The translations under genes and the position numbers were made by a program. From positions 24,655-84,496 of the forward strand of contig CAZIPM010000003.1 of NCBI GenBank assembly GCA_964541395.1: 59,842 nucleotides of DNA. Reading direction: 5' to 3'. The notes below the pieces were generated by a model that was not told the DNA's origin, ran no database searches, and saw only the letters and a program-made list of their open reading frames with translations. How positions within the stretch are numbered: position 1 is the first letter of the stretch; each line of letters begins with the position of its first letter. Source of the stretch: an uncultured Gammaproteobacteria bacterium. Lineage in GTDB: Bacteria > Patescibacteriota > Microgenomatia > UBA8517. Below, piece after piece: positions 1-59,842 of this stretch.

Positions 1-1329
1 TCCCTTAATAAATCTGAAGATAAATATCTTATTTATCTTTTTATATGATAACGGCAAAAGAATTAGATCGGCGATAAAGTTATAGACGGCAAAAATAGCA
101 AAACCGGCCATAATCGGAATCATTACAAATGAAACTGCCAGGACACGGTAGTGAAGGTACGAAAAAATCATTCTTAATTTATCAACCAAAAGTGGGCTGA
201 TATATGAAGCCAAACCTGTCCAGACCAAAAAAAATACCCCAACTCCGGCAAGACTTACCGCAGTAACAGAAATAGAGTCACGCTTCTTAAAAAGTTTAGT
301 AGCCACTAAAGCCCAAACCAATGCAATAGCCGACCCCATTATACTTAATAAAGTTAAAAGTCTTGGAACAGGAGGTATTGGGAAAACATCCGTGGGTTCA
401 ATTGGCCCCCAATCGAACAATAGCCTTTTTCCTTCCTGTACCTGAGCCCACCTGACTATTTGGTCCCTAGCCTCTACTTGTGCACCATGCTCATTGGCAA
501 CACTTGAATACTTAGCAATTGGCAGAAGCCAAAAAGCAAAAAGCAAAGCAAAAACAGCATTAACCAAAACTGAGCAAACTAAACCAAGAAGCATACCTTT
601 AATTCCCAAAAAACTATTGCTTCTAAACCAACCGTAAATTACTGAATAGACAACTAAACCTACAGCGACAGCGGAGCCGACATAGGTATGGAAATACATT
701 GTCAAACCAAGAACGATTGATGACAAAAGTAACTTAAATAAAATCAAAACTCGATGTTTTTTTTCAAAAACAGATTCCAAAAACCAGTCAAAAACCAAAA
801 ATACCCAAGGTATAAAGCCAATACCTGCCACAAATCCGTAATAACCCAATTTTAAAATCCAAAACCAAGTTGCGGGGATAAGAAGATAACCCACGGCTCC
901 CAAAAGTCCTACTGTTTGATTCTTAAGCCGAAGTGAAGAAAGGAAATAAACTCCAAAAGCACCCAATAGATACGATCCGAAAACCACCAGTCTTAAAGAT
1001 TGGACTGGAGTCAGATCTTTCCAAGTTGAGATTGTGTTTGCCAGTAAGGTAGGTGCCAAAGAATAGCTAAGAGTTAAGGCAAATCCTCCACCTTGAACAG
1101 GATACCAAAAAGGAACACGAGGAGAATATTTTCCATACCACTCGACATTATGTTCGGCATATCCTCCGTCCCCACCTTTTAAGGTACCCACCAAGATGTG
1201 GTAACCGAATAAATAAGTTACTGAAATAATAACTACTGAAGCAAGTAAAAAATAAGCCAGTCTGACTGCAGCTTCAGTCGAAAACAGACCTACTTTAAAA
1301 ACTTTTTTAACTAAATTAATAATTTTCAT
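1..1329 (-). CDS. Polytopic membrane protein, N-terminal part (gene runs off the left edge); paralog of the 1316..4603 product, GT-C-like by inference
   Basis: Absent from the ORF track because no stop lies inside the window. Hand translation from ATG at 1329 gives MKIINLVKKVFKVGLFSTEAAVRLAYFLLASVVIISVTYLFGY... It was checked stop-free at 1201-1329, 1081-1140 and 1-60. The in-frame WYGKYSPRVPFWYPVQGGGF (1081-1140) matches NVPFWYPLAGGG of the neighbour. The start overlaps the neighbour's stop by 14 nt. Confidence 0.55.
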   Translation of the reverse strand, partial: MKIINLVKKVFKVGLFSTEAAVRLAYFLLASVVIISVTYLFGYHILVGTLKGGDGGYAEHNVEWYGKYSPRVPFWYPVQGGGFALTLSYSLAPTLLANTISTWKDLTPVQSLRLVVFGSYLLGAFGVYFLSSLRLKNQTVGLLGAVGYLLIPATWFWILKLGYYGFVAGIGFIPWVFLVFDWFLESVFEKKHRVLILFKLLLSSIVLGLTMYFHTYVGSAVAVGLVVYSVIYGWFRSNSFLGIKGMLLGLVCSVLVNAVFALLFAFWLLPIAKYSSVANEHGAQVEARDQIVRWAQVQEGKRLLFDWGPIEPTDVFPIPPVPRLLTLLSIMGSAIALVWALVATKLFKKRDSISVTAVSLAGVGVFFLVWTGLASYISPLLVDKLRMIFSYLHYRVLAVSFVMIPIMAGFAIFAVYNFIADLILLPLSYKKINKIFIFRFIKG

Positions 1330-4300
1330 CTCCCGAATTATCCTTTAACCAAGAAAGAGGAGAATTTCCTGATTTTTGGTCTTTTCCTGACGTTTTATTT
1401 GATCTATTAAACAACCTTTCTGCTTTTTCCTGAATCGTAAATACGATTGATTGTTTACCTCTTACCCCTTCAGCTATTAAAAATAACATTGTAAGAAATG
1501 TAAACACTGATAAATACTTTGAAAATGATTCTACAAACGGAGTTTTATATTCATAGGTAATTGTTGATGGTTTATCCAATTTAGGTACTTCGATAAGTAC
1601 AAATCCAGGTCCTGCACGGCTGATAGTCAATTTTTTATCTTTACCATCCAAATTTAAATTGGCCTTAAAATCCTCATAATAACCTTCCTTCCAGAGTAAA
1701 AAGGTCGGACTATCTGTTTGGGGCAGGGAAAAGATTACTTTGTCAGGATTTTCTCTTTGATAACTGACCTGATAATTTCTAGGTTCCTTGGTATTGGCTA
1801 GCCAGTTAAATGAGTTTTTTAGCGCTTTGATTTCATCTTTATACAATGTTTCTTTTTGTTTGGCATGGGCAAAAATATTCATACCGCTCCAAACAACTTT
1901 CCCTTGACCCATTACACCTGAAACTACTATCGGTTTTCCTGAAACGGATACTTCAGTTTTCGCCCAAGGTTTTAAATCGGATGGGTCTGATGTTGAGACA
2001 CCCCATGGTCCATTGTCATAGACTAATGGTCCGAAGCCGTTTTTGTCTAAATCTGAGTTTATATTTCCGCCACTCTCAATTTTGTAATCGTTAGACTGTC
2101 CCAAGTTGTTCCAGGAAAGTGTTTTTAGAGGAATAATGTTAAGTGTATTTTTACTTTCCCAATCCGGGTTTTTATATTGCCAACCAGTATCAATAAATAC
2201 TCCCCCTCCTTCATTGACATACGAAGTTAATAATTTATCTGCTTTTCCTTTACTGGAATAGCTGTAGCCCTGAAGAATTATCATGTCGTATTTCTTTAAT
2301 TCAGTTAACGAATAATCATCAATTTTGTCTTTACCCCAAACCAAAATATTATTGTCATAGGGAAGAGTTCCCAGAAGTGACACTGTAAAAACCTGGTCGT
2401 ACGTGGCAAATTCTTTTTGACCGATCACTAGTACTGTTTTTTTTGATGAAAGCTCAGCCAACTCATTCTTTTTAGGGTATTTATATATACCGTTACCCCA
2501 GTCTCCTGAAAAGACTTCCCAACCCGCTCTTTTGAATAAGTTTTCCTCACTTGTAGAATAGATACTGGGCACATCAAAGACATAATTAATCCCAAACCAT
2601 TTATTAATATCGTTTACCATCTCAGGGTCGTCATACATTGGAGAATTAAGATAATAAACAATCTGTTGAAAACCTTGAAATCTATGGATTAAGGAAGCTG
2701 AGGCTACATATATATGAATTTGCGATAAATTTCTTGTCACATTATATAAAGGGGTCATCATAGAATCCCCTCCCATGAATGGTGAAAAGTCAATTCTTCC
2801 ATCGGGATTGTCTTTTTCAATGATTTCAAGTTGCTGATTCAAACCTTCATTGGGATTAAAACCTGTTGCTAATTTTAGTCTTGGCCAGGCTGATATTTCA
2901 AGCTGCTCCTCTAAATTAAAATATGCGTATTTACAGACTTCAGATTGTTCCTTTCCATCCTTGCAACTCTCCCAAAACTGTAGTGTGTCTTCTGGGGTTA
3001 CTGTTTCTGGACTGCAAATAACAGGAAGTGTATTACCTTTTTTTTCTTCTAAGTCGCACCAGCTGACAACCTGTGAAGGTGGAAAATATTTTTTCATTGC
3101 TGAATTACACCACCTTTGCCAGCCTCCGACCTTTTCAAATTTTGCTTCAAAGTTTATTCTCTCTTCATCGCTTTCAAAATCCTTGCCAGGACAGATATCA
3201 AAACCGATCATGTTACCGTCTGCGTCTCTTACCCCCCAAATATTTTTTGTATCAATCCCGTTTGCGCCGTAATTATAAACAATTGGCTTTAAAGTAGGTT
3301 TGGTGTAAATCAAGACAAAGGCAAAAGCAATCAGTGACAAAAAAGCTATAGTTATATTAATCGGATAGCGGATTATTTTATTTTTTATCCAAAAGAAGGG
3401 TAATGAAAATAGTCCTACCAACCCCAAACCTGCAAGAATTGGAATTACCATCCTCATAACCGCATACATAGGCCTCCAACCAAAACTAGAAGCAATAAAT
3501 CCCAATGGTAATTTATTTAAAAAATAAACGTAGTAATATGGGGAAAAAGCCAGAAATATTCCAAATAACCCATATAGAGAATAAACCCATTTCCTTTTGT
3601 CTTTCCAGGAATAAAATAATACACCCATAAAAGCCAAGACAGAAACAACAACCGGAAACTTAAAAAATTTCATACCATGAAGAAATGTACCTCGTTGAAT
3701 TTCGTCTAAACCGACTATATTCCTAATCGAAGGTAACACTTGTTGGTAGTCCTTAATAGTCGGCGGTGAAGCAGAACCGACTCCTCCGATACTGGCGAAT
3801 TTGGCATATCTGGCAAAGGGAGTTGTAAAGGCTGAAGTGGCAGTTAGTGATAAAATACCGACAATAAATAAAGCAATTATCCCATTAATTAGTACACTTT
3901 TTCTTTCTCCTTTGGAAAATAAAAAGTATACTACAACGTAGAAGTAGAATATGCCCATAACTGCATATCCCGAAAGGAAATGGGTAGCGGTTGTTAAGGT
4001 GATAAAAAGAATAGTAAAAAATAGATACAGTCTGGTTTTAACCCCATAATCTTTCTTAATTACCGAGCTAAAAAATAAATCAAAAAATAGAATCGTGGGA
4101 ACTACAAATGTATGTGATATGCTTTCAGCGTAAAATCCCCAATTTGTTAACCAAGTCCAACTGATTGGGGAAATTAAATAACAAATAGCTGCTATCAAAG
4201 CTGCTGTTTGATTTTTAAATCGTAGTGCTACAAATGCATAAATTGTCACGGCTACAACAATTATTGATCCATAACCCACCACACTTAGCGCGGAAATGAG

Positions 4301-4603
4301 ATTCAAATCGAATAAATTTTTTATAAAACTCACAATATAGAACGACAGTGCCGGATATGCATGGGTCAATGAAACTCCTCCGCCAGCCAAGGGATACCAA
4401 AACGGAACATTAGGATAAAACTTGTCAAACCAGACAAGCATGGCAATATAACTCTGAGTATCTGTCCCCCATGCCCCACTCAAATAAGCATAACCTCCAA
4501 CCAAGTAAGAAACTGCAAGAATAATAGCTAAAGCAAGTAAAAGATAGCCGGTACGGATGAGTACTTCAACAGACTTAACGATGTACGTTAAAACTTTTTT
4601 CAT
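1316..4603 (-). CDS. Large polytopic membrane protein: about 12 N-terminal TM segments, a roughly 600-aa extracytoplasmic domain and a C-terminal TM; putative GT-C-like glycosyltransferase
   Basis: 1098-aa track ORF. The track start at 4612 is TTG; the first ATG is at 4603 (MKKVLTYIV...). It has a hydrophobic N-terminal third, the PFWYPLAGGG motif shared with the 1..1329 product, and a C-terminal hydrophobic stretch (LSVFTFLTMLFLIAEG). Confidence 0.75.
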   Translation of the reverse strand: MKKVLTYIVKSVEVLIRTGYLLLALAIILAVSYLVGGYAYLSGAWGTDTQSYIAMLVWFDKFYPNVPFWYPLAGGGVSLTHAYPALSFYIVSFIKNLFDLNLISALSVVGYGSIIVVAVTIYAFVALRFKNQTAALIAAICYLISPISWTWLTNWGFYAESISHTFVVPTILFFDLFFSSVIKKDYGVKTRLYLFFTILFITLTTATHFLSGYAVMGIFYFYVVVYFLFSKGERKSVLINGIIALFIVGILSLTATSAFTTPFARYAKFASIGGVGSASPPTIKDYQQVLPSIRNIVGLDEIQRGTFLHGMKFFKFPVVVSVLAFMGVLFYSWKDKRKWVYSLYGLFGIFLAFSPYYYVYFLNKLPLGFIASSFGWRPMYAVMRMVIPILAGLGLVGLFSLPFFWIKNKIIRYPINITIAFLSLIAFAFVLIYTKPTLKPIVYNYGANGIDTKNIWGVRDADGNMIGFDICPGKDFESDEERINFEAKFEKVGGWQRWCNSAMKKYFPPSQVVSWCDLEEKKGNTLPVICSPETVTPEDTLQFWESCKDGKEQSEVCKYAYFNLEEQLEISAWPRLKLATGFNPNEGLNQQLEIIEKDNPDGRIDFSPFMGGDSMMTPLYNVTRNLSQIHIYVASASLIHRFQGFQQIVYYLNSPMYDDPEMVNDINKWFGINYVFDVPSIYSTSEENLFKRAGWEVFSGDWGNGIYKYPKKNELAELSSKKTVLVIGQKEFATYDQVFTVSLLGTLPYDNNILVWGKDKIDDYSLTELKKYDMIILQGYSYSSKGKADKLLTSYVNEGGGVFIDTGWQYKNPDWESKNTLNIIPLKTLSWNNLGQSNDYKIESGGNINSDLDKNGFGPLVYDNGPWGVSTSDPSDLKPWAKTEVSVSGKPIVVSGVMGQGKVVWSGMNIFAHAKQKETLYKDEIKALKNSFNWLANTKEPRNYQVSYQRENPDKVIFSLPQTDSPTFLLWKEGYYEDFKANLNLDGKDKKLTISRAGPGFVLIEVPKLDKPSTITYEYKTPFVESFSKYLSVFTFLTMLFLIAEGVRGKQSIVFTIQEKAERLFNRSNKTSGKDQKSGNSPLSWLKDNSGDENY

Positions 4604-5717
4604 AGCTGGCAAGGGTAAGCTTTGCGTAATTTTTCAAGGTCAAATTTTTCTTTACCCAAAGATTACCTCTATTTAGTATTGTTTCAAATTTTTTAGGGTT
4701 TGATAAGTAGCTTTTAATGGTTTTTGTAAGCTCCAGTTGATTAGGTTGATATATAAGTCCGATTTTATTGTCTTTTAATATTTCAGCTACCCCTGCCATT
4801 GAACTGACTATCGGCATAGTTTTACAGTACAATGCCTCAAGTGCCGTCATACTGAGACCTTCATTATCTACATTAGAGGTAACTAAAACAGCATCAGCAA
4901 TTTTATATAAGTCTGAAATCTCACCTTCTTTAACAACTCCCGTAAATTTTACAAAGTTCTGTAAATTATATTTTTTTACAATATCTTGTAGTCTTCCTCT
5001 GTCATTACCGCTTCCTGTTAAAATCAAATAAATGTTGGGGAAATCAATTTTAAGTCTTTGAACAGCCATAATTGCAATTTCCTGGTTCTTTTTGGGATGA
5101 AGTGCTGCGGGGTGTAAAACTACTAATTTATTTTTTAAGTTATATTTTTCAATAGTATTTTTAATCTGTGTATTTTTGAACCTATTTACATCTATCGCAG
5201 GAATTAATACAACAACACCCTCAACACCGAAAACCTTTTTAATCACTCTGGTAATTCTTGGAGCTAGGGCATTGTACGAATCTGCTTTTTTGGCTAAGAA
5301 CCCGTGCATGAGTCTGTTAAAAACACTTTTCTCTTCATAAGCAAAAATAGTCCAGACTAGTTTTATTTTTTTCTGTTCCGTAATTCTTCTAATTTTAGCT
5401 ATAAAATAGCCAGCCCAAAGTGCAAAACCTGATTCTGTATCTACAATATCCACATTTTTACTGTTCTTTAGTCCAAGGTAAAACATGGAAAAGAAACTAC
5501 TTATAAAAAATATATAATCATTTTCAAACAGTTTATTAAAAAATTTATTTGGCTTTATTAACTTAACATGACTTTTTATTGTCATTGCCTTTTTTTCAAC
5601 TCTTCCCACCACAAAAACAACTTCGTGTCCTTCTGCTACTAAACCTAACGCCCTGGTGTAATATATCCGTTCTCCTCCTCTGTACGACAAAGAGGGTAAG
5701 ATAATAATTATTTTCAT
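4575..5717 (-). CDS. Glycosyltransferase, GT4 (GT-B fold, Glycos_transf_1-like)
   Basis: 380 aa. N-terminus is MKIIIILPSLSYRGGERIYY. EX7E-type motif NEGLSMTALEALYCKTMPIV. Overlaps the downstream gene. Confidence 0.85.
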   Translation of the reverse strand: MKIIIILPSLSYRGGERIYYTRALGLVAEGHEVVFVVGRVEKKAMTIKSHVKLIKPNKFFNKLFENDYIFFISSFFSMFYLGLKNSKNVDIVDTESGFALWAGYFIAKIRRITEQKKIKLVWTIFAYEEKSVFNRLMHGFLAKKADSYNALAPRITRVIKKVFGVEGVVVLIPAIDVNRFKNTQIKNTIEKYNLKNKLVVLHPAALHPKKNQEIAIMAVQRLKIDFPNIYLILTGSGNDRGRLQDIVKKYNLQNFVKFTGVVKEGEISDLYKIADAVLVTSNVDNEGLSMTALEALYCKTMPIVSSMAGVAEILKDNKIGLIYQPNQLELTKTIKSYLSNPKKFETILNRGNLWVKKNLTLKNYAKLTLASYEKSFNVHR

Positions 5718-5718
5718 A

Positions 5719-6429
5719 TCAGTTAATTAATTTTCTTTTTACCGCGTAAATGTGGGCTTCTTGTCCTTTTACTCCCGAAAGAAGGAAGTCTTCCAGGTTT
5801 ACAAAAAAACCTACAAAATCTATCAATTTTTGCTTCACTTTTAAAGGTTTATATTTACCTTTATTGGTAATGTTTAGATTTGTAAAATAAAAAAAACTTA
5901 AAATCTGATACAAGAAATGATAGCTGTATCTGATTTTAATTATTTTAAATTTAGAGGTAGTTAAAAGTAATTTAATTTCCTTTAATGTAAATTGTTGGAT
6001 ATGGCCTATCGGACTTTTTTTTTGATTTATGCCAAATACCTTTCTCATGACACCGTCAATTGTATACAATTCACCTTCTATTGGAACAACCAAATGAAAT
6101 TTCCCTTTCCGCTTCAAGACTCTGGAAATCTCTGATATTGCAAGAGCTGGTTTTTTCAGATGTTCCAATACGTCAGTCATTAAAACAAAATCAAATTTGG
6201 AATCTGTAAAATTTAACTTTTCAGCTTTGGATTGTATAAAGTAAAATTTGTAATTTTCATATTTTTTAATATCACAACCTCTTATTTTTAATTTGGGAAA
6301 ATTACTATTTATCTCATTTAATAACCAGCCACTTCCGCATCCAACATCCAATAATTCTCCTTTTGCTGATTGCAATGATTCAAGAAGATACTTCAAATGG
6401 TAATATCTAGAGTGAGTCTTTTGAATCAT
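5719..6429 (-). CDS. Class I SAM-dependent methyltransferase
   Basis: 236 aa. Motif I is LLDVGCGSGW. DVLEHLKKPALAISEISRVLKRKG resembles the Methyltransf_11/23 type. A 4-nt overlap with the upstream GT4 stop suggests operon coupling. Confidence 0.85.
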   Translation of the reverse strand: MIQKTHSRYYHLKYLLESLQSAKGELLDVGCGSGWLLNEINSNFPKLKIRGCDIKKYENYKFYFIQSKAEKLNFTDSKFDFVLMTDVLEHLKKPALAISEISRVLKRKGKFHLVVPIEGELYTIDGVMRKVFGINQKKSPIGHIQQFTLKEIKLLLTTSKFKIIKIRYSYHFLYQILSFFYFTNLNITNKGKYKPLKVKQKLIDFVGFFVNLEDFLLSGVKGQEAHIYAVKRKLIN

Positions 6430-7628
6430 ACTTTAATAGCTTTTTTTAGATAAATTTCCAGTTCGTCAACATGTACATTTAAAGAATATTTATTAAGAGC
6501 AATTTTTTTTGCCTCTTTTGTAATTTTCTTTACCAGTTTATCATCTTTTAAAAGCAGTTTTATTTTACTTGCAAAATCAGAGACATCATAAGGTCGTGCC
6601 AAGAGTCCACTAACATTATTTATTATAACTTTAGAAGGTCCGGCAGCATCCCAGGCAACTACCGGTGTTCCATACTTCATCGCTTCCACAACGCCCATAC
6701 CAAAATCTTCTTCAGGAGCTGTATAGATATAAACTTCTGCGTCCTTATAGAGTCTTTTTATCTTATTTTCATCCAGATAACCTGTAAAAATAACTTTATC
6801 GGTAAGTGATGTTCTGGCAATTAAGGCATGAAGTTCAAGTGTGTAGTCTGTTTCGGCTCCAGAAATTACAAGTTTAAGATCAGGGAAATCTTTAAGAAGT
6901 GATGCAAATGCAAGTATCCCGTATTCAAACCTTTTTTGTGGAAAGTGTCTGTTAGTTAATAAGATAAATGGCTTATCGATTACTTTATTTGTTGTGGACT
7001 TCACTCCATCTGCTCCCGACGGTACCGAAATGACTTTTATTTTATAAATTTTTTCTAAAACCTTTTGAATATATTCCCCGTTAGATAATATATAATTCGA
7101 ATTTCTTATACTTACCTCGTCTGCAAAAACAATGAAGCTTTTACATAATTCCATCAGTTTAGCAGACAAAGAGTGATCGGCTTTTTTTGAAAATATAAGC
7201 CCTGTTTCCTGATCAACGTTTCTTCTGTGTAAAAACCTGGTTGGTTGAGCCAGATATGAAACATATGGAACTTTAAAAAAAAGATTGACCCAAAAAGCCA
7301 TCCAGCTTGAGGGTTGGTTACAGGCTAATATTACGTCATAGTTTCTAAACCTGAAGGAAAAAAATGGTGCAAGTGCACAGTTAACCAGAATTTGCATTGA
7401 TTCATGATTTTTACCAAGAGTTGGCAGAAACGGAATAAACAATTTAATTTTATGTTTTTTGATTAAATCAGGGAAACATTTTTTCTTGTCAACTACAGAA
7501 GTAAATATTTGCAATTTATGTCCTCTTTTTGTTAGTTCAAAAGCTTCCTGAAGTACCAGTTTTTCACCACCTCCGGAATAAATGAAACCTAAATGAAAAA
7601 TTGCTATTTTCAATGATTTAGATTTCAT
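6426..7628 (-). CDS. Glycosyltransferase, GT4
   Basis: 400 aa. Motifs: IFHLGFIYSGGGEKLV, LLTNRHFPQKRFEYG, EEDFGMGVVEAMKYGTPVVAW. Paralog of 17374..18630. Confidence 0.85.
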   Translation of the reverse strand: MKSKSLKIAIFHLGFIYSGGGEKLVLQEAFELTKRGHKLQIFTSVVDKKKCFPDLIKKHKIKLFIPFLPTLGKNHESMQILVNCALAPFFSFRFRNYDVILACNQPSSWMAFWVNLFFKVPYVSYLAQPTRFLHRRNVDQETGLIFSKKADHSLSAKLMELCKSFIVFADEVSIRNSNYILSNGEYIQKVLEKIYKIKVISVPSGADGVKSTTNKVIDKPFILLTNRHFPQKRFEYGILAFASLLKDFPDLKLVISGAETDYTLELHALIARTSLTDKVIFTGYLDENKIKRLYKDAEVYIYTAPEEDFGMGVVEAMKYGTPVVAWDAAGPSKVIINNVSGLLARPYDVSDFASKIKLLLKDDKLVKKITKEAKKIALNKYSLNVHVDELEIYLKKAIKV

Positions 7629-8667
7629 ATATGTGGTAATTTTTTTCTGAAAGATTTTTTCTGATCCACGATTTAATTCTTAACCCACTAGATTCTAGCC
7701 TCTTTTTATCACCAATTGCACTACTAATTCTTTTTGCTAAATCACTAGAGTTTTGACCAGAAACAAAACCAATTTCTTCATGCTCTAAAACTTCATCTGC
7801 TCCACTGCCTCTGATTACAATTGATCTTATACCAGCTGATCCTGCTTCAAATGGAACCAAATTAAACCCTTCAGTTTTATGTGAAGGTAGTACAACTAAA
7901 TCACAGGATTTATAAAGGTCTCGAATTTGGATAGGGTTTTTATACCCCAAAAGAGTAACCCCCTCTTGTTTTCTTAGATCCAAATCCCCTTCCCCTACTA
8001 ATACCAGTTCTGCATTTTTAATCTTCTTTTTTACTTTCTTAAATGCGCTAAGAAGTAAATTTATGGATTTTTCTCTTTTCAGTCTGGTAACCGAAAGTAA
8101 TATCTTTTTTCCTTCCCAACCCAATTTTTTTCTTATATCAACCCCCTGGGAATAGAATTTAAAATCAATTGCAGGATGTGAGACTGTAGCTTCTATACCC
8201 AATTTGTCATGAATTTGTCTTTTAACTTTTTCGGAAACTGCAATTATTTTCTGACAATTCCTTGCAAATAATTTATCCATAAAATCAGAATTAGATTGTG
8301 GGAAATTATGTACTGTCCAATAAACAGGAATATTCCTCAATTTTCCTACAATAACTGCTATCCAAAGGGTGGGAAAGTTGTGCGGATTTAAAAGCAAGGC
8401 ATCCTTCGAGTGTTTTAAAACCAGAAAAAATAATATTGGGAAACCTAATAGTAAAAAAATAAATTTATTTGATTTCAGAATATTATCAATAAATTTTGGT
8501 GTAAGTACTTTGACTTGATTAAGATTATGTGCAGTTGATTTTTTAGTGTACAAAGCCAAAACTTTAGTTTCATACCCTTTGGTTTGAAGATACTTAGCTA
8601 TTCCAACACTTACAGCCTCTGCCCCTCCGTATGACAGAAATGGTTGGATAACCAATACTCTCTTCAT
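7618..8667 (-). CDS. Glycosyltransferase, GT4
   Basis: 349 aa. Motifs: LVIQPFLSYGGAEAV and TEGFNLVPFEAGSAGIRSIV. Its ATG overlaps the stop of the upstream XRE gene as ATGA at 8664-8667. Confidence 0.85.
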   Translation of the reverse strand: MKRVLVIQPFLSYGGAEAVSVGIAKYLQTKGYETKVLALYTKKSTAHNLNQVKVLTPKFIDNILKSNKFIFLLLGFPILFFLVLKHSKDALLLNPHNFPTLWIAVIVGKLRNIPVYWTVHNFPQSNSDFMDKLFARNCQKIIAVSEKVKRQIHDKLGIEATVSHPAIDFKFYSQGVDIRKKLGWEGKKILLSVTRLKREKSINLLLSAFKKVKKKIKNAELVLVGEGDLDLRKQEGVTLLGYKNPIQIRDLYKSCDLVVLPSHKTEGFNLVPFEAGSAGIRSIVIRGSGADEVLEHEEIGFVSGQNSSDLAKRISSAIGDKKRLESSGLRIKSWIRKNLSEKNYHIYEI

Positions 8668-8945
8668 GGAGCAAATTTTATCTCAATCTTTTTCCCCAAA
8701 GCCCCAGCCAATTTTTGCAATACACTTAAGGTGGGACTGACGGACATACTTTCAATTCTTGAGATAACTGCCTGAGTGGTGTTTGCTTTTTTAGCCAATT
8801 GCCTTTGTGACATGTTTTTATCAATTCTGGATTTAATTAATGCCTTGCCAACCTGGTATGCAGGTTCACTTTTATCCCACTCCTTTTTGAATTTAGGATC
8901 TTTCATCATTTCTTTTAAAACTTCGTCAAAATACAATTTTTTCAT
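8664..8945 (-). CDS. XRE-family HTH protein, HigA-like antitoxin or regulator
   Basis: 93 aa. HTH is MSQRQLAKKANTTQAVISRIE. It lies directly downstream of a RelE/HigB(Gp49)-like reading frame. Confidence 0.8.
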   Translation of the reverse strand: MKKLYFDEVLKEMMKDPKFKKEWDKSEPAYQVGKALIKSRIDKNMSQRQLAKKANTTQAVISRIESMSVSPTLSVLQKLAGALGKKIEIKFAP

Positions 8946-8971
8946 ATATAATCATGATATCTTTTAAGATA

Positions 8972-9310
8972 TCAATTGTCAAGTTCTGATTTATATCTTT
9001 TAGCACTAATCTGTAAATCTTTTGTTGAAGTTTTATTACTTTTCTTTTTAAAAATATGTAAAATTACAATTTCGTTTTGAATTATCGACATACAAACAAT
9101 TCTCACGCTATCACCTCCTAAAATCCTTGCTTCCTATAATTTTGTACCGGATATTTTTTTCAAGCTTGGATTTGCAATTGTAAGACCAAACTCTATAAGG
9201 TAGTTAATTTGACGTGCAATTTTATTTTGTAATGATTTAGGTGATGAGAAAATAAAGTCTTTGATTGGTGAATACCCATCTTTAGTCTTGTATAATCTGA
9301 CTTTGAACAT
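8972..9310 (-). pseudogene. RelE/HigB (Gp49-like) toxin gene interrupted by an in-frame TAG
   Basis: Hand translation from ATG at 9310: MFKVRLYKTKDGYSPIKDFIFSSPKSLQNKIARQINYLIEFGLTIANPSLKKISGTKL, then TAG (9134-9136). The same frame continues EARILGGDSVRIVCMSIIQNEIVILHIFKKKSNKTSTKDLQISAKRYKSELDN, then TGA (8972-8974). Length and the ...VILHIFKKKS.KT... motif are typical of this toxin family. Confidence 0.6.
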
Positions 9311-9334
9311 ACGTAAATTATGTATTTAAGTTTA

Positions 9335-10105
9335 TTACTTTTTTACACATTTTAGATATACTCCAGCCCCAGGAATTTTAGCAAATAGTATCGACTCAAG
9401 GTTGGTAATAACTGTAATTATATTTTTAAAAAGGATAAAAAACGGGTTTTTAATATTTGCTTCCAATCCAGGTTCATAGTTTCCCATCAGTCCTGCATAG
9501 GTATAGGTGCCAACATCAATAATCTGACCCAGAAGGTGTGGACCGAAATCATATTTCTCAACCCTAAAATTTCCTTTTTTATACATTTTAAATAGCTCGT
9601 TTAGTTTGTATTTTTGGATATGTCCTGCAAATTTTTCTTTGTATTTCCACCCCAAAAGTTCAAACCAGAAATGAAGTCCATACCAGACACCTTCTAAGGG
9701 GATGTACGAAGTTAAAACTCCACCTTTTTTTAAGACCCTGGAAATCTCACTGACAGCTTTTTCTGGTTGTTCTAGATGTTCCAGAACATCTTCCACAATT
9801 ACAGCATCAAAAAAATTATTTTTAAACGGCAATTTGTAAATGCTTGCAGCTAAAAACTTAATTTTTTTAAACTGATTTGATCCACTCTTAATTGCCTTTT
9901 TATTTATATCAATCCCAAATAATTCAAGATCTTTTCTGTGAACCCCAACACCACCTATAAATCCTCCCCCTCCGCAACCTACCTCTAAAACCTTTCCCTT
10001 AATGTTCTCTAAGTCACGTAATACATGTTTTAGCCTTAGATATCCCAAATAATTTAAAGACAGTTTTACCAGACTTCCTCCCCAGATATTCTTGTTATAA
10101 TCCAT
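9335..10105 (-). CDS. Class I SAM-dependent methyltransferase
   Basis: 256 aa. Motif I is VLEVGCGGGGF. EDVLEHLEQPEKAVSEISRVLKKGG is paralogous to the 5719..6429 product. Confidence 0.85.
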   Translation of the reverse strand: MDYNKNIWGGSLVKLSLNYLGYLRLKHVLRDLENIKGKVLEVGCGGGGFIGGVGVHRKDLELFGIDINKKAIKSGSNQFKKIKFLAASIYKLPFKNNFFDAVIVEDVLEHLEQPEKAVSEISRVLKKGGVLTSYIPLEGVWYGLHFWFELLGWKYKEKFAGHIQKYKLNELFKMYKKGNFRVEKYDFGPHLLGQIIDVGTYTYAGLMGNYEPGLEANIKNPFFILFKNIITVITNLESILFAKIPGAGVYLKCVKK

Positions 10106-10111
10106 ATTAAT

Positions 10112-10780
10112 ATGTCGAAAATAAATCTATCAGTATTCTACAACAAATATCCATATCCGAATCTGCAAATCAGAAGAGTTGAAGATCTTGAAACTTTAAC
10201 ATTCCAAAATATTCTTTTGGACTATATTCAAAAATACAAACCAAGCGGAAAGATTTTAGAGGTAGGTTGCGGTACTGGTGAAATGTCTTTACTGCTATCC
10301 AATCACGGATACGAAGTTACCGGTTCTGATATATCATTCAAGTCTTTAAAAATAGCACAAAAAACATCTGAAAAATTACATCTAAAAGCACAATTCAAAA
10401 GATTAGATATTTTAAAAACTTCAAATAAGGAGCAGTTGTATAACATAACAATTGCAAATGGTGTACTGCATCATACGAAAAATCCATATTTGGGATTTTC
10501 CAATATGGTTAAGTTAACAAAAAAGGAGGGAATTATAGTTTTGGTTCTTTATACAAAACTTGGGCTAATTCTCAGAAAGATAATAGGTAAACTTATCCCG
10601 TATTCATTGATTAAAATACTACTTCCGAAAACAAATTCTGTCTTAGTGGATGCTTTCTATCATCCTCAGGAAACAGCATATTCGAAAAAAGATATTTTAA
10701 AATGGTTTGGAAAACAAAAAATTAAATATCAAGAATATAAAAACTTCGGCAATGTATTTTTAATGATCGGAAAAAAATAA
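10112..10780 (+). CDS. Class I SAM-dependent methyltransferase
   Basis: 222 aa. Motif I is ILEVGCGTGEMS. Divergent from 9335..10105 with only 6 nt between the two start codons. Confidence 0.85.
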   Translation: MSKINLSVFYNKYPYPNLQIRRVEDLETLTFQNILLDYIQKYKPSGKILEVGCGTGEMSLLLSNHGYEVTGSDISFKSLKIAQKTSEKLHLKAQFKRLDILKTSNKEQLYNITIANGVLHHTKNPYLGFSNMVKLTKKEGIIVLVLYTKLGLILRKIIGKLIPYSLIKILLPKTNSVLVDAFYHPQETAYSKKDILKWFGKQKIKYQEYKNFGNVFLMIGKK

Positions 10781-10801
10781 TTAAATTAAGGATATTAAAA
10801 G

Positions 10802-12535
10802 TTATTTCCTTTTAACTATATAGCTTCCAATCACCAGCTCATCAATTGCTCCCCAAAGAAGATGATCAATAGCATCCTTGGGAGAATGAACAATAGGCAG
10901 ACCATGTCTATTAAAGCTGGTGTTTAGTATTCCCGGAACTCCAGTCAATTTTTCAAATTCATAAATTACCTGCCAATAGAGAGGGTTTACTTTTTTGTTT
11001 ACTGTCTGAGGTCTTCCCGTTCCGTCAACATGAATACCTGCTACCAAGTTCTTTTTGCCGTAAGGGGTGGCATCATAGGCCATGGTCATAAATGGTGAAG
11101 CATCAATACTTTTAAATAGTTTTCCTGCTTTTTCTTCCATAATAGAGGCTGCAAAAGGCATAAACCACTCTCTTTTTTTAAGATAATTATTAATTCTTTC
11201 CTTTATTTCTTCGCGTCTTGGATCAGCGAGTACACTTCTGGATCCCAATGCTCTCGGCCCCCATTCTTCTCTACCTTCAAACCAACCCACTACAATTCCT
11301 TTTTCAATCTTTTTTGCAACTTGTTGAGCTAAATTTGTCGGTTTTTCGAAAATTATTCCTTTAGTTTTTTTAAGCTCTAAAAGGATTTCAGCATCTTTGA
11401 ATGCCCTCCCCCAATAAGCATCATCCATTTTAAAAGCAGGAACTTTACCCACCTTTTCTTTGTATGCCAAAAGTGCAGCTCCTAATGCCAGTCCTCCGTC
11501 ACCTGCATGGGGATGGACAAATAAACCTGTCGTGGTGGAGAGTTCTTTAATTCTTTTCCCCATTTTAACGTTGAGAAAAACTCCTCCTGCTAGTGCATAA
11601 TCTGAATATCCATATTTTTTAAATAAGTATTTAAAATATTTAACCGACTCATCTTCTATAATTTTCTGGCAAGCTGCTGCTACGTCTTGATTGGAGATTC
11701 TAATTAGTTTTGCAATCTGATTGAAAAATTCTGTAGCCTCAAAAACTTTTTTGTATTTCAGATCAACAGCAGGCAGTTGGTCAGGCCAGAATTCACTTGC
11801 TATCCACTTGGTTCCATTAAAATGTGGTGCCAGTTTTTTGATTTTATTTAAAAACCTGTTGGGATTACCATACACCGCCAGTCCCATTGTCTTTCCCTCA
11901 CCTTCTGCGGGGGTAAAACCTAAAGCGTTAGTCACTGCTTCATAGAATAAGCCAATTGAAGCATTTATAGGGTGGACACCTACTTCTTTAATTTCCCCAT
12001 TTTTACATTCAAAAACCGCACCTGAAGCGAGTGTTCCATCAGATCTGGTTCCAAACCCGTCCCAGATTACTGTCAGGCATTTGTCAAAGCCGGATGTGTA
12101 GTAAGCACTGGCAGCATGAGCCAAATAGTGGTCGTAAACAATTCTTTTTTCCAAAGGTAAACTGGTTTCTACTTTTTTTATATTTATTTCTATTAATAAT
12201 TTTACTAGAGCAGCAAAACCAGATAAGTTGGCATTTTTTATGAAGTTTAAGCCGGATTGCAGACTATTTTTATTTAAAAATTGTAAAGCTAGTTTTGTGG
12301 CGGACAATTTCGGCCAACCCGAAGCAAAATAACTAACGTCTGATTTTTTAATGCCGGCAATGTCTAAAGCGTCTTTTAATGTATTTTTAGGGAAAGAAGG
12401 ATCATGTTTTATCCTGGTATATCTTTCTTCAGAAGAAGCAAAGACAACTTTACCGCCTTTAAGAAGAACCACAGAATTATCGTGGAAACCGTTCCCCTCA
12501 CCGGAAATGCCGACTATATAGTTATAAGTCTTCAT
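10802..12535 (-). CDS. Carbamoyltransferase, NodU/CmcH family
   Basis: 577 aa. The N-terminus GISGEGNGFHDNSVVLLKGGKVVFASSEERYTRIKHD is typical of Carbam_trans_N. The C-terminal part has LGSRSVLADPR and ILNTSFNRHGLPIV. Confidence 0.85.
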   Translation of the reverse strand: MKTYNYIVGISGEGNGFHDNSVVLLKGGKVVFASSEERYTRIKHDPSFPKNTLKDALDIAGIKKSDVSYFASGWPKLSATKLALQFLNKNSLQSGLNFIKNANLSGFAALVKLLIEINIKKVETSLPLEKRIVYDHYLAHAASAYYTSGFDKCLTVIWDGFGTRSDGTLASGAVFECKNGEIKEVGVHPINASIGLFYEAVTNALGFTPAEGEGKTMGLAVYGNPNRFLNKIKKLAPHFNGTKWIASEFWPDQLPAVDLKYKKVFEATEFFNQIAKLIRISNQDVAAACQKIIEDESVKYFKYLFKKYGYSDYALAGGVFLNVKMGKRIKELSTTTGLFVHPHAGDGGLALGAALLAYKEKVGKVPAFKMDDAYWGRAFKDAEILLELKKTKGIIFEKPTNLAQQVAKKIEKGIVVGWFEGREEWGPRALGSRSVLADPRREEIKERINNYLKKREWFMPFAASIMEEKAGKLFKSIDASPFMTMAYDATPYGKKNLVAGIHVDGTGRPQTVNKKVNPLYWQVIYEFEKLTGVPGILNTSFNRHGLPIVHSPKDAIDHLLWGAIDELVIGSYIVKRK

Positions 12536-14213
12536 TTTCCAAAACTATTCTTTCCGGGAAGACTCGGTAAACCTTCATGGCTGTATTGGGAATGTCTTTA
12601 ACAAACTCAAAGTATTCAGGCTCTTTTTCAAAAAGTTTCATATAGCGATCGGTTGCAGTATACATAAGGATCAGCTGAATGTCATCCTTTTTTAACCAAG
12701 ATAACACCAATTCTCTGTTGTCTCCCCAATTGGCATATGGATCTTTGTCCTCCATATAAAAATAGGGGTCATACATTTGCCCTAAAATGTTTCGGCCTTT
12801 AATCCCGTTAAAGTTAACCAAAGCATAGGTAATATTTGGATCACCATCTGGGATAAGTAATGTACCGTCTTTGTATACTTCACCAACCTCACGGGCAGTT
12901 GATTTGGTTCTTTCCCAATAAGGTCTGGTTGAATTGTATTTGTCCATAATCGGGGACCAGAATCCTACTTGTGTTGCTAAAACTATTAAACCTACGGGTA
13001 TAAATAAAAAGAGTTTTAAGAAGATATTATTAAACAACTTTGCGTGTTTTGGTACGTAATAAAAAAGGACAATTGAAATCAGAAAGCCCAAGAAAATATA
13101 TGGGAATTCAAAAAATCTGATAAACCAAAACCATGGTTGAAAACCTGTCAGATAGTGAGTTAATCCCAACATTCCAGACATAAAAATCATATAAAGGAAA
13201 ATAAATAGGGTAAAAACGGATGAAGGTCCTTTGCTTCTCCACCATATAAGAAGAAATAAAACAACCGATACCCCAAACCAGGCAACAAGATAAGGCTTGA
13301 TCATTAACTGGTAAGGGGTGTAGATGATTTCTGTTGCCCAAGCGCCTCTAGCGTTGGCTAGGTAGTTCCACCAAACAGGATAGATGGCATTACCAGTATA
13401 GTCCAATAGGTATTTCAGGTAAAAAAGCATTGGTATAACCCAACCTAAAACAACCTGAGTAAATTGACCAGACTTTTTCAATGCTCTTCTTGAAATAATT
13501 AAAAGGGAAAATCCAAAAATCCAGGCTTCTGCTCTGACCATGGCAGACAATGCCCAGATTATTCCGGCCAAGAACGGATAGCTTTCCAAAACGACAATTC
13601 CCACAAGTAACATTGCAACTGCTATTTGTTCCAAGAGTCCAAAAGTATCATCCAGAATTGCAACCGGAAAAGTAGCAGCCAGAAGAGCTGCCACAGCACC
13701 TGACAATCTGTTCCAGTATTTTTTTCCCAGAAGATAAAAACAGGCAATTGTGACTGATCCGAAAACTGCACTTAAAATTCTGGCTCCAACCACACTGGCA
13801 CTTCCCTGTATGGCAAATACGATCATTAGTAAAATTGGGTGCAGTGGTCCCCAGAAATATTCCATACCCTTAAGATCCCACAACCTCAAGAAACCCTGAC
13901 CAAGACCAATTTCGCGGGTTAAATAAGCTATTTGCCAGTGATGGAAAGTATCTCCTGCCCAACCGTCTCCAGGATTTTGAGGATCTGTTATTTTATAAAT
14001 GAAAACAAGTCTAATTATTAGTGCAATTAAGAAAATTATTCCAGCTATTATGTAGTCCCTTTTTTCAAAGAAACCTTTTTTTTCTGATTCTTTTTCCTTT
14101 TCCGGTGTAACCACCTTTGCGTCATCACCATACTCATCTTCATCGTGGAGCATTTTATCAAACACATTTCCAAGCATAGTATTTATATTACCATTTTTGA
14201 AAAACTTTCCCAA
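12522..14213 (-). CDS. Polytopic membrane protein, GT-C-like (ArnT/PMT-like) putative glycosyltransferase
   Basis: 563 aa. The track start at 14213 is TTG; the first in-frame ATG is at 14177. It has an acidic/lysine-rich N-terminal tail, then at least 10 hydrophobic segments, then a soluble C-terminal domain. Confidence 0.7.
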   Translation of the reverse strand: MGKFFKNGNINTMLGNVFDKMLHDEDEYGDDAKVVTPEKEKESEKKGFFEKRDYIIAGIIFLIALIIRLVFIYKITDPQNPGDGWAGDTFHHWQIAYLTREIGLGQGFLRLWDLKGMEYFWGPLHPILLMIVFAIQGSASVVGARILSAVFGSVTIACFYLLGKKYWNRLSGAVAALLAATFPVAILDDTFGLLEQIAVAMLLVGIVVLESYPFLAGIIWALSAMVRAEAWIFGFSLLIISRRALKKSGQFTQVVLGWVIPMLFYLKYLLDYTGNAIYPVWWNYLANARGAWATEIIYTPYQLMIKPYLVAWFGVSVVLFLLIWWRSKGPSSVFTLFIFLYMIFMSGMLGLTHYLTGFQPWFWFIRFFEFPYIFLGFLISIVLFYYVPKHAKLFNNIFLKLFLFIPVGLIVLATQVGFWSPIMDKYNSTRPYWERTKSTAREVGEVYKDGTLLIPDGDPNITYALVNFNGIKGRNILGQMYDPYFYMEDKDPYANWGDNRELVLSWLKKDDIQLILMYTATDRYMKLFEKEPEYFEFVKDIPNTAMKVYRVFPERIVLENEDL

Positions 14214-14224
14214 GATAAAAAATT
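14192..14224. repeat. 33-bp direct repeat, copy 1 (5' end and upstream of 12522..14213)
   Basis: CATTTTTGAAAAACTTTCCCAAGATAAAAAATT is identical to 14642-14674, exactly 450 bp away. Confidence 0.9.
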
Positions 14225-14254
14225 AGATCTAAATCAACAACTAATTTTTAGAAG

Positions 14255-14644
14255 TTATTTTTGACGTTCTCGTAATAAAACTGTTGTGTTGGAGTTTTCA
14301 GGTCCTCGATTTTTGTTGTTTGTCATTCCGTTATCAATTCCTTCAATTTTTATAACAGACGGGTAGAGAGAAGCTTTAGTCGTCCAAAATGTGGCCATTT
14401 GCTTGGTATCACCTCCAGTAAGCACAAGGCCTCTTGAACCATCTGGAATAATACCTCCGGAAGGAAATTCTGAACCCGGATCTAAGATATCCAAACTTAG
14501 ACCAGCTTTTTCGGCTGCCTTTCGATAAGCATCTAGCTCTCCCCAATTATAAACATTTCCTAATAAAATCCGACCACTATCTGCCATTTGCCGATGTAAT
14601 ACCACTCCTGCCTTGCAAAAGTCAAATTTTGGCAAGACTATCAT
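14255..14644 (-). CDS. Hypothetical protein
   Basis: The track ORF starts at TTG (14716). The first ATG at 14644 gives MIVLPKFDFCKAGVVLHRQMADSG... No recognisable motif. Its start region is one copy of a 33-bp direct repeat. Confidence 0.45.
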   Translation of the reverse strand: MIVLPKFDFCKAGVVLHRQMADSGRILLGNVYNWGELDAYRKAAEKAGLSLDILDPGSEFPSGGIIPDGSRGLVLTGGDTKQMATFWTTKASLYPSVIKIEGIDNGMTNNKNRGPENSNTTVLLRERQK

Positions 14645-14674
14645 TTTTGAAAAACTTTCCCAAGATAAAAAATT
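14642..14674. repeat. 33-bp direct repeat, copy 2 (start codon plus 30 nt upstream of 14255..14644)
   Basis: Identical to 14192-14224. On the minus strand it reads AATTTTTTATCTTGGGAAAGTTTTTCAAAAATG. Confidence 0.9.
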
Positions 14675-14701
14675 GAAAATTAATGTATTTAGCAGTAAAA
14701 T
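14673..14701 (+). promoter_or_regulatory. Sigma70-like promoter giving a leaderless mRNA for 14709..14960
   Basis: TTGAAA (14673-14678), 17 nt, TAAAAT (14696-14701), 7 nt, ATG (14709). Confidence 0.5.
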
Positions 14702-14708
14702 CCTGGCA

Positions 14709-14960
14709 ATGGCCAAAACAATTTATTCATGTATCCAAGGAGAGGAAGCCAATGAATGGAAAGAGTATCGTATTGATTTAGTAACTGCTGATTTGGCTGA
14801 AGTAAAGAAACATCAAACCGAAGTTATCGGAGGTGCCGGTTTAGATCGCGACCACCGATTAGTAGTAACACGGTGTGAAGACAATCCAGATTCACGGGAC
14901 GTCAAGATGATGGATTTAAGAGCAGCTGTAATTGAAGTAGAAAATAATATAGTCAGATAG
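14709..14960 (+). CDS. Hypothetical small protein (83 aa)
   Basis: The internal ATG at 14709 (MAKTIYSCIQGEE...) is preceded by TTGAAA-17-TAAAAT-7 nt. No recognisable motif. Confidence 0.45.
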   Translation: MAKTIYSCIQGEEANEWKEYRIDLVTADLAEVKKHQTEVIGGAGLDRDHRLVVTRCEDNPDSRDVKMMDLRAAVIEVENNIVR

Positions 14961-15065
14961 GTTACTAATTACGGGCCTGAATCAGGAAACGCAAGGGAAT
15001 TAAAAGCTTAAACATATTTCTCTAATCATGTTGAAAAACAATCTTTTTAATGTTACTTGATTGAT

Positions 15066-15094
15066 TTGACTATTAAACAAGAAGGTTGTATATT
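15066..15094 (+). promoter_or_regulatory. Sigma70-like promoter giving a leaderless mRNA for 15101..16153
   Basis: TTGACT (15066-15071), 17 nt, TATATT (15089-15094), 6 nt, ATG (15101). Confidence 0.55.
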
Positions 15095-15100
15095 CTGCGC

Positions 15101-16153
15101 ATGACTCCAGACACAAAACCTAGCTCTCCTAATCCAACAACTTTAACAAGTTTAGACAAGTTACTTTCACAAGAAGCGGAGCAAAAAATACATCCTCCTC
15201 TATATCGAATATTAACCGGCGAGTTTAAATCAAGAGTCGATGCGGTTAGGGTAACAGTTGTTGACACTAAAAGAGTTTTATCTCAAGAAGCAACTGAATT
15301 TATAGAAAATGAATGGGCAAAAATATCTGAAAGTGTGAAATATCCAAACGACGTTCGCCCATCAAGAGTCCGTCTTGAAGATTATGACTTGACTCCTGAT
15401 GGAATTACTTTATCCACCTCTATTACCATCCCCTACAGTCATTCATTGGTAATTCGAAACAGCTCACCCGAATTTTTGAAAAATTTTGGATCTGTTGCAC
15501 TGGCTCGCGATTTGGCTGTCACAGGAATCTCAACTCTTGAAGGTGGAATGCTTATTGGCTTAACACACCGTTTAAAAACAGATTATAAAAATAAGGGTTG
15601 GGGTGCGACTGTCGGTGGTTTTGTTGTCGGAAAATTAGATGATAATGGAATATTGCAATTAGGACAAAAACATATAGGCCAGGATGGTCTACCCAACCCA
15701 TTAACTGCCTTATTTGGTGAAACACTTGGAGAATTTGGATCACAACCAAATGAAATCAACAAACTTGGTTTTATTGGTATTACTACAGCACCATTCCAAG
15801 GTGAACATCCAAATTTAATCTACAGTTGGAATACGAATTTAAATAGAAAACAACTAGCAGAAAGGAAAATCAGTAAAGAAGTCAAAAGAATAGCCATTCC
15901 AAACAAAGCGGATGCGGTTTTAACTTTTGTAGACAGATTTGCCCACGCCGGAGTCTCGGCTTCGGTTGCAGCTTTAAGGCAATTTGGAGCAATTAGTTGG
16001 GGTCAATCATGGAGATCAAGGTTAGACCTAATTATTGAGACTAAAAACCGTGAATATACCGATAAAAAAGCTTATAATCAGGCAGAACTAAGAGACATTA
16101 AATCATTTCAAGAAGAGTTAGTCAAACAGACTCTTGTTGTACCTATCGATTAA
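15101..16153 (+). CDS. Hypothetical protein (350 aa)
   Basis: The track start at 15086 is TTG. The ATG at 15101 (MTPDTKPSSPNP...) lies 6 nt after a TATATT box with TTGACT 17 nt upstream. No family recognised. Confidence 0.6.
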   Translation: MTPDTKPSSPNPTTLTSLDKLLSQEAEQKIHPPLYRILTGEFKSRVDAVRVTVVDTKRVLSQEATEFIENEWAKISESVKYPNDVRPSRVRLEDYDLTPDGITLSTSITIPYSHSLVIRNSSPEFLKNFGSVALARDLAVTGISTLEGGMLIGLTHRLKTDYKNKGWGATVGGFVVGKLDDNGILQLGQKHIGQDGLPNPLTALFGETLGEFGSQPNEINKLGFIGITTAPFQGEHPNLIYSWNTNLNRKQLAERKISKEVKRIAIPNKADAVLTFVDRFAHAGVSASVAALRQFGAISWGQSWRSRLDLIIETKNREYTDKKAYNQAELRDIKSFQEELVKQTLVVPID

Positions 16154-16243
16154 TTGTTACAACGCTATTCGGGAAAGAGGAAGAACCATATTTATGCACC
16201 ACATCAGTAGCCTCATTTTTCGTGGAATTAAGTAACATCATGA

Positions 16244-16855
16244 TTATTTTTGCAGACTAATATTTATTAGTGATTTTTCAATTTCAGTATCAGAAACTTC
16301 AAGGCCTTTGATATAAATTATTTCTTCTGTTCGATCAATATCATTAAAATATGATAATTGTTCTCTGAACAGTTTTTCATTAAATTCACCTAAAAATAAT
16401 TGCTTAGCCTTATCAACGATATCTTTGAGATTTAGCTTTTTGAAAATAAAATACAAATCAACATAATCCTTCCACTTTGCTCTTTTACCCAACGCGAAAG
16501 CCTTCATTGCCCCCAAAATTGATAAATCAGGTATGTTAATTACATCCAAAAATGGCAAACTAAAATTAATATTAAATGGATATTTATAAAATGTCATTTT
16601 TACGCTATCAACAAATATCGTTAACTCATTTGGATTTTCAACCAAAACCTCTTGAATTAAATACTCTTTCCTTATAATCCCTCTTATTTTATCTGTATCA
16701 AAATCGACCGTTGTAAAAAGATCAAAATCAATCGATCTTCTATGGCCTAAATGTAGAGCTATAGCAGTACCACCAACTAACCCAAATTGGGGACTAAATT
16801 TACTAAGTAAAGTTAATAGCTTTTTTTGTTTTTCTTCTAAAATTTCCTCATGCAT
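16244..16855 (-). CDS. Nucleotidyltransferase, AbiEii/AbiGii-toxin-like (DUF1814-like)
   Basis: 203 aa. The N-terminal FGLVGGTAIALHLGHRRSIDFDLFT is the characteristic NTase motif of this family. It overlaps the upstream small gene by 8 nt. Confidence 0.65.
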   Translation of the reverse strand: MHEEILEEKQKKLLTLLSKFSPQFGLVGGTAIALHLGHRRSIDFDLFTTVDFDTDKIRGIIRKEYLIQEVLVENPNELTIFVDSVKMTFYKYPFNINFSLPFLDVINIPDLSILGAMKAFALGKRAKWKDYVDLYFIFKKLNLKDIVDKAKQLFLGEFNEKLFREQLSYFNDIDRTEEIIYIKGLEVSDTEIEKSLINISLQK

Positions 16856-17105
16856 ATGTTTTAAAATAGTTTGAAAAATAATTAATTGTTTGAGGTCTAA
16901 GATTGACTCTTTTCTGATTTTTTAGGTGACTAAAAATACTCTTCACTTCTTTTATTCCAAGAGCGTTTTCTATAAAAAGATAATCATTCCAATTACCATA
17001 ATTCAGTACACCTTCCAAGATACTTTCTTTAGATAATCCATCGTAATTTTTGGTATACCACAGAATATATGGTTTATTCTTAATGAATTCTCTAATATCA
17101 TCCAT
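16848..17105 (-). CDS. Small partner protein of the AbiEii-like gene (putative antitoxin or regulator)
   Basis: 85 aa. Translationally overlapped with the NTase gene and preceded by a triple palindromic repeat array. Confidence 0.55.
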   Translation of the reverse strand: MDDIREFIKNKPYILWYTKNYDGLSKESILEGVLNYGNWNDYLFIENALGIKEVKSIFSHLKNQKRVNLRPQTINYFSNYFKTYA

Positions 17106-17118
17106 ATCTACTTAGATA

Positions 17119-17193
17119 ATAACACTTCGGTGTTGAAATTCATAACACTTCAGTGTTGAAATTCATAACACTTCAGTGTTGAAATTCATAACA
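17119..17193. repeat. Three tandem 23-bp units (ATAACACTTC[G/A]GTGTTGAAATTC) plus a partial fourth; each unit holds the palindrome AACACTnnAGTGTT
   Basis: Read directly. Units lie at 17119-17141, 17142-17164 and 17165-17187, with a partial ATAACA at 17188-17193. The array begins 14 nt upstream of the ATG at 17105. Confidence 0.9.
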
Positions 17194-17373
17194 AAAACTG
17201 ACTCTTTTTCCTATCATATGTATAAATGCAGATTTATAAACTTCGTTCAAAGAAGAGGTTTAAAAGGTTAAAATTAAATTATATAAGAATATTCGCGATC
17301 ATCTCTTGGTTTAGATGCGGGGATGTACAACTTTCCCTATTATATCTCTTAACTTTTTTTTCTTTAACCAATT

Positions 17374-18630
17374 TTATAATTTTTTACCCGCAAGTGAATC
17401 TATTACTGCTTTCTCCAATACCTGTACATGTCTCTCCCAAGTAAAGTTTTCCTGAACGTGTTTATGTGCCATCTTTCCCATTTCCACTCTTTCTTCTGGA
17501 TTTGATAATAACCAGATAATTTTATCAGCAAAATCTTTTACGTCATAGGGTTTGGCAAGAAGGCCTGTTTTATTATCTTCAACAGTCACAGTAGGACCTC
17601 CTCTTTTCCAGGCAACTACCGGTACCCCAAATTCTTCCGCTTCTACAATTCCCATTCCATAATCTTCATTGGGAGCGGTATATACATAGACTGCAGCATT
17701 TTCATACAAGACTGCCATTTGCAGATCATCAACCTCACCCAGCCAGACTATTGATTTTTCCACTTTTAACTTTTTTGCCAAAAGTTTCCATTCATCTGTT
17801 ATATTGGTAAAGCTTCCGGTGATAACTAATTTTGTTTGTGGTTGGGATTTAACGACGTAAGCTAGTGCACTAATTGCATAATCAAACCTCTTTTGCGGAT
17901 AGTGACGGTTAGTTAAAAGAATATAGGGTTTTTCAAATTCAAATTCATTTATTTTTAACTTTCCTTTGTAATATTTGTCTTTACTTATTTTTAATGTACC
18001 GTGAGGAAAAGGGTCACAACCGGCTGGACACTCAATGAATTCTTTGCCATAAATTGTAGAGATGATATTACCTATATAATGACCGTTTACAGTCATAAAG
18101 TTGGCCTCCCTGGTTGAGACTTTATCTAAATACCAAACAATCGGTTTTATGGGTCTAATCAGTCTATACAACAATATAAAATTTTTATTTATACTCCAAC
18201 CGGTTTGAACATCTATTGAACGAGGGTAAACCATCCTGTTTGGCTGATTTAGATATATGATATAAGGTTTTTTGAGAAGTTTGGAACAGACCCAGGCAAA
18301 CCAAACACCCGGTTGATTTTCTCCGATAAAAATATCGTATTTCAAAAACTTAAAAATTAAAAACGGCATTAAAAGCGATGAAATGCCCATATCAATTGCG
18401 TCTCTGAACGGAATCCATTCGGGAAACGAAAATAAAATGGGTTTTGGATTAGCCTTTTTCAAAAGGTCAGGATAGCAATTATCCAAATCAATTGCAGGAG
18501 CGAAAAGATCTACTTTATATCCTTTCTTGCGAAGACCTAAAACTCCTTCAATTGCAATGCGTTCACCACCACCTGAATAAACAAATGAGCAGTGGAAAAA
18601 TGCAATTTTAGGTTTTTTGTTTTTGGCCAT
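17374..18630 (-). CDS. Glycosyltransferase, GT4
   Basis: 418 aa. Motifs: FFHCSFVYSGGGERIA, LLTNRHYPQKRFDYA, NEDYGMGIVEAEEFGVPVVAW. Paralog of 6426..7628. Confidence 0.85.
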   Translation of the reverse strand: MAKNKKPKIAFFHCSFVYSGGGERIAIEGVLGLRKKGYKVDLFAPAIDLDNCYPDLLKKANPKPILFSFPEWIPFRDAIDMGISSLLMPFLIFKFLKYDIFIGENQPGVWFAWVCSKLLKKPYIIYLNQPNRMVYPRSIDVQTGWSINKNFILLYRLIRPIKPIVWYLDKVSTREANFMTVNGHYIGNIISTIYGKEFIECPAGCDPFPHGTLKISKDKYYKGKLKINEFEFEKPYILLTNRHYPQKRFDYAISALAYVVKSQPQTKLVITGSFTNITDEWKLLAKKLKVEKSIVWLGEVDDLQMAVLYENAAVYVYTAPNEDYGMGIVEAEEFGVPVVAWKRGGPTVTVEDNKTGLLAKPYDVKDFADKIIWLLSNPEERVEMGKMAHKHVQENFTWERHVQVLEKAVIDSLAGKKL

Positions 18631-18648
18631 ATGAATGTTTTTTAGACC

Positions 18649-19638
18649 TTATCTTTGCATTCTAATGGTTTTCAACCAACTGGCAACAACCATTATCCCT
18701 TCTTTCAGATCAGTTTTTGGTACCCACCCCACCGTTTTTTCAATTTTAGAAGGATCCATTTCGCGTCGCACTGCAGTAATATCTTTCGTCAAAACAGTTT
18801 TATATTTAAATTCTCTTCCGTCGCCAATCAATTGCCAGATAAGTTTTGCCAAATCGATAATTTTTGTAGCTTTGCGTGGACCAATGTTGAAATCCTGATT
18901 AATGACTTTTTTATTTCCTTTAACTGCCTCTCTAAAAAGTAAGGCTGTAGCATTAACAGCATCGTCAATATAAGTAAACGGTCTTGTGGCCATTGGATCG
19001 CCAATTAGTTCAATCGGATATTGACCATTTAACACTTTATCAACTAAAGCTGGTATTACATGGATATCACCAGGGGTTGATCCTTTGGCATCCTCACCTG
19101 CTCCATATATATTGTGGTAACGCATGATTACGTAATCTAAACCATATTGTTCTTTAAATGACCTACAAAAATATTCACCGATTAATTTTGAGGCACCATA
19201 AATATTTGTGGGTGGATTGATTTTCCAGAAATCTTCCTCTATATAAGGAAATTTCGTAGAATTTTGAAAAACCATTGAACTTCCGGAATAAATAACCGCT
19301 TTGATCTTGTTATCCCTCATAGCCGGATATAAATTAGCATCAATAGCACAATTTTCCTGTAAAATATCGGCCTGAAATGTTCTCATGTAAGTCAAGGGGC
19401 CTATATTCGCTGCCAGGTGAATAACATAATCTATATTTTTAAGGCATATTTCACAAACCACTTTCGAGGTTAAATCTCCGTGAATTATTTTAATTTTTTT
19501 TGGGAAATTAATCTTTCTTTCCCTGGGATGTACTTTATCAACAACTGTTACAATTTCCCCCTCTTGGGAAAGCTTTTGGGCCAACCTGCTTCCGACATAG
19601 CCTGACCCTCCTGTAATTAAGACTCGAGTTGATTTCAT
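18649..19638 (-). CDS. NAD-dependent nucleotide-sugar epimerase/dehydratase (extended SDR)
   Basis: 329 aa. Rossmann motif VLITGGSGYVGSRL and catalytic YGASK. Confidence 0.9.
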   Translation of the reverse strand: MKSTRVLITGGSGYVGSRLAQKLSQEGEIVTVVDKVHPRERKINFPKKIKIIHGDLTSKVVCEICLKNIDYVIHLAANIGPLTYMRTFQADILQENCAIDANLYPAMRDNKIKAVIYSGSSMVFQNSTKFPYIEEDFWKINPPTNIYGASKLIGEYFCRSFKEQYGLDYVIMRYHNIYGAGEDAKGSTPGDIHVIPALVDKVLNGQYPIELIGDPMATRPFTYIDDAVNATALLFREAVKGNKKVINQDFNIGPRKATKIIDLAKLIWQLIGDGREFKYKTVLTKDITAVRREMDPSKIEKTVGWVPKTDLKEGIMVVASWLKTIRMQR

Positions 19639-19793
19639 ATAGAATCATTATGAACTATAGCAGATGGAAAAAGTTCTTCAATATGTATTGATAAAAAAAT
19701 AAAAATATTAATCAAAGAGAAAATTTAAAGAAGTAATTAACTCAAATAAAAATGGTTAAGTCACAAACGAAGGATCAGATTATGAAAACAGAT

Positions 19794-21017
19794 TTAAATC
19801 ATGAAAAATATTTTATTGGTTTGCAAAACATTCCAGATATCACAAATTAAAGCTTTGCCTCCAACGTATTGTTTCAATATGTTTAAATTTAGCTTTTTAT
19901 ATTCGTTATGGTCAACAGAAATAAAAATTCCACCTACGTTTTTCAAAATTTTTTTAAGATCTCCCTTATTCGTGTACGGGTCATGAGTAACGACTTTTGA
20001 CCCTGCATTTTCCAATAATTTTCTAAGTTTTAGAGAAAGTGAATCTCTTTCATCATCTATGTCCTTTTTAAAAGTCAGCCCCAATAGCGCAATTTTACTA
20101 TCCATTAGTTCACATTTTTCTTGAAATTTTGAGATAAAGTAATCAGGCAAATTGTGATTTATATGATAAGACCCTGTTATCATTGTATTAAATGGAGTCT
20201 GATGCTTTAAGAAAAAACTGTCCTTAACAAGACATGGTCCTGCAGCGAATCCCGGAAGCGGTATGCCTCCCCTTTTGTATCCCTGGTTGGCAGTTGCCAG
20301 TACTTTGTGTATATCAGATCCGAAATGATCGGCGATCATCATAAGTTCATTGGAAAGAGCAAAGGTCGAATAACGAAAGGTATTTAAAGATAACTTTGCT
20401 AGCTCTGCGGTTAAAGTGTCTGTTTCTATTACACTGGGGGCAAAAGATTTAAATAATTCTTTTGCTTTTTTTGCTCCTTTTTTCTCAAAGCTGCCGATTA
20501 TTTGTGGAAGATCCAATAACTCTTCAATAGCTTTGCCTTCCATTAATCTCTCCGGAGCATAAACCAAAAGTACATTCTTTTTGATATTGTTTTTAATATA
20601 TTTTAATGTTTTTTCGGTTCCTTTTGGTTCAACAGTGCTTCTTAAAACAATCAGTGTATCCTTTTTGAGATATTTTTTTATTTGTCCGATAACCTCATAA
20701 ACACTATTTGTCCTGGGTGAAAAATCCGAGTCCATTTGCGTTCCTATGGTAATAATTACTGCTTCACAACTTTTAATCGAAGCATAATCGGCCAAGCGGA
20801 AGTTACTTCCTATATGCTTATCAAGAAGTTCCTTTAATCCTTCTTCAAAAAACGGAGGGATTCCTTGAGTCAGTTTCTCTTTCTTGTCTTTGTCGCTATC
20901 AATCCCAAATACTACGTATCCTTTATCAGCCAGTATTAAAGCGAGTGGTAACCCCACCCTCCCCAGACCGATTAATGCAATTTTCTTTTTAGAAGTAATC
21001 CTTTTTTTAGATGTCAT
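19794..21017 (-). CDS. Nucleotide-sugar dehydrogenase (UDP-glucose/GDP-mannose dehydrogenase family)
   Basis: 407 aa. IALIGLGRVGLPLALILADKGY is the NAD-binding motif. GFAAGPCLVKD is a catalytic-Cys-like region. The C-terminal part has LGLTFKKDIDDERDS. Confidence 0.85.
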   Translation of the reverse strand: MTSKKRITSKKKIALIGLGRVGLPLALILADKGYVVFGIDSDKDKKEKLTQGIPPFFEEGLKELLDKHIGSNFRLADYASIKSCEAVIITIGTQMDSDFSPRTNSVYEVIGQIKKYLKKDTLIVLRSTVEPKGTEKTLKYIKNNIKKNVLLVYAPERLMEGKAIEELLDLPQIIGSFEKKGAKKAKELFKSFAPSVIETDTLTAELAKLSLNTFRYSTFALSNELMMIADHFGSDIHKVLATANQGYKRGGIPLPGFAAGPCLVKDSFFLKHQTPFNTMITGSYHINHNLPDYFISKFQEKCELMDSKIALLGLTFKKDIDDERDSLSLKLRKLLENAGSKVVTHDPYTNKGDLKKILKNVGGIFISVDHNEYKKLNLNILKQYVGGKALICDIWNVLQTNKIFFMI

Positions 21018-21055
21018 AATGTCATATTAGTATTACCACAGTTAGTGGAGTGCTT

Positions 21056-22363
21056 TCAAGAAGTAAGCTCTGCAGATGAATTTTTTGTTTTAATATTTAT
21101 ATATGAAAGTGAAGTAATTGCAACAAATGAGATAATAAATCCAATTATTGAACTAACTCCTCCAAATCTATCTCTTTCCTGCCAGATTGTTCCCTTCTCC
21201 ACACCTGTCCAAATTCCCAGTACTTGAGAGCTATAGGAGACGTTGGAATTACCCAAAATGATAACCAAAGACATTCCAATTAAGAGTACGACTATTCCGA
21301 ATCTAAAGTAAAACTTGTTGTTTTCAAATATCGACAGGCTTTCCGCAATCTTAATTAAGATAACGCTAACCAGAAGTGCCAAACCTATTCCCAGTTCAGC
21401 TACATATCTACTTGGGTGTGAGGGGAAAACTCCCCCACCGACTAAAGAAATCATAGCAAAAGCTATTGTATAAAAACTGGCTAAAAACACGGGTTGGAGA
21501 GACGGCTTTCTGTCAAAAAGCAGATAACCGAATGCTCCGAGAGCTGGAATTGCAAAAAAAGATATCGGCAAAAGTTTAAAAATAACTCTTCTTACTTCCT
21601 CTCCCAAAGATCCGGTAAGCATCCAAAATGAAAAATGGGGGTTATACCAAAAGGCTACTAAACAAGCAGAAAAGAACATAATTGCCGAAAAACGGAATAG
21701 TTTGACACGGCCTAATCCAAGTAACATTTCCGAAAAGGTTAAAATAAGGGCCATAATCAGATAAGTTGAAAATCCGAAAGGGGATATCAGTGCTACAAGT
21801 GCTGAAAAAATACTGGCCAAAGATAAATTTTTTGAACCACCGTCTCTGACAAATTTAAAAATCCAATAAAGAGCTATTACGGAGACAGTCAGGCTTGAGA
21901 TATGTGCCCCGTCCACTCCCACCAAAGAAGAATAGATACGCACTGAGGCAAATGGATAAAACGGCAGGCTGATCAGTAGTATGGACAAAAGGGCGATTAT
22001 TTTTCTACCCATGATTGCTTTAACCAGATAGTAAAAGGGTATGGGAAATAAAAGGAAAAATACTAAGTTTATTAATTGAAAACCATAACCCAAACTAACT
22101 CCTGTCATTTCCAGAAGCTTCGCCAATAGTGGAATTACCGGACCTGAATAAAAAGTATCATAAAATGTCGCTGTCCCGAAATAACTTGAAACACTATACA
22201 GATTTATGACAAGGACTAATATTAAAAGAAAAAATTCAAAATATGACGAATTCCACCAGGCTTCTGTCTTTCTAATTCTCTCACCTGCTTTTTTTAATTT
22301 CTCGGCTAGGCGCTGCGAACGCTTGGCAGCAATTGTTTCCGTTTCATCAGGTATCTGTTCCAT
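21056..22363 (-). CDS. Polytopic membrane protein (hypothetical; possibly GT-C-like)
   Basis: 435 aa. A charged N-terminus is followed by about 11 hydrophobic segments. It loosely resembles the 52887..54218 product (GPVIPLL versus GPIVPVV). Confidence 0.7.
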   Translation of the reverse strand: MEQIPDETETIAAKRSQRLAEKLKKAGERIRKTEAWWNSSYFEFFLLILVLVINLYSVSSYFGTATFYDTFYSGPVIPLLAKLLEMTGVSLGYGFQLINLVFFLLFPIPFYYLVKAIMGRKIIALLSILLISLPFYPFASVRIYSSLVGVDGAHISSLTVSVIALYWIFKFVRDGGSKNLSLASIFSALVALISPFGFSTYLIMALILTFSEMLLGLGRVKLFRFSAIMFFSACLVAFWYNPHFSFWMLTGSLGEEVRRVIFKLLPISFFAIPALGAFGYLLFDRKPSLQPVFLASFYTIAFAMISLVGGGVFPSHPSRYVAELGIGLALLVSVILIKIAESLSIFENNKFYFRFGIVVLLIGMSLVIILGNSNVSYSSQVLGIWTGVEKGTIWQERDRFGGVSSIIGFIISFVAITSLSYINIKTKNSSAELTS

Positions 22364-22468
22364 TACTAATTATTGTAGACTGGTTTCCTTCATATTCTCA
22401 AGTGCATGTTATAAAAGTTTCACCAGAAAGATATCGTCTGCCTGAAAAATATTGTAACGGGTAGCCTA

Positions 22469-22496
22469 TTGACATTTCAGTAACATCCGCTATATA
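22469..22496 (+). promoter_or_regulatory. Sigma70-like promoter of 22508..24409
   Basis: TTGACA (22469-22474), 16 nt, TATATA (22491-22496), 11 nt, ATG (22508). Confidence 0.5.
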
Positions 22497-22515
22497 TTTT
22501 ATATAGGATGTTACT
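22479..22515. promoter_or_regulatory. Perfect 10-bp inverted repeat bracketing the -10 box and covering the start codon of 22508..24409
   Basis: AGTAACATCC (22479-22488) and GGATGTTACT (22506-22515) are exact reverse complements, separated by 17 nt that contain TATATA. Confidence 0.6.
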
Positions 22516-24409
22516 TCTTTCAAGAAAGTGGAAATTATTTATGCTGATTCTGATCTTTTTGTCTATTCTTTTTCCTACTCTTTCTTACGCAGTTAATTCG
22601 CCAACTTTAATCAGTAACTGTGCAGACCGGGAATGCATGACGCCTACAATCGTTGCTGACTCAAACGGTATTGTTCATATAGTTTGGATGGATGCAGTTA
22701 ACGGATGGAGCAGTTCTACAACTTCGCTTGTTCACAGCTATTGGAACGGTGAAATTTGGTCTACTCCTACTACTATAGACACAGGCCATTACAGTGAACT
22801 TCCGACGTTGGCTGCCGATATTCTCGGGAATGTCTATCTGACATTTGACAACGATACAAATCCCAACAGTTGGCAGGTATTTTATATGAAATATAACGGT
22901 TCGACCTGGACCAGTCCGATTCCTATTTCACAGGATGCCCCCGGCTATGACCAGGCTTGGGACAGTGACCTGGCCATAGATTCGGCGGGAAATCCTCACG
23001 TCACCTATACTTATATGCCGGCCGATTCAGGAAACGTCAGATATACATATTACACAAAATGGAACGGCACAATTTGGTCAGAACCGATAAACCTTACTCA
23101 AAGTGAAAACTTTCACCAATATCCCACCATTGTTGCCGATAAATTAGGTAAGATACATGTTGCCTGGAAATCAACCACAGGAACAAACGATCCTTTTAAT
23201 ATGGTTCATCGGGTGTGGAACGGCTCAACCTGGTCCGAAACCGTTTCCGTCTCGGGATTGGTTTTAAACGGTGTCCAGGAAAGCCAACCGGATATGAGTA
23301 TCGATAAAAACGATAATGTACACATTGTCTGGGAAGAAAGCAATTATCCTACCGACAGTAACTATTCCATAAAATATAACAAGTGGACTAATGCCGTCTC
23401 AAGCTGGTCCACAGCCTTCTTGGTAAGTTCTGTTGCCTATCAGACAGTCCAGGGAGTGCCGTCGGTAGCGGTAGTCAGCGATACCGTCAATGACGTTATG
23501 GTAGGTTGGCTGGACAAATCTTCCAGTCCGTTCAGGCTTGACTTCAGAAAATACAACGCTTTATCCCAGCAATGGGAGGTGGAGAGAAAAAATGAGATTC
23601 AGCAGACAAGTGCAGATTTCCCAGTAGCGGCAATTGATAAATGGGATAACATCCATGTTGCTTGGGGAGAAATCAATCCTCTAAATAATAAATATCAAGT
23701 CTATTATGATGCAATTCCCGTAGCTACCTCTATTATAGGAACAGGAGGAGGGACTCTTACCACCTTTAACGGAGACACTCTAACATTCCCCGCAGGTTCA
23801 TTATCATCAAACCAAATAATTTCTGCCCAGATTTCACCGCTTTCACACTCTGCCCCGACCAACAACTGGACTGTACCTAGGCAATATATCTTTGAACCCA
23901 CAGGACTAAACTTTAATTCCAATATGACTGCAGTCTTCAAATACACAGACACCGAAGTGACCGGAAGTGAAAATACTTTGGGAATATACCTTTGGGATAC
24001 TCCTACTTTGAGTTGGGTCTTTAAAACAGGAACTGTCAATAGGGCCCAAAACAGACTGACTGCTCAATTAGATCACTTTTCCTCATACGGTCTTTTTTCG
24101 TCAACCGATACAGTTTTATGGGAAAACCCTCTAAGCGAAACACAGGATAATATCATTAATCGCGGCAGAACAATTCCTGTAAAGTTCAGGTTTAGCGATT
24201 CATCCATTCCTAACGAAAGTCTGAATTTACAAATTCTGGATGAAAGTGCTAACGTCATAACCGATCTGGGTTATTCTCAATTAAAATTGAACACTGACAA
24301 AAGTCTTTCGGTCAACGTCCAAACTGGAAACTGGAAACCGGGATTTTACCAGATAAAAGTAATGTATGAAGGGCTTCTCAGAGACAGCCTGGATCTGACA
24401 GTCAAATAA
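22508..24409 (+). CDS. Secreted protein with about 7 beta-propeller-like blades and a C-terminal beta-sandwich region
   Basis: 633 aa. The N-terminal signal or anchor is LFMLILIFLSILFPTLSYA. A repeated blade pattern recurs about seven times: hHhVW...(Y/F)..(W/Y)NG..WS.P..h. Examples are HIVWMD...YWNGEIWSTP, MKYNGSTWTSP, TKWNGTIWSEP and RVWNGSTWSET. Confidence 0.7.
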   Translation: MLLLSRKWKLFMLILIFLSILFPTLSYAVNSPTLISNCADRECMTPTIVADSNGIVHIVWMDAVNGWSSSTTSLVHSYWNGEIWSTPTTIDTGHYSELPTLAADILGNVYLTFDNDTNPNSWQVFYMKYNGSTWTSPIPISQDAPGYDQAWDSDLAIDSAGNPHVTYTYMPADSGNVRYTYYTKWNGTIWSEPINLTQSENFHQYPTIVADKLGKIHVAWKSTTGTNDPFNMVHRVWNGSTWSETVSVSGLVLNGVQESQPDMSIDKNDNVHIVWEESNYPTDSNYSIKYNKWTNAVSSWSTAFLVSSVAYQTVQGVPSVAVVSDTVNDVMVGWLDKSSSPFRLDFRKYNALSQQWEVERKNEIQQTSADFPVAAIDKWDNIHVAWGEINPLNNKYQVYYDAIPVATSIIGTGGGTLTTFNGDTLTFPAGSLSSNQIISAQISPLSHSAPTNNWTVPRQYIFEPTGLNFNSNMTAVFKYTDTEVTGSENTLGIYLWDTPTLSWVFKTGTVNRAQNRLTAQLDHFSSYGLFSSTDTVLWENPLSETQDNIINRGRTIPVKFRFSDSSIPNESLNLQILDESANVITDLGYSQLKLNTDKSLSVNVQTGNWKPGFYQIKVMYEGLLRDSLDLTVK

Positions 24410-24410
24410 A

Positions 24411-26993
24411 TCATTCAATTGCTTTTTCCAATTCTTCAGCCTTATTTAAAGCTTCCCCTGCTTTAACAAATCTTTTTTGTGAGGTGTAAATTGAATTTAA
24501 ATTTCTGAAAACCGTCGGGTTTGGATTTAATTCCCCGCTTCTTTCAAAATAGCTTAATACTTTGTCAATATTTCCCTTCCCGTAATCAATTCTGGCCAGT
24601 TCAAGATAAATTCTGGCTAGTTCTTTTTTGGATTGCAGTTTATTAAAAATTGTCAAAGCTTTTTCAAAAGATTTGGCGGATTCTTCCAATTCTCCATTTG
24701 CAGCTTTTAGTTTTCCTGCAAAAACAGCATTAATCCCTTCCCGGTATCTTCCGACTTCTGACAAGTTGGCATCATTCACACCTTTGAAATGCCCTGTACA
24801 ATTACTTTCGACACCCGCAATCCTTTGTAAATTCTCAGTGATGGTATCCTTTTGAATTGAGAACTGTGAGGATAACTCAAGAATCGGTTTATCATCAGTA
24901 TGGTATTTTAGATTTTGGATAAACGGCTTCAATTCTTGTTCATCAAACAGGCAATGGGCAAAAAGGTCACTGCTGTTTCCGATATCACTTAATTCAAGGT
25001 CACTTTTAACCTTCGGATAGTTTAAGTATTTGTCTACGTTTCCCGCATTAAAAAGTTGGGGTTGGGTTGAACCTATCAGTAACACATCATGAGAAACTAC
25101 CGGCGTCCAAACCGTAACGTAGGGAAAAACAGAGTTAAAGGTAGAAAGCAATGTGTCAAATTCCTCTCCTGTAAATCCATAATACGGCACCCATTGCAGC
25201 ATCAAACCTCCTGCATTTAGGTTGCCTTTGGCTTGCCCAAAAAAATCCCTGGTGTACAAACTGGCATTTCCCCTAACCCACAGGTTAGACGGCTGAGAGG
25301 TAATTACGTCGTATTTAAATTTATCACCAAGTAACCTTTTCCTGGCATCGGCGGCAATTATTCTGACCTTGGGATTTTTTAAAACGTTATTGTTGTATTT
25401 TTCAAAATAGCCTGCTGCCGTAATAACCGACGGCTCTATCTCGACAACATCTACCTCAACACCTTCTACACTTGCCGCAGATCCTGCCGTAATACCGCTT
25501 CCCAGGCCTATCACCAATACATTTCGAGGGTTGGCGTGCAGAAGAAGCGGTAGAAGTCCGATTAACCTCATATCATCCATGTCCTGATCCGTTGAAGAGT
25601 CTGCCTTGCCGTTATTTTTCAAAAACAAATAACCCTCTTTTGCCTTTTTAACCGCAACCGTTGCCGTCAGTCCTTCTTTGTAAAATAAAGTTTTGCTTGT
25701 TTCAGCGATTTGCGGAAGTTGGAGTCCTGACATTTTGTAATCACGTAGATAAAGTGGAACTCCCAAGGCCATCAGATCACCGTCCCATGACGGCCTTGAT
25801 AGTCCGAATACCAATAAGAGTGCTGAAAGAGTCAGGAACAATTTACTTTTGTATTGAAGCACTGCCCCGGTAAGCAAATATATCGTACCGGCCAAAAGTA
25901 TCCCTTTCTGAACTCCCAGAAGCGGAATAATCACAAAAACACTGGCTAGTGAAGCCAAAACGCCAAAAATTGTGTTAATCGCGTAACCTGTTGCTACTTT
26001 TGCCTGGTCAGAGTTGAACTGGTTAATAATCATTGTAAATATAACCCCCATCAGAAACGTAGGCGGAAAAATAATTAACGAACTTAAAAAGACTGTTTTT
26101 AGAATCAATTGTAGATATGAATAATTTACCAGATTCAAGCTGTTAAATAAATATGTTGGCAGATTACCGATTAAGGAAATTGACAGAAAAATTGTTAAAG
26201 TTTCAAGTAACAGTGCATAGGCTAAAAATTTGACCGGTAATTTTGAACCGCTAAAGCCTCCAAGTGATATTCCCAGAAGAAATAATGTTAAAGTTATCAC
26301 AAAGGAAAAGGTGAACGGTCCTGCAGTCATGACCATAGCTCTGGTATACAAAACCTCTAATAGAATTGAGGCAAATCCGGATGCTGCTAGGATGATATAT
26401 AGAGCTTTGAAATTTACAGGTTCTGCTTTTTTATAAATTGCCTGTGTTTTTACGACTTTGAAAACAGACCTCACAGCTAAAATACCGACACTAAAATTAA
26501 TCAAACTTGCAGCCTGTGTGGTTAAATTTAATCCCCAAAAGTAGATCAGGATAAACCCTGAGAGTGCCGCACCCAGTACTGCCCCTAAAGTATTGACAGC
26601 ATACAACAGTCCCGGCTGACCACCTTGTGCTTTAACCAATAAGGGATAGGTCATACCCATCAGTACGGTCGGGATAAAAAGTAAGGGGTATAAAAAATAA
26701 GAGTTTAATGACAAAATCGCCAGAAAACCTATGGCAATTTCAATATACCCGTATGTTTTTAAAGGACTATTTCCCCATTTAGCATTATTACATAGCTTTC
26801 CTCCCAAAAACGATCCCGCTGCCAAACCTGAAAAGTAGATTGCCAAAACAGTACTTACAGCAACCGCGTCAATACCGAACACCAGCCCCAACTTTCTGGT
26901 CCAGATAACCTCATACACCAAGGCAGTAAAACCTGACAGGAAATAAAATAAGTATAACAAGTTATTTTTAACCAAAACGTCTTTACTTTTCAT
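24411..26993 (-). CDS. Fused polytopic membrane domain / spermidine-synthase-like methyltransferase fold / TPR protein
   Basis: 860 aa. It has about 12 N-terminal TM segments. The central part reads VLVIGLGSGITAGSA...VDVVEIEPSVI...IIAADARKRL...YDVITSQPSNLW, a spermidine synthase-like fold. The C-terminal part has TPR-like ARIYLELARIDYGKGNIDKVLSYFERSGELNP. Confidence 0.8.
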   Translation of the reverse strand: MKSKDVLVKNNLLYLFYFLSGFTALVYEVIWTRKLGLVFGIDAVAVSTVLAIYFSGLAAGSFLGGKLCNNAKWGNSPLKTYGYIEIAIGFLAILSLNSYFLYPLLFIPTVLMGMTYPLLVKAQGGQPGLLYAVNTLGAVLGAALSGFILIYFWGLNLTTQAASLINFSVGILAVRSVFKVVKTQAIYKKAEPVNFKALYIILAASGFASILLEVLYTRAMVMTAGPFTFSFVITLTLFLLGISLGGFSGSKLPVKFLAYALLLETLTIFLSISLIGNLPTYLFNSLNLVNYSYLQLILKTVFLSSLIIFPPTFLMGVIFTMIINQFNSDQAKVATGYAINTIFGVLASLASVFVIIPLLGVQKGILLAGTIYLLTGAVLQYKSKLFLTLSALLLVFGLSRPSWDGDLMALGVPLYLRDYKMSGLQLPQIAETSKTLFYKEGLTATVAVKKAKEGYLFLKNNGKADSSTDQDMDDMRLIGLLPLLLHANPRNVLVIGLGSGITAGSAASVEGVEVDVVEIEPSVITAAGYFEKYNNNVLKNPKVRIIAADARKRLLGDKFKYDVITSQPSNLWVRGNASLYTRDFFGQAKGNLNAGGLMLQWVPYYGFTGEEFDTLLSTFNSVFPYVTVWTPVVSHDVLLIGSTQPQLFNAGNVDKYLNYPKVKSDLELSDIGNSSDLFAHCLFDEQELKPFIQNLKYHTDDKPILELSSQFSIQKDTITENLQRIAGVESNCTGHFKGVNDANLSEVGRYREGINAVFAGKLKAANGELEESAKSFEKALTIFNKLQSKKELARIYLELARIDYGKGNIDKVLSYFERSGELNPNPTVFRNLNSIYTSQKRFVKAGEALNKAEELEKAIE

Positions 26994-35174: not shown

Positions 35175-35801
35175 GAGGATAATCACTTTTAATACATATT
35201 GAATGTAATTTAAAAGATAAATATTGGAAGTCATCATCAGTAACAGTTTACTTTTACTGGTTTTTGCTTCAATAGTGTAACCTAACTGCAAACAGATCTC
35301 AAAACCCCTGTTTTAGCTATAAAATCGAACGATTTACCTGTTAAAACCGGCAAAAATATCGCTTTGTGCGTGATGATCTATTATGGGTTCAAAAGAAAAT
35401 AATATGGATTTCCCAGAACGAATTAGTAATAATTTAACGAAATTAACACTTGAACTATTATATTACCCGCGTAATAGTACCGTAAGATAGGTACTATACA
35501 TCAACATCTTCAGTATTATTTTACCATAACCTATAACAAGTTGGTTGCACTGATATCGTTGTTACGCTCTGAAATATAAGCTATATATAGGATTATATAA
35601 TTAGTATAATAAAAACTATATAATAAAAAGTATATAAATTGTATAAAAAATTACATAAAAAGATTACATAATACTCATTTCTTCTGAATAACAAGATACA
35701 CTTTATCTGTAGTCTTTTCACACAACAAAAGTATGACCTTTTTTAACCCTTGACAGTATTAGTATAACCTTTTAGTCTTTATATAGATCACTTTTAATAA
35801 C

Positions 35802-36107
35802 ATGCGCACAGATGAACCAATTTTAACTATATCAGTAGCTGCTGGACTGATAAAGCTTCATCCCAGAACTTTAATGCTGTATGAAAAATCCGGCCTCACT
35901 ACTCCACATAGAACCGGTACCAAAAGAAGAATGTATTCTATTTCAGACTTGGATCACTTGCAGTTTGTAAAGTTTCTAACTCAAAAAGAAGGCCTCAATC
36001 TAAGTGGCGCCAGGTATATTATCAAGGCTATTGCATTGTCTAACGAGGAAGGGTTTGATCTCAGAAAAAAACTTTTCCCTTCTTTCAAGCCTGAACAATT
36101 AGTTTAA
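35802..36107 (+). CDS. MerR-family transcriptional regulator (HspR-like)
   Basis: 101 aa. ILTISVAAGLIKLHPRTLMLYEKSGLTTPHRTGTKRRMYSISDLDHLQFVKFLTQKEGLNLSGARYIIK follows the MerR/HspR HTH pattern. Confidence 0.8.
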   Translation: MRTDEPILTISVAAGLIKLHPRTLMLYEKSGLTTPHRTGTKRRMYSISDLDHLQFVKFLTQKEGLNLSGARYIIKAIALSNEEGFDLRKKLFPSFKPEQLV

Positions 36108-36293
36108 ATGTTAGTTTCTCTTATTATTTATTATCCTTAATTTACCTTCTCTTCTTAAGTTTACTTCTTATTTTTTTAAATGGTAATAAGTTAATGATTA
36201 TTTTAAGAAATTGTTAATATTACAATAAATTCCAATAATATGGATAATGCTACGGAGTAAAATAATTGCTAAAAACTTAGATCTATTTGCTTT

Positions 36294-37421
36294 TTAAATA
36301 ATAAAATCTAAATAATTCTCTTGGGTAATTGTTTTGAACTCAGAATTATTATATGAATTAATCCAAGCTTTTTCTGATTTTCTTGATTTTAATTTACCCC
36401 ACTTAAATTCAAACGCAAACAATTTACCATCTCTTTCTTCTACCCAATCTATTTCATTTTTATCCCAAGTTCTCCAAAAATAATTATTAGAATAAATCGG
36501 TGTATACTTTTGATTTTTAAGCCTTTCTATGGCTAAAAAGTTTTCCCAAAGCTGTCCAACATCATTTCTTGAATCAATTTCGTTAAAGTTATTAACTACT
36601 GCATTTCTAATCCCTAAATCATAAAAATAATATTTACTTTTACTCGTTATTTCCTTTCTTAAGTTTCTACTGAAACCCCTTAAATTAAATAGTACAAATG
36701 ATTGTTCTAAAAGCCATAAATATCTAGCAACTGTTTTTCTATCAATTCCAAGGTTTAAACCTAATTCAGTAAGCGAAACTTCGCTACCTACTTGAAAAGC
36801 AATAAGTTTTAACAAGTCCATCAATATTTTTGAGTCAGATACTTTTTCAAGATCAATAATGTCCCTGAAAAGATAGGAATTTGTAATATTATTCAAAAGA
36901 TTTATTTTTTCGGCACGATTCGAAAGTTCCAAAACTGCTGGATAACTTCCATAGACCAAAAAATCTTCTTTTTTTAATTCTAAATCATATACTGACAAGC
37001 CTTTTTTTAATTCTTTTTGTGATACAGGATATAGTACATAATCAAATTTTCTACCTACAAGCGGTTCTCCTACACGATAAGATAGACTTAGAGACGAAGA
37101 TCCCGTAATCAATACCTTTATTTTAGGATTATTATCAACCAAAATTTTAAGCCCCAGCCCTACATCGTGAATTCTTTGCGCCTCGTCAATTACAATCAGT
37201 TCATATCCCTCAATATATTTATCTATTTGCTCTTTACTCCTTGAGGTTAAGATTTTAGAAATTTTTATGTCATCACCATTATCTAATCTATATTTTAATT
37301 TAGTATTTTTTAAAAATTTATTAATCAACGTAGTTTTACCAACTTGTCTTGGGCCATAAAGTACAACAACTTTACCCCCTTTTAATATTTTATCTAAATC
37401 GTCATAAATTCTACTAATCAT
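36294..37421 (-). CDS. AAA+ ATPase with DUF4143/PD-(D/E)xK-like C-terminus (COG1373 type)
   Basis: 375 aa. Walker A LYGPRQVGKTT, Walker B LIVIDEAQ, C-terminal EIDWVEERDGKLFAFEFKW. Clear paralog of 44230..45345. Confidence 0.85.
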   Translation of the reverse strand: MISRIYDDLDKILKGGKVVVLYGPRQVGKTTLINKFLKNTKLKYRLDNGDDIKISKILTSRSKEQIDKYIEGYELIVIDEAQRIHDVGLGLKILVDNNPKIKVLITGSSSLSLSYRVGEPLVGRKFDYVLYPVSQKELKKGLSVYDLELKKEDFLVYGSYPAVLELSNRAEKINLLNNITNSYLFRDIIDLEKVSDSKILMDLLKLIAFQVGSEVSLTELGLNLGIDRKTVARYLWLLEQSFVLFNLRGFSRNLRKEITSKSKYYFYDLGIRNAVVNNFNEIDSRNDVGQLWENFLAIERLKNQKYTPIYSNNYFWRTWDKNEIDWVEERDGKLFAFEFKWGKLKSRKSEKAWINSYNNSEFKTITQENYLDFII

Positions 37422-37427
37422 TGCGTA

Positions 37428-37456
37428 ATATTAATATATTTCCCTGAAATTGTCAA
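37428..37456 (-). promoter_or_regulatory. Sigma70-like promoter giving a leaderless mRNA for the 36294..37421 ATPase
   Basis: Minus strand: TTGACA (37451-37456), 17 nt, TAATAT (37428-37433), 6 nt, ATG (37421). Confidence 0.6.
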
Positions 37457-37577
37457 GTTTTGGGGAATGGTACTCCCTAAAATATCACTATTCTGATGAA
37501 TCTAGGGCGTAACTGTAACTAAACCACTAGAAAACAATATAATAAACCCAGGAAGAACTGTTCTAAGTATTTGTTTC

Positions 37578-40500
37578 TTACACGATTATCTTCTTTTTCT
37601 TTTTAAACCTAGAGGCAAACTTTTTAAGAATTGGGTAAAGGCCAAGAAGCAGAAATGGATTTTCAGGAACAGTAGTAAATTCAGGTATAACCGTATAAGT
37701 ATCAAGCAGACCACCACCCGAGGTAATAACCCGCACACAGTATGCAACACCATTTGAGGCTGAATTATCAACAATTGTAATATCCCACTTTCCGTCATTT
37801 CCTGCAGCGATTGAGTTTATACCTGTAAAGTTATTTGATTCTTCATATGTTTGGAAATTTATTGTATGACCACTATGTGTAGGGTCACTACCGGTTGGCG
37901 TCATACTAGATCCATCGGTTGGAGTCGGGTTGTCATAAAATCGGATAACTCCCGCTGAAGGAGACAGATCAGCATACGTCTCACCTGAAAAAGCGGTATC
38001 ACACGTACCGCTTCTCTCGGCAATCTGAATTTTAAAATCATCTCCTGTGCCGTCAAATTGGTTACCACCTACATGCAGTAAGAATCTTAGCCTTATTACC
38101 TGGCCGTCAGCTGTCATATCTGCTGCTGTGTCTTGAGCTGCCAGATCAGGACCTATTGAAGTTGAATCAAGGTTTTGGAAAAATCTGTATGCCGATTGAT
38201 TAAAGGTGGTAATTACTTTTTCTCCATACCATGAAAATCCACTGTCCCCCCCTGAAGTACTTTCATACCAGTATCCGTATACTTTATTGCCTCCGTTTCC
38301 TGAGGAGTGGGTAAATAGTTGGCCTTTTAGATATTCTAATGTTAATTGGTCAAGTAGGTTTGTATCTGTGGTCCATCCACCATCGTTTATTGCCGCGTCA
38401 TAATCAAGATCTGCGTCGTTGGTCGGAGAAAATATCGAATACTGTTTATCGGTTACCGAATCTACAACCAAATCAGCTACTGGTTGGTTACTGGAAGTAC
38501 CGGTAGGACTGTGGCGGATTCCCGTTGCAGAAATTTGTTTTCTGGCTCCGGGAGTACCGTTTGTCAGGGTTACGGAATAGAGTATCGAATCGGAATTATC
38601 CATCACACCCAGCATTATTTTTTCATTTCCTGTGCCTTCTTCGGTCCAATATACCGCAGGGGTTGTTGCCCAGCTATTGGTAGTTGCCTGAGCGTCAGAT
38701 TCTATCGTTGTGGGACTTCCACTTAAAGAATCTGCAGATGTCAGGCTTTTATATAGTACGTCTTCATTTGTATCATCTTTGTAAAAAATGTGTGTCTTAT
38801 CACTTGCTCCAAGTACAGCTCCTGAATAAACAAAATTAGTTGATGCCGTAGTATCCAGATTGACTTGCGTACCCCAAGGTGGTCCACTACTGGGTCGAAT
38901 TTTATAACCCACTCTTTGATTGGTACCGTCACTATATCGGTAAAAAACGACTACTGTTCCGTCACTCCGCTTTATTATTCCACAGGTTTGGTTAGCAGGA
39001 GCGGTACCCGGAGTTACTACAGCCTCATCCACAATCCCCCAAGTATCAGAGTTTGTGGAATGATCCGACAATCTAAAGGTGTGGTAAGTTACATTTAGAC
39101 TACCTGTTCCTTCCTGTACACAAATGTGTAACGTATCCCCACTTTGAAAAACATCAACACCCTCCAGATCATTTACTGTAGGACTGCCGGAAGTTCCTAC
39201 CAAATCCCAGTTTTTGCCTCCATCGGTCGATTTGAGCATTTCAGGTTCATTATTACCGGTCCCTGCAATATATGTAGGTTCAATCATAAAATATAGATTG
39301 CCGTTTGTATCCTTAAATGGTCCTGCCCTGCCAGTTGTTTCCATCATTGAAGGACTTAAAAAATAGTCGGGCATATTGACTGTAATTCTTGGATTCATCA
39401 TAATTCCTGTAAAAAGCGTGCCTGCACTTTCCGATAATCGGAATTCCAACTGATTATTATCTTTCATCCTGTTTGGACCACCCCAAGTACCTAAAATCAT
39501 AATTGTAAATTCATATTCAGCATGTTCATTGGAGATTGTTATGGCACCCGTTGTACGGTTCTCTTCTCCAGTTCCTCCGGTATCAAACGTCTCTGCACTT
39601 CCTGCTAATATATTTTGGTTGGCTGCGTCTCCATCGGCATATTGATTTGAATCAAGAACCTGTAACGGACCATCATAACCGGCTTCAGCCCGGTCGGGTG
39701 AATCTGCCCAACTACCCCACAATCCCGTACTCGTTCTAAATCTATATTGTAATTTCCAAGACGTGCTACTCCCTGTTCCGTTCGGCTGCTCAACTTCAAA
39801 TCTAATACGAAATCTTTTACCTGCGTCCATTGTTGCATAGGTATTTAGATCTGCAGCCCAGCCGACAGTATCATTTAAAGTTAATGTGTCATCACTTCTG
39901 ATTCGGTAATAGGGCTGATGATATCCTCCCGTAGTTGCAGTTACTATTAACGGACAATTATCGTATGAAGAAAGAGCAGTCCCGGCATCGGAAATCCTAA
40001 AACGGTATACTGTACTTTGAAAGGATCCGGTTCCTTGAATCGCCCATTCCCATTCCGATTGTGTTTCGTTTAAAGCAACACCGGTGGTGTCTTCATTTTG
40101 TGTATCAAAAATGTTGCCTGCAGTAAACGTTTTGTTTGACGTGGTAAGCTGGTTTGTAGTAGCATCATCATTTGTGATATTGCTTGAATTTGTCACTCGC
40201 CAGGCTGTAGTGGATGTATCAAGTGCGGTCCAAGTTCCATTATTGCAGTTAGTTGCATCCGTAGAATATTCAAGACGGGCGTTTAAGGTCATTGAAACAG
40301 TACTGTGTGCTTCAATTCTCAATCTTATAATTTCTGTGGGGCCGACATAGTAGGCGTCGGTATTTTCATCATCTTTCCAAGTTGCTGTTGTCTCACTCCC
40401 ATCATCCGTACGAAATCTGTGTGAAGTTTGAGAAGTAGCTGTCGGTGACCTAAGAGCAATTGACATCATCCCCTTTAAGGTATTCCCTGTATACGTTAAA

Positions 40501-43500
40501 ATTGTATTCCCATAGTTTCCTGCAGTGGCTTTCTGTCCGTCAAAAATCGATAATCCTCCGTCATTACCTACCGTTGATGAAGCTGTAATTCGCGCGGCAG
40601 AAATGTTAGCCAGATTCCCATTTGAAATAGATGTTATAGGTAATGCAGTATCAATGTCTGCGGTACCTACAATTACGACAAGTCGGTCAGCTCCACTTGT
40701 TGAAGCTCCCGGTTCAGCTCCTGAAGTATCGGATGACGAATCAGTATTCCCACTTGTTACATCCCAAGGATTTCCCGACGTTTCAATACCTGTCCAGGCA
40801 CAGATTGCTCCGATTTGATGATTACCTGAGTCAGATACTGTCGGAGCAGTTTGTGTTCCATTATAACGACTCCAGAATACTGTCAATCTGGTTCCCGTTA
40901 CGCTTTGAGGGCTATTTGTCACTTCAGTCCAAGTTCCACCGGCACTGTCGCTGACTGTTATAGCTTGGGCATCTGTTTCTATAAACAGAAGGAGTATATC
41001 GTTGGTAGTCAGCCCGGAAGGTAATGGTGCACTTACAGCATTTACTGAGGCAAATTGTGTTCCACAAGCCACAAAAGTTGGCAGTGCAGCGAGTGTTTCA
41101 CCTATTCTGGGTGGAAATCGAGGTTTATTCCAGATGATGGGAAATCCTGATAATAACCATGATGCAATTAAAGATGAAATTATCACTATCTTAAAAACCT
41201 TTTTGAAAGTTCTCTTGTTTCTTCTGGCAAAATATATTAGAACAAATACTGTAAATACTACAATTAATAGAAGTATAATCTTCAATGTTTCCATCGAAAC
41301 CTGGCTAACTCCACTAACGACCACTTTTTGCACCACCTCTGCACTGGCTAATGCGTCTCTGGGTGTGAATGATTTAAACAAGCTGGCCATGGAATGGTTT
41401 TCCTCCCCCATCCTTTCAACTCTGACTTGGACAGGAAGATCAGATATTGATCCTGTTTTGACACTCATTCCAAGGTAAGAAATTGTCACTGAAGAGACTA
41501 GAAGTACAAGTAATACTAAATTGCCAACATACCTATTCATCTTAGGTTTTATAGAAAATGAGTCAAAAGTGTTATGAGCAGTTTTAAGTTCTAAAAAATT
41601 CATATCCAAAGCGGGAATTTTGTTGGGAATAATCCCTTGAATAAATCGGTAAAATTTTCCCCGGATGAAAGTATCCGTTATTCTTCCTGTTTTAGGTGTC
41701 CTGAACCAAGGTCCCTCATGTGATTGGATGAATCCTTTGACAGCAGAATATGCCTGGAAAGGAGCAACCAAATATGAAAGGGCTATAAATGAGCCAAGAC
41801 CGGAATAGTCTTTATGTTCCGACTCCTCCAAAAATAGGCCAACTGCATTAGTCAGGGGAAGAGAAATCATATTAGTTAAAACCAAACTCCAACCCCAAAG
41901 TTCAGTCCAAAAGGGCAAACGTACTTTAAAGATAGCTTCAGATACCAACCAGCTGAATGTTCCAATCAAAAAAAACAGTGCTTGAAGATAGTATGGAGTT
42001 AAATAGATAAGTTCAAATTTTTCAAAGATTGATAAATGATTTGAAAAAAGAAGCTTGAAAAACATCTTTTTAACATTGAATGAATGCCCTTCCGCCCAAC
42101 GCATTCGTTGTCTTATTAAGCGGTTTAATGTAGACACACATTCGGCAGGTGCCTGAATGTAGGGAGTGTATAAAACCTTGAAGCCTTTTTCATATAACTT
42201 TAAAGTGAGTTCAAAGTCTTCAGTAATAGAAGATCCCCAACCAACACTCTCTAATGCATCCCGTCGTATCATATAGACAGATCCTGAAACCTGCTTTAAT
42301 CCCCCATAAATTTCAATTCCTGAGCGTTCTACTATATATGAACCGGCATATTCGGATCTGACACCTCTTGTTATCCAGTTTTCAGATTTATTAAGAACAT
42401 GCCATTGGTAGCCTTGTACAACTGCAGTTTTCGGATCATTTTGTGTTTGGAAATATTTCAAAAATAAAGTCAAAGTGTCAGGATACGGTACAAAATCTGC
42501 ATCAAATACTGCAATCTTTTCGGTTTTAGGATCAGATAAACTAAGAGCCAGTTTGAGCGCTTGTCCTTTATATCCGCTCCTTGTATTTCTATGAAGATGT
42601 TTGAAGGTTACTCCAGGCTTAACTTCGATTTCTGTCATCTCCCAACCATCTCCGTTTGTCACCGTCAAACTTTCTTCCTTAAAAAGGTATCGTTTTTGGT
42701 AGTTTTTAATTAATTCACTTGTTTCATCTGTCGAATCGTCTGCTAAAATAATTTCATAATTCGGATAATCAAAAGAAGTTAAAGCTTGGGATAATCTTTC
42801 AACAACATTTTTTTCGTTATATAAAGCAACATGAACAGAAACAAATGGCTTATTTATAAGAACTATATTGTCGAGGTTTGACTCAAGCCCTAATATCTTT
42901 GAATCGTTTAAATTCTTATTACCTAACAACCAATTTAGTAAACTCCCCCTTATACTTTCTTTAATATTTTTCTTTTTTAAATCTTGTTGGGAATATGAAA
43001 GAACTATGGCAAGGGTTAGATAATATTTAAGTGAATACAAAAAGAAAAATGATCCCATAATTAGTGATATTCCTGCGAACATCATCCCTACTGAATTAAT
43101 AATTGGTAATATCTTAAAAATCGTTAAAAATATAAAAAGGCTAAAATATGAAGACAAAATGAAGTAAAGCCATAATTTACTTCTTTTGAGAGGTGGAGCT
43201 GGTGCTACATTTGGTACAAACTGTTCTGTAATAGATCTATCTCTATCAATAACTTGTGATTCTGTAGCCGCAACAGGTTCAGTGCGATGTGATACCGAAT
43301 ATGCCATGCGATTAGACATTTTATTCAGATTGTTCCTGTCCATTATTTTCCAGATAGTCCAACTTGATACCTGAACTATCCCTGCAATTTGCTTTGCAGT
43401 TAAATTGGGATTATTTACTACCATAGATAGTACTTCCTCTTCAATCCTCGGATATACTGCTTTGTGGTGGTCATCTCCTCGTCTGTATTTATCTAAATAT

Positions 43501-44000
43501 TCAATATTACTTTGATAGTCTTTTACCCATTTATATATAATGTTACGGGAAACATTGTAATTTCTTGCTAGCTCAGATACGTTTCTCGAATCCTGAAGGC
43601 ATTTGGTCACTATTTCCTTTTTAACATCAGGCTTAAATCTACCAGGGCCTAAATAGTTTCTGCAATAGTTGAGCCTAGTATATTCATCAGTTAACCCTAA
43701 TTTATTTAAATAATTCTGTACATCAAATGAACTTATATGAAAATTCATTTCCCTAAGATGAGTAGAATATTGCTCAGAAGTAAATTTAGGAGATTTACAT
43801 ACCAGTCGTATCAGAATCTTATATACTTTTTTGTCAAACAAAGTAGGTTTAGGCTCTGGTGATTTACTATTTTTTGAATCAACCAGGCATTTATATATAG
43901 TACCCCTGGCTACATTATATTCTCTGGCCAGAGAGGCTATAGAAGCTTGTTTGACTTCAAGTCTTTTTAATATATCCAGTTTTGAATAGGCAGATAACAT
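37578..44000 (-). CDS. Giant 2: fusion of HTH(x3)-TM-processive GT2 synthase-TM-ectodomain-VPENP C-terminal sorting signal; no adjacent exosortase
   Basis: 2140 aa.
- HTHs at aa 1-235: YNVARGTIYKCL, YNVSRNIIYKWVKDY, VSSWTIWKIMDRNNL.
- GT2 at aa 384-639 (nt 42084-42851): ADDSTDE, VFDADF, SITEDFE, RQRMRWAEGH.
- Extra TM pair near aa 880-950 (IILLLIVVFTVFVLIYF, then VIISSLIASWLLSGFPII).
- Ectodomain with the Asp-box KSTDGGKNW (39207-39233).
- C-terminus TVPENP-FLLLGLYPIL-KKFASRFKKKKKIIV. Confidence 0.88.
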   Translation of the reverse strand: MLSAYSKLDILKRLEVKQASIASLAREYNVARGTIYKCLVDSKNSKSPEPKPTLFDKKVYKILIRLVCKSPKFTSEQYSTHLREMNFHISSFDVQNYLNKLGLTDEYTRLNYCRNYLGPGRFKPDVKKEIVTKCLQDSRNVSELARNYNVSRNIIYKWVKDYQSNIEYLDKYRRGDDHHKAVYPRIEEEVLSMVVNNPNLTAKQIAGIVQVSSWTIWKIMDRNNLNKMSNRMAYSVSHRTEPVAATESQVIDRDRSITEQFVPNVAPAPPLKRSKLWLYFILSSYFSLFIFLTIFKILPIINSVGMMFAGISLIMGSFFFLYSLKYYLTLAIVLSYSQQDLKKKNIKESIRGSLLNWLLGNKNLNDSKILGLESNLDNIVLINKPFVSVHVALYNEKNVVERLSQALTSFDYPNYEIILADDSTDETSELIKNYQKRYLFKEESLTVTNGDGWEMTEIEVKPGVTFKHLHRNTRSGYKGQALKLALSLSDPKTEKIAVFDADFVPYPDTLTLFLKYFQTQNDPKTAVVQGYQWHVLNKSENWITRGVRSEYAGSYIVERSGIEIYGGLKQVSGSVYMIRRDALESVGWGSSITEDFELTLKLYEKGFKVLYTPYIQAPAECVSTLNRLIRQRMRWAEGHSFNVKKMFFKLLFSNHLSIFEKFELIYLTPYYLQALFFLIGTFSWLVSEAIFKVRLPFWTELWGWSLVLTNMISLPLTNAVGLFLEESEHKDYSGLGSFIALSYLVAPFQAYSAVKGFIQSHEGPWFRTPKTGRITDTFIRGKFYRFIQGIIPNKIPALDMNFLELKTAHNTFDSFSIKPKMNRYVGNLVLLVLLVSSVTISYLGMSVKTGSISDLPVQVRVERMGEENHSMASLFKSFTPRDALASAEVVQKVVVSGVSQVSMETLKIILLLIVVFTVFVLIYFARRNKRTFKKVFKIVIISSLIASWLLSGFPIIWNKPRFPPRIGETLAALPTFVACGTQFASVNAVSAPLPSGLTTNDILLLFIETDAQAITVSDSAGGTWTEVTNSPQSVTGTRLTVFWSRYNGTQTAPTVSDSGNHQIGAICAWTGIETSGNPWDVTSGNTDSSSDTSGAEPGASTSGADRLVVIVGTADIDTALPITSISNGNLANISAARITASSTVGNDGGLSIFDGQKATAGNYGNTILTYTGNTLKGMMSIALRSPTATSQTSHRFRTDDGSETTATWKDDENTDAYYVGPTEIIRLRIEAHSTVSMTLNARLEYSTDATNCNNGTWTALDTSTTAWRVTNSSNITNDDATTNQLTTSNKTFTAGNIFDTQNEDTTGVALNETQSEWEWAIQGTGSFQSTVYRFRISDAGTALSSYDNCPLIVTATTGGYHQPYYRIRSDDTLTLNDTVGWAADLNTYATMDAGKRFRIRFEVEQPNGTGSSTSWKLQYRFRTSTGLWGSWADSPDRAEAGYDGPLQVLDSNQYADGDAANQNILAGSAETFDTGGTGEENRTTGAITISNEHAEYEFTIMILGTWGGPNRMKDNNQLEFRLSESAGTLFTGIMMNPRITVNMPDYFLSPSMMETTGRAGPFKDTNGNLYFMIEPTYIAGTGNNEPEMLKSTDGGKNWDLVGTSGSPTVNDLEGVDVFQSGDTLHICVQEGTGSLNVTYHTFRLSDHSTNSDTWGIVDEAVVTPGTAPANQTCGIIKRSDGTVVVFYRYSDGTNQRVGYKIRPSSGPPWGTQVNLDTTASTNFVYSGAVLGASDKTHIFYKDDTNEDVLYKSLTSADSLSGSPTTIESDAQATTNSWATTPAVYWTEEGTGNEKIMLGVMDNSDSILYSVTLTNGTPGARKQISATGIRHSPTGTSSNQPVADLVVDSVTDKQYSIFSPTNDADLDYDAAINDGGWTTDTNLLDQLTLEYLKGQLFTHSSGNGGNKVYGYWYESTSGGDSGFSWYGEKVITTFNQSAYRFFQNLDSTSIGPDLAAQDTAADMTADGQVIRLRFLLHVGGNQFDGTGDDFKIQIAERSGTCDTAFSGETYADLSPSAGVIRFYDNPTPTDGSSMTPTGSDPTHSGHTINFQTYEESNNFTGINSIAAGNDGKWDITIVDNSASNGVAYCVRVITSGGGLLDTYTVIPEFTTVPENPFLLLGLYPILKKFASRFKKKKKIIV
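37581..37673 (-). other. C-terminal tripartite sorting signal of giant 2 (IPEFTTVPENP motif, hydrophobic helix, poly-K tail)
   Basis: TVPENP FLLLGLYPIL KKFASRFKKKKKIIV. Nearly identical to the giant 3 signal. Confidence 0.6.
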
Positions 44001-44015
44001 AATGTGTTCAATTTT

Positions 44016-44044
44016 ATTGTCATAAACTATCCAATTTTAGTCAA
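44016..44044 (-). promoter_or_regulatory. Candidate promoter of giant 2
   Basis: Minus strand: TTGACT (44039-44044), 17 nt, GACAAT (44016-44021), 15 nt, ATG (44000). Confidence 0.35.
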
Positions 44045-44177
44045 TGGCCTTTAATTTTACAGGCTGCTCCTTAAATATTTTTTACATAGGTAACATAAGT
44101 ACAACTAAACTATCAAACAACATCAGATAGGCACCATGGTTAATTACTTATGTAAAAAACTATAACGAAAATGCTAC

Positions 44178-44206
44178 TTGACAAGTCCTCTAGTTAATAC
44201 TAAATT
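44178..44206 (+). promoter_or_regulatory. Sigma70-like promoter of the 44230..45345 ATPase
   Basis: TTGACA (44178-44183), 17 nt, TAAATT (44201-44206), 23 nt, ATG (44230). Confidence 0.5.
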
Positions 44207-44229
44207 ACAGGAATAGTATCCTTTAAATT

Positions 44230-45345
44230 ATGATAATTAACAGGAAGATTGAGCCTGCTATAATAAATAGACTTTTTCAAGGAAAAGTTATAGTAATCTA
44301 TGGTCCAAGGAGATCAGGTAAAACTACTTTAGTCAAAAATATTCAAGGAATGTATCATTCGGAAAGTATATATTTAAACTGTGACGAACCTGACATACGC
44401 CAAGCTTTAACAGATAAAACATCTACTGAACTTATAAATTATGTCGGTAAGAATAGACTGGTAATAATTGACGAGGCTCAGAGAGTTAAAAATATCGGAA
44501 TTACACTAAAACTTCTGGTGGATAATTTTCCGCAAACTCAAATTATAGCCACAGGCTCCTCATCTCTTGACCTTTCAAATAAAATAAATGAACCTTTAAC
44601 GGGACGTGTACTTGACTTTTTCCTACCTCCTTTTTCACTTAAAGAGATATCTGAAGATAAAATTGAAGCTATAAGAAATCTTGAACAAAGAATGATCTAT
44701 GGAAGTTACCCTGAAGTAGTGATGGATATCAAAAATGCGGAAGAAAATATTAGAGAAATATTTAAAAAATATCTTTACAAAGATGTATTAGAATATCAAG
44801 GGATTAAAAATCCCGATGTACTGGAGAAACTTTTAACAGCTTTGGCTCTTCAGATCGGATGTGAAGTTTCTTATCCTGAGCTTGCAACGCTTCTCCAGAT
44901 TGATCAAAAAACTGTAGCTTCGTATGTACGACTTCTTGAATTTGCATTTATTATTTTCAGATTACCTCCACTTTCCAGAAACCTCCGTAAAGAAATTGCC
45001 AAATCAAGAAAGATATATTTCTGGGATTTAGGCATTCGAAATGCAGCAATAAATAACTTTAATTTGTTGGAAATGAGATCAGATGTTGGAAACTTGTGGG
45101 AAAGTTTTTTAGTCTCAGAAAGAATGAAAACAAACCAAATCCTAAGAAAGTTTCCAAATAAATATTTCTGGAGAACTTGGAGTAAAGAAGAAATTGATTA
45201 TATTGAAGAAGAAGGTGGAACTTTTAGTGCTTTTGAAATTAAATGGTCAAAATCAAACAAAAAACCATCAAAAGTGTGGACTGATGCATATCCAAATTCA
45301 GATTGGAAAGTAATTACAAAAGAAAACTTTTTAGATTTTATTTGA
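44230..45345 (+). CDS. AAA+ ATPase with DUF4143/PD-(D/E)xK-like C-terminus (COG1373 type)
   Basis: 371 aa. Walker A IYGPRRSGKTT, Walker B LVIIDEAQ, C-terminal EIDYIEEEGGTFSAFEIKW. Its 3' end overlaps the convergent exosortase gene by 15 nt. Confidence 0.85.
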   Translation: MIINRKIEPAIINRLFQGKVIVIYGPRRSGKTTLVKNIQGMYHSESIYLNCDEPDIRQALTDKTSTELINYVGKNRLVIIDEAQRVKNIGITLKLLVDNFPQTQIIATGSSSLDLSNKINEPLTGRVLDFFLPPFSLKEISEDKIEAIRNLEQRMIYGSYPEVVMDIKNAEENIREIFKKYLYKDVLEYQGIKNPDVLEKLLTALALQIGCEVSYPELATLLQIDQKTVASYVRLLEFAFIIFRLPPLSRNLRKEIAKSRKIYFWDLGIRNAAINNFNLLEMRSDVGNLWESFLVSERMKTNQILRKFPNKYFWRTWSKEEIDYIEEEGGTFSAFEIKWSKSNKKPSKVWTDAYPNSDWKVITKENFLDFI

Positions 45346-45921
45346 ATTTTTGTAGTCAATAAATTTTTCATCCAGAACATAAGTATAGCTAAACCACCAG
45401 AATGTGATCAGCCAAATAAGTGTTAGAAATGCAGCAAAGTAGTCATGAATTATCTGAGCTGCAAGCGAATTGATGTAATAAATTCCTATGGCTATAATAC
45501 TCATCCTGAAAATGTTAAGAAGAAGTGTTCCAAAAAGACCCAGTGCTACACACTTTGCTCTAGATAGATTAGTATAGTTACCTTTAAGACCAGCAACCAA
45601 AGAAACAATGAGAAGCAAAGCTGACTGCCAACCCAAACAGTTCCAAGACAGATCAACAGGTATACTTGTCCCTTTCTTAATCATATAGAAGGTTGAAAGC
45701 CTGGAGTTGGGAGTTACCCTTGAATCAATACCAAATGGAGAAATGGCAACTGCCACCATTCTTGCCTGCCAAGGAACTATATACTTTTGAATCGGACGCC
45801 ACCAACCTGCATGATTTAACCCTTCCGTAAAAAAAGAATTCATTGCAGCAAAAACAGGAAGAAGTGTCATGACAATTACAAATCCAGCCAAAATAGTTTT
45901 GAATGTTTTCTTTTGTTCCAT
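45331..45921 (-). CDS. Minimal exosortase/archaeosortase-family protein (putative transpeptidase for giant 3 and probably giant 2)
   Basis: 196 aa with about 5 TM segments. Motifs: WNCLGWQS (CxGxxS), LLNIFRM (NxxR), IHDY (His). It shares PIQ..IVP, C[IL]GWQS, NIFR and IWL..FWW with the 28318..28884 product. Its start lies 3 nt after the giant 3 stop. Confidence 0.65.
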   Translation of the reverse strand: MEQKKTFKTILAGFVIVMTLLPVFAAMNSFFTEGLNHAGWWRPIQKYIVPWQARMVAVAISPFGIDSRVTPNSRLSTFYMIKKGTSIPVDLSWNCLGWQSALLLIVSLVAGLKGNYTNLSRAKCVALGLFGTLLLNIFRMSIIAIGIYYINSLAAQIIHDYFAAFLTLIWLITFWWFSYTYVLDEKFIDYKNSNKI

Positions 45922-45924
45922 AAC

Positions 45925-48900
45925 TTATAGTACTGCTTTCTTTTTCTTCTTTATTCTTTTAATCAGTTTATTAAACAAAGGATAAAGACCAAGAAGTAGT
46001 AGTGGATTTTCAGGAACAGTTGTAAATTCCGGAACTACTGTATATGTTTCAAGAACCGAGTTATCAGATCTAACTACTCTTAAGCAGTAAGTGGTATTGT
46101 CTGCTGCTGCATTATCTTCAATAGTAAAGTCCCATTTACCATCTTCCCCTGCTCCAATTATAGCTTGTGAATTAGTAAAGTTGTTTGCTTCTTCATATGT
46201 CTGATTTCTATTTGTATGACCATGCGTGGGATCATTGGTATTATTGGTTAGTGCTGCGCCGTCAGTAACTCCACCTCCGTTATTATCAAAGTATCTAATG
46301 TTTCCGGATGAGGGAGATAAATCGGAATATGATTCGTCGGTAGTTCCCATATTAGTGTCACATGTTCCTCCAACTTTGGAGGCAATTTGAATTTTAAAGT
46401 TATCACCCGATGATGCTAATTGGCTTCCTCCTATATGGAGCTGTAATCTCATTCTGATGACCTGACCATCTGATGTCATCCCAGCAGCGGTATCTTGGTT
46501 GGCAAGTACGGCACCGACATCTGTAGAATTGTTGTTATAAAAAAATCGGTAAGTAGATAAATCATAATAAGTAACTACTTTTTCATCATAACGAGCAAAA
46601 CCCGTTGCACCGGCGGACCCGTCGTCCCAAACATAACCAACAACTTTCGCGCTACCGTTACCGGCACTATGGGTAAACAACTGCGCCCGGAGCCAATCGG
46701 CTCCATTCGTCGGATCTTTTTCCTGAACATCCGTAGTCCAGCTCCCGGATACCCGGGTATCGTAATAGATATCATCGGCATCCGTACTATTAGCAAACAA
46801 CGCATGGAGCTTGTCTGTTGCATCATCCGCCGCGATGTCTGCTATCGGTTCTCCGTTTTGTCCCTCCTGAAACTGTATCGCCGCGTCGCTGACCACGGTT
46901 TCGGAGGGAGACGGTGTATCTCCTATCGCCCAGGTGGAAATGTATAATTTGTTGTCATCGATATCCCTGTACGAAACACCAACCCGTTCCGTGGCTCCAT
47001 CTGTCCAATTGATAAGCGGCGTGAGATCCGCATAATCGCTAGACGTGCTCATGTTGGCGGTAGAGGGGCCATTGATGAGTACCCGTCCGTTGAGCACATC
47101 GCCGGTGGTAAGTGTTTTGACATATATATTGAGTTTACTGCTTGCCATGGCGGTATAGACGATATGGATCCTGTCGGTTGAGTCCCGTATCACGGCAGCT
47201 GCTAAGGTATCGGTCGATGCCGTGGAATCCAGGCGGATCGGAGCCGCCCACGTCCCTCCGGAAGAGCGGATGCTGTACCAGAGCTGTTCATTGGACCCCG
47301 ATAATGCACCCCGGTAAACAGCAATCGTGGTACCGTCACCCCGCCGCACAATTGCGGCTTGCTGCGCGCCAGGGCTCACATCTTCGATCAATTGGTCATT
47401 CACTGCCCAGGTATCCGGGGTCGTAGCATGGGTGGAAACGTTGAACTCATAGTAATTAGCCGAATCACTGTTGTTCGGGCCCTGCATGGTAATATAGAGC
47501 GTATTCCCCCGCAGATCCATATCCGCAGCTTCCAGATCGAACTCCTGGGAAGCAGTGGAAACCCCGACCGGGTTCCATGAGTCCCCGCCGTCCGTTGACT
47601 TCATCATCGCCGGACTGTTGCTGCCGCTGCCGGTTTGGATATCTGTATACTCGGACAGATAATAGAGATTTTTGTTGCCGTCGACAGCAAAGTAGCGCAT
47701 CGGCGTTTCCATTACCGATCCGCCGATATGGCCGACTCTATTGGAAATCGTGACCGTCGGCGTTTGACTGTAGGTCGTGAGTATCCCACCACCAGAGCGG
47801 CGGAGCCGGAATTTATAGGTCGTCCCATCGGCATTGTGCCCCTGCTCTTCGTAGAGTTTGCGCATCAGGACCGGAAATTCGTATTCCGTATGTGAGGGGT
47901 CTGTAAAGGATACCGACGCTGCCTGATAATCTTCACTCCCGGTTCCGGCGATAAAAGTTGCAGCACTTTGGGACAGCAGGTTAGTTGTGGCCGCGCCATC
48001 GACAAACTGCGCAGACGGGATAACCTGCGCCCCCCATTGCCCGCTGGTGGAACCCGCTGCCCAGGGGGTTGCATTATCCGGACCCCGCCGATAGTCGCCG
48101 TCATTTCTCGAGTACCATAACTCAAACCCTGAAGCGAGTGCGCCGCCGCTGGGGCGTTCGACTTCGAGGCGGATACGGAAATCGTAATCCGGATTGATAC
48201 TTGCGTTTGAATTAAGCGTATTTGCCCAGTCTGCATCGGCATTGGCACTGAGCGCCTTACTGTCATCCGCCCGGATCCGGAACGCGGTCTGAGAAAACGT
48301 CGGGGTCGAGGTGCCGTTCATCCGTATTTCCGCACCCAGTCCGATCCAGTTGGCGCTCGTCGGCGACCAGCTGGCACTGCCGGTTGTTTCGAATGCATCA
48401 CCTCGGTATTGCGTTTCCAACGCCTTGCCCGGATTGGATGTAGCCAGATCATCAAGCTCTGTCCAGTTAGTCCGGAATGTCGTTGCTTCATTGACAGGAT
48501 GGGCAAAGGCGGAAATTGGCCGGTTGTTGGAATCCTGAGCTGAAGCAAAAGGGATCGACCCGCTGGTTGCGGCTGTACCGGTAGCCCGGGCCAGCTGCAC
48601 AAACGCTCCAGAGACGCCGTTTGTTAAATCGACTCCGGAAACGGAAAAAAAGCTCGCAGCCAGTCCGGCCTGCGTAAAGTTCCCGAAATCAAACGTAACC
48701 GTACCATTTTGGGATCCGCTTGCCGCGGCGGCATACAAAAACAACCGTTCCCGATCGAGATATACTTCGTCGATAAGCGTATACGTAATGTTCTGTGTAT
48801 TGGTCACGGTGGGAACCGGTGGACGTTTAGAGGTCGGCGCATGCGCCAGAACAAATACGATAACCATGCCGGAAGTCGGCGGGGTCCAGGCACTGGATTC

Positions 48901-51900
48901 ATACGTCTTGGAATCAGTGCCGGTGTTGATGTCCCCGCTCTGATTGGTAAAAGCCAATGCATTAGTACTCACTGTAAATGTTGGTGTGGCTACAATTTGA
49001 CTTGCTCCGACAAGAGCTGTTGCGGGAATAGTTGCAGTTATAGTTTCCTGAGCGGTTATATTATAAGAAGCAAAAGCGTCAAGTGTAATAGTTACCACAG
49101 TATCACTTGTCCGGGCGACATTTGCTACACTGATATTATTTTTTACGATAGTATCCCAGCCGGTTCCTTCAGATTGAGCTGAGTCTAAACCGGATCTAAT
49201 TTCATCCCGTTGATTATCAAATGTTGATCCGGATGCGACCCAGGTGGTTCCTGTTAGGGTCAGAATAACTGTCTTACCCCCGGTGACGATATCTGATTCA
49301 GCTATACTCGCTGTCACCGTTCCGGTAAGCGCAGCTGTTGGTTCATAAATTGCTGCCAAAATTGTAATTGGGTTTGTATTTGTCCAACCGGTCGACGTAA
49401 CAGTGTCAGAAGTAAGAGTCGCAATACGTGTTTGCACATGTGTGGCTATATTAATATCGAGAGCTCCTGTAGTTGAAGTTATTGTATCAATCCTCTCGGT
49501 ATAGTCTGCATCAGCCGCCTTGGCTGCATCTTCTCCTTCTGATGCCGCAGCTCCAATAAGTAAATACTCACGGGATGGAAGTGAAGAAACTGAAGCTGAT
49601 ATTGCAGCTTGTCCTACTCCGACTTGTTCAATAGCCCAACCTGTACCGTTACCGAAAGTTGCTTCAAAAACCGAAATAATTTTATCGACTTTGGCTGTGC
49701 CCAAAGTCAATGTTATTGAGTCGGTGGTATCGATCTGAGTTGTGACCTTTGTCGCAAACAATCCTACAGTTGAACCATCATCTGCTGCTCCATCTGTTTC
49801 TGTATACTCAGCAATTCTGGTCCAGGTATGCCCGTCTGTATCGGAAATTGAATGCAGTGTACTTGCACCGTCTGCTGTCTGATTATTGTCTGAGGCAGTA
49901 GCAACAAATGCTATTTTACCGACTGTGATATTGGCATCGGGAGATACTGCTACAGTCGTACCGCTTGCATCGTTTGTGTCAGCAAATCCACGGACAGTTA
50001 CGGCTGAAATGGTGGCTTTTGCTTCTTCAATTTTAGGTGGAAATCTGGGCTTATTCCAAAAAACAGGATAGCCTGATAATAACCAGGAAGCAATTAGACA
50101 AGACACAACCACTAATTTAATTGCCCTCTTGAATGTTCTTTTGTTTCTTCTGGCTAAAAATATTAAGGCAGACAATGTAAATATAACGACTAAAGCCAGA
50201 GAAACTTTCAGAGTCTCCATTGAAACCTGTTTGACCCCACTGACAACTATTTTTTGTACTTTGTCCGCACTGGCCAGAACTTCAGTCGGTGAGAATAAAT
50301 TTAACAAAGAAGCCGTAAAATTGCCTTCATCTCCAACCCTTTCTACTCTGGTTTGAATAGGAAGGTCTGCTATTGATCCAGTCTTTATGGTGCTACCCAG
50401 ATATGAAAGTAATATCGATGATAATACTGAGATTATTACAACGAAATTACCAATCAGGCTGTATTTTTTGGGCATAATTTTAAAGGAATCAAATTTACTG
50501 TTGGCTGTTGTTAAAGCTAAGTATTTATAGTCCTCCTTCAGTTCTCCATTAGAACCAATTGGTTTAACCGGCAAGATGCCTGAAATGAAGCGGTAAAATC
50601 TACCTCTGGCAAAGATGTCAGTAATTCTTCCTGTTTTTGGAGTTCTGAACCAAGGACCTTCTTCTTTTTCGATAAATCCTTTAACTGCTGCATATGCCTG
50701 GAAAGGTACTATTATATAGGAGAGGGCCATAAAGCTGCCCAGTCCCAGATAGTCTCTTTCATCCGACTCCTCCAAAAATAACCCTACGGAGTTAAGAAGA
50801 GGAAGAGAAATCATGTTGGTTAAAACCAAGCTCCATCCCCAAAGCTCGGTCCAGAAAGGCAAACGCACTTTAAAGATGGTTTCCGAAATTAACCAGGATA
50901 GAGTTCCTACCATAAAAAACAAGGCTTGAAGGTAATATGGAGTTAAATAGACAAACTCAAATTTCTCAGCTTTGCTAAGATTGGGATTAGTCAAAAGTTT
51001 GCTAAACATCTTTCTGACATTAAAAGAGTGCCCTTCTGCCCAACGCATTCTTTGTCTGATCAGTCTCTTAAGTGTAGAAGCACATTCAGCGGGTGCCTGG
51101 ATATATGGAGTGTAAATTACTTTGTAACCTGCATCATATAATCTTAGGGTCAGTTCAAAGTCCTCTGTAATAGAAGTCCCCCATCCCAGTTCTTCCAGTA
51201 CATCCTTTTTGATCATATAAACGGAACCTGATATTTGTTTTAATCCTCCATAAATTTCAGCACCCGATCTTTCTATGACATAACTTCCTGCATACTCCGA
51301 TCTGACTCCCCTGGTTATCCAGTTTTCAGATTTATTAAGAACATGCCACTGGTAGCCCTGAACAGCCGCTGCTCTTGGATCATTCTGTGCCTGGAAGTAT
51401 TTCAAAAACAAAGTCAGTGAATCAGGGTAAGGCACAAAATCAGCGTCGAATATCGATACTTTTTCGGTTCTGGGATCAGATAATTTTAAGGCCAAATTTA
51501 AAGCGCCACCTTTATAACCGGATCTTGAAGATCTATGAAGATGTTTCAGGGTTACTCCCGGCTTAACTTCAACTTCTGTCAGTGTATACCCCTCCCCTTT
51601 AGTAATTTTCATTTTTTCTCCCTCAAACAAATACCTTTTCATCCTGGTTTGAATAATTTGGGTAGTCTCATCTGTTGAATCATCACACAAAATAACTTCA
51701 TAGGCAGGATAGTCAAACGAAACAGCTGCATGGATGGATCTTTCCACAACATTCTTTTCGTTATAGAAAGGAATCTGGACCGAAATAAAAGGTTTTTTGG
51801 TAAGCTTGATATGAGAAAGATCAGCGGTCAAACCAACAGATGTCTCATTTCCTGTTTTATTCTTTTTAATCAGCCAATCAAGCATGCCACCCGATGCCTG

Positions 51901-52632
51901 ATCAATAATTTTTCCTTCTGTCTCCTTCTGTGAGAATGACAAAACCAAGGCCAAAGTAAAATAATACTTTAAAGAATAAAGGAAGAAGAACGAACCCATT
52001 ACCAATGCCGTTAAGGCAAATGTAATTCCTATTTTATAACCCAGACCACTTCCCGCAGCGTCTCCGTATGCATAACTGCCGATTCCGGCTATTACAATAG
52101 TAGTAAAGAGACTGAGGCTGAATATTGAAAACAATTTGATATAAATATGCCTTTTTTCCGCCGGTATTTTGAAGAAGTCGGAAACTGATACCAGGATTTT
52201 TTCGATAAAGCCGACAACCTGAGTATGTTGACCTGTGGCATATGCCTGTCTTGATTCATAAAGTGAAAGGTTGTGCCTCCTTAAGACGTTCTGTACTCCA
52301 TGATGTCCCACAATTGGCGAGTTTCCTATCTTGGGAAGGTTTTTAACCAGAGTCCTGATGCCCCATTCGGGATGTTGTGAAACCAATGAAAGTATTGATT
52401 CTTCATACTTATCCGGGGTTTGATGCCAATACCTATCAATTATTCTTTCTCTATTAACAAGTTCTGCTTCACCACTAGTCTTTTGTTCTTCTTCCCTCCT
52501 TTTGAGCCACTTATAGATGGTCACCCTACTTACACCATACTTTTTGGCAACTTCAGAGATACTTTGCTTCTGATCTAATACCTCAGAAATCATTAAATTT
52601 CTGGCTTTTGGTGACAGTTCGTTTGGTACCAT
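45925..52632 (-). CDS. Giant 3: fusion of IS481-like HTH module-TM-processive GT2 synthase-TM-ectodomain-VPENP C-terminal sorting signal
   Basis: 2235 aa.
- HTH module at aa 1-130: YGVSRVTIYKWLKRREE ... PEWGIRTLVKNLP ... HGVQNVLRRHNL.
- GT2 at aa 280-535 (nt 51028-51795): CDDSTDE, IFDADF, SITEDFE, RQRMRWAEGH.
- Extra TM pair as in giant 2.
- Asp-box KSTDGGDSW (47575-47601).
- C-terminus TVPENP-LLLLGLYPLF-NKLIKRIKKKKKAVL. Confidence 0.88.
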   Translation of the reverse strand: MVPNELSPKARNLMISEVLDQKQSISEVAKKYGVSRVTIYKWLKRREEEQKTSGEAELVNRERIIDRYWHQTPDKYEESILSLVSQHPEWGIRTLVKNLPKIGNSPIVGHHGVQNVLRRHNLSLYESRQAYATGQHTQVVGFIEKILVSVSDFFKIPAEKRHIYIKLFSIFSLSLFTTIVIAGIGSYAYGDAAGSGLGYKIGITFALTALVMGSFFFLYSLKYYFTLALVLSFSQKETEGKIIDQASGGMLDWLIKKNKTGNETSVGLTADLSHIKLTKKPFISVQIPFYNEKNVVERSIHAAVSFDYPAYEVILCDDSTDETTQIIQTRMKRYLFEGEKMKITKGEGYTLTEVEVKPGVTLKHLHRSSRSGYKGGALNLALKLSDPRTEKVSIFDADFVPYPDSLTLFLKYFQAQNDPRAAAVQGYQWHVLNKSENWITRGVRSEYAGSYVIERSGAEIYGGLKQISGSVYMIKKDVLEELGWGTSITEDFELTLRLYDAGYKVIYTPYIQAPAECASTLKRLIRQRMRWAEGHSFNVRKMFSKLLTNPNLSKAEKFEFVYLTPYYLQALFFMVGTLSWLISETIFKVRLPFWTELWGWSLVLTNMISLPLLNSVGLFLEESDERDYLGLGSFMALSYIIVPFQAYAAVKGFIEKEEGPWFRTPKTGRITDIFARGRFYRFISGILPVKPIGSNGELKEDYKYLALTTANSKFDSFKIMPKKYSLIGNFVVIISVLSSILLSYLGSTIKTGSIADLPIQTRVERVGDEGNFTASLLNLFSPTEVLASADKVQKIVVSGVKQVSMETLKVSLALVVIFTLSALIFLARRNKRTFKRAIKLVVVSCLIASWLLSGYPVFWNKPRFPPKIEEAKATISAVTVRGFADTNDASGTTVAVSPDANITVGKIAFVATASDNNQTADGASTLHSISDTDGHTWTRIAEYTETDGAADDGSTVGLFATKVTTQIDTTDSITLTLGTAKVDKIISVFEATFGNGTGWAIEQVGVGQAAISASVSSLPSREYLLIGAAASEGEDAAKAADADYTERIDTITSTTGALDINIATHVQTRIATLTSDTVTSTGWTNTNPITILAAIYEPTAALTGTVTASIAESDIVTGGKTVILTLTGTTWVASGSTFDNQRDEIRSGLDSAQSEGTGWDTIVKNNISVANVARTSDTVVTITLDAFASYNITAQETITATIPATALVGASQIVATPTFTVSTNALAFTNQSGDINTGTDSKTYESSAWTPPTSGMVIVFVLAHAPTSKRPPVPTVTNTQNITYTLIDEVYLDRERLFLYAAAASGSQNGTVTFDFGNFTQAGLAASFFSVSGVDLTNGVSGAFVQLARATGTAATSGSIPFASAQDSNNRPISAFAHPVNEATTFRTNWTELDDLATSNPGKALETQYRGDAFETTGSASWSPTSANWIGLGAEIRMNGTSTPTFSQTAFRIRADDSKALSANADADWANTLNSNASINPDYDFRIRLEVERPSGGALASGFELWYSRNDGDYRRGPDNATPWAAGSTSGQWGAQVIPSAQFVDGAATTNLLSQSAATFIAGTGSEDYQAASVSFTDPSHTEYEFPVLMRKLYEEQGHNADGTTYKFRLRRSGGGILTTYSQTPTVTISNRVGHIGGSVMETPMRYFAVDGNKNLYYLSEYTDIQTGSGSNSPAMMKSTDGGDSWNPVGVSTASQEFDLEAADMDLRGNTLYITMQGPNNSDSANYYEFNVSTHATTPDTWAVNDQLIEDVSPGAQQAAIVRRGDGTTIAVYRGALSGSNEQLWYSIRSSGGTWAAPIRLDSTASTDTLAAAVIRDSTDRIHIVYTAMASSKLNIYVKTLTTGDVLNGRVLINGPSTANMSTSSDYADLTPLINWTDGATERVGVSYRDIDDNKLYISTWAIGDTPSPSETVVSDAAIQFQEGQNGEPIADIAADDATDKLHALFANSTDADDIYYDTRVSGSWTTDVQEKDPTNGADWLRAQLFTHSAGNGSAKVVGYVWDDGSAGATGFARYDEKVVTYYDLSTYRFFYNNNSTDVGAVLANQDTAAGMTSDGQVIRMRLQLHIGGSQLASSGDNFKIQIASKVGGTCDTNMGTTDESYSDLSPSSGNIRYFDNNGGGVTDGAALTNNTNDPTHGHTNRNQTYEEANNFTNSQAIIGAGEDGKWDFTIEDNAAADNTTYCLRVVRSDNSVLETYTVVPEFTTVPENPLLLLGLYPLFNKLIKRIKKKKKAVL
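45928..46020 (-). other. C-terminal tripartite sorting signal of giant 3
   Basis: VPEFTTVPENP LLLLGLYPLF NKLIKRIKKKKKAVL, read from the translation. Confidence 0.6.
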
Positions 52633-52646
52633 GGCAGTCTTAATAT

Positions 52647-52675
52647 ATCGTGCTTAAAATGAGTGTAAATGTCAA
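52647..52675 (-). promoter_or_regulatory. Candidate promoter of giant 3
   Basis: Minus strand: TTGACA (52670-52675), 17 nt, CACGAT (52647-52652), 14 nt, ATG (52632). The -10 is weak. A better TATATT lies 5 nt closer to the ATG, but its spacer is 22 nt. Confidence 0.3.
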
Positions 52676-52886
52676 GTGGGTAACGGCCTTTTGTGGCCAT
52701 TTCCATGAAATTTATATAAAATGACATATTAAGAATATTCACACCTATAGGACATCCACAGGAGAACTACTTTGCTGTTGATACGGGTTCTGCTGTCATT
52801 TGAGTTAATTATCAATGACGAATAAATAATGCAAACCTTTTTTAAAATTTGAATAATTTAACAATTACGAGTAAAAAATAATGAAG

Positions 52887-54218
52887 CTACTTGATCTTGT
52901 AGAGTATATCCCCATTTTTTTCCCAGACTTTGTCTCCCAATTTGCTCCATTTAAAGGAATTTCTGAAGTCATGGTAGTACTCCCAAGAAGTATTGGTATG
53001 CACCAGCATATATTCGATGCCTGTTTTGTCTAACCAGATCTTTGTTTCCGTCAGACCGGATCCTTCCCTAAATTCATAGGCAGCTTTATCCCATATCGGA
53101 TCTAATGCCACCTGATCTCTACCTCCCCTTAATTGTTTTATATCAAAATAACTATTAGCCCAAAACACGCTAGAACCTGAAAGGAATACTTTCCTGTCAC
53201 CAACCACCTGATAAACGGAGGATAATGTATCTTTTAGATTGTAATCGTTTGAGTACAAAAAGCTGAGCCTGTAGACCGTATAAATTGGAAGAACAAATAA
53301 TGATAAGAACTTTTTGTTTACCAGAAAAAGAAGTAACAGTGCTATTTCCAATTCATAAAAATAAATACTCCAATCCATAAAAAAGTCCATATCACCCACA
53401 AACCGGAATAAAGTTAAAAACAGAAAACTGAAAACCCAGGTATAAGTAAATTTTTCCAAGTTGGTTAAGATTTTTTTCTGCCATAATACGGCAACAATAG
53501 CCAAGGCTACCGGTAAACCTTCCCTGACGTAAGACAGAAGCCTCAGAATCGCTTTCAGACCTGATGTACCCCCTACTGAGGGGTTGGTTAGGATGGCAAT
53601 CCAATATCCTGGGGTATACCAAATTGTGACAAATGCTAAAGAATATAAAACCAGGCTAAGATAACTTTTCAGATATTTAAATTTCTCTGCGGCGGAAACC
53701 GCCAAAAGACCTATCAAAACAAACGGCAACACTGATGTATTGATTAAAAGTAGCATGGATAACAAAGTGAAGGACAGGTATTTTTTCTTCAGGTAAAATA
53801 CCCAGAAAACAAAAGGAATTAGGTTTCTGGCAATCACCAAAGTTGCCTCCCCGTAAGTTAAGGCGTAAAACATCCTCCAGGGAAGTAAAATTGCAATTAT
53901 GATAAATAAAACTTTAGTTACTTTTTTGATATTCGGATTTAATGAAACAACCAAATAGTACCAGCCTATAACAGAAAGCAAAAAACTTAATACTATTAAA
54001 CAGATCGTAATATTAATAAACGATACATCTCCCAATAGATATTTTATTAGAACCTCAACCACAGGCACAATCGGTCCAATAAAGAATTTAAAGGGTGTTG
54101 TTCCGTTATACCAATACGGGTAATTGGAGATAAATGCAGAGATACCGTTCTCATATAGATAACGTGTCAGTGCTGCTGTCACCGGAATGAATGAAGTTTG
54201 ACTTAAAAATGTTTCCAA
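52887..54218 (-). CDS. Polytopic membrane protein (hypothetical; possibly GT-C-like) with a soluble C-terminal domain
   Basis: 443 aa. It has a TTG start and no nearby in-frame ATG. The motif NYPYWYNGTTPFKFFIGPIVPVV is reminiscent of the PFWYP..GGG proteins at the left end. It has about 10 hydrophobic segments. Confidence 0.65.
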   Translation of the reverse strand: METFLSQTSFIPVTAALTRYLYENGISAFISNYPYWYNGTTPFKFFIGPIVPVVEVLIKYLLGDVSFINITICLIVLSFLLSVIGWYYLVVSLNPNIKKVTKVLFIIIAILLPWRMFYALTYGEATLVIARNLIPFVFWVFYLKKKYLSFTLLSMLLLINTSVLPFVLIGLLAVSAAEKFKYLKSYLSLVLYSLAFVTIWYTPGYWIAILTNPSVGGTSGLKAILRLLSYVREGLPVALAIVAVLWQKKILTNLEKFTYTWVFSFLFLTLFRFVGDMDFFMDWSIYFYELEIALLLLFLVNKKFLSLFVLPIYTVYRLSFLYSNDYNLKDTLSSVYQVVGDRKVFLSGSSVFWANSYFDIKQLRGGRDQVALDPIWDKAAYEFREGSGLTETKIWLDKTGIEYMLVHTNTSWEYYHDFRNSFKWSKLGDKVWEKNGDILYKIK

Positions 54219-54260
54219 AATAACTAATTCCTTTCTGGAATATGAAAATCCATGATGGAT

Positions 54261-55091
54261 TTAGAATACCAAGAACAGGGAGAATAGTATAGCCATTATG
54301 CCTATACCCATACCGGCTACTACCGGTAACGAAACACCTGTTTCTGGGATTGGTGGATTTGTAGGTGCAGTTGTCGCTCCTGCAGTTGTAGACGTTGCAG
54401 TTGCGGTTGTTTTAATGGTTGATGTAGAGGTTGCAGTTGCTTTTGCGGTAGACGTTCCCTTTGATGTCGCCGTGGCGGTTGCCTTTGAAGTTGAGGTTGC
54501 GGTTGCTGTGGCCTTTGATGTCGCGGTGGCGGTTGGACCTGTTCCCGATCCACCCGTTACCGTAACACTTGCCCCGGTCTTATTGACCACCACGTTAACA
54601 CCTTCTTGTGTGGCTGCTGCAGATGTTTCAGGACCAAATGCAAATTGGTATTGTCCATTGCCAGAAGTGGAGACTATATTCCCGGTAATGGTCAGGATAT
54701 TAACACTTCCGTTTATTGCGGTAGTTTTGTCTAAGTTAAGTACAGCATAACGTATCTTACCGCCTGTATTGTCCACCTGACTGGTAATGACGGTTGTGAA
54801 ATTAGCCAAAGATGATGTGGGTTGAATTTTACTAATCTGAAAAACAGCAGGATTAAAGGTCAGGTCCAGATCAACTGCTGTGACATAATTTGCCCCAGTG
54901 TCCATTTTTACATTCAAAGTGAATGGTTGACCGGCTTGAATACTCTGGGTTCCGGGGATTAACGATAAGTTGGTGGCAGGAGCAGCTCTCTCCCTAAGTT
55001 CCTGATTTCTTTGAACCAATAATATCCCTGCAATCATGCCTGCAGCCAAGACGACAACTCCTATAATTGAAAAAAGCAGTTTCTTATTCAT
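54261..55091 (-). CDS. Surface protein: signal anchor, cohesin-like beta-sandwich, Thr/Ala/Ser-rich linker, IPETG-type C-terminal sorting signal
   Basis: 276 aa. Cohesin-like region: LSLIPGTQSIQAGQPFTLNVKMDTGANYVTAVDLDLTFNPAVFQIS...IRYAVLNL. Linker at aa 186-243: (T/A/S/K)n. C-terminus: PIPETG-VSLPVVAGMGIGIMAILFSLFLVF. Confidence 0.75.
   Translation of the reverse strand: MNKKLLFSIIGVVVLAAGMIAGILLVQRNQELRERAAPATNLSLIPGTQSIQAGQPFTLNVKMDTGANYVTAVDLDLTFNPAVFQISKIQPTSSLANFTTVITSQVDNTGGKIRYAVLNLDKTTAINGSVNILTITGNIVSTSGNGQYQFAFGPETSAAATQEGVNVVVNKTGASVTVTGGSGTGPTATATSKATATATSTSKATATATSKGTSTAKATATSTSTIKTTATATSTTAGATTAPTNPPIPETGVSLPVVAGMGIGIMAILFSLFLVF
54363..54536 (-). repeat. Low-complexity coding repeat (TATATSK-like units) forming the linker of the cohesin-like protein
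   Basis: PTATATSKATATATSTSKATATATSKGTSTAKATATSTSTIKTTATATSTTAGATT. At the DNA level this is reiterated gcngtngc-type triplets, which also create spurious ORFs in other frames. Confidence 0.8.
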
Positions 55092-55236
55092 TTAATTTAA
55101 ATACAACTCAAAAGTTCCTTTATTTACTATAACAAATTTAAAAATACAATAGTATATATAAACTTGCTATAAACAACTTTATACCAACCATACTTCATCT
55201 GTGAATAGCTATTTTAGCCTCAGGAGAAACACTTTT

Positions 55237-55416
55237 TTAAGATGAGCTCAATTGAGGATCAAATTGGGAGTCTTCCGCTTGGGTTACCTTCTCAGGATTC
55301 ATGTCACTATCCATTTCCTGCATCTCAATTTCGCGTGAATTAGGCGGAAAAATATAGAGGGTGGTCATAACCCCTATTATATAACCCAAAGTAATTAGTG
55401 AAAAAAACAAAATCAT
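55237..55416 (-). CDS. Possible small single-TM protein (59 aa), below the ORF-track cutoff
   Basis: Hand translation: MILFFSLITLGYIIGVMTTLYIFPPNSREIEMQEMDSDMNPEKVTQAEDSQFDPQLSSS, ending at TAA (55237-55239). There is no other support. Confidence 0.3.
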   Translation of the reverse strand: MILFFSLITLGYIIGVMTTLYIFPPNSREIEMQEMDSDMNPEKVTQAEDSQFDPQLSSS

Positions 55417-55470
55417 ATTGTCACTTTGGGCAGGACAAGTAATTTCTTTATACTCTGTGAAGTACTGTTG

Positions 55471-55728
55471 TCAATTACAAAAAGGGCAAAATGCTTGATT
55501 GTATTTAGGAGAAAATAAGGCCAAAAAAGCTGTATGAATATTATTAATCAAAAGTCCAATACATAAAAGTATTAGAGGAAGTCCAATAATTATATCAATT
55601 GGACTTTTTTTAGACTGAAATACCAAATACCCTACTCCTCCTAAAGCGATCCAGATTAGGCTTAAAATTAAATTTTTAAAAAGCAGAAACAAAAAAGTTA
55701 AAAAATAGTGAAACAAATTGTGTTTCAT
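55471..55728 (-). CDS. Small membrane protein (85 aa, 2-3 TM)
   Basis: The track ORF starts at TTG (55758) inside the upstream gene. The ATG at 55728 gives MKHNLFHYFLTFLFLLFKNLILSLIWIALGG... and avoids the overlap. Confidence 0.45.
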   Translation of the reverse strand: MKHNLFHYFLTFLFLLFKNLILSLIWIALGGVGYLVFQSKKSPIDIIIGLPLILLCIGLLINNIHTAFLALFSPKYNQAFCPFCN

Positions 55729-55741
55729 ATTGTTGTTTAAG

Positions 55742-57106
55742 TTATAAATCAAGCTCAAAAATAATCGCCGAATTGGGAGTCATGTAGATAGTACTTTCCC
55801 AGGTGTTATCGGGTAAATTAAGATCGGTTGTAGATGTAGATCCCAAAAAATCATACCTGGTTAATTTTCCGCTACTTCCGGGTAAATTAGTCAGCTTTAC
55901 CGGAACCGATTCGTTATGACGTCCCGAATGGTCATAATTGACCAAAAGAAGTTGAATTTTGCTATCCTTCCTTTTGGCCACGGCCTTGACCCAGGAACCA
56001 TTTCCCTCGACAGTTAAATTTTGTGAATCAGAAAGTTTGTTTAAAAATTGTAAAGCCCTGTAGCGAGGTTTTTCCTCGGGAGTTCCATATTTCTCATGGG
56101 TCATCATCCCCCACCTGCCCCAGTTTTTGGAGTCGCCGGGACCGTCTTTGATTTCAAAAGTAAACAATTTATCTACATACCCTTCCATTAATGCGGTAGT
56201 TGCAATTGTATGAAATGCAGAAAAGCTAGAGTCATAGACAGTGTCATTTTCATTGTTTGGTCCTATCTCGGAAATAATAAGTTCATATCCCTGATATCTT
56301 TGAGCATTCTCAAGATCTGCTTCATAATCTGACAACTTCTTGGAGTATTTATGCCAACTTAAAAAATCCAATCTGACGTTTTGAGTTTGACTGTATTCCA
56401 AAAGTTTATTCAACCAATTCTCGTAAAACCCTGTTGTAGCCGGTCCTCCTATTTTAAATTCATTAACATTCCTTGCTTTTTCTGCTGCTAATACGCTTTG
56501 AGTATAGAGAGTTAAATAATCCTTTTTACCCCTTATCTTAAAATCTCCGAATAAATCCGGTTCATTCCAAACTTCATAGTAAACATCTTTGATGTTAAAT
56601 CCATTTCTTCCGCTTAGATGTTCAACCGTTGTAGTCACTGTTTTTTGCCAATCGTTCCAATCCAAGGGATAGTCTGTAACATTTCCTGAAGAAATAACTG
56701 GTGGCATATATGATAAAGATATAAACGGTTTTGCACCTGTTTTGATGATGTCCGAAATGGTTTGATCCAGATTAACCCAGTTAAATATAAGGTTACCGCT
56801 ACCGTCTTTACTGACCAGATCATATGAGTCGAAGACGTGGTCTAGACGAATATACTTGGGTTTTAAAACGGATATTTTATCTGTGACTGAAGACAACATT
56901 CTTCCTTTCTCTTCTCCTCCCTGTGCCAAATTGTGCCAGGAATCTGTTTTTTGTATAACACTAATATTGTTTAGATCAACTACTATACTGGCGTTAGTAC
57001 CAAAGGCTTTTTGAAAAAATTCGGTTTTTTGACTAATGAGAAAAATTCCGACAGGTAAGGCAAAAACCAAAACAACTAATGACAATATATTTTTAAACTT
57101 CTTCAC
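55742..57106 (-). CDS. Secreted or anchored glycoside hydrolase, clan GH-A (GH39/GH5-like)
   Basis: 454 aa with a GTG start. N-terminal anchor: ILSLVVLVFALPVGIFLI. YYEVWNEPDLF is the acid/base Glu motif of clan GH-A. LIISEIGPNN is a candidate nucleophile Glu. Confidence 0.7.
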   Translation of the reverse strand: MKKFKNILSLVVLVFALPVGIFLISQKTEFFQKAFGTNASIVVDLNNISVIQKTDSWHNLAQGGEEKGRMLSSVTDKISVLKPKYIRLDHVFDSYDLVSKDGSGNLIFNWVNLDQTISDIIKTGAKPFISLSYMPPVISSGNVTDYPLDWNDWQKTVTTTVEHLSGRNGFNIKDVYYEVWNEPDLFGDFKIRGKKDYLTLYTQSVLAAEKARNVNEFKIGGPATTGFYENWLNKLLEYSQTQNVRLDFLSWHKYSKKLSDYEADLENAQRYQGYELIISEIGPNNENDTVYDSSFSAFHTIATTALMEGYVDKLFTFEIKDGPGDSKNWGRWGMMTHEKYGTPEEKPRYRALQFLNKLSDSQNLTVEGNGSWVKAVAKRKDSKIQLLLVNYDHSGRHNESVPVKLTNLPGSSGKLTRYDFLGSTSTTDLNLPDNTWESTIYMTPNSAIIFELDL

Positions 57107-57110
57107 AGAA

Positions 57111-58193
57111 CTATCTTAACACAGACAATGGATTGAATTTAACACCGTTTTTGGAAACTTCAAAATGTAGATGCGTTCCTGTAGACCTTCCTGTTGATCC
57201 CATCTTTCCTAATCCGGTACCTCTTGAAACTGACTGTCCAACTGATACATAAAGTGTGGACATGTGAGCATAAAGTGTTGTGTAACCATTACCATGGTCT
57301 AAAATAACATGACATCCATATCCCCAAGACAAACAGCCTGCATAAATGACTTTACCGGAGTCGGCTGCTAAAACATTGGGGGTTGCACGGTTGGCGATAT
57401 CGAGACCGGGATGATACCAAACAAAGTTTTGGGAGATTGTTCCGCTTGCAGGCCAGACAAAATTACCTGATGCAACAACCGATCCTGCATCCGGAGTAAT
57501 TCTTTGTATTCTGGGTGAAATAATCGTAGCTGAAGGTTTTGCACCTTCAGGAACTACAACATTTTGACCAATAGCCAATTCAAAAGTTTCATCATTTGAA
57601 AATGTATTAAAAGGAAAATCGACGATTGACTGGGCGTTACTGTCGTATTTTTTAGCTATAGAATAGACTGTGTCCCCCTTTTGAACTTTGTGAGCGATTC
57701 CTGTAACAGGAAGTATTTCTAAAGTCTGACCGTCTTTTATTTTGTCCCCAGTAATATTATTTTGCCACTTAACGGTTTCTGTTGAAACTCCAAATTTTTT
57801 GGCAACTCCCGCTATGGTATCTCCTTCTTCAACTTTATACTCAATAATTTTATCTCTGACTTTATCTGATATTAAAGTATCAAATTCAGGTGAAGTAGTG
57901 GTTGCTGAGAGTACTTCCGTACTACTTTCTATTTCCCAGGGGTTAACCGATCTTCCGGGAAATTCCTGAGCAATAACAGGGGCAATCATCATCCCTAAGC
58001 CGGTTAATCCTGCCATTCCTGTGTGGATTAATTGTCTGGCTTTTCTTCCCCTTTGTTTATAAAGTGCAGAAACAAAAACTCCTTTACCTTCTTCAAAACG
58101 GACAAAGGAAAGATGCAGTTTTTTGGTTATAAATATACCTAACTCTGTTAAAAACAGTTTAAATTCACTTACAAAATTTAAAATTTCTTCCAT
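57111..58193 (-). CDS. LysM-domain M23 family metallopeptidase
   Basis: 360 aa. Two LysM domains: YKVEEGDTIAGVAKKFGVSTETVKWQNNI and HKVQKGDTVYSIAKKYDSNAQSIVDFP. M23 motifs: HPGLDIA, GYGCHVILDHGNGYTTLYAHMS, GSTGRSTGTHLHFEV. Confidence 0.9.
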   Translation of the reverse strand: MEEILNFVSEFKLFLTELGIFITKKLHLSFVRFEEGKGVFVSALYKQRGRKARQLIHTGMAGLTGLGMMIAPVIAQEFPGRSVNPWEIESSTEVLSATTTSPEFDTLISDKVRDKIIEYKVEEGDTIAGVAKKFGVSTETVKWQNNITGDKIKDGQTLEILPVTGIAHKVQKGDTVYSIAKKYDSNAQSIVDFPFNTFSNDETFELAIGQNVVVPEGAKPSATIISPRIQRITPDAGSVVASGNFVWPASGTISQNFVWYHPGLDIANRATPNVLAADSGKVIYAGCLSWGYGCHVILDHGNGYTTLYAHMSTLYVSVGQSVSRGTGLGKMGSTGRSTGTHLHFEVSKNGVKFNPLSVLR

Positions 58194-58311
58194 ATATTAT
58201 GCGGTAAGCATAGAGCACTTAACTTCACAGTCTCAAACGATACCATATGAAGTTTAGTTAGGCAAATTTAAGTTATGGGTAAATAATTTGTCCACAAAAG
58301 ACAGGCCTAGA

Positions 58312-59628
58312 TTAAACAGTATTCAAGGAGTCCAGAAACTCATCAATTCTTTCTAAAAGATAAAACGGCAAAGACAAAATCTTATATTTTTTACCACCAT
58401 AATTATATTCTTCAATTCCAAATGAGTCCCAAGAAACACGCACAGGAAAAACTTTGTCCCCTCCTATATCGATCATGCTAAATAAAGATTTTAAATTTTT
58501 GGTATTTCCTGATTTTACTTCGATACCCACTATTTTATCTTTATGTTGAAAACAAAAATCTACTTCTGCGCTCCCCTCATCTTTATTTCTTGACCAATAA
58601 ACTAATTCTTCACTTCTTCTTAAGCCTTTTGAAATCAAAATTTGACCTACTGATTGCTCCATTATTCTGCCTTTATATTCACCTTTTAAAATCTCAATAC
58701 TTATTCGGTTAATAAAATTAACAATTCCAACATCAAGCCAAATCATTTTCTTGGCTCTTTTAAATTTGTTAATAAAAGGTAAATTAATTGAGTTTATGGA
58801 AGGAATTTCTTTTAAGAGCATTACTTTTTGTAACATATTAATAGCTTCGCCAATTTCACGGCTCTTATATTCTGAGCCTCCAAAATTTTCATATTTATAA
58901 ACCCCTCCCGCAATTTTAGGGCCAAAATCCATAACTAATTCTAAATATTTTTTATTGGATGTAGTTGAATATTTGTCTAAATCTTCTTTATAAGATAAGA
59001 TTAATCTACTATGGATATCTTGTACTTTAATAAAACTATTATCCTTTACGAAACTTGAAACAGCTTCAGGCATACCACCGACCAATAAATAATTTTTGAA
59101 ATGATTTATTAACAAATCATGAGTTACCCTAAAATTATTTTTCTCTATAAATCTTTCTTGACCATGTGCTTGTAAAAATTCAAAAAAGGTCATTGGATAT
59201 AAATACATATACTCAACTCTTCCTACAGGAACACTCCATTTGCCTGCCATTTTAGCTTCAAGTAAGGACCCCGCAACAATTAAATGTAAATTAGGCTTAT
59301 CCTCTGCAAAAAATCTTAACAATTTTAAGGCTTCCAACGATTCTTGAATTTCATCTATAAAAAGGAGCGTTTTACCTTCTACAACAATTTCGTTTGTCAA
59401 AATTTCTGATCTTCTAATAAATTCTGAAACAGTATCAGCCCCTTCAAGAAATCTCTTTTGAGCTGATTGCTCAAGATTAATTTCAATTAAATTATCAAAA
59501 TTCTCTTCTGCAAATTTTCTCACAACTGATGTCTTTCCAACTTGTCTTGCTCCAGGCAATATTAATGGTTTTCGAATTGAAGATGTTTTCCATGCTTTGA
59601 GCTCATTTTCTATATTTCTTGTAAGCAT
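58312..59628 (-). CDS. AAA+ ATPase with DUF4143/PD-(D/E)xK-like C-terminus (COG1373 type)
   Basis: 438 aa. Walker A LPGARQVGKTS, Walker B LLFIDEIQ, C-terminal AEVDFCFQHKDKIVGIEVKS. Confidence 0.85.
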   Translation of the reverse strand: MLTRNIENELKAWKTSSIRKPLILPGARQVGKTSVVRKFAEENFDNLIEINLEQSAQKRFLEGADTVSEFIRRSEILTNEIVVEGKTLLFIDEIQESLEALKLLRFFAEDKPNLHLIVAGSLLEAKMAGKWSVPVGRVEYMYLYPMTFFEFLQAHGQERFIEKNNFRVTHDLLINHFKNYLLVGGMPEAVSSFVKDNSFIKVQDIHSRLILSYKEDLDKYSTTSNKKYLELVMDFGPKIAGGVYKYENFGGSEYKSREIGEAINMLQKVMLLKEIPSINSINLPFINKFKRAKKMIWLDVGIVNFINRISIEILKGEYKGRIMEQSVGQILISKGLRRSEELVYWSRNKDEGSAEVDFCFQHKDKIVGIEVKSGNTKNLKSLFSMIDIGGDKVFPVRVSWDSFGIEEYNYGGKKYKILSLPFYLLERIDEFLDSLNTV

Positions 59629-59634
59629 AGTATC

Positions 59635-59662
59635 AGTTTACTACATATTATACAATAAGCAA
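59635..59662 (-). promoter_or_regulatory. Sigma70-like promoter giving a leaderless mRNA for the 58312..59628 ATPase
   Basis: Minus strand: TTGCTT (59657-59662), 16 nt, TAAACT (59635-59640), 6 nt, ATG (59628). Confidence 0.45.
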
Positions 59663-59686
59663 GTACCAGTTTGTTACATGTAGTGG

Positions 59687-59842
59687 TTAGACGGTTTTGA
59701 GTGAGTCCAAAAACTCATCATTGGATTTTGTCTTTGCCAGTCTTTCCAGAAGTGTTTCTGTTCGTTCATCTTCCGATATCATATCAATCATGCGTCTTAA
59801 GGTGTTTACTTTTGCCAATTTTTCTCTACCAAAAAGTAGTTC
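59687..59842 (-). CDS. C-terminal fragment of an unidentified gene entering from the right edge
   Basis: Hand translation in frame from the window edge: ELLFGREKLAKVNTLRRMIDMISEDERTETLLERLAKTKSNDEFLDSLKTV, ending at TAA (59687-59689). That is 52 codons with no stop. Confidence 0.4.
   Translation of the reverse strand, partial: ELLFGREKLAKVNTLRRMIDMISEDERTETLLERLAKTKSNDEFLDSLKTV

Follow-up and report, generated by a model that had tools for sequence, protein, structure and literature searches.

We analyzed a 59,842-nucleotide stretch of DNA (hereafter, the window) from an ultra-small (CPR) bacterium of the Rifle groundwater site and found that it carries a widespread cassette in three diverged copies. 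With a probability of roughly 70%, this cassette is a dedicated exosortase system that acts on a membrane-integrated, BcsA-like glycan synthase of the processive GT2 type. The cassette is apparently an undescribed variant of the dedicated exosortase systems. That a polytopic GT2 synthase is itself the exosortase substrate had been proposed in the first-pass annotation of this DNA, and the proposal is now supported by a sorting tail that, within the window, only the giant proteins carry, by recurrent pairing of synthase and exosortase genes, and by natural fusions of the two in one chain.

Giant genes and their GT2 synthase core

Three giant genes on the minus strand were delineated from open reading frames and Pfam/NCBIfam matches: G1 (28881..35291; 2136 aa from a TTG start), G2 (37578..44000; 2140 aa), and G3 (45925..52632; 2235 aa). 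The coordinates of G2 and G3 are as first annotated, whereas G1, originally begun at an ATG at 35129, can be extended to 35291; the gene caller places its start at 35234, and the first helix-turn-helix (HTH) segment is downstream of every one of these starts. The three genes are paralogues with approximately 70% DNA identity and an identical domain layout. Recent duplication or gene conversion among them was rejected because their DNA identity is only ~70%. Hydropathy analysis revealed two transmembrane (TM) segments before the GT2 domain and two after it in all three proteins, followed ahead of the ectodomain by one further TM segment in G1 and by three in G2 and G3. Thus, the fused order initially described for these genes (HTH, TM, GT2, TM, ectodomain, and C-terminal signal) was recovered in each of them by Pfam/NCBIfam profiles, motifs, and hydropathy. 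Apart from the cassettes, the window is an envelope-glycan biosynthesis locus, and neither tRNA genes nor Rfam families were matched within it, so that it offers no direct taxonomic marker.

The GT2 catalytic core of G1 (32922..33905, minus strand) was assigned by profile matches and motifs, with BcsA as the best fold match of its G3 paralogue. The profiles matched were Glyco_trans_2_3, Glyco_tranf_2_3, and Glycos_transf_2 (Pfam/NCBIfam). In G1, the core motifs on the minus strand are DDSTDE (33771-33788), DADF (33540-33551), TED (33261-33275), and QRMRW (33144-33158), and a gating-loop-like motif, WFRTPKTG (32733-32756, minus strand), was recognized by its position. The motifs DDSTDE, DADF, ITEDF, QRMRW, and WFRTPKTG are each found in G1, G2, and G3, and the GT2 motif columns of alignment A3 are invariant. 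An AF2 model of the GT2-TM core (G3 aa 151-760) was compared with known structures by Foldseek, which ranked BcsA first, followed by hyaluronan synthases and CesA. Thus, D, DxD, TED, and QxxRW occur within a TM-flanked GT-A domain, as is characteristic of BcsA-like processive GT2 synthases. The early expectation of a GT2 enzyme is fully in line with the Glyco_tranf_2_3 match, the complete set of processive-synthase motifs, and the BcsA-like predicted fold. At the equivalog level, neither the CelA cutoff (57-79 bits vs 699) nor the PgaC cutoff (81-89 bits vs 422) was reached. The membrane region that follows the GT2 domain in G1 (32502..33035, minus strand; hydropathy and motifs) comprises two TM segments, an interface helix, the WFRTPKTG motif, and a last TM segment that would lead outward, a topology that we infer from the likeness to BcsA.

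The N-termini of the giant proteins match HTH_28, HTH_23, HTH_29, and Tnp_1 (Pfam and NCBIfam). In G1, HTH repeats of the transposase N-terminal type, assigned to the cytoplasm, span aa 71-310 (34362..35081, minus strand; matches to HTH_29, HTH_28, and HTH_23) and are not accompanied by a DDE domain. Models of IS481/IS630 transposases are covered only at positions ~2-120 (2-114 in the case of G1), i.e., in their HTH part, and the DDE catalytic domain of these transposases is absent according to the Pfam/NCBIfam profiles, so the giant proteins do not qualify as transposases. The HTH module is lineage-specific: Anaerolineae relatives carry a REC (receiver) domain at this position and other lineages have nothing there. 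It may serve as a lineage-specific regulatory module in the cytoplasm.

Sorting signals and mini-exosortases

Each giant protein ends in a candidate sorting signal: FTFVPEKSIWLFPIALFLPKIIPGIKKKW... in G1 (28884..29006), FTTVPENPFLLLGLYPILKKFASRFKKKKKIIV in G2 (37581..37679), and FTTVPENPLLLLGLYPLFNKLIKRIKKKKKAVL in G3 (45928..46026), all on the minus strand. The three tails consist of a VPE motif, a hydrophobic helix, and a K/R tail at the extreme C-terminus, which is the tripartite architecture of PEP-CTERM-type signals. The G2 and G3 tails are near-identical, and tails of the G1 class also adjoin the closest homologues of the neighbouring exosortase-like gene X1 (L007 and L010). Within the window, the tail is confined to G1, G2, and G3. 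The family motif is [V/I]PE, the second Pro of PEP-CTERM being missing, and a search of five tails against the curated sorting-signal models of NCBIfam (PEP-CTERM, PGF-CTERM, Firmicu-CTERM, and others) gave no relevant match at E up to 10. According to the published rule, a PEP-CTERM target begins with a signal peptide and is free of internal TM segments (PMC1569441, PMC3237569). The giant proteins depart from this rule because they are polytopic and have no signal peptide: an N-terminal HTH module is followed by 5-7 TM segments.

Two of the three giant genes adjoin a small gene on the minus strand, which the first-pass annotation had considered exosortase-like. X1 (28318..28884; 188 aa) scores 36.4 bits and X3 (45331..45921; 196 aa) scores 31.1 bits with TIGR04178, the exosortase/archaeosortase signature model, which has a cutoff of 23 bits; many of their homologues carry PF09721. 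Residues C93, R137, and H157 do not vary among 24 aligned mini-exosortases and correspond to the catalytic Cys/Arg/His of the superfamily, in full accord with the early description of the small proteins. The spacing of 0-3 nt originally given between giant and small genes holds for the 3-nt gap between the G3 stop and the X3 start, but the X1 start actually overlaps the G1 stop by 4 nt (ATGA). No exosortase gene adjoins G2, and X3 probably serves both G2 and G3. Compared with the ~8-TM architecture of full-length exosortases (PMC3237569), X1 and X3 have 4-6 hydrophobic segments by hydropathy and about half the size, with the signature domain occupying their C-terminal half. None of the cutoffs for named subfamilies (XrtA-XrtX, CrtC, and others) was reached, the best scores being 20.5 bits vs 170 for XrtX and 17.2 bits vs 225 for CrtC. 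Clustering at 50% identity divides the mini-exosortase family into 643 groups.

The reduced size of these proteins relative to canonical exosortases, together with their tight one-to-one gene coupling, would also suit non-proteolytic synthase subunits of the PgaD/BcsB type, with the VPE helix acting as a docking second membrane anchor that undergoes neither cleavage nor transfer; the one-chain fusions described below are as compatible with such a stable complex as with an enzyme-substrate pair. However, the catalytic Cys/Arg/His signature is invariant family-wide, TIGR04178 is passed, and the tail displays the full tripartite architecture of processed signals (PMC3237569), so we consider an accessory-subunit role unlikely.

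Ectodomains

The G1 ectodomain (aa 931-2095; 29007..32501, minus strand) matches no family. In G2, an ectodomain module (aa 1360-1934; 38199..39923, minus strand) was modeled by AF2 with pLDDT above 90 as a β-sandwich plus a sialidase-like β-propeller, and a Foldseek search with the model retrieved GH145, PL24/25/42, and sialidases with E = 1e-8 to 1e-10. The G3 copy of this phage-tail-like β-sandwich/propeller module (aa 1446-2020; 46573..48297, minus strand) was included in alignments A2 and A4; the module-bearing regions of G2 and G3 are 40% identical over about 780 aa. Asp-box motifs (SxDxGxxW), which mark Asp-box β-propellers, are present in G2 and G3 only. By sequence, the ectodomains matched nothing in Pfam (E up to 5) or in the PDB, including the Pfam BNR/sialidase families. 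The BNR/sialidase likeness suggested at first therefore stands at the fold level (AF2/Foldseek) for G2 and G3, but neither as a Pfam match nor for G1. One homologue of the G2/G3 module carries PF13088. A relationship of the G1 ectodomain to the G2/G3 module was rejected: the hhalign probability was only 2.7%, and the G1 ectodomain was therefore treated as unrelated.

Relatives of the G2/G3 module were identified in phage contigs, for example as the product of the gene directly after the tape-measure gene in L090/L091. This phage link comes only from metagenomic and IMG/VR contigs; the IMG/VR scan was seeded with alignment A4, as alignment A2 was too divergent for a seed, and tblastn searches of GenBank phages matched neither ectodomain type. 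In G2 and G3, the ectodomain would be a β-propeller akin to lectins or glycanases, of a type that phages build into their tail devices. Hydropathy and likeness to BcsA place the ectodomains, by inference, outside the membrane. In the relative L036, RNA-polymerase αCTD-like repeats occupy the 'ectodomain' position, which is unexpected for an extracellular site and counts against outside placement. The ectodomains differ among the three paralogues, suggesting surface variation or partner recognition.

Recurrence of the cassette and genomic neighbours

A survey of GTDB species representatives yielded 289 mini-exosortase loci. For 60 exosortase genes, 3 kb or more of sequence was available upstream; 42 of them (~70%) are preceded on the same strand by a tail-bearing or GT2 ORF that ends within 3 kb, several more have a tail or GT2 partner in another arrangement, and for about 9, neither a GT2 nor a tail gene lies within 10 kb. 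The pairing of GT2 synthases with mini-exosortases thus recurs over dozens of genomes, a co-occurrence that the first-pass annotation had proposed to survey. A GT2 domain was detectable in 39 of 59 tail-bearing ORFs near exosortase genes, the other 20 being mostly 5'-cut or split. Single-chain fusions of synthase, ectodomain, VPE tail, and exosortase occur naturally in P0274 and P0293, and exosortase, ectodomain, and VPE tail are fused in P0242. Exosortase similarity and tail similarity are weakly correlated (Mantel r = 0.18, p = 0.001), a covariation that is confounded by phylogeny. The three giant genes, which had appeared peculiar, belong to a large family of 894 matches with sizes from roughly 750 to more than 3100 aa. 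The tail ends 82 of the 120 best homologues, most of the others being incomplete, and 16 homologues examined over their full length have the identical layout in frame. The cassette occurs in Patescibacteria (CPR) and Anaerolineae as well as in some MAGs with an archaeal label.

Across G1 and its junctions, the window agrees at 100% or 99.99% identity (at most 1 SNP) with sequences assembled independently from several samples. The architecture is not an assembly artefact. An initial worry was that assembly or annotation had created chimeric giant ORFs by joining a transposase fragment to a GT2 gene and a gene for a surface protein, and one could point to the metagenomic origin of the data, to the similarity of the HTH modules to IS481/IS630 N-termini, and to the GC content of the G3 ectodomain (49% vs 37% for the window). 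The agreement of independent assemblies across the G1 junctions, three ~70%-identical paralogues with one layout, the 16 in-frame homologues and the tail in 82 of the 120 best, and the missing DDE domain make this explanation extremely improbable.

Genes for COG1373-type ATPases (AAA_14+DUF4143) lie next to the cassettes at 26983..28242 and 36294..37421 on the minus strand and at 44230..45345 on the opposite (plus) strand, and a fourth is located at 58312-59628. The ATPases had been listed as part of the array; co-occurrence at only 4 of 82 related loci led us to exclude them as a cassette component and to regard the three as mere neighbours. The presence of four such ATPases and an AbiEii fragment within 60 kb, an ectodomain module common to phage tail proteins, and small nuclease genes (PDDEXK_3 and GIY-YIG) inserted in related cassettes would be expected if the region were a mobile or defence island, in which ATPases, HTH 'transposase' modules, and phage-derived ectodomains cooperate, e.g., in phage decoy or exclusion, with a secondary link to exosortase. 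We consider this very unlikely, given that the ATPases are rarely found at related loci, that GT2, tail, and exosortase form the conserved core everywhere, and that the rest of the window is devoted to envelope-glycan biosynthesis.

Proposed function and significance

In the proposed exosortase system, the synthase would extrude a β-glycan via its own channel, and the mini-exosortase (180-200 aa), whose gene is translationally coupled downstream of the synthase gene, would cleave after the VPE motif. By analogy with sortases and archaeosortase A, the new C-terminus would be passed to an acceptor, which could be a lipid, part of the wall, or the glycan under synthesis, giving a surface module with its inner end still tied to the synthase. 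A bolder extension, which we regard as quite unlikely, is that the acyl-enzyme of the mini-exosortase is resolved onto the glycan leaving the channel of that very polypeptide, or onto an adjacent lipid, making the cassette a self-contained producer of protein-polysaccharide conjugates that builds a proteoglycan-like coat with swappable phage-tail-type receptor-binding heads; such a coat could mediate recognition of partner cells by ultra-small episymbionts, and the fused versions would be single-protein coat factories.

To our knowledge, the partner to which exosortases join a target has been an open question since 2006, and the suspected exopolysaccharide link rests on gene neighbourhood only. 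The cassette unites synthase and target in one protein and places the enzyme gene next to it, or all of them in a single chain in some genomes. Its shortest versions, of ~750-800 aa with a ~190-aa enzyme, represent a minimal expressible pair for addressing cleavage, acceptor, and polymer. The proposed system would also widen the published target rule for sorting signals (signal peptide, no internal TM segments) to polytopic enzymes. The analysis further brings to light a large family of CPR surface proteins that has no name so far. Little is understood of the envelopes of these bacteria and of the devices by which they attach to hosts, and some CPR outer domains turn out to be common to phage tail proteins. 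In the open literature, 'exosortase' and 'Patescibacteria' were not found together in any paper, 'exosortase' with 'Candidate Phyla Radiation' retrieved only a hot-spring virus study, and PEP-CTERM combined with cellulose synthase retrieved nothing relevant. No description of the synthase/tail/mini-exosortase pairing was found in the open literature covered, which does not include Haft et al. 2012 (J Bacteriol).

Comparison with known systems

The giant proteins share with the BcsA/PgaC/hyaluronan synthase class the D, DxD, TED, and QxxRW motifs, a gating-loop-like FxTxK motif, and TM helices on either side of a cytoplasmic GT-A domain. In contrast to these synthases, they have no PilZ domain and add an N-terminal HTH module and an ectodomain of 1100-1350 aa with a sorting signal. 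Phage tail-associated β-propeller proteins show 33-52% identity to the G2/G3 module across about 570 aa and have the same order of β-sandwich and propeller; they differ in being free-standing proteins that lack TM segments and a VPE tail, and they carry no signal peptide either.

The PEP-CTERM/exosortase system (EpsH, XrtA; Haft 2006, PMC1569441) is similar in the tripartite signal of P-E motif, helix, and basic cluster, in the homologous Cys/Arg/His membrane enzyme, and in the linkage to polysaccharide loci. Its targets, however, carry signal peptides, lack internal TM segments, and are served in large numbers by one enzyme (PMC1569441), whereas the present cassette pairs each enzyme with a single target, a polytopic synthase. 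Other differences are the enzyme size (~190 aa here vs about 280-500 aa) and the [V/I]PE motif, which has no second Pro. PEP-CTERM hosts are diderm, whereas the hosts of the present cassette include CPR and Chloroflexota. Both of these groups are generally regarded as monoderm.

Archaeosortase A, which acts on PGF-CTERM proteins such as the Haloferax S-layer glycoprotein, belongs to a homologous enzyme family and operates in a single-membrane envelope. It cuts off the C-terminal helix and attaches a lipid, and thus provides the best mechanistic precedent, although its signal has another motif, the enzyme is full-size, and the targets are Sec-secreted proteins rather than synthases. The XrtG system of Firmicutes, in which a Firmicu-CTERM protein and XrtG are encoded with two associated GT2 genes (PMC12854382), is likewise a dedicated exosortase cassette in monoderms with family-2 glycosyltransferases in the operon. 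The NCBIfam models for XrtG and its associated glycosyltransferase matched no protein of the window. Target and glycosyltransferases are distinct proteins in the XrtG system (PMC12854382), whereas the cassette described here combines them in one polypeptide.

Giant synthase genes G1-G3 and their family

Open reading frame analysis recovered the three paralogous minus-strand giant genes described in the first-pass annotation: G1 (28881-35291; 2136 aa from a TTG, with alternative starts at 35234, the public gene call, and at 35129, the ATG chosen in that annotation), G2 (37578-44000; 2140 aa), and G3 (45925-52632; 2235 aa). In each protein, Pfam and NCBIfam models matched both a family-2 glycosyltransferase (GT2) and N-terminal helix-turn-helix (HTH) modules (HTH_28, HTH_23, HTH_29, and HTH_Tnp_1), as anticipated. 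Alignment of the HTH modules to IS481/IS630 transposase models is limited to the initial ~115 model positions, and thus G1-G3 lack a DDE catalytic domain. The best named relatives of the GT2 domains are PgaC and CelA, with scores far under their equivalog cutoffs. The previously noted hallmarks of processive synthases, DDSTDE, DADF, ITEDF, and QRMRW, were all confirmed in the three proteins, together with WFRTPKTG at the position of the BcsA gating loop, and the residues of these motifs are invariant across a 26-member family alignment. For the AlphaFold2 model of G3 residues 151-760 (mean pLDDT 67; GT domain >90), the closest structures were E. coli and Rhodobacter BcsA; an archaeal mannosyltransferase ranked next, and hyaluronan synthases and plant CesA came after it. 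Searching PDB sequences by profile gave a concordant result for the GT2 core.

By hydropathy, two transmembrane segments precede the GT2 domain and two follow it, with one further segment in G1 and three in G2 and G3. The domain order continues with a long hydrophilic region (ectodomain) and ends in a tripartite tail of a VPE motif, a hydrophobic helix, and a K/R cluster, which within the window is carried by G1-G3 only. On the model of BcsA, the amphipathic helix that follows the two post-GT2 segments is probably an interface helix and the WFRTPKTG loop would be cytoplasmic; because an odd number of segments comes next, the large domain would then be external and the K/R tail internal. G2 and G3 carry a second copy of the motif directly ahead of the tail (TV[I/V]PEFTTVPENP; 37659-37690 and 46006-46037).

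The window originates from Rifle aquifer groundwater and is matched by contigs from several independent assemblies at 100% or 99.99% identity across G1, the adjoining small gene X1, and part of G2. Together with the layout shared by relatives, these matches show that the giant genes are not assembly chimeras, a possibility that had been raised against them. One sample's assembly (L002) differs by a single base at 29712 that converts Tyr1860 (TAC) of G1 to a stop codon and splits it into 1841-aa and 238-aa products; either population variation or a sequencing error may account for this change. The paralogs share only ~70% DNA identity and 54-58% protein identity in the HTH-GT2 part, low values indicating that they are old duplicates with the layout kept.

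With the N-terminal 720 aa of G3 as query, 894 relatives were retrieved, chiefly in Patescibacteria (Woesebacteria, Gottesmanbacteria, and Microgenomates among them). The JGI label for these proteins is 'cellulose synthase/PNAG synthase-like glycosyltransferase/transposase', and the NCBI names are only generic ('helix-turn-helix domain-containing protein' or 'glycosyltransferase'). Most of the 16 relatives inspected over their whole length combine HTH, GT2, transmembrane segments, ectodomain, and tail in a single frame. A C-terminal [V/I]PE motif with helix and K/R cluster occurs in 82 of the 120 top relatives, the remainder being mostly truncated at contig ends. Among genome contigs, the length of complete relatives varies between 757 aa and >3162 aa; G1-G3 are large members of a big family rather than oddities.

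Mini-exosortases and their linkage to the synthases

The first-pass annotation reported small exosortase-like genes abutting two of the three giants, and both pass the exosortase/archaeosortase signature model TIGR04178. X1 (28318-28884, minus strand) overlaps the G1 stop codon with its start (ATGA), and X3 (45331-45921, minus strand) starts 3 nt past the G3 stop, an arrangement of translational coupling. None of the named exosortase subfamily models came near cutoff for X1 or X3. Their family comprises 643 clusters at 50% identity, many with PF09721, and its members reach only about half the canonical exosortase length. Three residues are invariant in a 24-member alignment, Cys93 (W-N-C-x-G-W-Q-S), Arg137 (N-I-x-R), and His157 (F-H-D-Y), and they match, at the sequence level, the triad expected for a cysteine transpeptidase of the exosortase family.

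A scan with one genome per species yielded 289 mini-exosortase loci, of which the best 78 were inspected; these belong to Curtiss-, Woese-, Gottesman-, Chisholm-, Daviesbacteria, and other Patescibacteria, as well as to Anaerolineae and MAGs labeled Bathyarchaeota. Synteny is conserved, in agreement with the co-occurrence proposed earlier: 42 of the 60 exosortase genes with enough upstream sequence have a same-strand tail-bearing or GT2 gene ending within 3 kb upstream, several more have one downstream or convergent, and ~9 are orphans. A GT2 domain was detectable in 39 of 59 tail-bearing genes near mini-exosortase genes, the other 20 being mostly 5'-cut or split fragments. Small genes are repeatedly inserted between the tail gene and its mini-exosortase (GIY-YIG, PDDEXK_3, or ORFs of ~130-220 aa), as in L007 (5679-5942), L009 (314-712), L013, L018, L022, and L024.

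The tail class appears to track the enzyme class. X1-like enzymes adjoin FTFVPEK...FLP[KR]I tails (L007, L010), and the L061 exosortase adjoins an FTTVPENP...GLYP tail resembling those of G2 and G3. Enzyme and tail similarities were correlated (Mantel r = 0.18, p = 0.001, 56 pairs), with a contribution from phylogeny. G2 has no enzyme of its own, and the near-identity of its tail to that of G3 suggests that X3 probably serves both. Two proteins, P0274 (946 aa) and P0293 (1227 aa), unite the synthase and ectodomain with an IEVPEN tail and a mini-exosortase in a single chain, and P0242 (458 aa) joins a mini-exosortase to an ectodomain with an IIVPE tail. These natural fusions provide the strongest argument for enzyme-target linkage, and comparative evidence lends good support to the earlier central proposal that the exosortase target is a polytopic glycan synthase.

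Two or three cassettes, each a GT2-tail gene with a mini-exosortase, were also observed in Woesebacteria RBG_16_42_24 (L014 and L083, one contig), MHCL01 (Chisholmbacteria), and DATEUZ01, sometimes in tandem (2198-aa and 1946-aa genes ~10 kb apart), indicating that arrays are recurrent.

Variable outer and N-terminal domains

The G1 ectodomain is unrelated to those of G2 and G3, which share 40% identity over their C-terminal ~780 aa. None of the three matched Pfam or PDB sequences. The BNR/sialidase-like ectodomain foreseen in the first-pass annotation was therefore not recovered by Pfam, but it holds for G2 and G3 at the fold level: the first 575 residues of their shared module (38199-39923 and 46573-48297, minus strand) are predicted with pLDDT >90 to fold into a β-sandwich and, after it, an Asp-box β-propeller. 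Matching folds are those of GH145, PL24/25/42 lyases, and sialidases as well as of phage structural proteins. The module is homologous to standalone phage proteins (33-52% identity); almost all of its sequence homologs are standalone, without a signal peptide or VPE tail. On a 71-kb phage contig, one homolog (L090/L091, 10001-12940) is encoded between the tape-measure gene, which it directly follows, and a collar-domain fiber gene. The module is encoded by 13 IMG/VR contigs (L092-L104), and no match was found in GenBank phages. The G3 ectodomain coding region (46027-50076) has a GC content of 49%, against a window value of 37% and 39% in the HTH-GT2 portion of its own gene, and is near the 49-55% of phage contigs with the homologous module, which could be explained by horizontal acquisition or by amino-acid composition.

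The N-terminal module varies by lineage. HTH repeats are present in CPR, a response-regulator receiver domain replaces them in Anaerolineae (L036 3704-6916, L032 10623-13697), and ~790-aa versions in MAGs labeled Bathyarchaeota have no N-terminal module. This variation is consistent with a cytoplasmic regulatory add-on, like the PilZ domain of BcsA in position but unlike it in kind. In the Anaerolineae protein of L036, synthase and VPE tail are additionally separated by three RNA-polymerase αCTD-like repeats, odd for a presumed extracellular region.

Neighboring genes

The ATPases of the window are AAA_14+DUF4143 proteins, a fourth being encoded at 58312-59628 (minus strand). They had been described as part of the array; however, such COG1373 ATPases occur in just 4 of 82 related loci and are therefore not counted among the components of the system, the window simply being rich in them. 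A MerR-family regulator gene (35802-36107, plus strand), found in all assemblies of the locus, lies ~0.5 kb upstream of G1 on the opposite strand, between G1 and the next ATPase gene. The similarity of a short ORF (16244-16855, minus strand) to the AbiEii toxin model is confined to the initial ~50 model positions; genes of the ATPase and AbiEii kinds are abundant in this part of the genome. The cohesin-domain protein at 54261-55091 (minus strand) starts with a signal-peptide-like segment and terminates in PPIPETG plus a hydrophobic helix, with no basic tail. Such an end is reminiscent of sortase-type (LPxTG-like) signals, and hence a second, different surface-anchoring route may exist at the locus. 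A 1098-aa membrane protein with a PTPS_related domain (PF10131) is encoded at 1316-4612 (minus strand), 24 kb from the cassettes; neighborhoods of XrtG also include a PTPS homolog and a conserved membrane protein, a tentative parallel.

Proposed mechanism and comparison with known systems

We propose that the product of the synthase is a β-linked polymer, which it also extrudes, and that the ectodomain is extracellular. By analogy with sortase and archaeosortase A (ArtA), the mini-exosortase would cut after VPE and move the C-terminus to an acceptor. The candidate acceptors are a lipid, for which ArtA is a precedent, or the enzyme's own glycan, as first suggested from the sequence. Since the N-terminal end of the ectodomain stays joined to the synthase, processing would not free the protein unless a second cut occurred.

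In the open literature, no paper was found linking exosortases with Patescibacteria, an earlier mention in the 2012 archaeosortase paper being possible, and exosortase and Candidate Phyla Radiation were mentioned together only in a hot-spring virus study. The signature model and the catalytic residues place the cassette in the exosortase superfamily; it falls outside all named subfamily models, all curated sorting-signal models, and the signal-peptide rule. According to published descriptions, a PEP-CTERM target begins with a signal peptide and, one small exception aside, lacks transmembrane segments ahead of the tail; one enzyme usually serves many targets, in hosts with outer membranes, and 'dedicated systems' of one enzyme beside one target are already established (PMC1569441; PMC3237569). 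Of the arrangements described, the Firmicutes XrtG cassette comes closest; in it, the Firmicu-CTERM protein, XrtG, and two glycosyltransferases are separate genes (PMC12854382), whereas here the synthase is itself the target. The cassettes appear to constitute a dedicated mini-exosortase system targeting a polytopic glycan synthase, the outer domains of which are swappable and in some cases common to phage tails; dedicated systems themselves being known, the novelty lies in a variant with a glycan synthase as its target.

Follow-up and report, generated by a model that had tools for sequence, protein, structure and literature searches.

Exosortases are widespread and repeatedly associated with polysaccharide loci, for reasons as yet unexplained; to our knowledge, the acceptor of bacterial exosortase substrates is still unknown. 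In PEP-CTERM/exosortase systems (XrtA, XrtB; TIGR02595, TIGR03109) a tripartite signal that starts with V-P-E and continues with a hydrophobic segment of ~16 residues and a basic cluster is carried by many targets per genome, and the enzyme has about eight transmembrane (TM) helices (261 positions in TIGR03109). The PGF-CTERM signals of Haloferax volcanii lie on S-layer glycoproteins with signal peptides, and for archaeosortase A both removal of the C-terminal helix and lipid attachment are experimentally supported (10.1101/2023.06.07.544157). The same preprint, by Haft, sets out the tripartite signals, the Cys/Arg/His triad and dedicated one-to-one systems whose genes are neighbours, and describes a conserved helix-breaking DP within the TM segment of JDVT-CTERM. 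In the VPEID-CTERM/XrtE and JDVT-CTERM/MrtJ systems the gene of the enzyme directly adjoins that of its only target, and a small exosortase accompanies a processive-type family-2 glycosyltransferase (GT2) in the XrtG- and XrtP-associated systems (TIGR03110/TIGR03111; NF053846). Our literature search found neither papers tying exosortases to Patescibacteria or CPR nor any about XrtX/XrtY.

Here we analyse a stretch of 59,842 nucleotides (the window) that encodes three giant proteins and two mini-exosortases. The data are best read as a new class of exosortase and signal that is largely confined to Microgenomates. The features concerned are:

28318..28884, minus strand, mini-exosortase X1, 188 aa, overlapping the G1 stop by 4 nt
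28881..35291, minus strand, giant 1 (G1), up to 2136 aa, C-terminal end FTFVPEKSIWLFPIALFLPKIIPGIKKKWILYRKGKIAIKR before the stop
28884..28997, minus strand, G1 sorting signal VPEK-SIWLFPIALFLP-KIIPGIKKKWILYRKGKIAIKR, VPEK at 28986-28997
37578..44000, minus strand, giant 2 (G2), 2140 aa, C-terminal end YTVIPEFTTVPENPFLLLGLYPILKKFASRFKKKKKIIV before the stop
37581..37673, minus strand, G2 sorting signal TVPENPFLLLGLYPILKKFASRFKKKKKIIV, VPEN at 37659-37670
45331..45921, minus strand, mini-exosortase X3, 196 aa, starting 3 nt past the G3 stop
45445-45447, 45505-45507 and 45637-45639, minus strand, X3 residues His159, Arg139 and Cys95
45925..52632, minus strand, giant 3 (G3), 2235 aa, C-terminal end YTVVPEFTTVPENPLLLLGLYPLFNKLIKRIKKKKKAVL before the stop
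45928..46020, minus strand, G3 sorting signal, T-VPEN (VPEN at 46006-46017), then hydrophobic part, basic part and AVL
45937-45969, minus strand, G3 basic part KLIKRIKKKKK, followed by AVL
45973-46005, minus strand, G3 hydrophobic part PLLLLGLYPLF
46021..46044, minus strand, YTVVPEFT, end of the last Ig-like ectodomain module of G3, PEF at 46024-46032

The giant proteins and their C-terminal ends

From N to C terminus, G3 has a helix-turn-helix (HTH) domain, two TM helices, a GT2 domain (Glyco_trans_2_3), a TM bundle, an ectodomain of ~1370 aa and the sorting signal, with domains assigned from Pfam and NCBIfam models. BcsA is the nearest solved structure. G2 has a G3-like architecture with two HTH modules and is without an adjacent exosortase of its own, and G1 shares the HTH-GT2-TM module and carries an unrelated ectodomain. 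Basic residues lie N-terminal to the TM helix that leads into the ectodomain, and KKKKK comes after the final TM helix. A Foldseek search with the last ectodomain module returned generic Ig-like sandwiches only (TM-score <=0.39), and the window gave no match in tRNA or Rfam scans. The three giant genes occupy ~20 kb of the 60-kb window in genomes of about 1 Mb (982,852 bp in the complete chromosome of a related Woesebacteria member), and their ectodomains are hypervariable. Therefore, the giants are strong candidates for the apparatus that Microgenomates use at the cell surface and for attachment to hosts.

Translation bears out the ending that the initial annotation had read for G2 and G3; both close with YTV[IV]PEFTTVPENP, then a brief hydrophobic segment, then KKKKK. 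Positions 45928-46020 cover exactly TVPENP...KKKKKAVL (31 aa), and (V/I)PEFT falls immediately beyond them. G2 and G3 are ~40% identical across their C-terminal ~800 aa; their tails are identical at 27/39 positions, and the motif plus hydrophobic part at 20/22. In the AF2 model of the G3 tail, VPEN is coil and a helix extends over residues 205-229, beginning at P205. The G1 tail follows the design of G2 and G3 with other residues (the VPEK variant). We considered that G1 might be without a signal and rejected this on its score of 27.5 bits against the tail HMM described below, on which G3 scores 42.8 bits and G2 39.4 bits. The true start of G1 is probably a later ATG.

Conservation of the tail and limits of the motif

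A 36-position HMM was built from 65 non-redundant tails and used in place of a simple tail regex, which missed variants such as APEK, APEF and FPEK as well as tails with a 45-55-aa extension. Among 2536 ORF C-termini, 75 scored at least 22.5 bits and the next best 7.2 bits. The 65 tails align without gaps, save for a long insertion in one of them, and define a family signal of [VI]-P-E-[N/K/R/F/Y], ~15-16 hydrophobic residues and a Lys/Arg cluster. Two conserved prolines lie inside the hydrophobic part (PE-x9-P-x2-P), with Pro at +11 in 41/65 tails and at +14 in 47/65. Because the seed filter admitted only tails with P and E, the invariance of these two residues among the 65 tails is by construction; P-E is present in non-seed tails too. 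Judged from this alignment, the family motif is [VI]-P-E-x, and is PEP-CTERM-like.

The tail had been described as a composite of a PEF and a VPxxP element, and this reading fails on both elements. PEF is part of the preceding beta-sandwich domain, not of the sorting signal: five tail-less homologues (P0050, P0056, P0066, P0075 and P0001) retain 'Y-x-V-x-P-[EQ]-[LIF]', and in the AF2 model E197-F198-T199 are within the last beta-strand. The second Pro of VPENP is subfamily-specific, occurring in 11/65 tails. The composite motif was rejected on these three counts. The hydrophobic segment had also been called unusually short. This stands for G2 and G3, in which the uncharged run is 11 residues only, but not for the family, where the spacing between PE-x and the basic cluster has its mode at 15-16 residues, approximately what the 24-position PEP-CTERM model allows.

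Were the likeness of the tails due to chance, orthologues should be without the motif. Instead, the tail recurs in P0002-P0007, P0009 and P0010, which are homologues from independent metagenomes and MAGs. A narrower profile, built from the tails of the window and of the homologues, was searched exhaustively against 1.84 billion representative proteins and matched 16, of which 15 are real; all 15 matches lie at, or at most about 17 residues from, the C-terminus. Against a word-indexed database of 5.8 billion proteins the tail profile gave 444 candidates and one match, short hydrophobic tails being ill-suited to a word index. G2 and G3 are paralogues, and a recent duplication, or chance, could make their tails alike with no functional signal at all. 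We consider this extremely unlikely, as the tail is conserved far above its flanking sequence, is found in dozens of independent metagenomes and on unrelated ectodomains, and is separated by a clean gap in HMM score. With motif, hydrophobic part and basic cluster at the C-termini of the three giants and their homologues, the tripartite layout first suggested for it is upheld and, on sequence grounds, we take the tail to be a genuine C-terminal sorting signal of exosortase type, and a conserved one.

Comparison with named CTERM classes

The initial annotation had doubted that the signal equals any one named class, and we agree: 0/38 tails match any NCBIfam CTERM model at E<=10, whereas control tails of PEP-, PGF-, PEF- and VPEID-CTERM retrieve their own models at 37-50 bits. 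Specifically, there was no match among the 38 tails at E<=10 to PEP-CTERM (TIGR02595, cutoff 16; control tail 37.4 bits), nor to PEF-CTERM (TIGR03024, cutoff 23; control 40.2 bits) with six VPEF-type tails included. No tail scanned matched PGF-CTERM (TIGR04126) or VPEID-CTERM (TIGR04161, cutoff 33; control tail 45.7 bits). The VPXXXP-CTERM model was matched in no scan, but its control tail failed to retrieve it too; the spacing between the prolines of V-P-E-N-P is 2, compared with 3 in V-P-x-x-x-P.

It could still be argued that the tail is a divergent PEP-CTERM or PEF-CTERM, and thus of a class already named. The layout is alike in the initial V-P-E and in approximate length; one tail weakly matches the C-termini of two PEP-CTERM protein families (E 0.13-0.23); a minority of family tails have [VI]PEF directly ahead of the hydrophobic part; and archaeosortase C (ArtC) is the best specific match of several mini-exosortases, at 24-37 bits. 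However, the scans above reached no CTERM model, the residue after PE is Pro in 0/65 tails, and the enzymes reach the generic signature only, far under the specific cutoffs. Membership of a named class is therefore very unlikely.

The new class that we favour instead resembles PEP-CTERM in its tripartite form, in an enzyme of the same superfamily with Cys/Arg/His and in the recurrent tie to polysaccharide loci. It differs in that the fourth residue of the tail is never Pro, the basic cluster is Lys-rich, and the hydrophobic part is rich in Leu, Phe and Pro with P-x2-P, in contrast to the Gly/Ala/Leu-rich segment of PEP-CTERM. The enzyme has ~190 aa, in place of the protein of about eight TM helices of that system, its pairing with an adjacent target is roughly one-to-one where PEP-CTERM has many targets per genome, and the hosts are Microgenomates (CPR), not the organisms of the original description. 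PEF-CTERM/archaeosortase C (TIGR03024, TIGR03762) is similar in its ArtC match and in the minority [VI]PEF tails, but enzyme and signal both score far below cutoff, and the PEF of G2 and G3 is a domain strand. Archaeosortase A shares the enzyme superfamily and catalytic residues; motif and enzyme subfamily differ, and the targets here are polytopic synthase fusions, unlike the glycoproteins of Haloferax. The enzyme and single target in consecutive genes recall VPEID-CTERM/XrtE and JDVT-CTERM/MrtJ, and P-x2-P parallels the helix-breaking DP of the latter, although the motifs differ and MrtJ belongs to another enzyme family.

Mini-exosortases and their linkage to tail and GT2 module

X3 and X1 are above the cutoff of TIGR04178, the exosortase/archaeosortase signature (31.1 and 36.4 bits, respectively, against 23), and reach this generic signature alone. 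They are 30-34% identical to each other. Cys95, Arg139 and His159 (X3 numbering; Cys93, Arg137 and His157 in X1) are invariant in an alignment of 15 diverse members. No named enzyme family was reached above its cutoff by the mini-exosortases: the scores were <=37.4 against 100 for ArtC (TIGR03762), <=25.5 against 170 for XrtX, <=22.4 against 102.75 for XrtG, 12.2 against 160 for XrtY and 17.8 against 150 for ArtF, and the curated cutoffs of XrtM, XrtK and other named mini-exosortase families were not attained either. A PDB sequence search with the exosortase profile found no solved relative. The XrtG- and XrtP-associated systems provide a parallel for a small exosortase beside a processive-type GT2; their glycosyltransferase models are among the matches of the giants' GT2 module, and XrtG is a weak match of X3. 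However, all of these scores are far below the cutoffs, and in the giants the GT2 is fused to HTH and a giant ectodomain and is itself signal-bearing.

The expected co-occurrence of the tail with mini-exosortase homologues is supported by the adjacency of X3 and X1 to their giants and by related loci. In 51/93 exosortase loci a tail ORF lies upstream on the same strand, ending -22 to +264 nt from the exosortase. Of the other 42, 16 have the tail ORF elsewhere in the locus, 7 lack upstream sequence and 19 have none. Thus, 67 of the 86 evaluable loci contain a tail ORF, directly adjacent in 51. No tail was found within the available DNA of ~20% of exosortase loci; many of these lie on short contigs or are preceded by other genes. 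Since the loci were gathered from the exosortase and the HMM was seeded by a PE-requiring regex, the invariance of PE is partly by construction. A motif-agnostic test nevertheless found PE, a hydrophobic part and a basic part in 51/77 adjacent upstream ORFs compared with 2/408 controls. Three apparent exceptions (L054, L058 and L066) have VPE[YA] and a hydrophobic segment, then an extra C-terminal extension. In the reverse direction, 6/6 tail proteins found via the ectodomain have a mini-exosortase just downstream (one of them, P0007, is the same as L024). The selection bias toward PE is lessened, not removed, by these two checks.

Within the exosortase loci, 31/39 ORFs with the GT2 module carry the tail and 5/39 are 3'-truncated; two of the remaining three have variant tails (L054 and L081), leaving L051 as the sole one without. 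Moreover, all full-length tail-bearing ORFs of more than 650 aa have an N-terminal HTH and the processive-type GT2 and TM module. This shared module marks the system as dedicated and roughly one-to-one. The tail proteins are not a set of many targets per genome that are unrelated save for the signal and begin with a signal peptide; they fit the 'dedicated system' exception of Haft's preprint (10.1101/2023.06.07.544157).

The same linkage bears on whether the tail might be an unprocessed C-terminal membrane anchor, with the exosortase acting elsewhere or serving as a non-proteolytic partner of GT2. Being polytopic already, the protein gets to the membrane without any need of sorting, the minimal member of the family (L017, 653 aa) is almost without ectodomain and keeps the tail, which suggests that the tail serves the synthase and not the cargo, and by their model names GT2 enzymes neighbour the small exosortases XrtG and XrtP. 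Yet a plain anchor needs no conserved P-E at a fixed distance from a basic cluster. Moreover, the design copies PEP-CTERM-type signals, the neighbour keeps invariant Cys/Arg/His, and the coupling is tight (a 3-nt gap or a 4-nt overlap). We consider an unprocessed anchor rather unlikely. The tail is instead probably the recognition signal of a dedicated exosortase-type system of Microgenomates (CPR).

Proposed mechanism and significance

In the proposed system each target is a giant polytopic protein with one or more N-terminal, cytoplasmic, transposase-like HTH domains, a processive-type GT2 synthase module with TM bundle, and a long, variable extracellular region of beta-sandwich modules. Its C-terminal signal would place [VI]-P-E-x at the outer membrane face and the Lys/Arg cluster in the cytoplasm, joined by a Pro-kinked hydrophobic segment of ~15 residues. 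The downstream exosortase of ~190 aa, with its Cys/Arg/His residues, would recognise PE and cut there, which would free the protein of its C-terminal anchor. If it works as archaeosortase A does, transpeptidation would then join the freed end to an acceptor in the envelope, which may be lipid or the GT2-made glycan. X3 would serve both G3 and G2, which have the same tail type, and X1 would serve G1.

A more specific version, in which synthase, cargo and sortase form one unit and the mini-exosortase cuts at PE and ligates the new C-terminus of the ectodomain to the polysaccharide being extruded by the GT2 of the same polypeptide, or to lipid, is unlikely. If true, CPR cells would bear glycan-tethered giant adhesins, the first exosortase substrate that is itself a glycan synthase would have been found, and glycan would be implicated as the long-sought exosortase acceptor.

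For the dedicated system as such, the polysaccharide link is a physical one, in that the substrates form a single family, in which a processive-type GT2 synthase and its surface domain are one polypeptide. A minimal enzyme adjoining its target offers a compact two-gene system for heterologous tests of cleavage site, acceptor and enzyme, and the tail HMM and enzyme alignment would give names to genes now listed as 'hypothetical protein' or 'exosortase/archaeosortase family protein'. One point against the proposed cleavage is that the target would afterwards still be anchored in the membrane through its N-terminal TM module, so that little may be gained by removing the C-terminal anchor.

Architecture of the giants and their C-termini

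The three giant ORFs of the window and the two mini-exosortase genes beside them are arranged as follows.

28318..28884, minus strand: X1, a 188-aa paralogue of X3, with a 4-nt overlap with the G1 stop
28881..35291, minus strand: G1, giant ORF
37578..44000, minus strand: G2, giant ORF
45331..45921, minus strand: X3, a 196-aa multi-TM mini-exosortase, starting 3 nt past the G3 stop
45925..52632, minus strand: G3, giant ORF

Translation gives the C-termini ...FTFVPEKSIWLFPIALFLPKIIPGIKKKWILYRKGKIAIKR for G1, ...YTVIPEFTTVPENPFLLLGLYPILKKFASRFKKKKKIIV for G2 and ...YTVVPEFTTVPENPLLLLGLYPLFNKLIKRIKKKKKAVL* for G3, with 45928-46020 encoding TVPENP...AVL of G3. The initial annotation was thus accurate in describing G2 and G3 as ending in (V/I)PEFTTVPENP, a hydrophobic stretch and poly-lysine. 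The G2 and G3 tails are identical at 27/39 positions (20/22 across the motif and hydrophobic part) against ~40% identity over the last ~800 residues, so that conservation is far higher in the tail than around it. G1 has an ectodomain unrelated to those of G2 and G3. G2 lacks an exosortase of its own and shares the tail type of G3.

The N-terminal two-fifths is common to all three giants: one or two HTH domains of transposase type are followed by a pair of TM helices, the GT2 domain (Glyco_trans_2_3) and then a TM bundle. The nearest kin of the GT2 module are the processive synthases PgaC/IcaA, CelA/BcsA and NodC, and its closest solved structure is BcsA. It also matches an "XrtP-associated" glycosyltransferase model and, for one relative, an "XrtG-associated" one, every score of the module being far under cutoff. 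Basic residues flank the TM helix before the ectodomain on its N-side (RRNKRTFKR) and the last helix on its C-side (KKKKK), and so the ~1370-aa region between these two helices should, judging from sequence, be extracellular. The HTH part (N-terminal ~250-450 aa) is IS481/IS3/IS630-like and retains the DNA-binding part only. Its in-frame fusion to the membrane GT2 synthase tethers a DNA-binding domain to the membrane as part of a glycan synthase, and nearly all full-length relatives keep this fusion.

A family-level definition of the signal

Across the family, 65 non-redundant tails align gap-free, except for one long insertion in one sequence. Counting from the Pro of PE, position -1 is V (33) or I (25), and position +2 is N (26), K (12), R (8), F (7) or Y (5) and never P. 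Pro and Glu at 0 and +1 occur in 65/65 tails, partly by construction, as the seeds were chosen with a PE-containing regular expression; PE is also present in non-seed tails, namely those recovered by HMM and those found via the ectodomain or an exhaustive search. From +2 to the basic cluster runs a stretch rich in Leu/Phe/Ile, with Pro at +11 in 41/65 and at +14 in 47/65, and the K/R cluster begins 16 residues past PE in 39/65. The claim that the hydrophobic segment is unusually short holds for G2 and G3 (11 uncharged residues), but not for the family, whose 15-16 residues are comparable with PEP-CTERM; the [VI]PE motif is a further likeness to that class.

An HMM of the alignment retrieved 75 of 2536 ORF C-termini from the loci and window at ≥22.5 bits, the next score being 7.2. 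Adjacent ORFs at L054, L058 and L066, motif-less at first sight, carry VPE[YA]-ALxLAPLxxxxPKI, after which the protein extends for another 45-55 aa. When 1.84 billion representatives were searched exhaustively with a profile (E≤0.001), 16 proteins were returned, one of them a low-complexity false match. The other 15 match at, or at most ~17 residues from, the C-terminus and include two complete giants (1899 and 2330 aa) of the same architecture.

The initial annotation had proposed a composite of PEF and VPxxP elements, which we reject. Four tail-less homologues of the last G3 ectodomain module (P0050, P0056, P0066 and P0075) retain the module end Y-x-V-x-P-[EQ]-[LIF]-[TN] and then diverge. 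In an AlphaFold2 model of the 230 C-terminal residues of G3 (mean pLDDT 77.8), a beta-sandwich ends with strand E197-F198-T199, followed by coil (V201-N204) and a helix from P205 to 229, broken at Y212/P213. Other subfamilies have [VI]PE-x straight after unrelated sequence, e.g. ...NWDYIIIPERIW..., ...SSLQIPENLL... and ...WGVSVPENLW.... PEF is thus the last strand of the module, and the second Pro of VPENP is found in only 11/65 tails.

A further homologue, P0001 (453 aa), has the same last module and, ~35 residues past its end, a PEP-CTERM-like LPEP, a long hydrophobic stretch and RR, an ending recognised by no NCBIfam model. In another lineage, the same ectodomain domain is thus coupled to a sorting signal of a different kind.

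Comparison with named classes

None of 38 tails, representing every subtype, matched a CTERM model of NCBIfam release 20 with E set at ≤10, in agreement with the earlier suggestion that the signal does not obviously equal any one named class. The only matches were those of one tail to the C-terminal ends of two families of PEP-CTERM proteins (E 0.13-0.23), and a weak, spurious one to a phosphofructokinase model by the tail of G3 (E 0.027, 12.9 bits). Synthetic canonical tails served as controls.

Scores of control tails against their own models
PEP-CTERM: 37.4 bits (cutoff 16)
PGF-CTERM: 50.4 bits (cutoff 24.5)
PEF-CTERM: 40.2 bits (cutoff 23)
VPEID-CTERM: 45.7 bits (cutoff 33)

The VPXXXP control did not retrieve its own model, making that negative weaker for the tails. 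Against the generic exosortase/archaeosortase signature TIGR04178 (cutoff 23), X3 scores 31.1 bits and X1 36.4 bits, with no named subfamily (XrtX, XrtY, XrtG, XrtM, CrtC etc.) near cutoff. Likewise, ten mini-exosortases from the loci reached the generic signature only. A literature search found no paper tying exosortases to CPR bacteria. The tail and its enzyme are best read as a new signal class and a new subfamily of mini-exosortases, both dedicated to the GT2-fused giants of Microgenomates.

Relatives and linkage

The initial annotation had allowed for chance similarity should orthologues lack the motif. With the 350 C-terminal residues of G3 as query, we recovered eight proteins from metagenomes or MAGs (Microgenomates, Woesebacteria) that share its tail, Y-T-V-[VI]-P-[EQ]-F-T-T-[VI]-P-E-N-[PS] followed by a hydrophobic stretch and K/R. 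A mini-exosortase scan of 185,579 species genomes gave 13 loci, mostly labelled Woese-, Gottesman-, Chisholm- or Daviesbacteria, with Gammaproteobacteria or Pseudomonadales given as the label of four MAGs and "Ca. Caldarchaeum" as that of one. At 12/13 loci, the exosortase has beside it or close by a large ORF whose C-terminus consists of [VI]-P-E-[N/K/S/Y/R], a hydrophobic segment and K/R. Metagenomes yielded at least 400 mini-exosortase relatives, from which 80 loci were kept, and the protein database at least 313 clusters, named, if at all, only "exosortase/archaeosortase family protein". The arrangement of the window, in which three giants with tails are accompanied by two mini-exosortases, seems to recur over ~40 kb of the complete chromosome of a related Woesebacteria member (OY970314.1). 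The four binchicken MAGs with Gammaproteobacteria/Pseudomonadales labels (L008, L009, L011, L014) carry typical Microgenomates-type cassettes, ≤60% identical to X3, and their taxonomic labels look wrong.

Among 93 exosortase loci, ascertained via the enzyme and on fragmentary contigs, 51 have a tail-HMM ORF on the same strand ending -22 to +264 nt upstream of the exosortase and 16 have one elsewhere, usually 1-2 genes upstream and sometimes immediately downstream; seven have no upstream sequence, and in 19 no tail-HMM ORF was found. When ORFs were picked by position alone, PE, hydrophobic and basic elements were present in 51/77 adjacent upstream ORFs versus 2/408 other ORFs ≥150 aa. In the reverse direction, a mini-exosortase lies at most two genes downstream of 6/6 ectodomain-found tail proteins whose contigs were examined and include downstream DNA (P0002, P0004, P0005, P0006, P0007, P0009). 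Tandem mini-exosortase pairs occur at L010 2750-4247, L054 2872-4089 and L072 340-1573.

Every complete tail-bearing ORF >650 aa has the HTH-GT2-TM module, whose GT2 shares 44-78% identity with its counterpart in G3, and the ectodomains are diverse in sequence and length (ORFs of 653 to >3,100 aa). Conversely, 31 of 39 GT2-module ORFs have a tail and five run off the contig. The other three comprise L054 and L081, with variant tails, and L051, alone in having none. Haft defines a dedicated system as an enzyme and target encoded by consecutive genes, rather than many unrelated targets per genome (10.1101/2023.06.07.544157). Tail and mini-exosortase are such a system, because the targets form one family with the HTH-GT2-TM module.

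Proposed mechanism

The reading of the tail as a tripartite exosortase-type signal is borne out by its conservation at the C-terminus beside an exosortase-superfamily enzyme with invariant Cys/Arg/His. The PEP-CTERM-like [VI]PE motif sits just outside the membrane, the hydrophobic segment is short and Pro-kinked and the Lys/Arg cluster is cytoplasmic. By analogy with ArtA/PGF-CTERM, the mini-exosortase would cleave at the motif, remove the anchor and transfer the new C-terminus to an acceptor. Since the substrate is a synthase of the processive type, its own glycan could, speculatively, be this acceptor.

The main rival is that the tail is an unprocessed anchor and the exosortase homologue a partner of the synthase. 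It is sustained by the minimal 653-aa member at L017, which has hardly any ectodomain, is 48% identical to the G3 GT2 and ends DIPENTLLVAATPALLILYYVIANRRKK. This cassette (9656-12419 of JAWBJZ010000010.1, labelled Ca. Caldarchaeum) consists of a 294-aa exosortase homologue followed by the GT2 protein, and represents either a CPR-archaea horizontal transfer or a mis-binned contig.

Other genes around the cassettes

Further genes of the window are listed below.

1316-4612: 1098-aa membrane protein matching PF10131 (PTPS_related)
26983-28242, 36294-37421, 44230-45345 and 58312-59628: four paralogous AAA_14 + DUF4143 ATPase genes
35802-36107, plus strand: small HTH protein
52887-54218: 440-480-aa multi-TM protein
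54261-55091, 55742-57106, 57111-58193 and 16244-16855: cohesin-domain protein, GH39-like hydrolase, LysM + M23 peptidase and AbiEii toxin fragment (other envelope-related or mobile genes)

The multi-TM protein recurs beside the cassette (L008 3442-4893, L009 11017-12462, L016 4476-5891, L082 5032-6477) with a conserved end, ...VVHT..S.E[FY]YHDF...GD.IY, had no match in Pfam and NCBIfam scans and may be a third component. The small HTH protein looks MerR-like from its sequence, ends ...LRRRLFP.FK..., lies upstream of G1 in a ~1-kb gap otherwise poor in ORFs and is conserved near cassettes (L082 6947-7309, L094 2570-2896). At three loci (L007 767-1747, L062 3809-4780, L080 1935-2894), a beta-lactamase-like serine hydrolase sharing SDCGI[IV]Y.P.RPY lies between the tail-bearing giant and the exosortase; that of L007 (=L004) matches Pfam Beta-lactamase2. 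The ATPase genes alternate with the giants and exosortases, each cassette being followed by one of them. The PF10131 family is also associated with XrtG systems. The remainder of 1-28 kb is a glycan-biosynthesis cluster of GT4s, methyltransferases, a carbamoyltransferase, PMT_2, an epimerase and UDP-glucose dehydrogenase.

Follow-up and report, generated by a model that had tools for sequence, protein, structure and literature searches.

Classical examples of intragenic mosaics are phage tail-fibre genes and, in Streptococcus and Neisseria, the genes for penicillin-binding proteins. In these genes, as in the gene described here (giant 3), a foreign block is held in a continuous reading frame between native flanks, with a sharp change in composition and divergence, and with segments of discordant ancestry. 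Unlike the classical mosaics, giant 3 appears to have exchanged a whole module pair, 32–36% identical to the paralogue, rather than a near-identical allelic stretch. The contrast in GC3 is also very large (0.59 versus 0.32), the donor is not among the searched sequences, and the recipient is a GT2-fused giant surface protein of a candidate-phyla-radiation bacterium.

The receptor-binding tail-tip or minor tail proteins of siphoviruses, which follow the tape measure and Dit, have a fold in common with module A, one of the two modules in the block, and homologues of both modules are found directly after tape-measure/Dit-type genes in predicted siphovirus contigs. Unlike the siphovirus proteins, the modules in giant 3 reside within a glycosyltransferase-fused cellular membrane protein, and there are no phage genes nearby. 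In having several very large surface-protein genes in a row, with modular extracellular parts, the locus is similar to that of Apilactobacillus kunkeei Giant1–5, a tandem set of giant extracellular proteins in which domains have been shuffled (PMC12863079); the two sets appear to differ in domain content. Giant 3 is a clean case of a mosaic gene, though one with precedents, and we consider it very likely that the block is a recent, in-frame import of a foreign two-module cassette into the ectodomain of one paralogous giant.

Giant 3 and its compositional block

The window, i.e., the whole stretch of 59,842 nucleotides that was analysed, is a metagenome contig. It contains glycan-biosynthesis genes, giants, and AAA_14/DUF4143 ATPases, has a GC content of about 0.36, and represents a genome of the low-GC groundwater Woesebacterium type, a candidate-phyla-radiation bacterium. 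Giant 3 is one of three paralogous giants (giants 1–3). It combines an N-terminal helix-turn-helix (HTH) with a family-2 glycosyltransferase (GT2), transmembrane segments, and a modular ectodomain, and ends in a hydrophobic tail rich in Lys (Table 1). The N-terminal Pfam matches are to HTH and, for GT2, to Glyco_trans_2_3, Glyco_tranf_2_3, and Glycos_transf_2. The conserved scaffold shares 56–57% identity with giants 1 and 2, and 50–67% with counterparts in Woesebacteria and other Patescibacteria genomes. With GT2, membrane segments, and this degree of sequence conservation, giant 3 fits the processive GT2 synthase scaffold of the Woesebacteria HTH-GT2 giants.

Table 1. Features of giant 3 and of the giant 2 region used for comparison (window coordinates)
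Feature	Residues or codons	Coordinates	Strand	Remarks
Giant 3		45925..52632	(-)	2235-aa ORF; basis: ORF list, translation, Pfam, tail sequence
Conserved scaffold	aa 1-880	49993..52632	(-)	HTH + GT2 + transmembrane region
Ectodomain upstream of block	aa 881-1224	48961..49992	(-)	Host codon usage; GC3 0.28, GC 0.44
5' junction support interval	codons 1221-1234 (best 1229)	48933..48972	(-)	Change-point analysis
GC-rich block	codons 1229-2007	46612..48948	(-)	Maximum-likelihood limits; GC3 0.593 inside, 0.321 outside
Module A	aa 1225-1445	48298..48960	(-)	Beta-sandwich, phage 'minor tail protein' domain fold; GC3 0.58; not in giant 2
Module B1	aa 1446-1640	47713..48297	(-)	Beta-sandwich; 67% identical to P0002, 32% to giant 2
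Module B2	aa 1641-2017	46582..47712	(-)	Beta-propeller; single Asp-box STDGGDSW at aa 1679
3' junction support interval	codons 1984-2013 (best 2007)	46594..46681	(-)	Change-point analysis
Native C-terminal module + membrane tail	aa 2018-2235	45928..46581	(-)	GC3 0.25
Giant 2 module B	aa 1360-1930	38211..39923	(-)	Paralogous comparison region; host-like GC3 0.32

The limits of the block are the change points placed by maximum likelihood along the GC3 profile of giant 3, and delimit a segment of about 2.34 kb, coding for two modules, that is essentially the GC-rich block (46590–48950) pointed out in the initial annotation. The log-likelihood ratio is 77 for giant 3, compared with a maximum of 11.6 over 300 permutations and 4.6 for giant 2. 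GC3 is 0.59 in the block, and 0.32 both in the rest of giant 3 and in the homologous region of giant 2, which is a clear difference in the comparison that the annotation had proposed as a check. For module B, the counts are 336/572 in giant 3 versus 182/571 in giant 2 (Fisher p = 6e-20). In 200-nt windows, GC amounts to 0.50–0.60 between approximately 46600 and 49000, and to 0.31–0.46 on either side within the same ORF; in 100-codon windows, GC3 is 0.52–0.67 in the block, 0.22–0.33 in the adjacent ectodomain, and 0.24–0.37 across giant 2. The G+C counts made earlier by hand were reproduced (40/60 at 47221–47280, 19/60 at 45961–46020, and 27/60 at 38881–38940). As an observation on the family, smaller GC3 bumps are present elsewhere, e.g., at the conserved GT2 end of giant 1 (nt 32742–33341, GC3 0.50–0.59), and similar bumps are seen in relatives.

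The reading frame of giant 3 is open throughout and across both block edges, according to the translation and the ORF list, in agreement with the earlier reading. The 3' junction is located in the most conserved motif of the family, LFTHSxGNG..KVVGYxWD..GxTGFxRYDEK (alignment consensus). The peptide GSAGATGFARYDEKVVTYYD is found at 46561–46620, where it had been placed, and the collinearity with giant 2 claimed for the 3' boundary holds; at the 5' boundary there is no collinearity with giant 2. The swarm of spurious ORFs that had been taken as typical of GC-rich coding DNA does exist: giant 3 has seven off-frame ORFs of 80 aa or more, and every one falls within 46575–49182. However, the giant 2 ectodomain also has five such ORFs, which makes the swarm a modest signal only.

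Amino-acid content accounts for part of the rise in GC, but not all of it, as was originally suggested. With host codon usage, the residues of the block predict a GC of 0.445–0.452 and a GC3 of 0.32, to be compared with observed values of 0.55 and 0.58–0.59, respectively; the observed values are about 4 SD above background 100-codon windows. The neighbouring low-GC3 ectodomain has an observed GC of 0.442, equal to the amino-acid-driven expectation for the block, and the remaining approximately 10 GC points of the block are due to synonymous codon choice. Among Arg codons, CGG constitutes 57% in the block versus 3% in the host, and AGA 6% versus 54%. Relative synonymous codon usage correlates with that of the host at r = 0.95 for the rest of giant 3, and at r = -0.24 for the block. 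Synonymous sites thus show an abrupt break, beyond what the amino-acid content can account for, as in mosaic genes.

Ancestry and predicted folds of the modules

The identity between giant 3 and giant 2 is 56% in the N-terminal part, 32–36% in module B, and 57% in the C-terminal part including the tail, and these segment-wise values bear out the earlier proposal of recombination into a conserved scaffold. No counterpart of giant 3 residues 941–1445, a stretch that includes module A, could be detected in giant 2, and no DNA similarity was detected between the block and giant 2; in their N-terminal parts, the giants are about 75% identical to one another at the nucleotide level. The relationship to protein P0002 follows a different pattern, with 59% identity in module A, 67% and 48% in module B, and 24% in the C-terminal part, and no comparable match to the N-terminal part of giant 3. 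Inside the block, the nearest relatives of giant 3 are proteins of other organisms (48–67% identity). In a sliding window, the nearest relative switches at aa 1221 and at about aa 2020, i.e., within about 10–20 codons of the GC3 change points, and the 5' junction interval is also where giant 3 begins to resemble P0002 and the stand-alone module A proteins. The block edges also coincide with domain boundaries. In a neighbour-joining tree, a distance tree without support values, module B of giant 3 and that of giant 2 belong to different clades. At the sequence level, the block and its flanks are discordant in ancestry, with breakpoints that match the compositional ones.

The AlphaFold2 model of module A (pLDDT 90.6) yields matches in BFVD (E = 4e-20; query-normalised TM-score up to 0.87). 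These fold matches include Caudovirales proteins, and many are mycobacteriophage 'minor tail proteins'; no convincing match to the model was found among PDB structures. For module B2, the model is of moderate confidence (pLDDT 74), and the predicted propeller fold matches, with a Foldseek probability of 1.0 and a target-normalised TM-score of 0.55–0.71, those of GH33 sialidases, of GH145 and PL42 enzymes, and of the Photorhabdus PHL/PLL lectins. Unlike these lectins and glycosidases, to which its sequence identity is only 9–16%, module B2 has no sequence-level family match in Pfam, NCBIfam, or PDB sequences. Compared specifically with GH33/BNR proteins, the propeller fold is present in the Foldseek comparison of this moderate-confidence model, but repeated Asp-boxes are absent, with only one S-x-D-x-G-x-x-W, and there is no Pfam BNR/sialidase match. 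As expected of phage tail-tip or minor tail protein modules, module A resembles virion tail proteins in fold, and homologues of both modules are encoded among phage tail genes. Based on the predicted folds, modules A and B are probably glycan-binding or glycan-processing units like those at phage tail tips.

Origin of the block

The combination of foreign codons and two domains of phage-tail-tip type leads us to regard the block as a recently imported cassette. In the proposed scenario, recombination would have placed a cassette of about 2.34 kb in frame within the ectodomain of giant 3. The highly conserved end of module B would have served for the 3' crossover, or would have tolerated it. 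The transfer would be recent on the time scale on which codon usage drifts towards that of the host. From the way in which module GC3 tracks contig GC among the fetched homologues, the donor genome would have had a GC content of about 52–57%. The initial annotation had postulated a much higher-GC donor, and the composition of the block does point in that direction, but neither a donor nor a near-identical high-GC sequence was found in the collections searched, where the best matches are 56% identical at the protein level and 67% at the nucleotide level. With no closer sequence found, the case for such a donor is one made from composition, and its absence from the searched collections is compatible with an unsampled donor.

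The donor may have been a higher-GC bacterium with a surface protein of the P0002 type, the exchange taking place between homologous surface-protein genes, and to this possibility we would give slightly less than even weight. The closest relatives of the block, P0002–P0006 (46–56% identity), are encoded in low-GC contigs with a GC3 typical of their own hosts. P0002, which shows the highest identities, carries A and then B, in the same order as giant 3, on a membrane-anchored protein that resembles the ectodomain of the giants, and its N-terminus resembles their membrane-proximal segment. In the tree, module B of giant 3 is sister to a low-GC clade, the contigs of which look cellular where neighbouring genes are informative; next to loci L014 and L015 lie cellular genes, for ClpP, sortase, DsbD, and a P-type ATPase. 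Modular shuffling is evident across the module family. On the other hand, the modules are absent from the fetched GT2-giant scaffold loci of Woesebacteria and other Patescibacteria genomes, and every sampled member of the clade has a low GC3 (0.31–0.42), so that a member with high GC is hypothetical.

A possible but more doubtful donor is a tailed phage or prophage with a GC content of about 55%, and with modules A and B in a tail-tip protein. In addition to the fold matches of module A, twenty IMG/VR loci contain module A and twelve contain module B, mostly at 53–66% GC, with module A in contigs of 55–66% and module B in contigs of 53–63%. In one predicted siphovirus contig (L022), the gene order is tape measure, Dit, and module A protein, and in another locus (L045) the module B protein follows tape measure and minor tail protein genes, and precedes tail fibre genes. 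Both modules are rare among 185,579 species-representative genomes, with one match each, and among the sets tested, the codon preferences of the block are nearest those of a phage locus (L038, r = 0.41). Against a phage donor, the phage versions share only 34–49% identity with the block, its closest relatives are those in the non-viral-looking low-GC contigs, and the A-then-B arrangement is that of a membrane-anchored protein, with A and B adjacent in none of the fetched viral contigs. Furthermore, four giant 3 segments gave no matches to PHROG families at E <= 0.01. A separate idea, that the block itself is part of a phage or prophage, was rejected because the window, with its glycan-biosynthesis genes, giants, and ATPases, contains no phage structural genes. 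The block behaves as a module that has been captured, and is not a phage part.

It is highly improbable that the block is native, and that its GC3 was raised in place by local selection on codons or mRNA structure, or by local GC-biased mutation or gene conversion. The smaller GC3 bumps in the giant family, such as that in giant 1, and the failure to find a donor in the searched collections are in line with such a shift, but it leaves unexplained why the nearest relative switches exactly at the compositional edges. It would also require two-step synonymous paths from Arg AGA/AGG to CGG/CGC, limited to exactly two modules, and the window holds no second copy of the block that might serve as a conversion partner (blastn, word size 7). 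In other low-GC genomes, the homologues of these modules lack a comparable rise (GC3 0.31–0.42), and a high GC3 is therefore not an intrinsic property of these domains.

With respect to the assembly, L001, L002, and L065 contain the 5' junction as well, and the 3' junction is found in six other contigs or scaffolds (L001, L002, L063, L064, L065, and L066). The junction-bearing assemblies carry three BioSample labels (SAMN03202994, SAMN03202996, and SAMN03202998) and derive from several pipelines; the kinds compared were MEGAHIT-style contigs (k127, k141) and one Logan assembly. At the contig and scaffold level, the breakpoints at the block edges that the initial annotation had named as a concern do not occur in these independent assemblies; contig or scaffold-gap ends are instead found inside the block, at 47166, 47269, 48083, and 48624–48643, which may reflect strain heterogeneity or a GC-related drop in coverage. 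A chimera, in which the assembler spliced in a segment of the homologous gene from a co-occurring, higher-GC organism, is very unlikely. In its favour, the window comes from a metagenome, several assemblies are broken inside the block, and the motif around the 3' junction is one in which the protein sequence is conserved. Against it, both junctions are in frame and at domain boundaries, they recur under the three labels and in both MEGAHIT-style and Logan contigs, the breaks are internal rather than at the edges, exact 127–141-nt k-mers would have to be shared at both ends between genomes of GC3 0.3 and 0.6, composition shifts within about 10–25 codons, and the protein clusters hold no second, non-chimeric version of giant 3.

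A search of the junctions for signatures of recombination turned up neither flanking repeats nor mobile-element genes. Surface proteins of candidate-phyla-radiation bacteria are often targets of diversity-generating retroelements; the block was considered as such a target, and this was rejected because the window contains no near-identical template repeat (blastn, word size 7).

Returning to the imported cassette, if modules A and B do bind or process glycans in the manner of tail-tip units, the swap would change the target of giant 3 on a partner cell or polymer. Paralogues with different sets of modules would then provide the cell with a diversified surface repertoire.

Composition and limits of the block

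Giant 3, one of three paralogous large surface-protein genes in the window, carries a block of foreign composition. Its limits coincide with domain edges, its ancestry differs from that of the flanks, and it recurs in other assemblies. As stated in the initial annotation, the block is GC-rich: in 200-nt windows GC is 0.50–0.60 over approximately 46600–49000, and 0.31–0.46 on both sides within the same ORF. The overall GC of the window is ~0.36. The three hand counts of G+C reported earlier were reproduced on recount, and the boundary peptide was found as described. At third codon positions (GC3, 100-codon windows), the block reaches 0.52–0.67, against 0.22–0.33 in the adjacent ectodomain and 0.24–0.37 over the whole of giant 2. 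The limits of the block were set by a two-change-point likelihood fit on the third-position series of giant 3, which gives GC3 0.593 within the block and 0.321 outside, at a log-likelihood ratio of 77; the maximum over 300 permutations is 11.6, and giant 2 gives 4.6. A swarm of spurious ORFs had also been noted. Giant 3 has seven off-frame ORFs of ≥80 aa, and each of them does fall within 46575–49182, but the signal is only modest, because the giant 2 ectodomain has five of its own.

The proposal that residue content explains part of the GC rise holds. With the codon usage of 22 other long ORFs and non-block giant 3 applied to the block residues, the expected GC is 0.445–0.452 and the observed GC 0.55; for GC3 the corresponding values are 0.32 and 0.58–0.59. 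For the low-GC3 ectodomain immediately upstream (aa 881–1224), the expectation is the same as for the block (0.444), and a GC of 0.442 is observed. Residue content therefore raises GC from ~0.36 to ~0.45, and the remainder comes from synonymous codon choice. Amino-acid composition as the cause of the block is ruled out, since it predicts GC 0.45 rather than 0.55, and GC3 of only 0.32. Observed minus expected GC3 has an SD of 0.063 across background 100-codon windows and a mean of +0.25 in block windows. Codon preferences in the block are reversed relative to the host, i.e., the low-GC Woesebacteria-type genome carrying the window: CGG provides 57% of Arg codons in the block and 3% in the host, AGA 6% and 54%, and CTC plus CTG 63% and 17% of Leu codons. 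Synonymous codon usage correlates with that of the host at r = −0.24 for the block and r = 0.95 for the rest of giant 3.

Other compositional irregularities were observed. Giant 1 is heterogeneous (maximum log-likelihood ratio 24), with GC3 ~0.4 in the N-terminal half and ~0.25 in the ectodomain, and has a short bump (0.50–0.59) at the conserved end of the region with the family-2 glycosyltransferase (GT2) and membrane segments. Bumps occupy the same position in three related giants of other Woesebacteria/Patescibacteria genomes (L050, L051, L055); among related GT2 giants of these groups, this short recurrent bump was found, and no long GC3 block. After the block and the giant 1 bump, the strongest compositional outlier of the window is a plus-strand ORF of 633 aa that has no Pfam match (GC3 0.42 overall, windows up to 0.53). 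A GT2-giant homologue in a related genome, isolate DBS2-5.bin62 (L054), has GC3 0.56–0.64 over most of its length, and may be another compositionally atypical family member; two further long ORFs there have GC3 0.38–0.54.

Coordinates of features in the window and in compared loci
Feature	Position	Strand	Remark
Giant 1	28881–35291	minus	ORF listing
Giant 2	37578–44000	minus	ORF listing
Giant 3	45925–52632	minus	ORF listing
Block	46612–48948		giant 3 codons 1229–2007
Change-point support intervals	48933–48972; 46594–46681
N-terminal HTH regions	34400–35291; 43500–44000; 52330–52632		giants 1, 2, 3
C-terminal tails	28881–28990; 37578–37670; 45925–46020		giants 1, 2, 3
AAA_14/DUF4143 ATPase genes	26983–28242; 36294–37421; 44230–45345; 58312–59628
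GC3 bump	32742–33341		giant 1 codons 651–850
633-aa ORF	22508–24409	plus
196-aa ORF	45331–45921
Substitution clusters	45598–45619; 50748–50842		seven substitutions each
6-nt deletion	50296–50301		L002
Assembly disagreement	33239–33270		inside giant 1
L001, MEGAHIT-style k127 contig			spans both junctions
L002, scaffold labelled SAMN03202994	48624–48643		both junctions; 10-N gap
L065, 127-kb scaffold labelled SAMN03202996	48083		both junctions; gap
L064, scaffold labelled SAMN03202998	47166		3' junction; begins here
L063, k141 contig	47166		3' junction; begins here
L066, Logan assembly	47269		3' junction; begins here
Mosaic ORF in L007 (SDBU01002122.1)	5521–8571		1016 aa
GT2-giant homologue in L054	8897–12376

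Domain edges, ancestry and recurrence across assemblies

The block comprises two modules, A (aa 1225–1445) and B (aa 1446–2017). Module A is a domain that recurs at 40–48% identity in many otherwise unrelated proteins, with alignments that start at giant 3 residues 1212–1243 and end at ~1421–1461; alignments of module B homologues extend to residues 2012–2020. Identity to P0002, a homologous protein of another organism, rises from 0.20 to 0.57 at aa 1221 (40-residue windows), and the top match passes from P0002 to giant 2 between windows 1981–2020 and 2021–2060. Both ancestry switches are at most 10–20 codons away from the GC3 change points. The 3' junction is contained in LFTHSxGNG..KVVGYxWD..GxTGFxRYDEK, the most conserved motif of the family. 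In a rough, distance-based neighbour-joining tree of module B, calculated without support values, the giant 3 copy is sister to a low-GC clade, the contigs of which look cellular where neighbour genes are informative, and the giant 2 copy joins a 56%-GC contig and a phage clade.

Identity of giant 3 segments to giant 2 and P0002
Giant 3 segment	Giant 2	P0002
N-terminal part, aa 1–880	56%	only a 50-residue match
Module A	absent	59%
Module B1	32%	67%
Module B2	36%	48%
C-terminal module, aa 2018–2235	57%	24%

No DNA match of the block was found elsewhere in the window, and a template repeat or internal duplication is ruled out since the block has no second copy there. A search of the junctions for flanking direct or inverted repeats and mobile-element genes gave only short, chance-level repeats. 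A metagenome assembly chimera is an unlikely source of the block: six other contigs or scaffolds carry the locus, block included, at ≥99.6% identity, three of them across both junctions and three across the 3' junction, and all breaks at the locus are inside the block, with none at its edges. These internal breaks may mark strain variants. The window itself corresponds to a contig of a groundwater metagenome (ENA ERZ909588, run SRR1658462, PRJNA268031).

The assemblies differ at other places in the window. One such place is in giant 1: the L065 sequence contains an N gap together with divergent sequence, and that of L066 stops at 33269. This could be strain variation or a repeat common to the paralogues. 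Two tight substitution clusters split the assemblies into two haplotypes, and look like small conversion or recombination tracts. One is located in the 196-aa ORF, with a variant common to L002, L063, L064, and L066; the other is in giant 3, where the variant and the 6-nt deletion occur in L002 alone.

The giant scaffold and the encoded modules

Envelope-glycan biosynthesis genes fill the initial 22 kb of the window (four GT4 glycosyltransferases, one carbamoyltransferase, one UDP-glucose dehydrogenase, and one epimerase), and the three giants come next. Transposase-type helix-turn-helix (HTH) domains at the N-terminus of each giant are followed by GT2, membrane segments, and a long extracellular part; the N-terminal parts share ~75% nucleotide identity. 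The HTH–GT2 scaffold is 50–67% identical to genes of Candidatus Woesebacteria and other Patescibacteria, and tandem paralogues are frequent in those genomes as well. The most likely source of the window, judged by this identity, is a Woesebacteria-type member of the candidate phyla radiation. The window contains no tRNA gene. The fusion itself, in which one to three transposase- or resolvase-type HTH domains precede the membrane GT2, is present in all three giants and in related giants of other genomes, and is an unusual architecture without obvious explanation. An AAA_14/DUF4143 ATPase gene adjoins each giant in a regular pairing, with a fourth copy further along. At the C-terminus of all three giants, VPE(N/K) is followed by a hydrophobic segment and a Lys-rich tail. 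This arrangement resembles PEP-CTERM-type sorting signals; an NCBIfam search for known C-terminal sorting signals gave no match.

Modules A and B have no significant match in Pfam, PHROG, or NCBIfam, and none among PDB sequences. Module A is modelled as a β-sandwich (pLDDT 90.6, pTM 0.90) with no convincing solved counterpart (top PDB TM-score 0.27), the PDB fold matches being weak and jelly-roll/lectin-like (TM-scores <0.3). Predicted structures of tailed-phage proteins match module A closely, with E = 4e-20 and query-normalised TM-score 0.87 for the top one; mycobacteriophage 'minor tail proteins' are frequent among them. The module B model, of moderate quality (pLDDT 74, pTM 0.75), is a β-sandwich followed by a β-propeller with a single Asp-box (STDGGDSW); the structures most similar to it are propeller lectins of Photorhabdus, sialidases, and GH145 and PL42 enzymes. 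In predicted viral contigs, the genes for both modules belong to the tail-tip region. The gene order in L022 is tape measure, Dit, and a 617-aa protein with module A as its N-terminus, and in L045 tape measure, a Dit-like minor tail protein, a 979-aa module B protein, and minor tail and tail fibre genes. Pattern-based scans, with counts that are indicative only, gave each module once in 185,579 species-representative genomes, and 20 IMG/VR loci with module A and 12 with module B. Judging from fold and context, the modules would bind or process glycans, and a swap of the A-plus-B cassette would alter the binding specificity of one of three surface paralogues.

Probable origin and meaning of the mosaic

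The closest homologues of the cassette (P0002, P0003, P0005, and P0006 in L003, L013, L014, and L015, and a homologue in L004) are found on contigs of 38–44% GC, with GC3 of 0.31–0.42, equal to neighbour genes where checked. High GC3 is not intrinsic to the modules. Module B is also present in contigs of 53–63% GC, with GC3 0.60–0.72, and module A in viral contigs, mostly of 55–66% GC. Homologues with GC3 near 0.59 (L038, L017, L023) have contig GC of ~0.55–0.57, and the donor GC was therefore probably ~52–57%. We infer that an A-then-B cassette from such a genome recombined in frame into giant 3, and that the import would be recent, the codon usage being still unconverged on that of the host. 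A second intragenic mosaic of the same type was observed in L007, in an ORF where residues 1–700 (N-terminal domain and module B) have GC3 0.51–0.72, the C-terminal 'IRVLGLVRQEDE'-type repeats ~0.3, and the flanking genes 0.36–0.47.

For the donor, a single-protein scan of species-representative genomes gave nothing, and alignment-based genome scans gave one distant match per module (Acidimicrobiia and Gemmatimonadaceae genomes). A search of 5.8 billion proteins returned nothing above 56% identity besides other assemblies of the same locus, and a metagenome scan only homologues at ≤52%. A P0002-type surface protein is favoured by the A-then-B order and by the top identities, and a cellular donor has nearly an even chance; each sampled member of the P0002-type clade is, however, low-GC. 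The abundance of the module families at tail tips, mostly of high-GC phages, speaks for a phage donor, which is a tentative, somewhat unlikely candidate. A quite improbable scenario is that a Woesebacterium retargeted an attachment giant via a receptor-binding cassette from the phage or prophage pool of a higher-GC bacterium, possibly that of its partner. Cultivated members of the candidate phyla radiation are episymbiotic, and such a capture presumes the same of the Woesebacterium; a phage host-recognition device would have been reused as a symbiont adhesin, the unconverted codon usage would represent the event caught shortly afterwards, and the L007 mosaic would suggest recurrent captures.

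Both mosaic genes and the exchange of receptor-binding domains as modules are well established; giant 3 is a particularly clean case. Intragenic domain-level transfer is known in principle, but seldom this clean: the doubling of GC3, the reversed codon preference, and the switch of nearest relative coincide at the same two domain boundaries. Neither this protein family nor the giant 3 mosaic was described in the literature searched. Composition-based binning or chimera filters could wrongly flag a contig carrying the block. Import of the cassette from a higher-GC genome is the preferred reading. Giant surface proteins of the candidate phyla radiation seem to diversify by swaps of whole extracellular modules on a conserved HTH–GT2–membrane scaffold, with a module pool common to siphovirus tail-tip proteins. 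If the modules set the binding partner, the locus would offer a tangible entry point to host specificity among ultrasmall bacteria that are uncultivated.

Follow-up and report, generated by a model that had tools for sequence, protein, structure and literature searches.

Three giant proteins encoded by an uncultivated Patescibacteria bacterium (Microgenomatia; UBA8517) appear to start with sequence-specific DNA-binding domains of IS481 descent, which are fused through TM helices to a GT2 synthase and would autoregulate their own genes through a conserved promoter box. We assign this reading a probability of roughly 60%. Each protein begins with a transposase-type HTH module and each gene has a matching conserved box in its promoter, so the giants probably control their own genes. 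The window, meaning the whole 59,842-nt stretch of contig CAZIPM010000003.1 analyzed here, contains all three (G1, G2, and G3, Table 1). The G3 reading frame runs from the HTH module through a TM pair, the GT2 synthase, and a large extracellular region to a C-terminal sorting signal. We searched the literature for this HTH–GT2 fusion and found no paper describing it.

Table 1. Positions and supporting evidence of the features discussed in the text
Feature	Position (nt)	Strand	Evidence or remark
G1 ORF	28881–35291	−	TTG-started as called
G2 ORF	37578–44000	−	2140 aa
G3 ORF	45925–52632	−	2235 aa
G1 tandem modules	34350–35111	−	distal 34773–35111, proximal 34350–34736
G2 tandem modules	43287–44000	−	distal aa 1–116, proximal aa 118–238
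G3 IS481-like bipartite HTH module	52228–52632	−	aa 1–135; Pfam, NCBIfam, module HMM, AF2
G3 HTH1	~52477–52611	−	within module
G3 HTH2 and small hairpin	~52276–52413	−	within module
G3 amphipathic linker helix, TM1, and TM2 (predicted)	51919–52221	−	aa 138–238; hydropathy, AF2
G3 processive GT2 catalytic core	50887–51786	−	aa 283–582; DDxxD, DxD, TED, QRMRW
G1 promoter, class-A box TTGACA-ACA-GTACCCATGAAAAGTAACAAT	35145–35174	−	ends 15 nt before ATG at 35129
G2 promoter TTGACT-N16-TGACAAT with degenerate W-type box	44016–44044	−	compared with L015/L082
G3 promoter box GTTACCCACTTGACATTTACAC	52663–52684	−	class-B type
MerR-family (HspR-like) gene, divergent from G1	35802–36107	+	MerR_1 E = 8.5e-13 (Pfam); HspR 74 bits, cutoff 105
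Exosortase/archaeosortase-family gene, directly downstream of G3	45331–45921	−	TIGR04178 31.1 bits, cutoff 23
Second exosortase/archaeosortase-family gene, overlapping the G1 stop	28318–28884	−	TIGR04178 36.4 bits

The N-terminal module and the synthase behind it

The original prediction recognized in the G3 N-terminus the two-HTH layout of IS481 transposases, and every peptide string that it quoted is found in the sequence. Pfam places HTH_28, HTH_23, and HTH_Tnp_1 above their gathering cutoffs at residues 7–63 of G3, and HTH_32 below its cutoff at residues 38–116. The NCBIfam model of IS481 transposases (NF033577, transpos_IS481) aligns its positions 2–113 of 284 with residues 11–128 of G3 (E = 8.9e-16; 58 bits, full-length cutoff 224) and finds two stretches each in G2 (E = 2.6e-18) and G1 (E = 9.5e-13). 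The matched stretch is exactly the precatalytic region of IS481 transposases. Genuine plasmid IS481 transposases, our comparison set, align end to end with a module HMM built in this analysis (positions 7–124, 42–70 bits), and their N-terminal two-HTH region is 30–36% identical to the module. The presumed absence of a DDE core also holds: Pfam detects no rve in any giant even at E ≤ 1, and the NF033577 match ends at model position 113. These comparisons confirm at the sequence level that the module is homologous to the N-terminal two-HTH part of IS481-type transposases, from which it would descend, and that the catalytic core is missing. Annotation of these proteins as transposases should be avoided.

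AF2 models the module with a pLDDT of 93 (91–98 over residues 1–135 of G3), and the model suggests a paired/Tc3-like bipartite DNA-binding domain. The top Foldseek matches are Pax6 (6pax), Tc3 (1u78), and Pax5 (1k78), with probabilities of 0.98–0.99 but weak E-values of 0.07–0.3 and TM-scores of 0.45–0.58; DNA complexes of CENP-B and SETMAR are also among the best structural matches, and the E-values of the matches to DNA-binding domains are weak throughout (0.07–0.7). A PDB sequence search with residues 1–138 of G3 gave insignificant matches alone (best E = 0.07). When representatives were searched with the module profile for non-fused relatives, the best 150 matches were all tandem-module family proteins or fragments thereof.

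Copy number was counted with the same module HMM. It finds a single module in G3 (aa 2–135) and two each in G2 and G1 (aa 61–173 and 186–314 of the TTG-started G1 ORF), in agreement with the tandem copies that had been placed at 34362–35129 and 43296–44000. Two modules are also the usual state among relatives. The distal module of G2 is weaker, has lost W42, and appears degraded; the proximal one carries the variant HTH2 helix SSWTIWKIM, and the G1 HTH2 helix reads GNHGVQNVL.

The module–GT2 architecture recurs in hundreds of Patescibacteria proteins, mostly of Microgenomates, from independent assemblies. Species-representative genomes contain 268 relatives, and the architecture is widespread in Microgenomates. 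All 115 anchored homolog N-termini hold at least one module, beginning at the very start of the ORF. Residue R128 is invariant, residues S35, R36, P88, L117, and L122 are conserved to at least 90% in both alignments, and W42 to at least 90% in alignment A2. In the pairs compared, pN lies far below pS, which points to purifying selection; synonymous sites are saturated in all pairs but one, so the comparison yields pN << pS and no dN/dS. One of the pairs (L021/L087) is a single sequence present in two collections. Together with the family scans, the alignment to IS481 transposases, and the predicted fold, this conservation bears out the description of a domesticated DNA-binding module.

The module might instead have lost its DNA binding and regulate the synthase or interact with other proteins in the cytoplasm, comparable to PilZ of BcsA, or serve as an oligomerization device. 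It occupies the spot where other processive synthases have regulatory domains, in most pairs it has diverged more rapidly than the GT2 core (38–63% versus 64–76% amino acid identity), and its structural matches to DNA-binding domains carry the weak E-values given above. We nevertheless consider this quite improbable. The best conserved module positions are the recognition-helix signatures SRxTFYKW and HGVQNxLxR, the modules are very basic (mean net charge +11.6, or about +12 per module), and a promoter box matching the module exists. Moreover, where the module is replaced by a nonhomologous domain, the replacement is a DNA-binding HTH and not a signaling domain: GT2 relatives without the module have a MerR/HTH_17-type HTH, fused in L073 and, in L074, L075, and L081, encoded by a very small gene of its own that stops at the GT2 start.

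Another concern is that the HTH region may lie outside the translated or mature protein, either because translation starts downstream or because a decaying transposase remnant was joined to the synthase by chance fusion or assembly error. No Shine–Dalgarno sequence is evident ahead of the G3 ATG at 52632, and the degraded look of the distal G2 module would fit such a remnant. Yet hundreds of independent assemblies show the identical in-frame architecture, the module begins within a few codons after the upstream stop in nearly all relatives, it shows the signs of purifying selection described above, and it is directly preceded by a conserved promoter. A start just before the first TM helix had been named as an observation that would speak against the module; G3 has no methionine between residues 14 and 212 and hence no ATG just ahead of TM1. 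We regard this explanation as very improbable. For G1, the start is most likely the ATG at 35129; a further in-frame ATG at 35159 falls within the promoter box.

Two TM helices separate the module from GT2, so both domains are predicted to lie on the cytoplasmic side. According to the model (AF2 helices 138–155, 158–191, and 197–238 in G3), TM1 and TM2 would anchor the module to the membrane and bring the chain back to the cytoplasm. Residues G213, F216, Y219, S220, Y223, and Y224 in this region are invariant. The GT2 core scores above the Pfam cutoffs of GT2 families (Glyco_trans_2_3, E = 1.6e-19), and D318, D321, D396, D398, T489-E490-D491, and Q527-R528-M529-R530-W531 are invariant. An AF2 model of the GT domain with the adjoining channel-forming TM helices (pLDDT 83) retrieves BcsA (E = 2.4e-14), PcManGT (target-normalized TM-score 0.74), and hyaluronan synthases in Foldseek. 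The core scores far below the threshold of every NCBIfam equivalog, including PgaC/IcaA, CelA, and NodC (88.8 bits versus 422 for PgaC, 79 versus 699 for CelA). The giants look like BcsA/HAS-like processive membrane GT2 synthases outside the named equivalogs.

At their C-termini, the giants carry VPENP or VPEK followed by a hydrophobic stretch and a run of K/R (VPENP, TM, and KKKKK in G3). Of 40 complete homologs, at least 22 carry this signal too. The exosortase-family gene next to G3, which has homologs in 39 of 76 related loci, presumably processes this VPEN signal.

A promoter box that varies with the HTH2 helix

AT-rich upstream regions had been put forward as targets of the module. A candidate site does lie upstream of each giant, but it is a discrete box of about 22–30 bp (degenerate in G2) and not AT-rich DNA generally. 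The family box reads TTGACA-N3-4-GT(T)ACCCA-N7-8-TAACA(A/T)T. The combination of TTGACA-N15-19-TAACA with an ACCCA-type core is present in 44 of 56 upstream regions, and since the box spans −35 and −10, some of its conservation simply reflects that of the promoter. A recognizable box is missing in about 15–20% of family members. In 860 kb of related loci, scanned on both strands, we found 54 strict matches; an HTH-GT2 ORF directly follows 43 of them and, as inspection showed, about five more. Hence, the box occurs almost only before HTH-GT2 genes in these 0.86 Mb. The −10-like hexamers most common after TTGACA (TAACAT, AACAAT, AACACT) come largely from HTH-GT2 promoters; other promoters look TAnAAT-like.

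The 3′ TTTACA of the G3 box doubles as the −35 element of a predicted promoter, TTTACA-N16-TATATT (52642–52669). A single-module homolog (locus L117) has a near-identical 22-mer upstream, within flanks that differ from those of G3 (compared by eye). The degenerate G2 box has ATTGGATAG where the W-type has GTTAGGATGG. A search for a third box in the window hit only a site with three mismatches inside the G2 coding region (39661–39679), which we take as a chance match. The idea that the box is a simple palindrome was also dropped, the GT(T)ACC/GGTAAC symmetry being merely imperfect, and this imperfection makes the orientation relative to the IS481 repeat ambiguous. No correlation was seen between box class and module number. 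An Rfam scan of the window gave zero matches, so the long leaders and intergenic regions hold no known RNA element.

We compared the proximal HTH2 helix of each protein with the box of the same gene. The HGVQN recognition helix goes with a ..CCCA.. box (GTTCCCATGG), and the [WFY]T[IV]W helix with a ..GTTAGnATGG.. box. Of 11 genes with the [WFY]T[IV]W helix, 8 have the GTTAGnATG box (10 after two clipped start calls were corrected), which is found in 0 of 93 other genes. GT(T)ACCCA accompanies the H[GA]xQ helix in 47 of 56 cases, and GTTCCCAT the H[GA]x[YF] helix in 7 of 13. Cross-combinations were not seen among the genes compared, and a separate metagenome set, partly overlapping the first, shows the same pairing. 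Paralogs of different helix/box types share one genome, this window included. Fisher's test returns p = 6e-10, a value that is not phylogenetically corrected, as the co-variation rests on a few subfamily splits; helix and promoter could each simply have been inherited.

These observations bear on the possibility that the modules bind DNA while something else recognizes the box, for instance the divergent MerR/HspR-like protein or a dedicated sigma factor, and that the modules serve, for example, to tether the nucleoid or DNA entering the cell to the membrane beside the synthase. A MerR-family gene is present on the opposite strand in the flanks of 15 of 76 HTH-GT2 loci, including G1, and where worked out it lies mostly just upstream and divergent. 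The 19-bp spacers of class-B promoters are a hallmark of MerR-activated promoters, and a chain with two to four HTHs and a very high positive charge could equally well anchor DNA with low specificity. However, most loci without an adjoining MerR gene still have the box. W-type and Y-type genes have no clear MerR neighbor (one weak match, E = 9.5e-5, in L015) yet possess their own box variants. Box variants follow the HTH2 helix of the adjoining gene and differ between paralogs of one genome, which is not what a common trans factor would produce, and the box resembles the type of site expected for an IS481 DNA-binding domain. We therefore judged the MerR/HspR-like neighbor less likely than the module as the box binder, and regard a separate reader of the box as unlikely overall.

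IS481 ends and a possible mode of autoregulation

The inner region of the inverted repeats of most insertion sequences is where the transposase binds, and IS481 ends begin with TGT (bioRxiv 10.1101/2022.12.17.520857). Six IS481-family elements examined here share (GTA)CCGGrGACATGGnnnACAC(T), several of them at both ends, and the left copy lies about 25–40 nt ahead of the transposase ATG where the start is known. A single pattern joining box and IS481 ends, which was composed after both sets had been seen, has nine matches in 2.3 Mb: three IS481 left ends and six class-A promoters, the G1 box among them. Twenty shuffles gave one match in total. The promoter box is similar in sequence to the subterminal repeat at the ends of genuine IS481 elements and may derive from an inverted repeat. 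The original prediction that terminal inverted repeats are absent is right in that no credible flanking pair exists around G3 (45500–53000), but one IS481-end-like box seems to survive in the promoter.

Autoregulation, initially offered as a mere possibility, gains specific, if indirect, support from the family-specific box, its co-variation with the helix, and its likeness to IS481 ends. The target would be a box of about 22–30 bp within the gene's own sigma-70-type promoter, between and overlapping −35 and −10, and the regulation would most likely be repression by promoter occlusion. In a chain of over 2000 residues, the HTH would exit the ribosome first, and the nascent domain could reach its promoter in cis during ongoing transcription. 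Transposases, too, reach their own ends in cis. Once inserted, the protein would keep the bound locus at the membrane. We infer binding, the sign of regulation, and the cis or co-translational action from the features described above.

Given the likeness of the box to the subterminal, transposase-binding repeat of IS481 ends, domestication probably took in the whole left end, comprising an inverted repeat with its promoter and the DNA-binding part of the transposase gene. This left end would have been turned into a membrane-tethered autoregulator. In its fullest form, this scenario holds that the captured end became a cis-acting autoregulatory cassette, which was duplicated and diversified into orthogonal helix/operator pairs, each paralog sensing only its own promoter, binding co-translationally, and holding its locus at the site of membrane insertion. 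We advance this full version tentatively, as somewhat less likely to be true than false.

Comparison with known systems

Like IS481 transposases, the giants contain a complete N-terminal two-HTH region, and their box is similar to the subterminal repeat that closely precedes the transposase gene. Unlike them, the giants lack a DDE/rve core, a second end, and mobility; their domain has been tandemly duplicated, carries an extra invariant helix after HTH2 (YExRxAYA, R128), and is followed by TM helices and a glycosyltransferase. The Pax paired domain, CENP-B, and SETMAR have a bipartite HTH-linker-HTH fold that the module may share, and SETMAR still recognizes the inverted repeats of its ancestral transposon. 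In contrast to the giants, these proteins derive from Tc1/mariner/pogo elements and are soluble proteins of eukaryotic nuclei. If confirmed, the giants would represent a rare case in bacteria of a transposase DNA-binding domain and its cognate site being domesticated jointly, and the paralog-specific helix/box pairs would be a candidate natural set of orthogonal protein–DNA pairs.

PutA, BirA, and NadR are trigger enzymes that combine enzyme and repressor in one protein; they are soluble or peripheral and use RHH or winged-helix domains. The giants would likewise unite catalysis and predicted sequence-specific DNA binding on one polypeptide, a route for coupling enzyme state or abundance to transcription. 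To our knowledge, none of the three is an integral-membrane polysaccharide synthase or has a transposase-derived domain. The predicted cytoplasmic, membrane-anchored DNA-binding domain is reminiscent of ToxR, CadC, TcpP, and Vibrio ChiS/TfoS. ChiS/TfoS regulate a promoter from the membrane and bring the locus to it (PMC11856585), as the giants would do. Whereas those regulators combine OmpR-type, AraC-type, or other domains with periplasmic sensors, the domain of the giants is transposase-derived, is joined to a polytopic enzyme bearing a giant surface region, and has its own gene as proposed target. If confirmed, the giants would be integral-membrane "trigger enzymes" and a novel kind of membrane-tethered regulator.

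The genomes of Patescibacteria (CPR) are tiny and encode few recognizable regulators, and we know of almost nothing on how these bacteria control their envelope. A surface-polymer enzyme with its own transcription factor is a candidate regulatory device that would be widespread in Microgenomates. With BcsA, PgaC, hyaluronan synthase, and PcManGT, the giants share a GT-A core (D, DxD, TED, QxxRW) followed by channel-forming TM helices. Like BcsA with its PilZ domain, they have a cytoplasmic accessory domain joined to the enzyme, but it is N-terminal and predicted to be of the DNA-binding type instead of a c-di-GMP receptor. Unlike all four synthases, the giants continue for about 1500 extracellular residues to an exosortase sorting signal. 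This motif-TM-basic signal, together with the exosortase-family gene, matches the layout of exosortase/PEP-CTERM-like sorting systems.

IS481-like modules on three membrane synthases

The three giant genes of the window (G1, G2 and G3) encode one or two N-terminal two-HTH modules, a TM pair and a GT2 synthase core. A Pfam scan of G3 returned HTH_28, HTH_23 and HTH_Tnp_1 at residues 7–63, all three exceeding their gathering scores, a sub-threshold HTH_32 match at residues 38–116 and GT2 families at residues 283–582. Positions 2–113 of 284 in the NCBIfam IS481 transposase model, which is precisely the stretch preceding the catalytic core, align to residues 11–128 (E 8.9e-16); G2 and G1 match this model twice each. 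Plasmid genes annotated as IS481-family transposases share 30–36% identity with the module (tblastn), and four of them align end to end (positions 7–124) with a module HMM that we built. These observations confirm the original prediction of an IS481-like N-terminus. They also support the predicted absence of a DDE core, since no rve domain was found in G3 by the Pfam scan and the NCBIfam alignment ends at position 113. After the module, the transposases continue into the DDE core, whereas the giants continue into a short conserved helix (YExRxAYA, with R128 invariant), followed by a second module or by an amphipathic helix and two TM helices. According to the module HMM, G3 carries one module, and G2 and G1 carry two in tandem where these had been anticipated.

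Searching with residues 1–693 of G3 gave 875 proteins (E ≤ 1e-5). Of the best 120, nearly all span the full query, HTH included, and the named proteins among them come mostly from Patescibacteria, above all Woese-, Gottesman-, Curtiss- and Daviesbacteria. The best match (72% identity) bears the automatic JGI name 'cellulose synthase/PNAG synthase-like glycosyltransferase/transposase'. Species-representative genomes contain 268 relatives, some with other-phylum titles that are probably binning or labelling errors. The module profile recovered 321 clusters (50% identity) at E ≤ 1e-30, and the best 150 are all tandem-module proteins with a TM/GT2 continuation, or truncated fragments thereof. Since only 17 of 115 N-termini contain one module (about 98 contain two), G3 represents a minority form. 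'One and a half' module forms are also present, and ORF sizes range from 1150 to >3000 aa. A Chisholmbacteria homologue of >3100 aa (locus L030) has four module matches in a repeated half-plus-full pattern, which suggests that the N-terminal cassette underwent one more internal duplication.

Throughout the family, modules begin a few codons after the upstream stop, have a mean net charge of +11.6 and keep the recognition-helix signatures SRxTFYKWxKRY and HGVQNxLxR. In every pair open to comparison pN is far under pS, and G3 contains no Met between residues 14 and 212. It is therefore very unlikely that translation starts downstream of the HTH region, leaving it untranslated, or that the fusion is accidental.

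Hydropathy and an AlphaFold2 model of G3 residues 1–700 (mean pLDDT 83; HTH region 91–96) concur on two three-helix HTH units. The modelled helices span residues 8–19, 25–32 and 36–52, then 74–86, 92–98 and, after a hairpin, 110–119. Helices 125–134 and 138–155, TM helices 158–191 and 197–238, and a GT-A domain with more TM helices follow. Because two TM helices separate them, the module and the GT2 domain are placed on the same (cytoplasmic) side. The best PDB matches of this model are BcsA, PcManGT and hyaluronan synthases, and the DxD, TED and QRMRW motifs are invariant among 93 aligned relatives. Hence, the enzyme is a processive membrane glycan synthase, a class-level assignment, with scores far under every named equivalog in NCBIfam. 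The isolated module, modelled with 47 module sequences (pLDDT 93), best matches the paired domains of Pax6 and Pax5 and the bipartite domain of Tc3 transposase, all DNA-bound; CENP-B, SETMAR, TnsB and IstA come next. Probabilities reach 0.99, yet the E-values are weak (0.07–0.7). The predicted fold fits a bipartite domain reading about 20 bp, a structural match that is not conclusive by itself.

Features of the window and of related loci (locus-numbered positions refer to that locus)
Feature	Position	Strand	Remarks
G1	28881-35291	-	
G2	37578-44000	-	2140 aa
G3	45925-52632	-	2235 aa
G2 distal module	43653-44000	-	
PEP-CTERM-like C-termini (G3, G2, G1)	about 45925-46020, 37578-37670, 28881-28990	-	
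G1 class-A box	35145-35174	-	
G2 box	44016-44044	-	degenerate copy only
G3 box	52663-52684	-	GTTACCCACTTGACATTTACAC; TTTACA = -35 of TTTACA-N16-TATATT promoter
G3 CTGCC(C) motif	52633-52641	-	GACTGCCATG
Spacer	35130-35801		672 bp
MerR-family, HspR-like gene	35802-36107	+	HspR model 74 bits, cut-off 105
Exosortase/archaeosortase-family gene after G1	28318-28884	-	~190 aa; TIGR04178 above cut-off
Exosortase/archaeosortase-family gene after G3	45331-45921	-	~190 aa; TIGR04178 above cut-off
AAA_14/DUF4143 ATPase	36294-37421	-	
AAA_14/DUF4143 ATPase	44230-45345	+	
AAA_14/DUF4143 ATPase	58312-59628	-	
Polytopic membrane protein	52887-54218	-	443 aa; no Pfam or NCBIfam match
Cohesin-domain protein	54261-55091	-	
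GH39-like glycoside hydrolase	55742-57106	-	
LysM + M23 peptidase	57111-58193	-	
Four-module homologue	L030 5533-14922		
Fused MerR/HTH_17 HTH	L073 about 5419-6050		
Small MerR/HTH_17 HTH gene	L074 471-677		
Small MerR/HTH_17 HTH gene	L075 9844-10032		
Small MerR/HTH_17 HTH gene	L081 2-151		cut by locus start
Box of membrane-protein homologue	L077 about 3884		

The promoter box and IS481 ends

We compared the 300 nt preceding 56 family genes, of which three are G1, G2 and G3 and the other 53 come from related loci. In 44 of these regions, TTGACA is followed by 15–19 nt with GT(T)ACCCA or a variant, and then by TAACA(A/T)T. Class A boxes (TTGACAnnnGTACCCATGAAAGGTAACAAT) have a 16–17 spacer and end 5–20 nt before the ATG; class B boxes (TTGACAnnGTTACCCACTnnnTGTTAACAT) have a 19-bp spacer and leaders of 40–80 nt. 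The 22-mer of G3 recurs before a single-module homologue in L117 with different flanks. A strict-core pattern, searched on both strands of 860 kb, gave 54 matches. Forty-three directly precede an HTH-GT2 ORF, and about 5 more do likewise on inspection; one lies before a conserved partner gene, four lie 0.5–1.5 kb upstream of an HTH-GT2 gene and one is elsewhere. The commonest -10-like hexamers after TTGACA (TAACAT, AACAAT and AACACT) come largely from HTH-GT2 promoters, and other promoters in the scanned loci look TAnAAT-like. In many family members a CTGCC(C) motif directly precedes the start codon, at the expected Shine-Dalgarno position (G3, L006, L010, L011, L027, L038, L041, L055, L109 and L119).

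The distal module of G2 has lost the near-invariant Trp of HTH1 (YKCL vs YKWL) and scores far below the proximal module. Given this weak module and the degenerate box, the regulatory part of G2 may be decaying.

Inverted repeats were sought in six real IS481 elements from plasmids. All six contain (GTA)CCGGrGACATGGnnnACAC(T), inverted at both ends wherever both were captured and preceded by GTGAC(A/G) plus 4 nt. The left-end copy, sometimes doubled, lies about 25–40 nt before the transposase ATG. The pattern GTACC.{0,6}CATG.{0,5}GT[AT]ACA[CA]T has only 9 matches in 2.34 Mb, three of them at IS481 left ends and the other six in class-A HTH-GT2 promoters, that of G1 included; 20 shuffles gave one match in total. 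The class B box and the reverse complement of the IS481 repeat also have the ungapped core GTTACCCAT in common. Since the pattern was written after both sets had been seen, this sequence likeness between box and IS481 end is suggestive, not proven. It agrees with what generally holds for IS elements, whose transposases bind the inner part of the inverted repeat; IS481 ends begin with TGT (bioRxiv 10.1101/2022.12.17.520857).

Helix–box pairing and a proposed autoregulation

We sorted genes according to the HTH2 helix in their membrane-proximal module, added a second set, of 72 metagenome loci, and removed duplicates. The [WFY]T[IV]W helix (W or G2 type) occurs with a GTTAGnATG box in 8 of 11 genes, or in 10 of 11 after correcting two start calls that clipped the box, with G2 as the exception; none of 93 other genes has this box. 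H[GA]xQ helices pair with GT(T)ACCCA (47/56), and H[GA]x[YF] helices with GTTCCCAT (7/13). No cross-combination of helix and box type was seen in this grouped, de-duplicated set. As the co-variation comes down to a few subfamily splits, the evidence is weaker than the nominal Fisher p of 6e-10 implies. W-type and Y-type boxes have the frame TTGACAnnnGTTxxxATGGTnGGTAACA in common and differ mainly in three bases, AGN vs CCC. Several types coexist within single genomes (OY970314.1, MGFX01 and the source genome of the window, with GNHGVQN/class A for G1, GHHGVQN/class B for G3 and the W type for G2).

We propose that the module binds the box in the promoter of its own gene. Binding would most likely repress transcription, since the spacer is taken up by the box, which also overlaps the -10 element (in the G3 type, the -35); with the 19-bp spacers of class B, activation by DNA distortion would also be possible. 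Alternatively, the modules may bind DNA while another factor reads the box, for example the MerR/HspR-like gene product. Homologues of this gene occur on the opposite strand within HTH-GT2 gene flanks in 15 of 76 loci and, where worked out, are mostly just upstream and divergent. However, box variants that are specific to paralogues would be left unexplained if one trans factor read them all, and we consider this alternative unlikely. Because the HTH is made first in a very long chain, a self-regulating module could plausibly act in cis during coupled transcription and translation. Once the protein is inserted, its locus would be tethered to the membrane, as has been described for transmembrane regulators (PMC11856585).

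Five GT2 synthase relatives lack the IS481-like module, and no box was found before any of them. In L073, a MerR/HTH_17-type (excisionase-type) HTH is fused N-terminally, and in L074, L075 and L081 a small gene for such an HTH (~49–68 codons read) ends right at the GT2 start. That the substitute is again a DNA-binding domain, but a non-homologous one, argues for DNA binding as the function under selection at the synthase N-terminus; that the module is a regulatory domain of the synthase unrelated to DNA seems more improbable still than a separate box-reading factor.

On this proposal, HTH-GT2 synthases would stand alongside transmembrane regulators, trigger enzymes and domesticated transposase domains. 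Both halves are already labelled automatically in databases; our literature searches returned no account of the fusion, of the promoter box or of the IS481-end link.

Neighbouring genes

The MerR/HspR-like gene diverges from G1 across an unusually long AT-rich spacer, in which no Rfam family was found. All three giants end in VPEN/VPEK, a hydrophobic stretch and a K/R run, which together form a PEP-CTERM-like sorting signal. Exosortase/archaeosortase-family genes follow G3 and G1, with none after G2; such a partner is present in 39 of 76 loci, and the sorting signal in at least 22 of 40 complete homologues. Three AAA_14/DUF4143 ATPases interspersed with the giants match the PADLOC candidate defence family PDC-S01 (E 1e-135 to 1e-149). 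No homologue of these ATPases was found in the 76 related loci, which places them outside the synthase system. With its cohesin-domain, GH39-like and LysM + M23 genes as upstream neighbours, the region is rich in cell-surface and cell-wall functions. In 28 of 76 loci, a homologue of the polytopic membrane protein is conserved beside the HTH-GT2 gene on the same strand. The L077 homologue has its own copy of the box, which suggests that this membrane-protein gene could be another target of the same regulator.
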